Shown here in pieces: positions 1-64,000 of a stretch of 64,000 nt of DNA; within the stretch, counting starts at the first letter, position 1, and every line of letters starts with the position of its first letter. Position numbers and translations under genes: made by a program. Origin of the DNA: Takakia lepidozioides. Taxonomy: Eukaryota; Plantae; Bryophyta. The stretch lies in assembly GCA_030704615.1 (NCBI GenBank), contig CM060731.1, positions 75,330,001 to 75,394,000 on the forward strand, written 5' to 3'. The notes beneath the pieces were generated by a model that saw nothing but the letters and a program-made list of their open reading frames with translations, ran no database searches and was not told the DNA's origin.

Positions 1-499
1 ACAAGCACTCTGGAACCATCCCCGAGATCATTCCGCCTTTCCGAGGCCAGAGCCAAGACGCTGCTGACGAGGCGAAATGGTTCCTACAGCGATCGTTGGG
101 CCGTTTATTCTCAAATCGTGGCGAAATCTCCTGCACAGAAACTGTAATAGTCAGTAGGGGGCGGATAATACCGGCAAGGGTCTTGTCGAGTAGCACGGTG
201 GAAGGATGAGTAGGCACTTTAGGATTTCTGTTCACGTACTTACGTGTCAACTCCTGATCGCAACTGAGTAGGCCAGCTACTCACCGTAGCCAGCCACCCG
301 CCACCCTGCATAAGGTCAAATTTTGGATGACAATTTGGAAAGCGTGGATTGCGTACATTGCTGGCGGAGCAATACTGCGATTGGAACAGGGGGGGGTGGT
401 GTTGGGAGATGGGAGGGGTAGAAGGTATGGCGTACAAGGTACAATATGTAGGATTTCTTCAGTTTTTGTCATGGCGTCCAACTTTTCTCCCATCCAGCC

Positions 500-830
500 T
501 TTTTTTTTCTTTTTTTAATTTTAACAAGGGACGATGGCCCTGGATGAAATTCTATTAAGATTATTTGAAGGGAAAAAAATTAAAACCCTTGAGTGGCACT
601 TGGCTGCCATAAGGCCTGAATACACGAAATCATGACACATGCTCCGAGGAAGAAGACGAATAGCTGAGCTAAGCAAGGAAAGCCTGGTCTCAAATAAGAC
701 CTGTATCCTTCAACAAGAACAATTTCAACCTAGTAAAAGCTTCCTAGGGTAGGTGTGCTTCAGACTATGGAACCTAGTCTGAGAATCCTGGAGATTTGAT
801 GAACGCCTTACAATACAAATACCTTCACTA
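500..830 (-). mobile_element. Probable 3' tail of an L1-type non-LTR retrotransposon (5'-truncated)
   Basis: Minus strand ends in an A-rich tail (T-run ~500-516 on +), preceded by TTAATAGAATT and a CAAGTGCCAC motif also seen at ~54078. The 5' boundary is approximate. Confidence 0.35.
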
Positions 831-1106
831 ATTTATGAGCAATACAAATTAGTTTGCATGGGCATGTGATTGCAATTTATTTTTACCTTTTGTATTTGCC
901 CTCAATATGGTTTTATTTTCAGCTTTGAATACAGTATGATGACTATTGGGGAATACCATATCATTGTACATATTACCCCAGTATGTCATTTGAGTTTTTG
1001 CCATACCCATGCCTAGGACCAGGGTATCTCAAAATTGAAAATACCCATACCCATCCTATAACCTACCCTGGCTTGTCCTAATCTCTACACTAGACCCTAC
1101 CAACAG

Positions 1107-1453
1107 CCACGTTGGACCTACCAGGACCAGTCTGGTGTGCCAAAATGGACCCAACTGGTACGTTGGACAGCGCAGCGAGTTGGTAGTTGGTATATCCATT
1201 TTGGTATGTCCATTTTGAACTGGTCCTCGTCCTTTGTCCAACTGGCAGTACTCGTATGCATACCAGCCTGGTCCATGCACTGGTCCATGTATCGGTATGT
1301 CCATTTTGAACTGGTCCTCGTCCTTTGTCCAACTGGTAGTACTCCGTATGCATACCAGCCTGGTCCATGCACTGGTCCATGTATTGGTATGTCCATTTTG
1401 GCATACCAGATTGGTCCTGGTAGGTCCGACGTGGACATACCAACTACCAACTC
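1107..1453. repeat. Mixed inverted and tandem repeat block (MITE-like interior)
   Basis: ~1107-1150 is the near reverse complement of ~1391-1434, and GAGTTGGTAGTTGG (~1177) pairs with CCAACTACCAACTC (~1440). An internal ~90-bp direct duplication starts GGTATGTCCATTTTG at ~1203 and ~1294. Confidence 0.8.
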
Positions 1454-2273
1454 ACCGCGACTTGTGTGCCAGTAGCCAGCTGGTCCTCGTCCAATAAAGG
1501 AATCTATAACCGATGTTTGAAGCATGTTGCCTACGTGGCAGAATTTAACTTGTCCTGGACAGGCCTGTCACCCACCGTAGCCCACCACCACCTGGGCCAC
1601 ACAGCCCTGTTGTGCTGTTTATTTGTTTTTTGGAACGAGACTTTGGTTAATTGGAATTTATTTATTGGACTGTATTATATTATAGAATATGAATATCTTA
1701 ACCCTTAAGTTCCCAAGCCCTTTCTTGACTTTTTACCAATTTTGGGTACCCAGCTGCAGTAAATTGCCCCTAGAAACCTACCAAAAATCATCCACAGATT
1801 CCAGCCTTATAGCAATGTGCCCAGCTCATTTATGCATGACATACCAAAAAATGAGCCAAGTCCACCTCGGAAATTGTGAGATTATAGCGTTGGCCCGTAC
1901 CTCAAATATCAGGTCCCAAATAAAAAGTGAGAAAGAAATTGGTTTGACCAAATCAAAACCTAGCTTTATCCAATTTTGCTTGCCCCAAGACCCACCATTT
2001 CCAAATCAATAGTGGAGTGGCCATGACCCCACTAAATTGCAGGTCCAACTGATTTTTTCACCTATGGTTGCTATTCATGCAATCACATAGGGGTTGAAAT
2101 CTCAAAATTGACAACAGAAAATGTGCCTCCAAATGAAGTACTTTTTTTTCTGCAAATTTTTTAAAAGCCAATGGTGGATGTGTGTATGTAATGCTCACAC
2201 ACCACAAGGTGAAGTATTTTTTTCCAAAATTGCTAATTTTCTGCCAAAAATGGCCTTTGGAGTGCAATCTGTT

Positions 2274-2675
2274 GCCTCTCATTTTAAGATAATAGGGTCT
2301 TCAATGGGCACGTGCGATGTGGCCGGTGGGCCCCGCGCACGGACGCCCGGCTCCCCAGCACCTCGCCCAGCCGCGGGCGCGGCCGCAGCAACCGCGCTTG
2401 CGCCCCCGTCCGCCGCGCGGCCAGTCCCCCGCCCATGAGTCCGCTGCCCTCCAGTCTGCCAGTCCGCTGTTGGCCAGTCGGCTGCCCAGCAGTCTGCCAG
2501 TCCGCCAGTCCGCCTGCCAATCCGGTGCTGGCCAGTCCGGTGCCCAGCAGTCTGTCAGTCCGCCAGTCTCCCCGCCAGTCCGCTGGCCAGTCCCCTGCCA
2601 TCCAGTCCACTGACGGCGCAGGATCGCCACCGTCCATTCCCATAACCCATCCGAGCCCTCCATTTTTAGGGCTGC
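2274..2675 (+). repeat. Left TIR of the MULE
   Basis: Reverse complement of 14404-14787 with small indels; contains CAGTCC/CAGTCT sub-repeats. Confidence 0.95.
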
Positions 2676-2819
2676 AATTCAAACCTGCATCCCTGCCGCC
2701 TGCCACTTGCCAGCAGCCGCGAACGTGCGCACTGTTCCCCTGGCACGTTGTCGATCGTGTCCTGTACTGCGGCGCGTTTCTTGCATGTTCTGAAGCGTGT
2801 CCTTTGTACTGTATAGGGC

Positions 2820-5800
2820 ATGGACATGGAAGCAAAACCCGATGATATACTGATCATGGAAAGCCCGCTTATACGGCCTCTTCGACAATGTTTGCAAACA
2901 GCAAAACCAGGACCCTTCAACAGGAAGGATCTCCATTGGAAGAGTGAGACGCAATATGGGTTTATGGGTGTGCGAGTGAATGTTGAAAAAGCCTGCATAC
3001 CTTGGGATAGAGTTGGTGACTTCGTCCTGGGAGAGGAGAGTTTGGAGGACTACCCCACTCAGTTTTGGGTGAATATCCATTCTAAAGTGGAACCCGGCTC
3101 GCGAAAAACACCCAGAGCCAACACATTTCTGTCCAGTATTATGTGTGCACCATCCTCAGTCCTTTTGACGTTTCATTGCATGTCTGTTGCCATTTTTTGT
3201 TTCACGAGTTCTCTGATTTTATGCTTCCTCAAGTCGTTGGATATCGATTTTAGAATTTTCTGTCCAAGTATCAATGCTGCTACGGTCCTGATGACAAGCG
3301 CACCAACAAGGCAATAGTGGAGGATCCAAAATAGAAGCGTGGAAGACCTCTTGTGGGTGCTGGAACATCTTGCCCTCATAAAGGCCCAAGAAGAAAGAAG
3401 TCGGAGTATGGAGAGTCTTACAAACGTGGTTGCCGATGTTGTTTCAAGGTCCAGCAATGCTATCTCGCCCCTGACATCTGTGTCCTCACGTACTACAACA
3501 ACATGGAGCATACAGATGCGCAAGGGAAACCCTCGCATGGGAAGTCCGCAGAGTTCAGGAACACCCGCCACGCCTATGCACCACACATTAGCGAGGAATT
3601 GAAAGCCTGGGTCGTCGAGTGTTTGTGCCAAGGCCTGTCGGTCGCCCAAATCATGATGGAGCATAAAGAGCACGTGATGAACAACACCGGCTTGGGCGAT
3701 GCATGGACCCGCGATGATTTCTTGTTGGAGCAAGATGTTCGCAACCTTGCCGAGAAACGTGCGTGGCAAACCTTCAAAAAACACGCCGATGATGTAGAGA
3801 GTGTGCGCATGTGGAGAGACCAGAATCATGCGTCCGTTTTTTTCTATCAAGAGAAGAAATTAGAGCCAACATTCGAGCATTTTGATGGAGATTTAACATT
3901 CACTATTGGCCTACAGACTCCGTGGCAGAAACGACGAATGTTGGAACTAGGACATGATCGTATCGTTGCATGTGGTGCAACCTTTGGGACAAATCATGAC
4001 AAGGTACTATTCGAACGATTCCATGGACTTGTACAAGCATGATAGCATAGTACCATGCAACATTCACATAAAATTTGGTGTGCTGACCCTTTCTGTATGT
4101 TTTCATGTGTACGTTGCGGAAGACCGAGGGGCAGACCCATTGTGAACCGCTGCAGACCTCATCACTATTATGAAGTCTTCTCGTGCAGAACTGAGCGAAA
4201 TTTGCATGCTCTGACCATCTTACATTGTGCATTCCAACAGTTCCCATTGTACACGTTGATGGTCTTCGACGAGTGGTTGAACGGTATACCAGTTGCCTAT
4301 ATCCTATCCGCGAGGAATCGGATAAGAGACCTGGTTCCGTGGATGAGAGCCTTGCGCGATTCACTCCTCGCAGATTTGCCAAGCTAGCAACCCAATGCCT
4401 TCATTGTGGACGATGCCGAAGCAGAAATCAACGCTATTCGGTAAGTCTGTTGGTCCACAACACCGGTCCATTGTCGAGGTCCACTGCAGCAGTCCATTGC
4501 TACAGTCCACTGGCAGACTCCTGTGGCAAAACCCGATGGCAGTTCGTTGGGCAAATCCACTGGTAGTCCGCTGTCAAGTCTGCTCATCAGTCCCCTGGCA
4601 AGTCCGCTGGCAGTCCCCGACAATCCGCTGCCAAGTCCGCTGCCAAGTCCACTCAGCAGTCCCTGGGGTCGGCCGTCCCCTGCCAAGTCCATTCGGCAGT
4701 CCCTGGCAAGTCCGCTGTGGCAGTCCGCTGATGCAGTCTGCTGCCCCAGTCCTAGCTAGGGGAAGTCCAATGGGGAAGTCCATTGGGTAGTCCAATGGGG
4801 TTATTCCAGTACATCAACGTCATGGCATTGTACTGTCCACTGGGCGAGTCTAGTGGCTCTGCCCGCTGATTCAGGTCGCTGTTACAGTCCACTCCGGCAG
4901 TCCACCATTGCAGTCCGATCCTAAGACTCTAATGTGTACCATGTGTGTTGTGCATAATTGTTTTTGAAGGAGTACTCATTTTCCTCTGCCTTTGGCATGT
5001 CCGCAAGACATGGGTGAAGCAATCATGCAAGAAAACGAAGGATCCGGTGACCGCTGTAAACTTGTTGAAGGATACGAGAGACCTCATGTACTGTAGAGGG
5101 GGACCATGCAACGAGAAAAGAGCGCTTCGGTGGGTGGCAAGGAGAATCCGTCGTATGAGGTCAAAATACCTGAAAGGACATGAATTTCTTGACTATATCG
5201 AACACTACTGGAAGCCCAAAATAGTAATGTGGTGTACAGCAGCCCGCCATGTCCCTCATGCGAGCCAAGACACAAACGCAAGCATTGAGGCATACCATGG
5301 AAATCTGAAGGCAAGATTTGCCATGGGGAAAGGCAAGATGAGTGGTCGTAGAGTGGACTGGCTTATATGGGAACTCACTGGCCGTGTGCTAACACACTAC
5401 TGGTACGCAATCCATTTGAAGACCCACGGGTTCATAAGAAATGACAAACACGAAAAGTACATATCCAGTTCTATACTTGCGGCACGAGACATTCCTGCTG
5501 AGAGTGTTACTCTTCCCTTGGGTCCTGGTGAACCAGCCTACGTTCTCAGCAGCAACCACCCCGGCACAACATACATTGTTTACAATCCTGATTGCGATTG
5601 GGGTTGTTGCACGTGCCCATGGGCAATGAAGGGAAACTTATGCAAGCATCAGGTCCGTGTCCTGAAGATGCTTCACCTTGACCTGCATGATGGCCTCCTT
5701 GTGCGCGCTTGTGGCACGACGCTGGGAACCATTCATGGAAGATTACCTAATTTGCTCTTGGGCAATGGTGCCGGCCGCAACGACGAATCCAATCAGTTCA

Positions 5801-6216
5801 TGGAAAAACATCCTCCGGATGACTTCCCCTACGACGAGGCACCTCTGGAGGTCTCAGCCTCAATGGAACAAGAATTCGCGGACATACTTCGCATTGTAGG
5901 TGATGACAAATACCTGGAGGCACATGCCCGATCTGCTCTTCATATGTGCAGAGGGCAGCTCGTTGATATCCTGGCGAAAAGTGCGGTTGGAATGTTGCAT
6001 CCTGCGGCAGCGAAGGCTTTCCGTCCTCTGAACGACAACAACAACATGTCTCTGAAAAGGAGACGAGATTTCGTGGAGGCCTGGAAAACCCAGCCTAGGG
6101 TTTTGCGGAGAACCAGCAAGAGGGTGTCTGCACCTGCACCTGCACCTGCAACACATATATACTCGAAAATTCGCAAGGTTTTAGGTCGTGTAGATGTCAC
6201 GAAGAAGACAATATAA
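2820..6216 (+). pseudogene. MULE transposase with C-terminal SWIM zinc finger, multi-exon and disabled
   Basis: Approximate exons 2820-3142, 3269-4003, 4241-4440, ~4956-6216. Motifs YQCCYGPDD, KRGCRCCFKV, FFYQE, IGLQTPWQ, FPLYTLMVFD, FIVDDA, LCLWHVRKTW, TNASIEAYH and SWIM CTCPWAMKGNLCKH. In-frame TAG at 3332 and 4385; the expected first catalytic Asp position reads G (VACGATFG). Confidence 0.9.
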
Positions 6217-6360
6217 GTCTGCAATGCCTCGAAAAGAGACAAGGTTTCACGTCGTGTAGGTGTCACGGAGAAGACAATATAAGTCTGCAATTCCTCGAAA
6301 AGAGACAATGTTTCACGTCGTGTAGGTGTCACGAAGAAGACAATATAAGTCGGCAATTCC
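6185..6360. repeat. 66-bp tandem repeat (~2.7 copies) overlapping the transposase stop codon
   Basis: GTCGTGTAG...GAAGACAATATAAGTC starts at 6185, 6251 and 6317. Confidence 0.9.
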
Positions 6361-6989
6361 TCTGGTAGCATTGTCCCTTTCTGAAATACAAGTCCGCAAT
6401 GGACTAATGCACAGTCTTCCAACGGACTCCTCCAGTCTCCCAACTGACTCCCACACAGTCTCCCAAGCATAGTCTCCCAACGGACTCACGCAGTCTCCCA
6501 ACAGAGTCACAGTCAACAGACTGCGAGCGCCAGTAAGTCAGTCTGCTGCCCACTCCAAAGGTCTGTTCACCACACTTCCACCTCATCCCTGCAACTCTTC
6601 CAGCAGACTGCTGGACAGACTAAGTCTCAAGCAGACTCATCCACAACAGCAGACTCAAAATGGACAGGCTCCAGTGGACTACCTCCTTAACGACTCATGC
6701 CAATCCAGCATCCCAGCGGACTCATGGACATGGTGCCTACCAGACTAGGTACCAGACCCACCAGTCCTAGCCTCGGCAGCGTACTGCTCGCACATTCAAG
6801 CTCAGCAGACTCGGGTGCATAGTGCATGGAAAAATTGACACCATTGTGTCCATTGAGTTTAGTGACAACATTACAAAATATGCCAGCACCCACAGTACAC
6901 AAAAGTGCTCATCACCACTGGAATAGTAAGCGAAAAGACTCGCAATTTTTATTTCGGTACGTAGACTTCACAGGACAAGTACATCATAC

Positions 6990-9900
6990 TCATGAGAGCA
7001 GTTCGATATATTGGGCACACTGCATTCGCTGCCCAAGTGCAAACTTGAAAGTAAACCAGTCCTTCGTGAAAGGTGTTCCTCTCTCTGGCTTTGTAGTCTT
7101 GGAGACATTTGCTCTGACTTTTACCCACTCATAAAACACTTGAATGAATGACATGACGTAAAAGCCACACTCCCAGCTGATTGGTTGTTGGGGCACATCA
7201 GACGCATGGAACTGAAATACTTAGACAATCTCATGCCACTCTGGTGAGTCCATCGAGTACCCTAAGCACTCAGCATGAAGCTTCCGAATCCACCCTAGAA
7301 CAAAGGGACATTTATGCGAGTCCCTGATAGAGTTCAGGTGAGTGTAACAGCCCTAGCGGAGGTCGATGATACAAACACTCCAGTGCCCCCTGCAATGGTA
7401 TCAAACAACATGGCGTCATTGCACAATCATGATGGGCAGACTCAGCAGACTGACACTCAACAGACTCAGCACTCAGCAGACTCAATCTTCAAACCCAGTC
7501 CACTACACAAATACAGAGGTCAACTTAATCGCTCAGAGTCAAGACGACACTGCGAAACCAGACTATGACTCATGAGACAGTCTCAGCAGACTCGGAAGAG
7601 TTCTTACTCGTCCCCAATTGGCACCAAAATGAAATCGCACTCTTTCAAGTCCTTGCCCAGTTGTTCAGTGCTGAGGCAACCTTTCAAGACCTCCAAAAGG
7701 CTTTCATGTTGCCCCACCCCCAATGACTTCAACACCGTCCACATTGACGTTGGAAGAACAGCAATAGTGTTGGTGAATGCAACCTCAACCGACTTCTCAT
7801 AGAATCGACACCACAGCTCTAGGAGTCTATCTGTGCACTCCGACTCAACCTTCTGGAGCGCCTTTATGTCATCCGGCGATAGTCCGCATTCAAACCGTGG
7901 GTCCCCTTAAAAAAACATCAGCATGGAATTACCCGCCTTCACGTGCAGAGCATGTGCTTTGCCAAACCGAGCACCCATCCTGCACAGAGCGGACCATCCT
8001 TCGGGAAGCCTCATGTACTGAACAGACTGACGTCAACATGGTACCAAACACTCTACAGGCTGAACAATTCATCAGACTGACAAAACTAACCACAACAGAC
8101 AATGATGAAACAAGCAGCAGACTGACCATAATAGAGCACAAAGCACTTAACGACAAAGACAGACGAGGAGACTGAGCACAGTACTCACCTGTGTTGCTCC
8201 AAGAAACGACCCACATCTTTGTCCATGTCCAAGGCCAGCTTGCGGTTCTTGTTCATAAAGACGCCAGACTTTTTCTTCGCCGGTCTCTTGGTACTCGGAC
8301 CCTCCTCGACCTCCTCAGCATGGTCCACAACAGTCCGCTTCTTGGCTTTGTCTCTCCCCTGGGAAGCAGGGACAGCTGTAGACGGACTGGATAGAGCAGA
8401 CAAACGCAGCGCTGCCACCCTACTTCGCAACAGAGGCTGGTCAGCAGGTTTGTTTACACTTGCTGGACCTGTCTTTGCAGCTTCGTGGGTCGCATGCGTA
8501 GAACTGACCCACGCATCGGGGGGCGTGCTCACTCCCACACCTTTCTTGGTTGTCGATCCCACGTTTGCAGCATGGGCGGAAGATGTCATGTCCTCAGAAG
8601 TAGACAGTCTGCCGACGGAGGGACGAACATCTTGTGAGGATACCAAGCAAAATGACGAATTAGCCCCATTTCACAATGTGCTAAAACATAAACAACAGTC
8701 CTGAAAGAGGAAATGACACAACCTGCCCAAGGGGTGAGGGAGCAGACTCCATGTAATCCAGCGCTATACCAGACGGTGTCTGCGCTGCATGTGGTTCCTT
8801 GTCAGTGTGCCTACCAGCATGTTCAGTCTGTTGCTCAATGTGGGCAGTCTGCTCGGCCGCCGGTTCTTCGTCAGTCCTTTCGTCTGTGAACTGTGCAGTC
8901 TGCTGGCAACTCTGCGGTTCAGTCTCTTCCTCAATGTGGGCAATGTGCTTGGTGGCAGGTTGGTCGTCAATTCTTCCCTCTGTGAAGTGTGCAGTGTGTT
9001 GGTCAGGCCGTGCAGTCTGAACTGTGCAGTCTGCCGCTCCGAGCCATCCTGGTCAGTCCTTCCATCTGTGACCTGTGCAGTCTACTGGTTAGTCTGCGGT
9101 TCAGTCTGCTCATCAATGAAGTATGCTGTCCCGTCACAGGTTGCTCGGCAGTCCTTCCATGTATCCACTGTTCAGTGTGCTGGTCAGTCTGGTGGACAGC
9201 CGGCTGGGTGTTCGGATCTCCATGGACTTGGGAAACATCAAGAACATGTATGGAAGACCCACCGGCAATTGCTTCCTCAGACTCTTTTGTAAGATCTATG
9301 ATACGGTTTTGCGTTCCCAGATTGAGTTCGGTCATCACGTAAGACTCATCTATGGCTTTCGCTTTCGCCACTGAGCGCACGAAAACGAGACTAAGCTGGA
9401 AGGTCATAGAAGGCAGGCCACGGGGAGCAGGATAAGAATGCTTTACCGGTGACCTAATGACGTCGTCAGTGAATGTGCCTGGGGGAAAAGTGGACTCGGT
9501 CAAAACACTCATACTGGCAGATCCAAAAACATGTTGTTGGGAACTCAGCAGAAATTTGTCCACAAGGTCCCGGTGAGGCCAGTGCATCCGAGTCTGTTGC
9601 ACAATCCAGGGAACAGACTGGCTGTTAGTCTCCTGGATAGTCTGCTCGGCCATCTGCTGAGTGGGTTCGTCAGTGTGCTGCAAAGTCTGTTGAGGGGCAA
9701 TCTGCTGGCTGGATTCGTCGATCTGCTGCACGGTCTGCTGTACAGTCTGCTGAGGGGCAGTCTGGTGGCCATGTTCGCTGGTCTGCTGCACAGTCGGCTG
9801 AGGGGTAGTCTATTGGCCGGTCTGTTCTCCGGTCAGCTGCAAAGTCTGCAAAGTTCGTTGCCCGCTCAGTACTGTTTGCACATATTGAGTATGTGTGTGC

Positions 9901-12656
9901 GGGGCAGTCTGCTGGGAGTGATCCGGCCTATTACCCGGGACGGTCTGGTGCACATGCTCGGTCTCCATGACTTGGGCAGTCTGCCCACATGTGTCGTGGG
10001 GAATATGTTGTTCGACATTCTTGTGGCCAGTCTGCTGGACAGTCTCCCAAACTCCTTGTAAAGCCAGGACAATGTCCCTTGCACCTCTGGCAAAATAGTC
10101 AAAAGCTACCTGCACTTGCTTGTCTCCCAGATCAACTCGCCCTGCAACACATGTTTATACAAATGTGAACTTGTAAAAAAGTTGGCAAAAGAAATTGAGC
10201 TGAAACACGAAAGTTGCCCATAACATTTTACCTTCCAAGAGATTTTCGACGAGGCCAATGTCCTTGATTTGCCGGCACAGGCATGCTCCATCGAGATGAG
10301 CAATGGCGCCGATGCGGTCTTCAGTTGGGATCCCACACCACAGGACTTTGAAGACATTGGGATTCTGCAAAACAATGTCGAATACTGCTCGCTCCATCAC
10401 CAATGCAAACCAGTGTAATGCGTCATCCACCACAAACTTCTGTGAATGGTCTGTTCCATGGAGTAAGTCCATCCTCAAACTATGCAGATCCTTCATCAAC
10501 TTGTTGTATGAGCGGAATTGCCAAATTGCATCCATCTGTGTTGTAGGAAGGAAGCTGCCATGCGCTCAAAGTCCTCCTCAGTCAATCCGAACAAGTGCTT
10601 TCTTCGCACCCCAAAGGTTGGATGTGCCATAGGCATATGTCTGAGGTCTTCAGGCCGTGGGTCATCCATGAGAATCAGCTGCACAAGTAGAGGCGGCGCA
10701 TTTTGGTCGCTTGTGGCTTCAATGGCAACAGCAGAGGCGGCTTCTAGAACATGGTTGGCTTCCTCAATAGAAAACTCCATGGAATAATAAAAGGGTACAA
10801 ATGACCACCGGCGGTCCGCAACAATCCGGTGGAGCTCATTATGCCAATCCAAATATGGATTAATTTCTCCCACCCTAAGCCGGGGAAGTGTGAGGTCTTC
10901 AGCTCCGGGTCGAATTACCGGTGATGGCGATCGCCAAACTGCAAAAAGCGCCGTGCTATGTGAGAGAAAGACAGTCTGTTGGTCAGTCTGCTGGTCCGCA
11001 GTCTGTTGGATGACAGGACTTCCCATTGGCATGGGCTGCATGATGGGCTCTTGGAGAGGAGTCTGCAGGATGACAGGCTGCTCGTTGGGAGTCTGCTCCG
11101 TTGGAGTCTGTTGGATGACAGGCTGCTGAACGGGAGTCTGCTGGATGACGGCCTGCTGAATGGGAGTCTGCTGGATGGCAGACTTGGCTGTCCCAAACGC
11201 ATTCCCCCCCGACGCGTCTTGAATATGTAATGTCGCTATAGCAGCAGATGACCCAGGATACTTCAATAATATGTACTCTCGCACGCGGTCCACTTCCGCA
11301 CGCACTGCGGTCGCTTGTAAATGAGCATCATTGCTAGGTATCCGCCAAGCCTGAATGGCCCTACGAATATAAACACGTTCATCCTGGTACACGGCAGAGA
11401 ACTTGGACGTCAGGAACATGGACGTGGACTCTATATTCACCTCATGCAGCGGACTGGACTCATAGACCAGCAGACTGTAACGTGCGTATGTAGGGTGGAG
11501 GCAACTAGTAGACTATACCAGCGGACTGACAAACGGACTCAGTAATTAATGCAGCGATATAAAACAGACTAACTGACGAGCGGAGTGAGCCAGCGGACTG
11601 AGGAGAGAACGCAACGGACTGACCAGACTGAATAGGCAACGTGACCACCCGATGATGGACTCAAACAGCACAGAGAACAGACTGGGCGGTCAGACTGACC
11701 ATTTCCTTTACTTCATCATCGCCATCTTCATCTTCAAAGCTGTTCAACCAATTATGTTCCGCCTGTCGGATGAATGTGCGTAGCAGACCTGACTGGGCAA
11801 CTCTGTAGAAATAACGGAAGAAGTCTGGATCCCCAATTGGTGGGCACTCAGGTGGGAAAAACCCAACGTCAACGAGGCGCAATGTGCTAGGGCAGACTGG
11901 CCCTTCAGTGCTCTGTTGAGTTTTTGGTTTTGACCCTAAACCGATGGCATGGGTTGCGATATTTGTGTGAGTTTGCTGCCGAGTCTAGTCAGGCAAGTCA
12001 ATGTCCACTGGACTTGTCACCCCTTCCAGGCCCTGAGCAGATTCACTTTCAGTATCAGTACTGATGGTGTGGGTCTGCCGCCCAGGACGGGGTTCAGTCT
12101 GTTGCGTGGATTTTGCCCTTGCCTCGCGAGCAGACCTTGCAGCCTTCTCCTTTTTTTGCCTCTCATTTTGGGCCCCATCTCTCAGTTTACGTTTTCTGGG
12201 AGCGTCCGGCGTTCCCTGCACTTGCAAATCCTCCATTGACGGGCCACCACAATGGACGCCATACCGTGCACGCACTTCGTCTAATTCCAAAGTGCGGGGG
12301 TCAAGCACTGATCCGCGCAAGCGCATTGTGGCCTCTTTGACAATCGACATTTCTTTCAGTATCGGCCAAGGCTTGAAATCCCGTGGAATCATTGCAACAG
12401 TCTCCTTGCAACCCGTGTCAACACAATGCCGATTTAGTTGGATTTTGTCCTTGATAACTTCTTCACAGAAGGGACAGAAGAGCTTGTCCTTCTGCCAATT
12501 CGAGTTTTTGGGCTTCCGGGCGCGGAGGTCTACAAATGCTTCCACTATTTGATCAAACTCGTCAGGTGAGTACCAGTACCTTCGCTCTTTCTTCAGTCTG
12601 GTTTGGTGCACAAAATCCACCCAGTCCGCTCCACCATTTTCACAAGCATCCTCCAT
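6990..12656 (-). pseudogene. Large MULE cargo gene: N-terminal Cys/His cluster, Q/T-rich repeats, C-terminal Ulp1/C48-like cysteine protease; disabled
   Basis: Chain of minus-strand ORFs 12656>11700, 11440>10190, ~10115>8770, 8646>8190, ~8018>7606, ~7390>6990. Protease motifs DFILVPIG, GHWSVCIID, HLNS, PQQPISWECGFYV. Stops at ~11985, ~7907, ~7353, ~7221 and a frameshift near 10540. That all parts form one gene is inferred. Confidence 0.75.
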
Positions 12657-14403
12657 CGCTGCAGAATGAAACGAAGGTGCAAGGACAATGAGCGACAAAT
12701 AGAAGTCCTATGAAAAGACTCACCCTAAGCAAGAAGATGACACAGAATGGAATGGAAACACTGCAGCAAGTGAGAACCTCACCGAGCCGATGAACTTCGA
12801 GTTGTTACGAAGGCGAGCGTGTTTGCGACGCTTCGCGGCTCACCGCGACTCTCCACACCTGGGGAAGAATGGTCGTCTTTCGTTACAGTGATGGAAACGC
12901 AAAGAGGAAAACAAAACAGTGCAAAACAGTGCGAAGAAACAGGCGCGAAGAGAATGGAGTCGATCGCATATGGAACATGAGAAGAAAGTAGAAGTAGAAG
13001 GGGGAAAGCGGGCATGGCATTGCCAACGTGCCGCGATTTCACAGGCGCCAACTATCCGCCGTCATCGCATTGAATATGTCCACCGAACGAACGCATCGTA
13101 CTAAATTCATCCACGGTCCTCGCAAGTGCAGCAGACTCATTTCTCATCGGGCCGAGAATCCACCGGACCGCCAGTCCAGCGGACTATTCGCTTTGCTGAG
13201 GCGAAGCGGCTTCATATAGGAGGCACTTCCCTGCCAGCGGATGAAGACAAAAAAGAGTAAGGGGAGAACAGGAAAGTCGAACACACCCATTGCGAACAGA
13301 CTCGCGGCACAACAGACTGATGCATGCACAGTGCAACAGACTGATATCCATAGAGGAGAACTGTCCAGCAGACGGACGTTTCGGCAGACTGGCGGGAGAA
13401 CAAGCCAAAAAACCGGAGGAAAAATAAGAAGTCAAATAGACTTAGTGCAACAGACTTCCGACACAACAGACTGACAAATTCACAAATGCGACAGACTGAT
13501 ATCCCAACAGACGGACTTCCAGCAGACCGCCTCCAAACTGACTGTTATGCACGCGATAAGGGGAATATCCGGAGCATTGATGGGCCAGCGGATCCACTGT
13601 GAACAGACTCGCGACACAACGGACCTCAAACATCCACGCGCATTTGCAGATGCAATTGTCTCAGCCTGGTCCGTCTCCTGGCAAATGCGACAATGTACCG
13701 ATTCTGCACCTACTCTCGTCGTGGCTCAGACATCTGCATTCAGCAGGTGCGTGTGGATGTTTGAGGACCTTATGACTGGATGGTGTTTCTTGACGACTCG
13801 AATTGCTTTTTTGTGCTGCCATCCCTTATATAATACCATGTGGATCCATCACAAAGCTGGGTTTCTTCAAATTCTCCACCCTTTTCCACAACTTATGCAC
13901 GACGGATGCAAGCCGTTATACTTAGTCACATAAATAGTCCCATCGTCCGATACGAAATCTGCAATACACGCCCCCATGTGCATACGCTTCCACCATTTTC
14001 GCGCCCATGTTACCCATGGGTTCTTTTAACGAACTAAACTTGTGAAGGCTCTCATGAGGAATGCAGTATGAAGGGGCTAAATGTATCATGACGGATCACA
14101 AGCAAATGACGTTATCGACGACAGATGTCCGCATTTTCTATATTTATGACTTGGTACAAACCATAAAATGAAGGTTCCCGAAAGCACAACAAGAAGACAA
14201 AAATAGTGGAAGCATATGCACGATGGTGGCTGTAGTGCCCAGAGAGTCTTCTCATGTTCAAGCACACGTTTCATCATCATCATGAATATTGCGCGCAAAA
14301 GAGGAACAGTCGCGTGCATGGAAACGCCTACTGCAACATCGGACAACAAACAGCCGTCAAAAGATAGCGGCCGGGATTTGGTGGGAAGATCATTGCCATT
14401 TTC

Positions 14404-14787
14404 GCAGCCCTAAAAATGGAGGGCTCGGATGGGTTATGGGAATGGACGGTGGCGATCCTACGCCGTCAGCGGACTGGATGGCAGGGGACTGGCCAGCGGA
14501 CTGGCGGACAGACTAGCGGACTGGCAGACTGCTGGGCACCGGACTGGCCAGCACCGGACTGGCGGGCAGACTGGCGGACTGGCAGACTGGAGGGCAGCGG
14601 ACTCATGGGCGGGGGACTGGCCGCGCGGCGGACGGGGGCGCGGGCACGGTTGTTGTAGCCGCGCCCGCGGCTGGGCGACCGCGCGCAACGGCGGGCGGGG
14701 TGCTGGGAAGCCGGGCGTCTGTGCGCGGGGCCCACCGGCCACATCGCACGTGCCCATTGAAGACCCTATTATCTTAAAATGAGAGGC
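14404..14787 (-). repeat. Right TIR of the MULE
   Basis: Reverse complement of 2274-2675. Confidence 0.95.
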
Positions 14788-15239
14788 CAATCTGTTTTGG
14801 GTTTGTTTACCTGCCACGTCAGCGGTCAACAGCCCTTTTCAGGCCCCAAAACGTAAATGAGAGATCTAAGATATTTTTTGTAAGTCGCAGATTTTGTTTT
14901 TTTTTTTTTTTTTCCATCATACTCGAGACAAATCCCTTGTCATTAAAGCTTCAGGAGTAGGCCCCATCAGATTCGATCTGCAAAAATTTGGTCGAACTGC
15001 AAATTCAAAGTGACCCGATTCAGGTCGCTTGGGAACTTAAGGGTTAAAGTCTCTTATCAATATCCAATTTGTTATAACTTAAAATCTTTCCTAGCAAATA
15101 AAATAAGAAAAACAACTAGGAATGATGTAAGAACGTATGAACTTAATGCATGCGTGCAATGTGGGCTCTCCCGGGCCCCTTTGTCAAATCCTCCTCTTAC
15201 CCAAAATTTGCTATTAATAAATACTTTAGAATATTTATT

Positions 15240-15430
15240 CCTTGATGGTTGGGTAGTGTAACTTGTGACCCATACCATGTCACCTTGTGTCCCATGTAAC
15301 CTCTGTTGATACATTTTATACTTCGTCAAATTTCGAGAAAAAGTGGGAGTTGCACCAAATGTAACGTGTGGAGTGACACTCCCTTCAGTGTCGCATAGAT
15401 GTCACCTTGTTCCATGTCACTCTTGGGAGG
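15240..15430. repeat. Degenerate dispersed repeat (related copies ~41050-41330 and ~61880-61950)
   Basis: Shared GGAGTGACACTCCCTTC core at ~15370 and ~61904, with a near match in reverse complement at ~41070. No TIR/TSD recognised. Confidence 0.5.
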
Positions 15431-16774
15431 GGGCGGGGAAGATTTGATATGTAGGAAACATGCACATTGACGTGTCAGAGAACACACCTGTGCATTAGGT
15501 TTTTACATTATTCATAGCGTTCTTCATAAAATAATCTCTTTTAGTCATAGAATCTCAATATTTTCGGATTTTAAATTTTCTTAAAATAATTGAATAGGTG
15601 GAAGTCATTATATATGTATACATATATTAATATTAAGTTGTTTGAAATATTTTAATAGTATAATATGTATATATATATATACATGGAGAAAAAATGCAAT
15701 ATACAAACCTGGAAATAGAAAAAATTAAAGAAAAGGCCAACAAGATATAAAGTTATAAATATGCTTTTTAAAAGCTAGCTTTGATATTATGGGAAAAAAA
15801 GGATGAGACTCCAGGAGTATTAAATCACATACGCTCTCGGGAAAAGCTTCAGTTCAGGCTTGATGAGGACCCCCTGGGCATATTCTAGGTTCTACTCTAC
15901 TTTGCTTTGCAGAATTTCTCGCTTTTTTTTATTTTAGTCATCATCTAGTCTACAATTTAGACTGTGTAAGTCTTCTCTATGGAACTTATCCCATAAAGCA
16001 AAGAGTGAAATGAGGTGACTGTACAAGAGTCAACAAGAACCTCTAAGTGGAGAAGTAAAACACCATAAAGAAAGCCACATGTAGAGACAACAAAGCAAAA
16101 TCAAATCGATCTAGCATCACCTACTGCCTAGAGTAGATCAGACAACAAGAAAGAAGGTGGGTAAAAAAGAGCCAAAGATGAAAATTATAGTGTCCCACTT
16201 GCACCTATGCCAGGAACAACCAATTTGCATAAGCCACAATTAAGGTGATGTATCTATGTGCCATCATATGCAATGCCTTAGCATTACAATGCCAAATATG
16301 TCATGGTATGATAGACGTTATGAATATATACATATATTTGATATACATTTTTTTTTTAAAAAAATTAAGAGGGGAAGTAGCCCTCAGTAAAACTTTATTG
16401 ATAAGGGGAAAAAATGAAACCCCGTGGGGCCATGAAGCAAACACCTTGGTACAATGGACGCTATTTGCACGTATTTATTTTTCCAATATATATATTTTTC
16501 AAAATATTGGACCAGCTATAGTTGGTCATCCATAGTGTGTAGTCAAAGCATCATAAATATGTACGATTCAAAATACATGCCTAAAATTCATGATGACCCA
16601 ACCTTGTATATACATATATACACAGATTAGGTTAGATGTTAATGACAGTTCATCTTGCATCTTCCATGTCCAATGGTGGTTGGTAATGATACATGCTTAT
16701 TTTCATCCGGCTTAGAAGCCATGTTCGTCTTTAAACAACAATCATCATGTTTAATGTGTCTAGAAAATGTTTAA

Positions 16775-17500
16775 CCCCTAAACGTCTCTTTTTGGACTTT
16801 TGTTCAAAAAAGGTACATACCCTAACACAATTGGGTAAGTTGCAGGAAACAGTCATCCAAGTGGATGAACTGTACAGCAAGAAAGTTAAGGTCATCATGC
16901 AGGTGGTCAAAAATTTGCAGCTGATTTCACCGTCTCAATCAAAAGATCATAGAAAATGAAAATGGTGAATTTTTCAAATCCACCCAAAAATCCAGCTGCA
17001 TATCAGGGTTGACCAACTGTTTGCTCTATGATTTAATTTTTTTTCCTGCCAAAGCACCACCACAAAGTCATTGCCTACCATGTAGAAAACCTACTCTCCA
17101 AATTTGGAACCCAAATTCCATGTTTCTGGGTGGGTCCCTTTGTATGTGAAAAGTAGTGGGTACAAAACCCAAATTTCACCGGATGCATGCCAAAATGCAA
17201 TGGGGGATTGAATTTCAAAGTGAAATGGAATTTACAACGGTCAATCTGTAGCATGGAAGCATTGAAAGCCACTTGAAAAAAACCTTGATGCAAATATAAA
17301 AAACTCCACCTAGGATGGAATATATAGTGAAATTCCAACTCAAGCTAAATTTCCAACCACTGGGAAAAGAAGCCGCAGTGGCCCCCGCCACGTATGCTGG
17401 TCAACCCCCATGGAAGTAATCCCGGCACGACCCCTTGCATGCGGATTTTTGTATCCGACAGTGCATTTACTCAATGAAAGACCGCTACCATCTTAATTGA
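16775..17500. mobile_element. piggyBac-like non-autonomous element, copy 2 (right end lost)
   Basis: TTAA (16771-16774) + CCCCTAA. Colinear similarity with 51812-52500 (TTTTTGG..CAAAA..ACATACCCT..CAGGAAAC..CATCCA..GGATGAAC..AAAATTT..CAGCT.ATT.CACCG..TTGACCA..TTTGTATG). Confidence 0.75.
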
Positions 17501-18039
17501 CCAAAGAAGCAATCACAATTTATTATATCAAAGCTTTGCAATCAAGTGCAACTTGTAGTATAAAGAGGTTAGGACTAGTACCATGGTCTGGAACGGCGTG
17601 AGAAAGGACGTCATCTCGGGGATGCAATGGTTGGCAGCCATGGACGTTCGGGTGGCATGCCGTGATTGCTCTTTGAAGGGGGTGTTACCTGGTGATAAGC
17701 CTTTCAAGCTCAGAGGTACAAGAGCCCTACCCAATGTACTTTTGTTGTCTACTCTTTAAACGAAAAGATGCATACAAAAGACAGCTGACTAGCTGTTATT
17801 CGTAAGCATTCATGAGAATGGGAACAAAGATACTGAAATTGGGTGGGGGATGTTAAAGCGTGAGCCTGTGAGTCCATGAGCCTGACCACCGAGGAAGACA
17901 GACCTATAACTGCGGAAATAGGCCCTACATATGGAAGGACAACACAATTGAAATAGAGAATAGAACCCAAACTGCAACATTGAATAATGTAAAATTACAG
18001 GCGTTGAGACGATCCTAACCAAAAAAAATAAAAAATGTA

Positions 18040-18740
18040 TATATATAGTGGGGGGAAGGGGCTAGCCCTCCAAAATGGGCCATTGACGACCGCAATTCAA
18101 GACGGCTCCCGGCCCAAAATATTAATAATAATAGTAATAATTTTTTTTAACAGTTTTTGGGGTTGGATAGCCCTCCAAAAATGCGATCGTCGGGACAGCT
18201 CCCAGTCATACCCAAAACAAAAATTATTGTTTATTTATTTATTTATTTTTATTTGGTGGGTTGGATAGCCCTAAAAAAATGTGGTTGTTGACGATCGCAA
18301 TTTATGACGGCTTCCAGCCACCACCACACAAAAAAAAAAAACAAACAAACAAAAACAAACAAATTTTTTTCTATTTTCTTTTTGGTGGGTTGGATAATCC
18401 TCTAGTATTGCAGTAGTTGATGACCGCAATTCAAGACGGTTCTCACCTCCCAAAAATCCTATATATATATATATATATCAAATATTTTGTTGCACTTCAA
18501 AAATATGGTTGTTGACAGCTGCAATTCAGGACGGCTCCCACCCACCAAAATAATATATATGATGTGATAGCCCTCCGAAAATACGGTCGTTGATGACCGC
18601 AATTCAACCCATCAAAATTGTTTTTTTAAGAAAAAACCTTGTAACTTCTTGTGGGTGGGAACCCTCTGAATTGCTCATTTTCCGGATTGAATAGCTTTCC
18701 AAAATTACGGTCATTGACAACCACAACTTAGAACGTTTAT
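18040..18740. repeat. Degenerate tandem array (~7 units, roughly 100-130 bp)
   Basis: Recurring GATAGCCCTCCAAAA...TTGACGACCGCAATTCAAGACGGCTCCC separated by AT-rich spacers, lying between the Gypsy protease and RT. Confidence 0.8.
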
Positions 18741-19847
18741 ATTTTTTATTTTTTAAATTTATTAAAATCCATGTTATTGGAACTTGGGAGAGCCGTTCTA
18801 ACCGGACTTGCTATTATTTTCCATTTTATGATATATTGAAACAGTTTGAATTTCACATTATTAATTCATGCAAACTAGAACTCCTCACAATTTGTATGGA
18901 CGTAGCGTCGTTGAAAGTGGGTTAAGTCTTAACAGATATAACAAAGTTTTATTTGAATTTGCAGATATCTTTCTTAGTGCTCTGCTTGGACTATCTCCTG
19001 ATAGTGATGTAGATCATGCCATGAGTTGGTTTCTGAAGCAGTCCCTGTCTGTAAGATTCTTTGTAGGCATTCTCTATTAGAGAATGAAGAGTTAGAGAGA
19101 CAATTGAGTGATTTGCTACTGAAAGGTTATAGCGAGTCTCCTTGGGGAGCATCGATTTTGTTCAAGAAAAAGAAAGATAGGACTTTAAGATTATGTGTGG
19201 ACTACAGCTGGCTAAATAAGCTAACTGTAAAGAACAAGTTTCCACTTCATACGATAAAATGATTTATTTAATTATTTGCATGGTGCGCAAGTTTTTCTAA
19301 AGATAGACATGCAAAGTGGAGACCATCAAATCTGTGTCAAAGATCCGGACACATTCAAGACGGCTTTCAGAACTAGATTTGGCTATTATGAATTTACAAT
19401 GATGCCTTTTGGGCTCACAAATGCACCGGCCACTTATGTGTTTGATGAATACCTTGTTCTAGAAAATAACTGGGGAAATTCGTGTTGGTCTTCATAGATG
19501 ATATCTTGATCTATTCAAGGACATTTTGAGAAGTGTTCTAGAAATCTTAAGAGATAATATACTCTATGCTAAGAAAAGCAAGTGCAAGTTTCTTGTTTCC
19601 CAAATTGAATATTTGTTTTACATATTGTCGAAAGATGACATTTTAGTTGATCCCCAGAAAACAAATATTGTGGCTGAATGGCCAATTCTGAAGCATAGAA
19701 CAAATGTGAGAGCCGCGTTCTTGCAAGGACTAGAGAACTTTTATAGAAGATTTATAAAAATATTTTCCAAGATTGCAGCCCCTCTCACTAGCATGCCGAA
19801 AGGCTTAGGAGCAATCACATGGAATGTGAAAGCTTTGAAAAGCTTAA

Positions 19848-20677
19848 CCCTTAAACGACCACGCGACCTGAATCGGGTCGCGTGGTTTTAGAAATTAACG
19901 TCGTAATTGATGTGGATGAAGTTAGATGAACATGCATTCTGAATGAAAAAATTTAAGCGCCCTTGTCTTGTACCTGCTCCAACAAATGCCACAGGAAAAC
20001 CATAAATATCCTGCACGGTACGATTTTTTAAGTGTCAGGGGGTACCAGATTTGGGTGATGTCTAAGCACGTTGACCACTTACGTAGCAGCCTAGGGGGTG
20101 TCCACGCACCTTGGCAGGCTGGAAGGTGTTTAAAAAAATATCCCATCCAACCTAGAAATTTGCTCTTTATCATATTGATTTTTATAGTGTACTTTATATT
20201 GGGGCAAAGCATAGACTGACCGTAAGAATTTGGATTCCAAGAAAAAATTCTAGACATTTTTAGGAGCCTTGGTTCACTACAGCAAATTGGGGAAATTTAC
20301 CCCCCAAAATTCACATACAAAGCAGCCCATTGATTTTTTTGGAATTTGGGTCTCACTTTTTGAGGGGGCACTTGGTATGTGCCACATATGGTGGACATTC
20401 TCGAGGGAACATTCAACCCGATACAACAAATGTCTGGTCAAACCAAAGTTACCCCTTCTTTTGGAGAGTGAATTTGTAAAATTCATGTTTGCTATAATCT
20501 GCAAATTACAATAGTCAAATGGGCTGAAACTTTATGAGTAGATGGATGTGGTAGTTACATAGGGATTTATAAGGTTCAAATCCGTGGATGATTGAAGGTA
20601 AGGAGTTACACCCTCATCCATGAGGGTGTGTACCATTTTGGGGGTGGCCCACCAAAACTTAGCTAGTAGGTTAAGGG
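19848..20677. mobile_element. Non-autonomous piggyBac-like element, copy 3 (830 bp, reverse orientation)
   Basis: TTAA (19844-19847) CCCTTAAACGAC ... GTAGGTTAAGGG TTAA (20678-20681), with palindrome GCGACCTGAATCGGGTCGC. Removing it and one TTAA restores the Gypsy frame FEKLKDVSTRALVLKLLDY. Confidence 0.9.
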
Positions 20678-20750
20678 TTAAAGACGTGTCAACACGTGCT
20701 CTTGTCTTGAAATTGTTGGATTATAAGATATGTGGCCTAGTACTTTGCAC

Positions 20751-21827
20751 CCTCGTTATCAGCGTCACTTTAGGTTGTGTCAAACCTGACGTTGACGCGA
20801 CCAACGTCACGTTAGGTTTACGTTTTTGTTAGTAAAAATAAAAGTAAAGTAAAAATATGTCACTTCAACAGCCATGTCGCAAATATTGTGATAGTGGCAG
20901 GTAAATATTGAAAAATAAAATAAAATAAATGCAACCGCCGGTCGCATATTTATGGCGGTCGAATGTAATTACTACATACGGAAAAAATAGGTGCGACCAC
21001 TGGAAATGGATGGTCGCACATATTTAAAATTTTATATATGTGCGACCGCCAATATTAGTGGTCGCATGTGATTAAAAAATGAAAGAAATACATGCGACCG
21101 CCACTTGCGCATCACCACGCCTTTCGTGTTTAAGGAAAAAAAAAACTACATGCAACCGAAAATACAAGCAACCGCCAAAATTCGGCGGTCGTATGTATTT
21201 CATAAAAATCAAATAGAAGTGACTGCAGATTTTCGGTGGTTTATTTTTATTTTTATTTTTATTTAATAGTTTGACGGTGGTCGCTTATATTTTATTTCAA
21301 AAAAAAAAAAAAAACGACCGCCACTTGTATTTAAGAAAAAAGTGCCCGCCGAATTTCGACGGTCGTTTATTTATTTTTAAACAAAAAAATAAGCGACCAC
21401 AAATATGCGGCGGTCATTCATATTTAAATAAATAAATAAATACATGCGCCCGCCGACAGTTGCATGTATTTAAAAAAAAACAGGCGGTTGCCGAATTTCG
21501 GTGGTCGCTTAGATTTAAAATACAAAACAAATATAGGTGACAACCAAATTTTGGCGGTTGCTTATATTTGTTTTAAACATAAATACGAAAATTGGATATT
21601 AAAATTTTGAAACTAATCCACGCGATCCCCCAAAGTTGGTGGTCGTTGATATTTTGAAATAATACTTATTGACAATATAAAATATACACATGTCCACGTG
21701 TTGTGTAGACCATGGCTGCCACGTCATAAAGAAGAGTAAAAATAAATAATAAAAGTAAAAATAAAAAATTACAATGAGCAACGTCCGTTTTCGACGTGAC
21801 CATGTCACGTCCAGATCCATAACTAGG
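20751..21827. mobile_element. Non-autonomous TIR element with 8-bp TSD and internal GCGACCGCC/GGCGGTCGC arrays
   Basis: TSD CTTTGCAC (20743-20750, 21828-21835); termini CCTCGTTAT...ATAACTAGG. Removal restores the Gypsy RNase H frame LVLCTDANYLPIGA. Confidence 0.85.
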
Positions 21828-22539
21828 CTTTGCACTGATGCAAATTATTTGCCCATAGGAGCTATGTCAGTGCAAGAAAGACATGTGATAGTTTATGAGT
21901 TTAGAATATTGAGCCCAACAGAGCTGAACTACCCAGTACATGAAAAAGAACTGTTGGCTATCATTCATGCTTTGAAGGTTTGATAACATTGCCTATTGGA
22001 AAGGGAATTCAAGATTAAAACAGACCATGAAAGTTTAAACTATTTAGCCACATAACCCAACTTCAGTTATAGGCAACGTCGTTGCGTAAGTTGGCCTTAC
22101 CATTGATCGCAGGTTGTTTGAAAAGGCTATTTTATACGCCTATTGTAGAACTGTATGTAGGTCATATTTTATCATTATAAGTGGGGCACGTGAGAGCCTA
22201 TGTTTGCAGCTTAATCCTAGACTTATGCTGCATTCTGTCATGCATGAATGTGGCATGTACGCGTGGTGTTCTTGCATTATAGCTACCACCATTGGTGTCG
22301 AGGCCTCATAAGGCCAGTGCAAGGTTATATAGCCCATAGTGTTTCATTGCCATTTGCTGGAAACATTTGCATGTAGGGAATTGGGGTTTTGATTTAACAC
22401 CAATTTGGTATGTTATCATGAGGGTGAAGAAAAATTTGGCCAAAGCCCATCTCTGCACGAGATATAGGAAAACTCTATCAGCAAGCCACAGCCATCAGAA
22501 AAGATTGTAAGTACTTACTTGATTGTAATTCCCATAATC

Positions 22540-23620
22540 TTGCAAAGGTTTTCTTGTTCAGGCCAGTTTTGTTGGAACTACAACTGACTCATCTTTTTAT
22601 GGAAGAAATACTTGATCTTCAATCTCAAACTCTCTAAGAGATCTTTTCTGATCAGTATAGGTCTTTGTTCTTTAATCCTCAGTCATTCTCATGTTATCTC
22701 TTATCAAGAACAATTTTATCAAATTTTGTTCTTGTTGCATCATTTCTATCATATGGTTGACGCTCTCAACCCAAGTATCAGAAACATGTCATGATGCAGG
22801 TGTCAAACAGTTCTCCCCTAGACAGCTTTGAATGGGCTTACCCCAACTGTTGTATGCACATTCTGATCGAAGGCAAATTCAACCAGATATAGATATTGTT
22901 CTCAAGAACTTTGTCTTTGGCCCACATACATTCTGAGCATATCCTGCAAAGCTTTATTTGTTCTTTTCTGTCTGAGCGTCTGATTCAAGATGGTAAGCAT
23001 TGCTAAAACACAGTTTTGTATTCAAAGTTTTGAACAATATAGTCCAAAACCCTCCGGTGAACTTTATATCTCTATCAGATATGATCTCTCTTGGCAACCC
23101 ATACAGTCTAAATATCTCTTTCACAAAGAAATTAGCTGTATCAACAGCAGTAGCAGTCATCTTTGTGGGTATGAAACTTGACAAAGGAAACACCTTTCAA
23201 CATAATCTCGTATGGTCTTCTTCATATCATGCCAGAAAAATCGTTTCATGACTGCAAGAGATATGTCTTCTGAAAGCCAGGATGGCCTACAATGGGTATG
23301 TTGTGACAATCATACAAGATTGATTTAGTCTAAAATCTGCAACTTGAGGAATGCAGAAATTTCCTTTGTAGTACAGTAATCCATCATTTATCAGAACAAG
23401 ATATTTATCAATCTTATCAGAGTTTTAATCCCATGAGATAGGCTTTCAAAAGATCCAGCAAAAATATGCATCTTCAGCATATTGACCGCTTATCTCATCA
23501 ACTACATTACTTCTTATCACTGAGACAACATTTGCCCATTTCCTTTTGGACAATATATCCACCACCACATTTTCTTTTCCCTTCACATAGCGCAAATATT
23601 CAAAGAAGAATTGCTGACTA
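22540..23620 (-). mobile_element. Gypsy integrase region, inverted relative to the flanking pol pieces
   Basis: YVKGKENVVVDILSK, FFVKEIFRLYGLPREIISDRDIKFTGGFW, AYHLESDAQTE. Confidence 0.9.
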
Positions 23621-24214
23621 GAGAGGAATTGATGATAGGACCACTTTGTTAACATCCACATCATTATCACAAACAATGTAACATGCAAATTGTCTTATAC
23701 TGTGGAGACATGTATGCACACCCTTTACCTTAATTATTGAACCTGATATATCTTTTGCCACACAATGAAGACACCTCATGCAAATTAATCACAAAAGAGC
23801 AATATACATGTCCATTGGAATTGGTGCTCGGACTTCAAACTTGTTTGCAATATGCTACTAGGTCCAATTGCCCCAAGCTATACACACCAATCAACGTGCT
23901 AAACAAGAAAGTTAGTTGGACCACATAATACACAAATTAAGATGTTACTTTTGTCCTAACAGTCAAATTAATATGTGGAGCATATAGTCGAGGCACTTCC
24001 ATTCACAAAGTAACTTATTTAGTGAATGTATGAATTACATGCAGGCCAAAGTGACCACAGTATCATAAACATGTCCAAAACTTGGAACCTTTGACTTCAA
24101 AGTATAATCCAAGGCAGTGGCAGCATGTGCTCCAACCTGAACCCACCTAACAGCACCTTCATGATCCCGATCGACCCCCAGATAAATCCCTCATAAACAC
24201 GATCAAAGGCACAT

Positions 24215-24620
24215 ACCTCATAATAGGGGCTGCACGGTGGTTGAGAGGTACTCGGGGATGTTTGGCGCCCTTGTAACCCCTTCCAAATATGGCCACAACT
24301 TTGATGTTAGGAAGTCATCATCCGCCCCTGCTGCTTGCATTCTCTATGGCTAAGGAAATATGCCACTGCCTCTTGGGTTGTTTCACCCCTTGCGTGGGCT
24401 ATCATCAACAAATAATATGTTTTTGTGTGACCATTGTGGCATCGATTGCCAAACAATAGACAAATTCTTAAAATAAACAGGTTTGACAACAGAGCTAATA
24501 TCTGGCTTAGTTGCACAAAATGATCCATCCCAAGCAAAATAGAACACTTGGATAAAAAATCAATGCAACGAGGCCGCATATCCACAATCTTGTTCCCACA
24601 AACCTCCCCCATGAGACCAT
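24215..24620 (-). pseudogene. FCP1-homology (NIF, HAD superfamily) phosphatase-like fragment
   Basis: Manual translation: MRPRCIDFL..., then FAWDGSFC...KPVYFKNLSIVW...NILFVDDSPRKG*NNP..GIFP...DDDFLTSKLWPYLEG; contains stops and a frameshift. Confidence 0.65.
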
Positions 24621-24819
24621 ATGGAAAATCCCTATTACTGGCAGCAATGCACCTACTCACAGAGCAATCCATTTAGATAAAAAATTAGTAAGTGCTTATC
24701 ACCTCGGACCTCCGGCAAAATATCACTCACCGTCAGTGGATTAGCGGGTATCGAAGGGAGGACAATTTCCCTCCCTTGCCCCTCCCCAGCCCAACTGACA
24801 AGGGAGTGGTCAGAGAGAA

Positions 24820-24960
24820 GAGAGAAGACTAGTCCGGCTGAAACCGGTGTAATTAAGAGCCACTTTGCCTCGCGGCTACTGCCCCTTTTGGGGGTGGGCC
24901 CTATAATGGGAGTGGTCACAGTTAAGTCAATGTTAGGCGCATCAGCAGGGTCACTCTCAT
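24820..24960 (-). mobile_element. Short 3'-end fragment related to the LINE at 57281-58417
   Basis: 24826-24903 aligns with 57281-57363 (TAAGAGCCACTT.GCCTCGCG.CTA.TGCCCC...GGGGGTGGGCCCTAT) and ends in a TC-rich repeat on the minus strand. Confidence 0.7.
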
Positions 24961-25389
24961 TCAAGGTCCCCTCAGTGACTACAACGATGATCCGTCGGTG
25001 GAGGTTCAGGGACGTTACGATGGGGAGCGCATGACCCCTCCATATTCAGCTTGCATGTTGACGGTGGAGCCACACAAGAATTGTTTGCTGCTGATGTATT
25101 GCCTGCACATGAGACAGACAATGATTATTTGTCAAACTTCTCTGCTATTGCTTTCTGGTAGTCCATTATCTGCTTCATAAAACCTCTTACCTCACATATG
25201 TCATTCCCATGTGGCATTCTGCTGTTGCCCCATCTCTTCCACTCACCGGACTACTGCTGTATATCCAAAACTCCCTTCTTGCCATACAGAGGAACATGAT
25301 AAATGTCACTGTGCATGTTAACACCATGAATGGAAAAAAGACAGGCCGGAACGAGCGAATATCAGCTTTCCCCAAGGTACTGTGGATAT

Positions 25390-25740
25390 TTTAGAATTAT
25401 CAAGAAGATTGGCAAGGGGCCAGCTACCGGCTAGAACTATGGAAGATACACGATGTCTTTCATGTCAGCCTCTTGAGAATATGTTTATGAATCTAGTCAT
25501 ATTTGCCCACAACTGCCAAAGGTCACAGTACAAGGAGAAGTTGTAGCAGAACTAAAAGAGATCCTTAAGGCAGAAGCGAAAACCTTAAGATCTTGTTTTT
25601 GGAATGAATTTATATCAAATGGAAGAATGACCCTGTAGAAGAATCTACATAGGAGAAAGATGATGAGCTTCGCAGAAACTTTCCTTACTTCAGTATTGTG
25701 GACAATACTCCCTTATAGGAGGAGAGGTAATATAACGTGA
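25390..25740 (+). mobile_element. Gypsy integrase C-terminus with chromodomain and probable PPT
   Basis: YRLEL..IHDVFHVSLL, then IKWKNDPVEEST*E...FPYF, then purine tract AGGAGGAGAGG (~25717-25727). Confidence 0.8.
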
Positions 25741-27218
25741 ATTAATGGATAAAACGTGAATTAACGAATTTGTAATGTGAACTAATGGCTAAAATGATAA
25801 ATTATAGATCCGTTTTGACAATGTTTTCTAGAAATTCAGCCAAAACCCCCCTAAGAACCATACGTATAAGCTGTAAGCTCTCTGCATGCGGCTCTTGCTA
25901 GCCGACCAGCTCATTACACAATGCTTCGAGATGCCCTTATCATGGTCGCACTTAATTTGTTTATTCACCAAATCCTTTTGTTCTCCATCGTTCCTTGTCT
26001 CTCCTAGTTTCTACCAAACTGGTCATGGTACTCGACATCTCACAAAACTTTCATACCAGTGTGGTCTACATAATGGTGGATGTATTTTTTGTCTAGATAC
26101 TGGTATGAGTATGAATATCATGACCACTACTTTGTGTGGACTTCATGAAATCAGGCACTTCCAAGTGTGTTGGGATGCCCCGGATGTGGGGATGTGGGGC
26201 ATCTTATCAATTTTATGGGGGGTAAAAATGACAAAAATTCACCTACATTGTGATTCCCCATAACACAGCTTGAAATGAGAAGGAAAAATTATCTTAGGTT
26301 TTCCATTCAGTATATATTTTAAATTATTAAATTCTAGGACATACATTCACATCGGAGCATTGGAGTGCGCAACAAACACGTGTGAAGAAGAGGAGTTCCT
26401 TTGCATAATTTAATCTGCAAAGTCGATTAAGTACATCTTGGGAACTTGGCCCACGTTAGAACGCCCATCACACGTGCGAACTGCAGATTGGCTGCTCCTG
26501 CTAGAGATGCAGATGGGCCACATGTGCCCGACGAAAAAATACAAGAAGAGAGACATTGGGCCTGCCAACGCCGTCCCATCCGCTTTGGTTCTTCGAGTAT
26601 TTGAATCCTTCCAAAGACAAGCTTTAGACTAAGTCTCTAACTTATGCCGGTGAGGACGGGGCCTTCGTAAACTGAAGGGACCTGAGGGGCCGCCCCCGCA
26701 CGAGGCTCATGTGCTTCCACCCTTCACTACCTGGCTCCACATCAACCCTAGATGCTACATCGTCGAACGGACAGAATGTGTTCCACGAATCTCTTTTGCC
26801 ATTTCGGGGAGCACGGACTCCATGCCACCCTCGTGGGACCCGGCAGTAAATTTTCAACGCCTGAAAATACAAAGGGCAATGTGGAGCAGCTTTTGTGCAA
26901 AAGAATAATGTGCGCTCAGCAACATCCGAGTGGGTGCAGACCATGCAGACCATAATGGGCTGTTTCGGAGTCAGACACGCGCGCCAGCAGTGCGAAGCGA
27001 TCATATTCTGCTTTATAGTTTCCCCCCCAAAACTTATCTTAGACTAGTACGGAAGGGTGGAGCGGTCCAGGCTGTTGCAACTTGGATTGCGGTGCAGACG
27101 TGCTCTCTCTCATCGAGAGAGAGATAAATAGAGGGAGGGCCGACTGATACTGCAGGCTTTCACGGGAACTGTTCCGACTGGAACTGGTGGAAGCCGAGGA
27201 CCGCGAGAGAGAGAGAGG

Positions 27219-32981
<5,763 letters not shown>

Positions 32982-33129
32982 GAGACTCAGATGGCAGGTG
33001 TCCACCGGTTATTGGCTAATGGTAGCCGAACCCCTATGTTGGCACTTCAGTGAAAGTTGCCAGAGGAGCAGAATTTTGTGGTAGAGAGTGCATGTGTGAC
33101 TCTGAATGTCAACAAGTTACATTTAGTGC

Positions 33130-33367
33130 AGTGGTAAGAGCGTAAATGTTTGATGTCATAAAGGTGGCCACCTTCTCACGGGAAGGCAGTACCCCTTGGG
33201 GGGTTAAAGCGACACCATAATTTTGCTTGCTTGGGCGTTGTTATAAGATAATGTCGTTACAGCCTCCATGGCACCCCCTTCAGAGGTTATTTTTTCCTCT
33301 TTGTACTCCTTGGATTGGTTTTGTCCACCTTATTTATAAAGTTCCCTCCCTTTTTCCTAAAAAAAAT
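33130..33367 (+). mobile_element. L1/SINE-like 3' tail with poly(A)
   Basis: Hairpin module at 33166-33215, then TTTGTACTCC...TTTATAAAG...CCT and an A-run at ~33359-33367. Confidence 0.55.
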
Positions 33368-33499
33368 GAAGAAAGATAATGTCAGTGCGATGAGTCTAAA
33401 TTCTGATACAGCCTGAGAAGGAAATGGCTAAAGCAGGACTACCTGCTATGGATTGCAAATTCAAAGGTTTGAAATCAAACTAATCCGAGGCTGCAACCT

Positions 33500-34145
33500 T
33501 GTTAGAAATATGCATTCGGTGTTTCAATCTACATCTTTTTCCCACCCCTGCTTAAATCCAAACAAGAAAGAAAGCCAATTTGACAAGTCTTCCCAGTTCC
33601 AATGGCAAATATGCCACGAATAGTCAAATCATAGAAAATGATAAGGCTAGAGAAGAAATTGTCATAGGAAACAATGTGCCCCTTCCCCTCAAATCCTTCC
33701 ATCAATCTTGTTATCATTCTATACTATATACCTTATACTATGCAACTATCTATGTCATCTTCTCTACCTCCATTTTTTGCACGTATTTAAAGGTGTAATT
33801 GGCCAAACACCAAAATTATATGCCCCATTTCACCGGCTTCTTAGCTGCCAAGTATTGCTGTAACATATAGTGTTTATTTTTGGGTTTCACCATCATTTCA
33901 TCAACACTTAGATTTTGCTTTGACATGTAGTACCGCGCGAATATAAGGTTTTTGCTAGCTTGTCAAAGGCAGGGTCAATGCTATCTGTGCAAACCATCCA
34001 TGTCCACAAGGTGCAGGCACTGCAAGATTCAAAACGGTTACATATGGCTCAAAATGTGCATGATTGAAGAGCATTTTTAAGAATATTTCATCGTTTGTTG
34101 TCCAATAGCATCTGGAAGTAGAACTTTTTTAATTCCCATCAGAAT
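33500..34145 (-). pseudogene. piggyBac (PGBD, DDE_Tnp_1_7-type) transposase relic
   Basis: Manual translation: ILMGIKK...; LSVDEMMVKPKNKHYMLQQYLAAKKPVKWGI*FWCLAN; GKGHIVSYDNFFSSLIIFYDLTIRGIFAIGT. These match the piggyBac first-Asp (VDE), KPxKWG and DNxF/GT motifs. Confidence 0.85.
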
Positions 34146-34189
34146 ATGAATGCCCAACCAAGCCCTCGATTCATGCAAAGACAAAAAGT

Positions 34190-34650
34190 ACCATCACTTA
34201 TTTCCCTTGGAGATTGTAAAGATAAAAAAATGTTGGATCACATAGTTGATTACCTGAACAAGGTATTTGAGATAATAGCAAGGGCATCAAATTGTTGTGT
34301 TGGGATGCATATCATACGGAATCGTGAGCAAAAGATGATCTTCATTCATTAGACCCGGTTTATTTTGTTGAAGTATATTGATCTTGATACAACCCACACT
34401 ACTGCTACAACGATGGATTCAAATTTAGATGCTCGTCTTGACAACGAAGAGCTGGATTTTCCATATATTCCAAAATTGTATGGAATATTATGTTTGCAAT
34501 AAAGAGTCGTCCTGATATTGCATTTGTCATAGGAACAATTGCAAAATTATGCACCAAGCCGAAGCAAGTACATTGCAATGTTGTAAGAAGGATTATGAAA
34601 TATTTGCAAGGCACAATGTCTCATTTCAAGCTATGCTATGCTGCTAGACA
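34190..34650 (+). mobile_element. Ty1/Copia RT fragment
   Basis: YLNKVFEI...VGMHIIRN; SRPDIAFVIGTIAKLCTKPKQVHCNVVRRIMKYLQGT. Confidence 0.8.
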
Positions 34651-34859
34651 TAAAGAGAGCCTACGCAAATCTTGAGGTCGCAGGAGCTAATCTAAATCGA
34701 TGACATGAAGTCATGACAACTATAATTTAAATTATTTACTGATATTATTAAAAAAAATACTATCCATCAACTACTTAAAAGCATAATAGTAGAAATGGAG
34801 ATGGTAATGAACGGTAGGATAAACAACTATGAAATTGTAAATAAACTTTAGTGTAATCG

Positions 34860-35370
34860 AACACCATAAAGCTATGTTTGCTCCTACCTAAGTACACTTG
34901 AAAAATACAAGCCATATTGTACCATACTCCATTTCCAAAATATTGTTAATCAGTCCCACACACCGTAGTGAATCCCTCAATGGATTAGAGTCTGAATCAG
35001 ATTTCCTCATATCGTGTTCAAATATTGAGTATACCCCATAGTCAAAGTGACATGTTGTCGTCCATCGACTTGCTTTACCCATACAGTGATCAGCATAGGC
35101 CATTATATATGGGTACAACTTCACATGCAAGAAGAGAGGCATGATAAAGCGAAGTACATATGTATGGACTTCCTCACCATAAATTTCTATTGCATTCGCT
35201 ATATGAATTGCAATCCACTCCTCGAAAGGCGGTAGTAATGCAAGGTGTGATGGGTACTCCAGATATAGTTGTCTACCACCACGATTCCCTCCACAATATT
35301 GTTGTAAAAATATTTTTCTCTCTGCAAGTATGTGTTCTTTCTCTGTCTCATATTTTATGCCATTATAACA
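34860..35370 (-). mobile_element. CACTA/EnSpm-like transposase C-terminal fragment
   Basis: LPPFEEWIA...YPYIMAYADH...HFDYGVYSIF...CVGLINNILEMEYG..LVFFKCT resembles the DUF4216-type C-terminus. Confidence 0.6.
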
Positions 35371-37399
35371 TCTCACATGGCAACACCCTGACCTCCGCGT
35401 CCTTGGCCATGTTGAGCTTGCCCTTGGCCTGCACCTCGTGCCTGGCCACCTCGTCCTCTCTGGGCTGCTCCACCTCGCCCCCGGCCACCATTGTTCCCTT
35501 GGAACTGGCCTAGGCGCAACTTAGGATGCAAACCATAACACTGGGTCTCTCCATGCCCGTGCTTGCCACAATGCCCACACTGCAACTGTGCAAGCTGTGC
35601 ATGTGCCGACCTTTTGCCTCCCTCTGGGCAATTTTTCTTGACATGGGGTCCTCCACATGTCCAACACACCACCTTCGCCCGTCGTTGGCCTGCAAATGAA
35701 GGGAGAGACCCCTGCATCTGAGGTCCTCTCTGTCCTTCCCTGAGCTGTCTCTTTAGCAAATCCCACCATGACCACTCGTTCCTCCACCATGTTGAGCTCT
35801 ATCCACTCTGCCAGCAAAAACACATTTGCTAAGGTAGGTTGGGCCACTTGTAGGAGAGTTGCATCCCGCACCTTTCTCCTCAGCTCCTTGTCCAATATCC
35901 CATACCAGAATTGGACTGCCTGAGCTTCCGTAACCTCTTGGGTTACATTTATCAAGCGCCTCATGCGAGTGAAATCCTCCCTCAAGCTCTTAGTAGGCTT
36001 CCGTTGGAACTCTTGCAAGCTCCGCAACTTCTCTATCCTCACCCCTTGGTAGTTCCCTCTCAACTCTTCGAAGAACTCCACAACAGGGTTGAGGCAGAGA
36101 TGAAGAATGTTGGGATGAGGGCATGCTGAGGTTAGGCATTTTTTTAGCTTCTCTTCCTTATAGTTTTCCACCCTCGCATTAGGCCAAGACCTTCCCGTAG
36201 GTGGAGGCAAGAGTCAGTCGGGGTTTGGGCTGGGGTGTCCTTACATGAGCAACACCGTGGAGTTGTTTTTGGTGTGGGGGAGTTGTCGTTCTGATTTTTT
36301 GTGTTTGGATCCCCTCCATACCCGCATGCTTGACTGTGCGTCATGTTAGTTTTGTGTGGGCGCTTGTTTTTATAGGTGATTGGTCCAGATTTGATCACCG
36401 GTCAGTCCTAGAGCATGCCGTCGATGGTGAGGCTGGGGTGATGACCAGTCAAACCATCATTGTTTCTCCTGTGGTGAGGTTGGAGGTGATGACCAGCCAA
36501 CCATATGAGTGCTTGCGGTGGATGCAGGTGCAGGTGTAGGCTATGTTAGGAACCTAGTATTCCAAACCATAAACCGCAACAGGTTCTCTACCCGGTTACC
36601 TTGTGGAGAGGGGGTTAGGGACATGTTCATGACTGGTTGAGTGACAGTTTGTCAACACGGAGGTGCCACTAGTTGCTGGGGAGAGTGCCGGTTCGAGCAC
36701 TAGCAATACTAGTGGATACACGAGACGAGGTGTGCTTAGGTCACCTTCACCTCATGTGTCTTCTACGGAAGGTGCTGATTTGGATTGTGAATCAGGAGGA
36801 CTCACACCGGCGGTGCAAGTTGTTTCCTTGCCATTGTTGTGGGACACAATGGAGGAGATGTGTGGAGCTACCAAGGAGCCACGAAGATACTCTGGGACGG
36901 TGGGCACCATCGAATTGGATGATTTTATCCAAGAGTTTGATAGTTAGTGTGATTTGCAGCAAATGCGCAATCCACAACTATTTACGCCTTTCATGGCATG
37001 GAATGGGCTGTTTCAGAGGGACCGCCTATGGATGATTACCATGACTTCAGGCGGGGGCAAGAAGTTGAGATCGATGAGTGGAGGATGTACTGGTCACCCG
37101 ACTATGTCTCCATCACTATGGGCACTAGAGCCACGAGGGCAGTGGCTACACCTGCCGCTGCACCGGCAGCTTCAACAATCAGTAGTGGGACTAGTGGGAC
37201 TGGTGGCACCCAAGCCACTACTGCACCAGCACCAGTGCCCGTCTCTCTTCCCTCACTTGTATGACCATGGGAATATCATGAAGATACTCCTCAAACCGCC
37301 TTCCACGAGCTTCGAAATTTGGCTTTCAAGACCACATGCCAGTACTCAGGCAGTCCACAAGTGCCTCCACGAGTCAACACAGGCCGTCCACAGGTCAAC

Positions 37400-38110
37400 A
37401 CGGGCCACCATAGACCAGCACAGGCCCACACACATCATTGGTCACAGCCGTCACAGCCCCACACAGGCCACAGCCCCACAGCCCATCACAGCCCCACAGG
37501 CCACAGATCACAGCCCATCACAGCCCCAAAGCCCACAAGGCACAGCCCATCACAGCCTATCACCGCCTGTCACAATCCATTACAGCCAGGTCACAGCCTG
37601 TCACAGCCTGTCACAGCCCCAAAGGCCACATGGCACAGCCCATCACAGCCTGTCACAGTCCGTCATAGCCCCAAAGGCCACAGGGCACAGCCTGTCACAG
37701 CCCCAAAGGCCACGGGTCACAGCCTGTCACAACCCGCCACAGTCTGTCACAGTCCGTCACAGCCCCTCACAGCCCCTCACAGCCCCAAAGGCCACATGGC
37801 ACAGCCCATCACAGCCTATCACAGTCCGTCACAGCCCCACAGGCCACAGGTCACAGCCCATCACAACCCCAAAGGCCACAGGGCACAGCCTGTCACAGCC
37901 CTACACAGGTCACAGGGTCACAGCCCCACTGGCCACAACCTGTTATAGCCCATCACAGCCCCGTGGGTCACAGCCTATCACAGCCCCAAAGGCCACAGGT
38001 CACAGCCCGTCACAGCCCCAAAGGCCATAGGGCACAGCTTGTCACAGCCCTACACAGGTCACAGGGTCACAGCCCACAGCCTGTCACAGCCCGTCACAGC
38101 CCCATCCATG
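37400..38110. repeat. Minisatellite of (GT)CACAGCC(C) units
   Basis: Dozens of CACAGCC/GTCACAG repeats; they explain the long spurious ORFs at 36954-38030. Confidence 0.95.
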
Positions 38111-38559
38111 GCCGCTCATGGCAGTTTAGCCATTTCTCCAAGGGGTTTAGCTACACCAAGCTAGGGTTTGTGTCTCTTGGACTCTAGGCTTCTTTGCACC
38201 GAGCTATGGCGGCTGTGAGGAAATCAGCAAGGTATTCTTGCTCTTTATGACTCCCACACACCACCAATATTAGCTCTAATTCCAAATAAATATGTTTGCA
38301 ACCAAAACTAAGTACGCAAGCTTCATTTTAACTCACAAAACAGCGCCATTGATCCTTATGGCGACTAACCAAACATGGCTGACTTCCAGCCCTTATAGGC
38401 ACTCATTCACGCGCTTTTCTTGACCATAGCACGCCCCTTCGCACCTAATCCAGCCCCTGCACGTGCTGCTTCAAGAGTTGTGCTCCCTTCAAGCTTGAAG
38501 TTGAAACCCCAACTCACATATGCCCTACAAGTGCTTTTCTTTCACCCCAAGTGGAAACC

Positions 38560-38960
38560 AGCCCTAGCCCTTCTATTCTAGCTTTCTAAAGCTTGAAAAC
38601 AAGAACCTCAATGGGCTAAAGGCATGCTCCACACATGCCCCACTCTCACCATAAAAGAATCAGCTTCTTTGCTTCCTTTCTTGCACCCACAAATCTAAAA
38701 ATATAAGCTTCAACGGGCTGAAAGCATGCTCCACACATGCCCTACAGGGAAACCAACCCCTTCCTTCCTTTCTTGTACTCCCAAACTTGAAAGTACAAGC
38801 CTTCAATAGGCTGAAAGCATGTTCCACACATGCATTGCTCTCACATAAGGGAAGTCAACCCTTCCCTCTTCTTTGTTTGCCCTCCAAGCTTGAAGATGGA
38901 AGCTTCAATAGGCTGAATGCATGCTCCACGCATGCATCCTCTTCACACAAAGGTAATATC
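38560..38960. repeat. Degenerate ~100-bp tandem repeat (4 copies) within the putative LTR
   Basis: TCAA.(A/G)GGCT.AA.GCATG.TCCAC.CATGC recurs at ~38608, ~38710, ~38803 and ~38906. Confidence 0.8.
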
Positions 38961-41781
38961 AGCCCCCTATCTTGGCTCCTTGGCTCCTTGATGCTCTCTA
39001 AGACACTCCACAACCTTTGTCAAGCTCCTGAAACCCTAAGGCTTACCTTTCCAGCCACAAGACACTCCTCTTGTGGTGCAAGAGCTCTTCTTCCAAGCTC
39101 TGAAACCCTAGGTGCACATTCCATGGCCTTGCCGCATCTCTTAGCTCCTGTTCCAGCCTTGCTCTTGCCATGGCAAGAGCCCTTTCAATGCTGAAGCTCG
39201 AGATTGAAACCCAATCTCAACATACTCCACAAAGTGTACTGATTTGTCCCAAGCCAAATCAGCCCTTTAGTTTGGTCTTGCAATCCTTCACATAATGAAA
39301 GCTCGCATTCCCAAGGCCAGTTCTCAGCTTTGCCACCAAAGCCACTATAACCCGCTCTTGACTGATCATCTTCCCAATCGTGTTTGCTCATGCATGTACA
39401 CAATCTGAAACCATCAAGGTGCTTTGAAATTACCTGCAGCATGGTGCTTTCATCTCTGAAGTTGAAGATCGAATGCCAAGATCTACCACCTCGTAACCCA
39501 CATCGCCTGCGCTCCTAACAACCACGAACTTGATGATGCTCCTCGCATCCAAACCTGATTTCAATCATTCTCAAGCAAAAACCACAAGTGCTACAACTAA
39601 TTCGTATATGGCACTAACAGATACAAGTCGATCTTTCTTGAGTGATAAAGAAGAAGAATACAAGCACAAGCTCATGCGAGCTCACAAAGCTGAAGCATAA
39701 ACTCATGCATATATAAACTCATCACTCAAATACAAGTCAAGCCAAGTGCACCCCACGCCATGGGGAATCCACCCTACGGTGCCATAGCTAGGCGCCATGA
39801 GGCTCAACTCAAGAAAGATGAGCCTCTCGTGCTTGCCGTGAAGATAACCACTCCAGGGCCTAAATCTGCCTTGACCCCCGGATTGACACTTGGGCCAATC
39901 CCAAATGTCAATATGTAAAAGCTAGCTATTTCCTAGCTAGTTTCACACTAGTGGTGAAATAACTTGATAGAGTCAATGAGGAGTTGACATAATTTAAGAG
40001 CTATAATTTTAATCAAATAAAAACACAGTCAATCAATTAATGATACTGTTGATGGAAAGTGTTAACAAGTGTACTGCAATACATTTGATTAAACACTTAA
40101 TAATACTTTTTATTTAAATAATGTTTTTTTTAAAGATCTGTTGTAATTTTTATTAAAAATTTAGAATATAGTGTCATTACACTATGTAACGCTACTGTCT
40201 TTCATTTGGAAGGTAAACACATTTTAATGGATGTAACAAGGGCAACGTGGGAGGATTAAGAGTTGGTTGTTTCAGTACTTATTTTTTTCAACAAAGCTTT
40301 AGGAGCCTACGCAGCCTGAACCAACAAAAGTACCGTCAAATTGCACGCCTAAATTAAGTTCTTACAATGTTCCTATTGTTTTTCGAATAAAATATATTTC
40401 CAATCAAAAGGACCATTGCTTTCAAAAGTCGTCACTAGTAGTGCGGAGCAATGCGTGGCCCTAGTTCTACTGACGTCTAAGATCTAGAGCAGGAATAGGG
40501 TGTCATAGTGCCATGTCATCGTCAGCCATGTCATCACCGTCATTTGTTTTAAAGCTACCCGGAATGCGCAAAAAGTTTTAAAAAAATAAATAAAATAAAA
40601 AGCAACAAAGACAACGTCTTTGCCACATCATTGTCGCACGTTTCGGAGGCCACGTCATCAATGTACATTCTTGAAGCTAAATTGAAACCTGCTAATTACA
40701 AAATCAAAATAATATCTAGAAGTGCATGTAAATATGATAATGGTAATAGCTAAGTAAAATGTCACTTTTAATATTAAATTTTTATCTTTTATATATATTT
40801 TGGACTGTTAAAAGTGTAGATCTATTAATATAATATAATTACACATCAATAAAATCAAACAAATTCATATTGAGAATGAAATGAATATCAACACCGTTAA
40901 TAGACCCAAAAATATTATTACTGCAAAAAGACAAAACAACGCATAAAATGGAGAATCCTAAGAATAACTTATGAAGTTAATGCACGGGTGTGATCTCTAA
41001 GAAGATCGAAGGCTGATCTCCAACATACTGAATATTTCCCACCCTCTCTTGAGAGTGACATAGAACTGAAGGGAGTGTAACTTCACAATGGGTTACAGTC
41101 TATAGAGAGAGGGACTGTAATCTCCAGTGGGGATAACACGGTGGGGAGTGTAACTCCACTTGGGGTTACACTGGGTTACACGGCGGGAAGTGTAACTTCA
41201 CTCGATGGTAACTCACACTTGATCTTAAAATTTGATTAAGTTCAAATCTGGCAAAGTTTTAAATGGATTACACAATACATGGGGTTGACACGAACCATAG
41301 AAGCCTAGGGTGACATTACCACCCATCAAAAATCAACCTTCCACCTCATCGTCTCCATTCATCACCTTACCAATTAGCTACTTATCGCCGATTAAATTAT
41401 GACCTTGTCAACGCCTTCAATCAATTATCTCACCATGACTAGAAGATTCATTCTCAAAAAAAATAAAAAATCTTAAATTGACGCCGCATGACATAACTCT
41501 ATGAATTTTTTCAAAGATTCAGTTTGTTGAAACTCCAAGCATCATTAACAATGTAAATTGCCATAAGTTTGAATGACACCTTTAAATGTTTGCAATGACA
41601 ATTGCCTCCAAGATTTCTCTATCCACCACGAATATTCTTTGTACCTAGGCTTCTTTGTCTAAGAATATCGATAGCTTATGGTGTATTATATTGATGCAAA
41701 GGGTTATATATGTAACAATCTTAAGTCGACTCTCATTAGATCTCCCTGGATCGTTTGAGCATTAGCTCTTATACAATGTAG

Positions 41782-41785
<4 letters not shown>

Positions 41786-41814
<29 letters not shown>
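41786..41814. repeat. (GA)n microsatellite
   Basis: Direct reading; a shorter copy lies at 42389-42400. Confidence 0.95.
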
Positions 41815-41816
<2 letters not shown>

Positions 41817-42012
41817 ACTTATAATTTGGTAATTTATCAAGTGACATATGGCTGTTGTGTGGCTTGATTTTACGCATGTGGCTTGATTTGCAACGTCAGA
41901 CCTTTCCTACCATTATGAGCATAATGCAAATAAAAGATTCATGACAAGTCGTTTGTAATGAAAATGGTTATAAAATCTAACTAGAGGAATTGAATTTTAA
42001 TTGTATTAGGGT

Positions 42013-42357
42013 TTACAGTTGGTGTCTCACTGTGGTTACATACTTCAGCAAAAGAGCTCTGACCTCAGGGGCTATTCTAGCAGCTTCAAGAGAAAGACGT
42101 TGAATTTTATTGAATGTTTCTACTTCGAGCCGTTTTGCATTGGCTCCCGCATCTCCACTTGTCTCTGCAAGCTTCCTTCGATATTCACCCTCCCGTTGTG
42201 CACGATATTCAGCCACTTCTCGACCAGCCTCTTCTTTGGCCTGTTTCAACCTCAACAACTTTGCGGATTTAGCATCAACCACAATTTTCTGGGCTTCTTG
42301 CTCTGCTGCAAGTAGCTCCTGAATCCCAACCCTATTAGGATCCCGTGTTTGACTCAT
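42013..42357 (-). CDS. VHA-G: V-type proton ATPase subunit G, intronless
   Basis: GIQELLAAEQEAQKIV..AKLLRLKQAKEEAGREVAEYRAQRE...SGDAGANAKRLE...LLLKYVTTV; intact 114-aa ORF. Confidence 0.93.
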   Translation of the reverse strand: MSQTRDPNRVGIQELLAAEQEAQKIVVDAKSAKLLRLKQAKEEAGREVAEYRAQREGEYRRKLAETSGDAGANAKRLEVETFNKIQRLSLEAARIAPEVRALLLKYVTTVRHQL

Positions 42358-43204
42358 GATTGCATCAACACCACGCTACTGTTCCATTAGAGAGAGAGAG
42401 TAACTTGTAATTGATTGTGAAGAATATATTACAGTATTGAACAATATGAAATATATATTGTGCTCACTATAAAATATGTAAAGAGTCATGACTATTGACA
42501 CAACCAATAGGCCTAAGTCACATAACTCACAACTCTTTGTCTAAGAGTTGTGTCTTTTCAAGATTCACCATCTGATACGTTGACCATTTGATACATGGAA
42601 TATAGAATTTGATGAATGTGCAGTTTTTTTGAGCACAATGGACTCTCTATTGCCACAAAATCCACAAAATCCAGAAGGGGTGGAAATCACATCCAAACAG
42701 GATCGCAACAGACTCATTAAAAAAAAACTTATGGAACTACATGTCATAAGAACTTGGAAGCTATCCAATCTCACAACAAATCTCCATTTCTCCGTGATGA
42801 CAGAATCTTGCGGCCCAGTTACTTTTCGACGTCTTTATCTCCTTTCTTCCTCAGGGCATTGGGGCAGTTCAGGTGGATAGAGACTAGTTGATGGAAAAAC
42901 CTGCAACAAGAAGATCGCTTGTGCCCAGTTTGTACCAGATCCGTGGGAGATTCGACTGTCTATTCCGTGGAACTCAATCTCTCACTAAAGTCTTATATTG
43001 TGAGGATCACAAATGCTTGGCAATGAGGCCGTGACCCTTGGGCAATCCCTTAAGCAATAGCTACTTTTGGGCTGTTTTTTGGCTCTGGTTTTGTTTCATC
43101 TCTTGTGTTTTTCCCGTTTCACCCCATAAGCTATTTGAGCTTTCCAGGAACGTTATAAAGTACCACTAGGGTAGCCTCTGTCGTTGGCCGAAGTGTCTAG
43201 TGTC

Positions 43205-43505
43205 ATCTAAGCCCAAGGGTAAGATCTTCTATGTATCTCAGTGCGTCTCCTATGTCAAGGCCCAAAAGCAACCTCTAGGATAGCCTGTCCATTTGGCCGT
43301 GTGTGAACAATTGAAATCTAAGACCAAGTGCAATTTCCTATGTATCCCAATGTGTCTCCTATGTTGAGGTCCATTTAAGCCCAAGTGCAATCTTCTATTC
43401 ATGTATCCAAGTGCATCTCCCGCCCATGAAGTGTCCAATGTTACCTAGTAAACCCAAATGCAATCTCCTATGTATCCAAGGACCTCTCCCATGTCAAAGC
43501 CCAAT
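43205..43505. repeat. Degenerate ~50-60-bp tandem repeat
   Basis: Recurring CCAA.TGCAATC..CTATGTATCC...TCTCC.ATGT units. Confidence 0.75.
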
Positions 43506-44902
43506 TTACGTTTTTTCATGAATTTATTGAGTAGTAATATATCCAATCATTATTGGTATATCTCCCGTCGAGGCTCCAATAATTATCCCAGGAAAGCCCA
43601 TTTTGCTATTTTTCGCGAATTTCCAGCAACCAAAAGTACTTGAAATTCGACATCACCAACACCGCAGGTCCAAAAATCATGAGACCAAGCCGGTGCACCC
43701 CTCCTCATTGAGGGCTTTCCAACGGTACCTGCAAGCATAGGGCTGGGCCTTGCAGTTTGGGACATCTCAAGCTATAAAACAAAATAAAACAAACAAACAA
43801 ACAAACAAACGTCTCGCTTCATATATTGATTTCATTTCTTTTGTTGGCTCTTTTGTAGAGAGAGACTTTGCAACATGTTGAAATCAATGGAGAAAATGTG
43901 GTCAAAGGACCTTACACCGTGTCAAGGCTCCAATTGGTCTGTTGTGCTCAGTCGTGCCCCTTACTCTCACCTTCCTCTTATGTTTTGCCAAAGCAAGAGA
44001 GCCCCATCGCCGTTTAGGCTCGTTTTGTTTTCTTGACATGGGTATTCAATTTAAATGTTATAGCCCTTCTAACTATTAATTTTGATAAAACCATCAAACA
44101 GAAATCAATGATTTTCCCCAATTCTGAAACCCTCCTAAATAGGGAATCGGGGGTAGGAGGGGCTGGGGAGGATTTGACAAGGGGGCAGCCGGAGGAACCC
44201 ACCTTACCTGAATCCGGCGAGAGCACAGTCAGATCGCACACGTGCATTATAGTTTTTATATTATTCCTATTTTTTCCTACTATTTATGACTTTTCGTCAG
44301 ATGGCTTGTGATTTCTACATGCTGCTGACGAGCTACATCCAATCAGAGCTCGGCACGATCAATACTGGAAGGCCCTACATGACATCATGTATTAGGTGAT
44401 GGCCGCTGGGTGGACCCGGCGATCCGCAGGGCCACCAGCAGGTCACCAAACGTGATGGGGAATGTTCCTGACCAATCATTAGGGCTGGGATCCCAGGTGG
44501 CACTGTCGGAGCCATTTTCCAGCCAGGAAAGGCTTGCCACGTGGAAAAGTCCCTTGACACGTGAAGGGGTAAACCCTTTGAAGCGTTGGGTGACAGGTGT
44601 AAGGCGACCCTGTCCGATTACGGCGGGTCGGCCCTGGCGCGGATCGAAAAGGGTCGAGCTGTCCATCATGTTGGGTTGCGTCTCTGCCCATCGCCCACGT
44701 GGCAATAAGAAAGTGGCTATACAACAGGTGGCACTTTGTCACAGGCCCACGATGGGACTTTTTTTGCGAATTTTGCATAATTCCTTTGCACACGTAAGTT
44801 AGCTCACTTGTTTCCAGTAGCTGATCGTGAAGACTTGAAGGGAATTGTTGAGCGGGAACTGAGAATGTAAGGCGAGGACCGCGAGAGAGAGAGAGAGAGA
44901 GA

Positions 44903-50247
<5,345 letters not shown>

Positions 50248-50915
50248 GAGACTCAGATATGAAAGATAAAGGGAGTAGGTATTTAATTTGTAAAGAAGGG
50301 GATGTTGGGTGGCAATTCGAGTCACTCCAGGCAGGTGTCCACCGGTTATATTGTCTATTGGTAGCCAAAACCGTAGCTCAAGTTGGTAGCCTGAAAGTAT
50401 TTCAGTCAAAATTGCCAGAGGAGCAAAGCTTTGCTGTATAGTTAGCCCAGTGGTAACGGCATCAACAGCTTCACCAGTTGTAGTGGGTTCAAACCAGTGT
50501 TGTGCGGATCCTGCCTTTTTAAGGAACCCGCTGAGTCCGGGTTCGGGTTTTTTTTTTCGAGCCCAGTCCGTGTCTAGATGTGTTTTTGAAATTTGGAAAA
50601 TTTGGGTCCGGGTTTGTAAACATAGACTCGGGTTAGGGTCTGGGTAGTTGTTTGGAAATATTAGAGAGTTCACGAGTTTGGATCCGGATCCTAATTAATT
50701 CATTAAATAAAATAGAAAAATAAGTTTAATGAAGGATAAATTTATTTTTGGCTGGAAAAAAATTTAAATCTTAATAATGAATTTTATTTTAAGAGATATT
50801 TCTTCAAAATAATATCATGAATATGTATCGTTCATTTAACACAACAATTAAAATAAAAGTTTAAGTTCCATTTTCCATTCTTCAATATCAAGTTACGGGG
50901 CAAAGCCCCTTTTTC

Positions 50916-52727
50916 GAGTGTTGAGCGGTTCTCTAGTTTTGGATAGAACTTGCAAGGTAGATTCTATCTTGTGGAAAGTAAATAGAGAACCTCCGGGGCA
51001 AATACGAAAAAACATGGACAGTTAGAGAACCTGCGATGTAGGGTATGTCTCCAAGTTTCATTGTCACGGGTATGTTTTATACTGGTTCTTTAATGCAATT
51101 ATCCGCCAAATCTAGTGCTCGGGTATATGGGTAGAGAACTGTATAGAGAACCGAGAGATGACCCGGTTCCGGGTCCCGGTTCTGAGTTCAAAAGTTATTA
51201 TGGACAGAATAAATAAAAAATGTGCATGTATGAGATGGCCACAATTGTCAATAATTAAGCTCATTTTCTAGCACAACTAACACTAAGATTGCACTGCTGG
51301 CAGGTTGGCATTCAGTTCTAGCATTTTCACTACCCTTCTAGGCTTCCATACTAACCTTAGACAACCTTAGATAAACGCCCTTATACCCAGGGTATGTGTC
51401 GGGTGCAGCTACCCTTACCCTCCCCTCTCATTCCAACTTGTAGGTCAGGTTCTTATGGATACTATCGCACTTTGTGCTTTCCAGCCGTGTAAGCCTTTTC
51501 TAGTTGTCGAATATGTTGCATCTCTACGACCCGCGAGTACCTTACTTCGGCTGAACCTTATAAGGAGCCTATTTATGACTGACTCAGGCAGGGTTGGGTC
51601 TGTCTTCTGAAATCCAATTAGTCTCTGTTATACCTACCAGAAGAACCGATTACGGACCAAGTCGTTACCCGTTGGCTTGGCGAATGCTGTCGTTCAGTAG
51701 CTCTAGCTATTAGAGAACCCCCGGTTCGGTGAAGTTCACGGGTAAATAGATTTTGGTATCCGCCGGTTCAATCTTCACTAGGGTATTTGAAATTTTAATA
51801 CCCGAGGTTAACCCCTAATGGGACGAGGCAATTTTTGGTGGGCCCCTCCAAAACAGGACATACCCTCACGGATGAGGGTATATCTCTCAGGAAACTAACA
51901 TCCACAGGGATGAACCGTATGAATGGGAGGTTACCTACTTCATCCAGCTTCTGTGAAAATTTCAGCTCATTCCACCGTGTCGTTTAGAAGATTATAAGAA
52001 ATTAGCCCAAAATTTGGGGTACACTCCAAATTTAGAGTGGAAAAATGGTTTGACCAGGAAATTGGATCGACAAAATATTTTTTCCTCGCAAGATCCCATC
52101 CAAATTCCAATTATGTGACACCTAAAGCATGTTGCCCCAAAATTTCAAAGTAGAATTCTAAAATCTTGATAAGGTTGCTTTGTATGGAAAAACAGGGGGG
52201 TCAAAAATACACCATGAAGCTCAAATGACATGTAATTCAGGCTTAGGGGGTCGAAATTTCCTTGGAATCACAATTGTTGTAGTGAAAGTGTTCCTTGAAT
52301 GATGAACTACTACCTCCGAAAAGAAATTCAAAATTCTAATAAAAATTCAGGCAGAGATTTGCATTTGTTTCCATTTGTACTTTTGTCTTGTTGTAACCCC
52401 TTCAACCTGCCACATCACTAAGTCAAACCTGCTAGACGACCAATTTTGGGCACCCTTGCACACTAAAAACATTTACCGAAGACAGGGCTTTCATTATTTT
52501 AGGATGCCATAAAGATGGGCAGGTGCATGACATCAAGGTGCACAACTTTCGTTCAGAAAGTTTTTTCATCCAAGGTCATCCAACGATTTGCCATCGTGGA
52601 TGATTTCTGACGTGACCCTGACACGACCCGAAACGGGTCGCCTCGTCCATTAGGGGTTAAGGGGGCATATACCCAGGTCCGGAACCGGCGGTTCTTTCAC
52701 CCAAAACCAGAGAACCGCCCAACACTG
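50916..52727. mobile_element. Non-autonomous hAT-like element (middle)
   Basis: TIR GAGTGTTGAGCGGTTCTCTAGTTTTGG / CCAAAACCAGAGAACCGCCCAACACTG; 8-bp TSD CCTTTTTC (50908-50915, 52728-52735). Confidence 0.9.
51812..52656. mobile_element. Non-autonomous piggyBac-like element, copy 4 (845 bp)
   Basis: TTAA (51808-51811) CCCCTAATGGGACGAGGC ... GCCTCGTCCATTAGGGG TTAA (52657-52660); subterminal palindrome CGACCCGAAACGGGTCG. Confidence 0.92.
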
Positions 52728-53548
52728 CCTTTTTCCTCCTTATGGATTCCCTCGTGAGGTTATTTTTTCCTCGCTACCTTATGTAATCCGCTTTTTTGAG
52801 TAAATTTTCCAGGGCCTTAGTTCCCTGTTCATTCCTGTTTCCCTATATATATATAGCAATTCTTTAAACATGTTAAGAATACTAATATGCCTCGAGGCTC
52901 ATAGATCACTATAGCATGGATGTGTGGAATCTGGCCTAATAATATGTTTTAAATTGTTAGCACATGGCAAGCTGGGGCTTTGAAGCTTGTAATTCAGTGG
53001 TCTGGACTGCTTGTGCTCTGCAATTCCTCTCGTGAACGCTAGCAGATCTTAATCCACTGAGTGGTGTCACCAAGTTGTGCCCTATGGGAACATAATTTAC
53101 ACCTCCCAAAGGAGGCGTCACACCGCTTTTGAGGTGGTATGTGGCCATTACCACTGGGCTACAGCTTGGTGGGGGCTGCGGCCTATTGCTGCTCGTCCCC
53201 TCCACACATACGACAAAATTTACCAAATCTAACGTGGACCCACATGCCCTATCTCATATTAAGGACCCTGACCTGCTACATTGGCCCGTGGGTAGCGGGT
53301 TTAACGGGTTCTGGACCCAGCAGGCGGGTCCGGGTCCAGTTCGGGCTTCATTTTAGAAATGAACCCGGGTCAGGGTCCGGGTTTTTGGTGATACCACAGG
53401 TAACCCGGATCCTACGGTTCGGGGTTCATTTTAGAAACCCGGGTCAAGGTCCGGGTTTTTGGTGATACCACGGGTACGGGTAACCCGGATCCTAACCCGC
53501 CGGGTACCCGCGTTCAGAACCCGGACCCACACAACACCGGTTCAAACT

Positions 53549-54020
53549 GAGGTTGGGTAGCGTGTGAGCATGCTCACGTGAGCACAAGCGAATATTAAGG
53601 ATATTCCCTAGATGTCTTTTAAATATTCTCCGGCAAAACTAAAATTGAGAAACTAAAAACTTTGCGAAACTTTTTTTAACTGTTCACATAGGCCCTCACA
53701 GCATCACTTAAGAAACAAGTAACACCTATACACGATAAACATGTTATCCTATAGGCGTGGGGTTTCCTCACGTTATGCGAACCGGATACCCTAGAAAATC
53801 CCAGAAAAACAAAAATCGTGGTTTTCAGTCTGGGTATCAGCAGTTTAAGCCCTAGAAAGTTATTTTCGCACTGTGAAAATAAATCTGAAGGTACTCATAT
53901 GCACCGTGCCTATTAACATGTAATTCCTATGACCGCGGTTTGAAAATATTTAACCCCTATGACCGCGGGTTGCGCTCACGTGAGCATGCTCAACGCTATG
54001 CTCACATGATACCAACCCCC
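53549..54020. mobile_element. MITE with 9-bp TSD (Mutator-type)
   Basis: TSD GTTCAAACT (53540-53548, 54021-54029); ends GAGGTTGGGTAG.. / ..TACCAACCCCC; inverted GAGCATGCTCACGTGAGC subterminal blocks. Confidence 0.75.
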
Positions 54021-56409
54021 GTTCAAACTGGGTGGATGTCATGATCATGACCTTCCGACTGCGGTAGCCCTTGGGGTCAAGTGCCACCATTATTTATGCT
54101 TGCTTCAGCAGTGTATCCACATTTTTTAAGTTGTAGATTGTGCATCTATGACTATCATGAGGGACAACCAATTTGTAGCCCAGTTCTAATGGGCATATAC
54201 GATCACGGAAGTGGTCGTGAGTTCAATCCACCAATTGGTTCGCAAGAGAGTCCACCTTCCCGAGGGAAGGCAGTAGCCCATGGGGAGACACCATAATTTG
54301 CAGTTCCTTTCGAGAGGTGTCATACTTTTCTTAAGAGGTTGGGTAGTGTGAGCATGATGGCATATTTTATCTTCTTGAGATTCCTAAAGAAAATGCCTCC
54401 ACAAAGCGAAAATGTGTTCATTGGAGTGCATATAGGTTTTATAAGTGTATAACTGTACCAAGCCATTTATCATGGTGGCACAGTAGCACCCTGTACACGC
54501 ACCAGTGCCCTCTATCCGCTAACGACTTCTATTTGTTTGTAAACATAAAACCCCCATGACCTATCCTCACACAAGAGCAATATGAAAATAAGTTGGACTG
54601 CTCAACTTGCTCATGTTGTGACTGAATGAAAAATAAACGCATATCCCATGACAATAAGGGGCCTAGGATTGAAGGGGGGTGCGAGTAGAGAGATTGTTGT
54701 TGTTGCATAGTAAGAGATTTTTTAATTAGATGATGGTTCAAGTTCCAGATTTTTATTTTCTAAGGGGGCCTACTTGCAGAGCCTACCAAAGGGAGGCGGA
54801 AGAAAGATAATAAAATGTATACGCCTTACCTCATTATATAGTCTTTGGAGGCGGTGGTGGAGCCTTCTAGAAGGAGGGCCACCGCCTCATCCCGCTGCCT
54901 CATCCCCCTACTTATGGAAAGCTCTAAAAGTACAAGGAGGGCGTAGAGTATCTCCGCATGTCTTGGGCCCATCGCCCATCCCATGCCGTATTAAAAAAAT
55001 TGTACAGCTGTCTACCTCCCATCAACCCTCCTACTTCTGCGCTAGCCTAGGCGTATAGGTGTCTGCACCTTGTGGAGCCATTTCCCTCCTCTCCAAGCCT
55101 CCCGCGGCCCCACTGATTGGCTCTTCCCACATTGTCGGGTTGCCTGACCTTCCCAAAGTGGCCAAATGAATTGGGTACATAGTGTCCGGTATTGACAAAG
55201 TCTAATGTTCGTGTGCTGATGTGAAATAAGTTGTTATTAAAAAAAAATCATTGCAATGAGTGAATTTTGAACTAGCCTGAGAAGCAAATTTGAAGTTACA
55301 ATAATTATTGGAAGTAAATATAAATAAAACTCTATTTGGTAATGTTTATGGTAGGAGGACGGCCATATCATGCACTAAATAATCCCGGAGGACCACTCCA
55401 GGGCTCCCATTATATCTGATAATTACCTCACTTCATGGAGAGAGAGCTCCTGGATGAAATGATCGTCTTCCCGCAATTATACAAGCAGGATAAAATGAGC
55501 GTCCTCCTAGATGACGCGCAACGATTAAGAGCGTTATTCCATGTGGGAGGAGCTCGGCCCGCAAACGAGCAATTGCTTAGCGTTTGGAGAAATAACAGAG
55601 TCCCCTCGAGCGTTTCCACAATCTTGTGTAGCTCGGCGTTTGGGTGTTCATTTTGGACTTAAGCGTGACGTGGTAGAGGATACCACCTAGTAACCAGTTG
55701 AACACATTTTGGCGCAAAGGAGTTGTAAACAACCTTCAGAGTTCGTCTTAGACTACCAACAATGTATAAGAGCCTGGTTGCGATGGCTGAAGGTTGGCGC
55801 CTGCACAACGATGAGGGTGTCAGTGAATCACAATATTATGTAGAAGAATTTGTAGGCTATGGAATGCCACAAGGGTTGGATCAAACAAGGAAAATGAACA
55901 TTGCCTGAGACGATGACATTGGTGGAGTGCAAACAACTATAGACTAGAAAAAACATGTCAGTACTGGAGCAAACAGACGAGCTTTGATGGCCATGGTTGT
56001 CAAAAGGTGGGCAGTCATGGAGGACGAGATGGTGAAGTGTGGAGTGTTACGATCCAGAAATCAATGTTAGGAAAAGTGGGGGCAACTAGCATATGATTTC
56101 AAAAAGGTGTTTGCTTATAAAAGATGTGTTCCCTCTGGCCGTCAGAGCTACTTTCAGATAAGTCCTCAAGAGAGGAATGAGAGCAGAGGGCCCGAATTTT
56201 CCAAAAGCCATGCTTGATGAGACAGTGTACAACCGACTGTGCGAATGGTTTCCTCTGAAATCACAAGCTGTTGATCCGGGCAACCTATCCATTGACACAT
56301 GATCAAGGAGACCATCAAGTAGAGGTGCATTCATCTTCAACCTAGTTTTAATTAAGCTTCAATGCAAGTTTAGGAAGTTTCTACTACGTAAACACCTTCA
56401 ACTTCGTCT

Positions 56410-58740
56410 CATGATGTCCAATTCAGGGGTGCCTTGACATTATAGAATGCTAACAAGAAGTATGACATACATATCAATCATGTTAGGCTTCACATTTATT
56501 TCCATAGTTTTAGATGGCCCCCATCAGTGATGGTGTCATTTTGTACAAGTTCCGGGGGTGTTTTTTTCTTGAATACCTTCACTGGTGGTTCTACTTGTCC
56601 AATTTAGGACTACCATAGCATTATGGATTGTTAACAAGTAATATGATGCACCTATCAATGTCTTTTAGGGTTCAGATTCTTTGCAAGAGCTTCAGTTGGC
56701 CCCTATCAGAGAATATATCATTTCAGTTTTGGGGCTGCTTACTCCTTGAACACCTTATGAATGGTGGCTGTAATTGTCCAATTCTGGTGAGCCATGACAT
56801 TGTACATTTCTAACAGGGCTTCTGAATTTTTTCAAGAGTGTTACATGGCTCCCTTCAGAGATCATGTCATTTCTGTAACTTTTGGGGCTGCTTCCTTCTT
56901 GAACACCTTGAATGGTATCTGTACTTGTCCAATTCTGGTATGCCAAAGCATCATGGATTGCTAACTCAATGCATCTATCAATGCATTTTAGGCTTCTGAA
57001 TTTTTTCAAGAGTTTTACATGGCCTCCTTCAGAAATCATGCTATTTCTGTAACTTTCGGGGTTGCTTCCTCCTTGAACACCTTGAATGGTGGCTTTACTT
57101 GTCCAATTCTGGTGTGTCATCGCAGGATGGATTGCTAACAACTAGCATGATACACCTATCAAAACCTTTTAGGCTTCTGAATTTTCAAGAGTTCATCCAT
57201 GGCCCCTCCAACGATGATGTTGTTTTTGTTATAAGTTTTCGGAGCTGCTTCCTCCTTGAACACTTTGAATGGTGGCTGTAGAGAGATGACTCCGGTCGAA
57301 ACCGACGTAACTAAGAGCCACTTCGCCTCGCGCCTATTGCCCCCTTTCGGGGGTGGGCCCTATGAAACTAGAGGGTGCCCGGGGGGCACCCAACAACCAA
57401 AGGAGAAAGGGTACCCTGAGTACCTAAGAGATAGTGGATAGACCGGATTCAAGCTGCCTTTTGTTAGTGATAATAGCAGTGAGAAAGAGAGCGTATCGCC
57501 GTCAGATGGATTGCTTTAAAATATTTGTGTATGGGGGGAAAAGGGATTTTGAGGTAAATTTCGTGAAGAACAAAGATGCTGGCATTGTGGATGTTGCCTC
57601 TGGTGCCGGCAGTAATGACAGTTAGGGGGCCTGTGGATTAGCCACGTCGGCGTATTGCGAGGATGAGCGGGGCGTATTTTTGACGTTTTTCTAGAGTGGA
57701 AGAGCCGGGGTAGCGGTCATTACAGTATGTGAATTTGATAAAGTGAATGGTGAGGTTTGGGGATGGGGTGTTAGGCGGTGGTGCGTTTATGGGCAGCCCA
57801 TGCACTAGTAGAATGTCCAGACAGAGTCTGGCGGGGCATGTACAGGATGGGGGTGATCGGCAGGAGCATGGCAGTAGCCATGAGGGTACAGTGTGGTCAG
57901 GGGGCCTGCCTTGGTAGGTTCTAACATTGATGGATGAGAACCAGTGTGTTTCAGGCTGTCATAAGAGAAGTTTATGGATGTGCCAGACGACATGGTTGTG
58001 TCGAGTAATACGAAGGCCATAAATGACAGGATGTGTGCATTGGCTAAGCAGATAAAGCCAAGTGTCACCGGTTGAATGGGTGTTAGCACAGAGCAGACAA
58101 TTTGGGGAGGGAAAAAGGTGGGGCCAGAAGGTGTGTTTCCGCTGGTGTACAATGCATATCTGAGGATTGTGTCCATTTTTGGATGTGTACTTTAGTGTGG
58201 CTAGCAGAAGTTGAGGCTTGCTTGCTAGTTTCTCGGGTAAGGGAGATAATGAGGTTTCGGATAGGACGAGGTTCCGGGGGGCCAGGAACGAGGTGGGTGA
58301 ACCAGAATGGATGGGCATGGGCAACATGGATGGAGTCTAGAGTGGGATCCACCGGGGGCCGGGTGGCCCCGCGTTGGGCAAAGAGGTCAGCCATTTCGTT
58401 GCCAGTGATACCAGTGTGCTGTATTTGTCTAATTCTGGTGTGCCATGGCATTATGGATTTCTAACAACTAGAATGATGCACCTATCAATGCCTTTTAGGC
58501 TTTTGATTTTTTTTTCAAAATGTTAGATGGCCCTTTCTAGCGATGATGTTGTTTCTGTAGTTTCGGGGTTGCTTCTTCCTTGGACACCTCGAATAGGGGC
58601 TGTACTTGTCCAATTCTGGTGTGCCATGGCATAATGGATTTCAAACAACTAGTATGAGGAACATACCAGGGCTCTTTAGGGTTTAGATTTTTTTTTCATA
58701 ATTTCAGATGACACCCCTCCAATCATGATGTCATTTCTGT
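56410..58740. repeat. ~180-bp tandem repeat (~7 units) interrupted by a LINE
   Basis: GTC(C/T)AATT anchors at 56416, 56597, 56776, 56927, 57101, 58427, 58608. Confidence 0.9.
57281..58417 (-). mobile_element. 5'-truncated non-LTR retrotransposon with RNase H and Cys-rich C-terminus
   Basis: HTGITGNEMADLFAQRG (RNase H C-terminal motif); CLLC...DTWLYLLSQC...RHNHVVWHI; TC-repeat tail; flanking GCTGTA (57275-57280, 58418-58423). Confidence 0.8.
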
Positions 58741-59779
58741 GGTTCCTGTCCATTTTAAACTTGAGGACGTTAGGTAGTTTCGTATGAGGGCTTTTCAATT
58801 ATACCAATGTTTGGGATTGTCACGTCTAGGTGCTCCCGTGGACCAAGAGGGTCAATCTTCAGAGGAGATGGGAGATGATACGTCCACCGATGTCCACAAT
58901 ACCAAAAATCAGCGATTATCTGGAAAAATTGTTGAATGAGCTATTTATGCAATGGAGAAAAACAGAAAGGAGATGGTGGTTGCAATGGCAACCGAGCAAG
59001 ATCGGGAGGATGCTCGCCATCAAAAGGCAATGGAAAATTGGAGAAAGAACGACTGCTCAAAAGGACATTCGCCATCGGAAAGCTTGGAAGTTGGAAAAAG
59101 AACGACTAGTGTAGAACTTCGAACTAGGTCGAGGCTACATAACAGCTCTATGGAGTATTGGGGAGGAGCCAGAAACCATTGGGGACGTAATAAAAAAGCC
59201 TAGCAAGTGAAATCAATGAAGTAGTTTCCAATCTATGATACGGATTGGGAGTACCATAGAGGCCGCTCTATTTCGATGGACCCCTGCCGGAAAAATTACA
59301 ATGCAGGTCGCCAGGTTTGGCAGGCTTAATGACAATATTAATTTTTTCGTCCAACCTTCATCCATTTTTTCTGGAATTCGACACCCCCGGGTACTTTTCA
59401 TTAAATTAGGTGGGCCATGTCATGATGCACGTACAGTTGACATTCTCTGTCGCAAGTCATAGTTATGATTAGCCATATCTCTCTCTGGCAAGCCATAATC
59501 ATGGTTAGTGCTAAACGCTGCATTTTTAATAGGTAGGTCTCAAACTTGACGTTTAGGAGTTCACTATCGTATTTTTGTTGCAGTCGGCAGTTGCCACCTT
59601 TTCTTTCAAAGTTCATTTTTTTAAATGAAGATTATTCCAATATTTCATCTATTCCCAGGACAAAAAATTTAAATATTCGTCCTCTCTTAAAATGAATTAA
59701 TTAACGTCGGAATAGAGCGACCTCTACGGTACTCACATATGTATGAACACATGTTTGAATTTGAATTGGAAAAACTTAT

Positions 59780-60650
59780 TGATGGAAACATATTCCATCC
59801 AAGAGATACAAATGTTGGCAATGGTCATCTGCAATCGTTGTGCTTCATCTATAGGTGTTACACGAGAGCATTGTTGGTGGTAACCCTCATCATGATGACC
59901 CCACATGACATTAATGGACTTATCTATGTCTTGCCTCATGTCTATGATGATGTTGTGAAGGATACAACAAGCCACAATCAAACTAGGGACCTTGGCCAAC
60001 TCAAGGTTACTCATGGGAATTTTTAGTAGATGCCACATTCCCTTCAAAATACCTAATGCACGTTCAACTACCATTCTGGTGGAAGAATGTTTGTAACTAA
60101 ACTGATTATAAATCATTGGAAGGTTTTGACCAGGCTAGGCAACAAGCATGTGTGCTCTACCAGTATATCCATCATGTCCAATGATGATTTCTTTGACCTA
60201 AACACCTTCCACTTCTCTCCATTGTCCATTCAACCATTGTCCATTAGAAACAAGTTGAAAATGGGTAGAGCGGCTAACGACCCGAGCATCATGGGCAGAA
60301 AACTTGTAAAAACATTTGTGAATCTGACTTCTGCATCGATAATTCCATAAAGAATCAAACTGTAATTGTGGTCTCGATCAAAATAGTCAGATGTCCGTAT
60401 GTTCATAAGGCGCTCTAATGGTATATGTGAGTACAGTTAATAACACCTGCACCTGGCCTTGGGGAATGTCGTGCCAGTTTTTAAACCCAACCTTCACACA
60501 AGTCAATTTCTCATCCTCAGGCCAATGTTGACAGGCTCAAGTAAAGATTTGATGAACCTTCCACAAACCTTGGCACATGTTGATTCAACAACCCCAAACA
60601 TTTCTCCTATTGTCATGAAAGAATCTCCTGTAGTAAGGCGTCTTAAAGAC
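59780..60650 (-). pseudogene. PIF/Harbinger DDE transposase relic
   Basis: LRRLTTGDSFMTIGEMFGVVESTC; HSSTRMVVERALGILKGMWHLL; IVACCILHN. Confidence 0.88.
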
Positions 60651-62352
60651 GGTTTGATTAAGATGCAGAGCTCGAGATACTTGATGGGTACTTGGTGATT
60701 AATATAGGAAGCAGAGGGCGGAGACAAATCTGAGTATGTTTCCCAACAGTACATCGCTCGGACCTTGATGGTGGTGGCCACTTTCGCATCATATTGAGCG
60801 ATACCATGAATCACAAACATAAGGCAACCTATGCATCTTTGATCGCAACAAGTGCTACGATTGATATAGCCATGCAATTGGTCACCGCACAAAATGTCAA
60901 GGAGAGATAATTAGTCTCTCATATTTCCAGATTGAAGAGGAGAAGCAGTAGAGAAAATGTGGATCCATTGTTGAGCGTATTTCATCACAGTGGACGTTCC
61001 TAATTCAAGCAACTGTGTGACCCCTTCCTCCAATTGAGGATCTACCCCTGGAGGTTTCTTGTAACTACCAATCCACAGTGACTCGGTGATTCTCTTTTGC
61101 TTGAAGTTTAAAGATCTATTCAGGCCTTCGAAGTTCGTCTGGATAGCAGATATGACATCTATTGTATTTACAAGTACAAGACTAGGTAATAGCAGATCTG
61201 ACATCTATCATATTTCCAAAGTACAAGACTAAGTAATTGATCTCAGTGTACTTGAAAAGGTGAAAACGTGAGGAGATCTTCTTCTAAAAAAAAAGATTAT
61301 AAAAAATAAAAAATAAAATAAAAATAAAAACTGTGCTTCATTAGGAAAAAATAAAAGAGAAAAAGGAAAACACTACTAGCAATGATGCAATTGTGCAATG
61401 TGACTGTACCTTAGCCAGTTATTAGCAGTGTCAGCGGCTAGTCCGCGACCCTGTCAAATACTCCCCATTGTCTTACCCGGACTCACTATTAATTTATCTA
61501 GAATGCTGCTAGTTGTTGTGTAGCGGACAATGGGGCTTTGCACGTTAGCACCCTAGTGTTTGAGTATTTAATTATCTAAAAAGTGTGGTTCGGCAGCCAT
61601 TTTGAAATGTATTAAGATTTCAGAACTTTCATTATATTGTCGAAAAAACCACCTGTCATAAGCATGCTGCAATTGCAGCGTAGTGACTAGTATTCTGCAT
61701 TGGTTGGGCGGTTCAAATCTACATAATTATAGGAATTCCGGGTAATGGGAGCTTTCCGTCTTTGCGGCAGTCCATTTTCTCGATTAATAAGTGTCGGAGT
61801 GCATAGCCTCCTACTGTGGTCTGCTAGTAAGGCGATGGTGATGGAAGTTGTGAGGTGTTGGGTCCGTCAAATTTCCTGACACCAAGTAGGAGTTACACCA
61901 ATTGGAGTGACACTCCCTTCCATGTCGCCGTGGTGTTACTTCGCTTACTAGTTTCACACACACTACTACGCTGAGGTCAACCCAGCTTGTGTCATATGAG
62001 ATGCCCCTCTTTGCCCGGTGGTGGGAAAGATTGTGACAGGACCCAAAATCAGATCGACCTGGAGCCATTCCACAATGGCCCTTTTTGCCCCGCATGTGGC
62101 TGAAAATGTGCCGAGACACACATACGAATTAATAAATAAATTTGCCTCCCAGTCGAAGCGCGCCCCTCCTCAAGCCATTCCACAATGTTCATTTAAAAAT
62201 AGAGTTTCAGAAACATACTTGTCCTGGCTACAAAAAGACCGTAACATAATAAACAAATGAAAAATTGTCCTGGTTTTGGCACAATCCGGTTCCCGAGAAG
62301 GAATCGAGTGGAATAAAAATAGAGAAATTGAGAAGGAATAAAAGTAGAAATG

Positions 62353-62423
62353 TGCACTGGCCGGGAATCGAACCCGGGTCTGTACCGTGGCAGGGTACTA
62401 TTCTACCACTAGACCACCAGTGC
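62353..62423 (-). tRNA. tRNA-Gly(GCC)
   Basis: GCACTGGTGGTCTAGTGGTAGAATAGTACCCTGCCACGGTACAGACCCGGGTTCGATTCCCGGCCAGTGCA: complete cloverleaf, A/B boxes, downstream T-run. Confidence 0.97.
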
Positions 62424-63177
62424 AGTCACACAAATTAGTAGACTTGAAATTTAAAAATAGAGTTTCCAGAAACATAGACTCGGGTCCTTGGCGTGAACCA
62501 ACAAAGACCGTCAAAGTGCTGCCATAATAAGACCGGCAAGATTTAAAATTAAAAGCAGGTATTACATTTACGGCCTATCACGTGGAGCGTCCAAATGGTA
62601 CCACATCACACGTTCCTCCGTCGCCGAGGACGGACGATAAGTCATGGACGGGAGCGACGAGCCTTATGATCGCGCAGGGACGACGGACGGAGCCCGTCGG
62701 ACACCGACGGGCGTTGCGGGAAACTGCGCGCATTCAAAATCGCCGTCATAGTCGGTGTCCGTAGTCGGGCAGCCACTTAACTTTGGCATGTGCCAAAATT
62801 TATTGTGGGGGTGGGCAGGCCTGCCCACGACTCACATGGCCTTTACTCCCTCTACTCATGTATTTTTTGACTTTGATGTCCCTGTGGACCAGTTTGACAA
62901 GGAAAATTAAGAGAAAAATAATTATTGGAAATAGTTTCTAATATTAATGATGTTTATGGAGAATAAAGTAGGTTAGAGGCACCGCCACAGTTGCGCCAGG
63001 TGCGGGCCATACCTGATCCCTGGCTCGGGGAAGCCGCCCGTGCGAAGTTAACTAGACGGATTTGGGGAAGACTGTGGTGTGTTTAAGTAGTCCGTGTACT
63101 CGTCTGTGGTTTCTTGCCTTCGGAGCGCTCGGTCTTCTTCTCCTGGTCTTGTTGTGCTTCAGGTGGTTGCGTGCGAG

Positions 63178-63364
63178 ATGGGTTACTATACTGTGGAGAA
63201 TGCATCGACGATGGTGGCGCTGGTGGTGTTAGTGCTGCTTTCTGGAGCTGCAGTCGGTGAGGCCAAGAGCTTGGTTGTGGGAGGAACTGCAAAGTGGAAT
63301 TTTGGCATCAACTATACCGACTGGGCACACACATCAGCTCCCTTCCACGTCGGTGACAGTTTGG
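63178..63364 (+). CDS. Phytocyanin (plastocyanin-like domain) protein, exon 1; the gene continues beyond the window
   Basis: Signal peptide then VVGGTAKWNFGINYTDWA...FHVGDSL, with a GT donor at the typical phase-1 position. Confidence 0.85.
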
Positions 63365-64000
63365 GTATGGTTTCCTTTCTGTTCCTAAGGCTTGTGGGGG
63401 TGGGGAAGAGTCTGGTCTCGTCCCTTTCGACAGGTGTTTCTCATTCTCGTCACATTGAGAAAGAGATTTTGTTGTAGCAGGGGATGGTCTCACCGATGAC
63501 CCAAGATTGACCTGTACTTTTTGAGACAGGCTTCTTGGCAATGTCAGCTTCCGTCTTGGAACGAATCCGTTCAGCTAGTTAGCAGATTATCCTCTCCAAA
63601 GGGGAGTTCAAACTTCATGTTAGAATGTACTCTGCCAGGTTGGAGCCGTGGAGCGACTAACTTTTCAAACTCTGGATGGATCGTTCTAATCGAACGAAGA
63701 TAGACAGGCCGAGCCTATTCTACTATAAATCTGCCAAACGCCGGGCATGTGACCAGATTAGTATTGAATCGTCTCTGTTTTTGCCTCATTCGCATACCTT
63801 CGAATTAGAACTGTAAGTCTTTCAGAAAGAGCAGTGAAGGCCTTAAGCAACATTTTAGGTTGGATCCAAGCTTAGTCAATATGTGCCAAATTGGGCTCTA
63901 CAGTGTAACTGTAGAATATGCATATATCAACGGCGAATTTGTGGTCGTCGCAGAAAGCATGTCCTGGGAAGAGTAGAACTTTCCTGTTATGTCTCATTTT

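Follow-up and report, generated by a model that had tools for sequence, protein, structure and literature searches.

A probable family of short non-autonomous piggyBac elements flanked by TTAA in the nuclear genome of the moss Takakia lepidozioides

The stretch of DNA analyzed here, called the window, spans 64 kb of contig CM060731.1 in the Takakia lepidozioides assembly GCA_030704615.1 and holds four short elements (E1 to E4), a 12.5-kb MULE nested in E1, a Gypsy pol frame interrupted by E2, and a decayed piggyBac transposase relic in which stops and frameshifts have accumulated (Table 1). A GH1 beta-glucosidase gene of plant-like type, with twelve exons, is also present. E1, E2, and E3 are complete and E4 is truncated, and the pattern TTAA/CCCYTAA...TTARGGG/TTAA holds at all seven recognizable ends. 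The initial annotation had described three complete elements of about 0.8 kb bounded by TTAA/CCC...GGG/TTAA and a fourth starting at position 16775 with one end left; every end listed for the former was read directly, and end B and the left TTAA of E4 were found, its end A being lost at about 17500-17522 and its right TTAA absent. Once the MULE and one copy of its TSD are subtracted, E1 measures 819 bp. The terminus comes in two variants, with CCCTTAA shared by E1 and E2 and CCCCTAA by E3 and E4, and E2 lies in reverse orientation with respect to the other three copies. The TIRs of E1 match at 17 of 17 nt; those of E3 extend over about 17 nt and include one indel, and those of E2 cover 7-8 nt. 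With 819-845 bp, the elements leave no room for a transposase; they are non-coding, amplified, and provided with TIRs and a TSD as expected of MITEs, although their size is borderline for a class that is small and usually below 0.8 kb.

Table 1. Positions in the window of the four elements, of the MULE inserted in E1, and of the transposase relic
Feature	Positions	Strand	Basis
E1, left TTAA target-site duplication (TSD)	1698..1701	.	direct reading
E1, left part, end B, 17-nt TIR CCCTTAAGTTCCCAAGC	1702..2273	+	nhmmer 1782-2198, E = 1e-9
MULE nested in E1, not a family member	2274..14787	.	9-bp TSD CAATCTGTT at 2265-2273 and 14788-14796
E1, right part, end A with GCGACC...GGGTC hairpin	14797..15043	+	direct reading, nhmmer
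E1, right TTAA TSD	15044..15047	.	direct reading
E4, left TTAA	16771..16774	.	direct reading
E4, truncated, end B kept, end A missing	16775..~17500	+	nhmmer, hmm 3-784 of 853
E2, left TTAA TSD	19844..19847	.	direct reading and contigs
E2, complete, 830 bp, inside Gypsy pol	19848..20677	-	direct reading and contigs
E2, right TTAA TSD	20678..20681	.	re-entry of the empty-site contig at 20678
Decayed piggyBac transposase relic with stops and frameshifts and no recognizable ends	33420..34220	-	PF13843 profile, tblastn
E3, left TTAA TSD	51808..51811	.	direct reading
E3, complete, 845 bp	51812..52656	+	direct reading, nhmmer
E3, right TTAA TSD	52657..52660	.	direct reading

The specificity of these ends was examined at the scale of the window. 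The exact motif TTAACCCYWAA occurs eight times with zero mismatch and seven of these matches are element ends; the eighth, at position 32282 in an intron of the GH1 gene, is a chance match. Likewise, TTAACC/GGTTAA pairs with a TIR match of at least 12 of 20 number only three, which are E1, E2, and E3. The pair formed by TTAACCCCAAA at 32282 and GGGTTAA at 33202 was considered as the ends of a fifth element, or of a 'Pack' element carrying a gene, and rejected: it falls inside the GH1 gene (intron and last exon) and its TIRs mismatch. The sequence TTAACCCCTAT at 53950 was also discarded as an element end, as it has no partner end. The two extremities of an element differ from each other. End A, which corresponds to the left end of E2 and to the right ends of E1 and E3, carries from about 16 nt inward the palindrome GCGACC-N5-YGGGTCG, and end B carries about 50 nt inward the palindrome ACCCTCA-N4-TGAGGGT, of which the flanking pair reads CAC...GTG in E2 and TAC...GTA in E3, both sides having changed.

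The initial annotation had interpreted E2 as an insertion splitting a Gypsy pol frame at a duplicated TTAA and had proposed to search paralogs for sites that have one TTAA and lack the element. Both points are now borne out. The pol frame (ESFEKLKDVSTRALVL...) is continuous across the junction once E2 and one TTAA are removed, and taking out E2 plus 4 bp restores the pol motif ...ESFEKLKDVSTRALVLKLLDY. Contigs were available from four runs on a single sample of this organism, from which the assembly was probably built; they inform on paralogs and not on population polymorphism. Among them, a paralogous Gypsy contig follows the window to position 19823, continues with 30 diverged nt ending in GAAAAGC, and re-enters at 20678 as TTAAAGACG; it displays a single TTAA and no element, at a depth of about 9-10 times single-copy. 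This paralogous site was probably never occupied. No paralogous Gypsy empty site was found inside the window by tblastn, and direct reading of the complete copies revealed no duplication longer than 4 bp beyond the ends. TTAA is a true 4-bp target duplication.

The same contigs inform on the abundance of the family. In 11-15 other contigs per run, the match to the window starts exactly at the TTAA, with its first T at position 19844, and the sequence before this point consists of unrelated flanks agreeing at only 0.41-0.43, which shows that there are many further E2-like copies, each preceded by TTAA. Depth over E2 and E4 reaches about 5-25 times single copy, and a shorter E2 derivative that skips positions 19873-20553 is also present.

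How closely the four copies are related was assessed by semi-global alignment against shuffles, which gave z = 84 for E2-E3, 36 for E3-E4, 23 for E2-E4, and 14 for E1-E2, and by an nhmmer profile for which E2, E3, and E4 alone served as input. This profile matches both halves of E1 in order and on one strand, namely 1782-2198 (profile 81-492, E = 1e-9) and 14809-15043 (profile 610-853, E = 7.5e-4), and nothing in the window beyond the four copies. Because the profile joins the two halves of E1 colinearly, E1-E4 are, on sequence comparison, one family with deeply diverged members. Pairwise identity between copies amounts to about 50-70%, and blastn recovered no more than the E2-E3 similarity, a weak one between E3 and E4, and the hairpin; the profile search was required for E1. 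Each copy exhibits its own TIR variant at both ends, which argues for separate subfamilies rather than for the random decay of a single one; together with the identity level, these copy-specific TIRs support the existence of distinct subfamilies. The initial view of colinear but diverged copies falling into several subfamilies is thus in agreement with the alignments, the profile search, and the TIRs.

The only transposase relic of the window belongs to PF13843. Two pieces of it match this profile colinearly (profile positions 117-156 and 194-234), and tblastn with proteins of its clade covers residues ~21-311 at 27-50% identity. A 64-aa piece of the relic searched against 1.8 billion representatives recovered mostly fragments, at 58% identity at most, and no close full-length relative. 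No autonomous element with TIRs matching those of E1-E4 was seen in the window or retrieved from this genome. The nearest public relatives of the relic were retrieved with their surrounding DNA from environmental eukaryotic contigs, and three of them, designated L005, L016/L018, and L020, are complete TTAA-flanked elements with ends CCCCTAAA. The first is a 5.6-kb element with TTAA on both sides and TIRs CCCCTAAAGTTCTrAGG that encodes the protein P0057; the second, of 5704 bp, has the terminus CCCCTAAAG and contains, after a 302-aa ORF, the coding sequence of the 534-aa protein P0079; the third, of 5845 bp, has the terminus CCCCTAAAATTC and contains a 382-aa ORF ahead of the one for the 485-aa protein P0076, and a second insertion locus of this element was recovered on L023. 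P0057, P0079, and P0076 possess near-full PF13843 domains (E = 1e-61 to 5e-73), the upstream ORFs of 302 and 382 aa have no Pfam match, and an ESM Atlas look-up of P0079 confirmed the piggyBac family. A first metagenome scan with P0057 gave no confirmed locus. One of the public contigs also bears a kinase that, among solved structures, comes closest to the Raf-like kinases of Arabidopsis.

The ends of these public elements can be set beside those of the window. CCCCTAA, CCCCTTAA, and CCCTTAA ends lie behind transposase genes at L002, L012/13/15, and L027, and the CCCTTAA and CCCCTAA of the MITEs are the terminus variants seen in the nearest piggyBac clade of the relic. The more distant piggyBacs L006-L009 have CCCTTTC termini, and a query with a four-sequence alignment returned 10 loci, most of which are distant piggyBacs that end differently (CCCTTTC...). 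The 5' end of L020 has the palindrome CGCGACC-N7-GGTCG, the offset of which equals that of the MITE hairpin, and L016 has a different palindrome, GGCCA-N5-TGGCC, at the position of the end-A hairpin; end B can be aligned, if loosely, to the 3' extremities of the public autonomous elements. Beyond the 7-nt terminus, similarity to the public autonomous ends is weak (a few pairs with z of about 3-4 and a mean of about 0.6-1.0 against shuffles), and we accordingly take these elements as relatives that establish the class and not as the partner of E1-E4. A MITE profile searched against all fetched loci gave no credible match (best E = 0.015), so that in these loci the MITE family was not found outside the organism of the window.

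Taken together, the sequence features make it very probable that E1-E4 are non-autonomous, MITE-like, non-coding members of the piggyBac superfamily, 0.82-0.85 kb in size and residing in a plant nuclear genome. They combine a 4-bp TTAA TSD with 5'-CCY...RGG-3' termini and short TIRs. Since a TTAA duplication is common to piggyBac and Kolobok, non-autonomous Kolobok elements would leave the same target site; the termini separate the two superfamilies, those of Kolobok being 5'-RR...YY-3' in explicit contrast to piggyBac (PMC9587614). All seven ends are 5'-CCC...GGG-3', the sole transposase relic of the window is PF13843, and the public elements with CCCCTAA or CCCTTAA termini encode PF13843, which renders a Kolobok origin extremely unlikely. 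The initial annotation had regarded TTAA together with CC(C) termini as the signature of piggyBac, and the CC...GG ends and the PF13843 relic uphold this view.

One should also consider that most plant MITEs derive from Tc1/mariner (Stowaway) and PIF/Harbinger (Tourist). Stowaway-type (TA) or Tourist-type (TWA) elements with a strong preference for TTAA contexts would produce filled and empty sites that are formally identical to ours, as the duplication can be counted as TA, TTA, or TTAA by assigning one or two bases to the element. TIRs are symmetric under the TTAA model only, though, and the full TTAA is present at all seven ends and at more than 10 further copies per run. Moreover, the termini resemble neither the Stowaway (CTCCCTCC...) nor the Tourist (GGSC...) consensus, and autonomous elements with these termini encode PF13843; we judge such an origin very unlikely. 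The case of an unrelated or unclassified family of TTAA-targeting DNA transposons, whose ends would have converged on those of piggyBac, draws on the fact that the partner transposase is not tied directly to E1-E4. Against convergence, the 7-nt terminus reproduces both variants of the nearest piggyBac clade, and L020 has a similar GCGACC-type hairpin at an equal offset. Large elements of other superfamilies lying between TTAA/CCC ends would more simply be explained by nested insertion, on the model of the MULE in E1. We therefore see convergence as very improbable and retain a piggyBac affiliation for E1-E4.

By analogy with known piggyBac systems, we infer that the elements were mobilized in trans: a piggyBac transposase (PF13843, DDD) would act on an element by recognizing its CCCYTAA termini together with its asymmetric subterminal palindromes; once excised, the element would be inserted at a TTAA, which would be duplicated in the process. 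As to relative age, E1 predates its MULE and E2 postdates its Gypsy host. The copies of the window are presumably old and by now immobile, since their identity is low, one of them is broken by the MULE, and another is truncated.

The initial annotation had further claimed that piggyBac is not a usual component of land-plant genomes. In the plant piggyBac literature compared here, which includes Bouallègue et al., a 2017 paper gives piggyBac as undocumented in plants, and a survey published in 2025, which screened 1007 plant genomes for PiggyBac domains, reported recently active clusters that span only seven other superfamilies. The claim has to be softened with respect to transposases, as one 2025 mining paper, the sole report of its kind found, records piggyBac transposases in land plants, with a 'group 4' made of fungi, land plants, and algae (PMC13461360). 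The relic and the L005, L016, and L020 elements may plausibly belong to this group. That work mined transposases, and its consulted passages describe neither non-autonomous plant elements nor their ends. No description of plant piggyBac MITEs was found in the searchable full-text literature, from which most subscription journals and Repbase are absent, so that this result does not amount to proof of absence.

The family is of interest because land plants have yielded hardly any records of piggyBac transposons. Amplified non-autonomous elements structured into subfamilies would imply repeated rounds of piggyBac transposition in the germ line of a plant. From a methodological standpoint, plant MITE pipelines limited to TA, TWA, 8-bp, and 9-bp duplications would miss or misfile such elements. 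piggyBac is the main footprint-free transposon tool, and to our knowledge its use in plants has been confined to the insect element; the defined cis-ends of the present family (terminus and two palindromes) could be paired with plant-resident transposases. A bolder proposal, which we regard as possible but rather doubtful, is that the plant lineage hosts an endogenous and perhaps still active piggyBac system in which autonomous two-gene elements and several MITE subfamilies have co-diversified in their termini and end-specific hairpins. Were it true, this system would supply footprint-free TTAA transposition of native plant origin, as well as a case for testing old vertical residence versus transfer from fungi or algae.

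Comparison with known systems places the present elements as follows. Kolobok shares the TTAA duplication and differs, apart from its termini, in transposase fold and signature. Like E1-E3, the piggyBac element of Trichoplusia ni targets TTAA, has CCC at its terminus, and possesses asymmetric terminal and subterminal repeats (PMC5381638). It differs from them in being autonomous, with a length of 2.5 kb and a 594-aa transposase, and the sequences of its 13-bp TIR and 19-bp sub-TIR are unrelated to those of E1-E4. piggyBac MITEs are well known in animals, for instance human MER85/MER75, bat npiggy, the TxpB-derived elements of Xenopus, and those of corals and lepidopterans. Like them, E1-E4 are non-coding and combine the TTAA duplication, CC(C/Y)...GG termini, and short TIRs, the animal elements being amplified in trans by PF13843 transposases. 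The animal MITEs measure a few hundred bp, whereas E1-E3 stand at the upper size limit of MITEs. Unlike those of animals, the present elements reside in a land plant, their terminus is CCCYTAA instead of CCCTAGA or CCCTTT, and the ends of E1-E3 carry two different subterminal palindromes.

In contigs assembled from all four runs, which are read sets from one sample of the same organism, position 19873 is joined to position 20553 with 30 other nucleotides between them, and this junction points to a shorter, internally deleted derivative of the subfamily of E2, the complete 830-bp MITE copy within the Gypsy pol, elsewhere in the genome. E1, the 819-bp copy of the same piggyBac-type family, is split by a nested MULE (see table) whose TIRs begin GCCTCTCATTTTAAG and whose TSD is perfect and reads CAATCTGTT.

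Coordinates of the features in the window and in the public contigs
Sequence	Position	Strand	Feature	Remark
Window	2274-14787		MULE, 12.5 kb	nested in E1; ~27-nt TIRs, 9-bp TSD
Window	27300-33000	+	GH1 beta-glucosidase gene	multi-exon; exons apparently open
Window	34490-34675	+	Copia-type pol fragment, short	reads …RPDIAFVIGTIAKL…
Window	35373-36210	-	Gypsy gag	
Window	36954-38030	+	ORF, 358 aa	repeat units ...SPSQPQRP / HSPSQPITA...
L016	5082-5990		second ORF, 302 aa	in autonomous piggyBac
L020	4837-5985		second ORF, 382 aa	in autonomous piggyBac
L027	135, 5750, 12701, 12765		four TTAA|CCCCTAA ends	ENA contig, 1.07 Mb
L028	4251-5015		TTAA-flanked element, 757 bp, CCCTTTC... ends	ENA eukaryotic contig, 0.93 Mb

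Among the public contigs fetched for piggyBac relatives, L027 carries a split piggyBac transposase with the four ends placed around it within 13 kb, an arrangement that hints at piggyBac elements, nested or adjacent, in a further eukaryote. The element in L028 has the appearance of a piggyBac-type MITE from a different lineage. In the autonomous piggyBacs of L016 and L020, the second ORF ends 10-15 bp ahead of the transposase ORF, and a Pfam search of both second ORFs returned no match.

The best match of the 64-aa piece of the decayed transposase in the window (33420-34220, minus strand) is P0001, a predicted protein of 1977 aa in which 13 separate stretches align with the query; its gene model may have been fused across repeated piggyBac relics. 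The Copia-type fragment is positioned between the relic of the window and the Gypsy gag, so that the relic sits within a patchwork of TE debris. It is worth noting that the relic lies immediately 3' of the GH1 beta-glucosidase gene, on the opposite strand; this gene encodes ITENG at ~32014 and DNFEW at ~32853, with a further exon peptide at ~30196. The 358-aa repeat ORF adjoins the Gypsy gag and is overlapped by similar ORFs.
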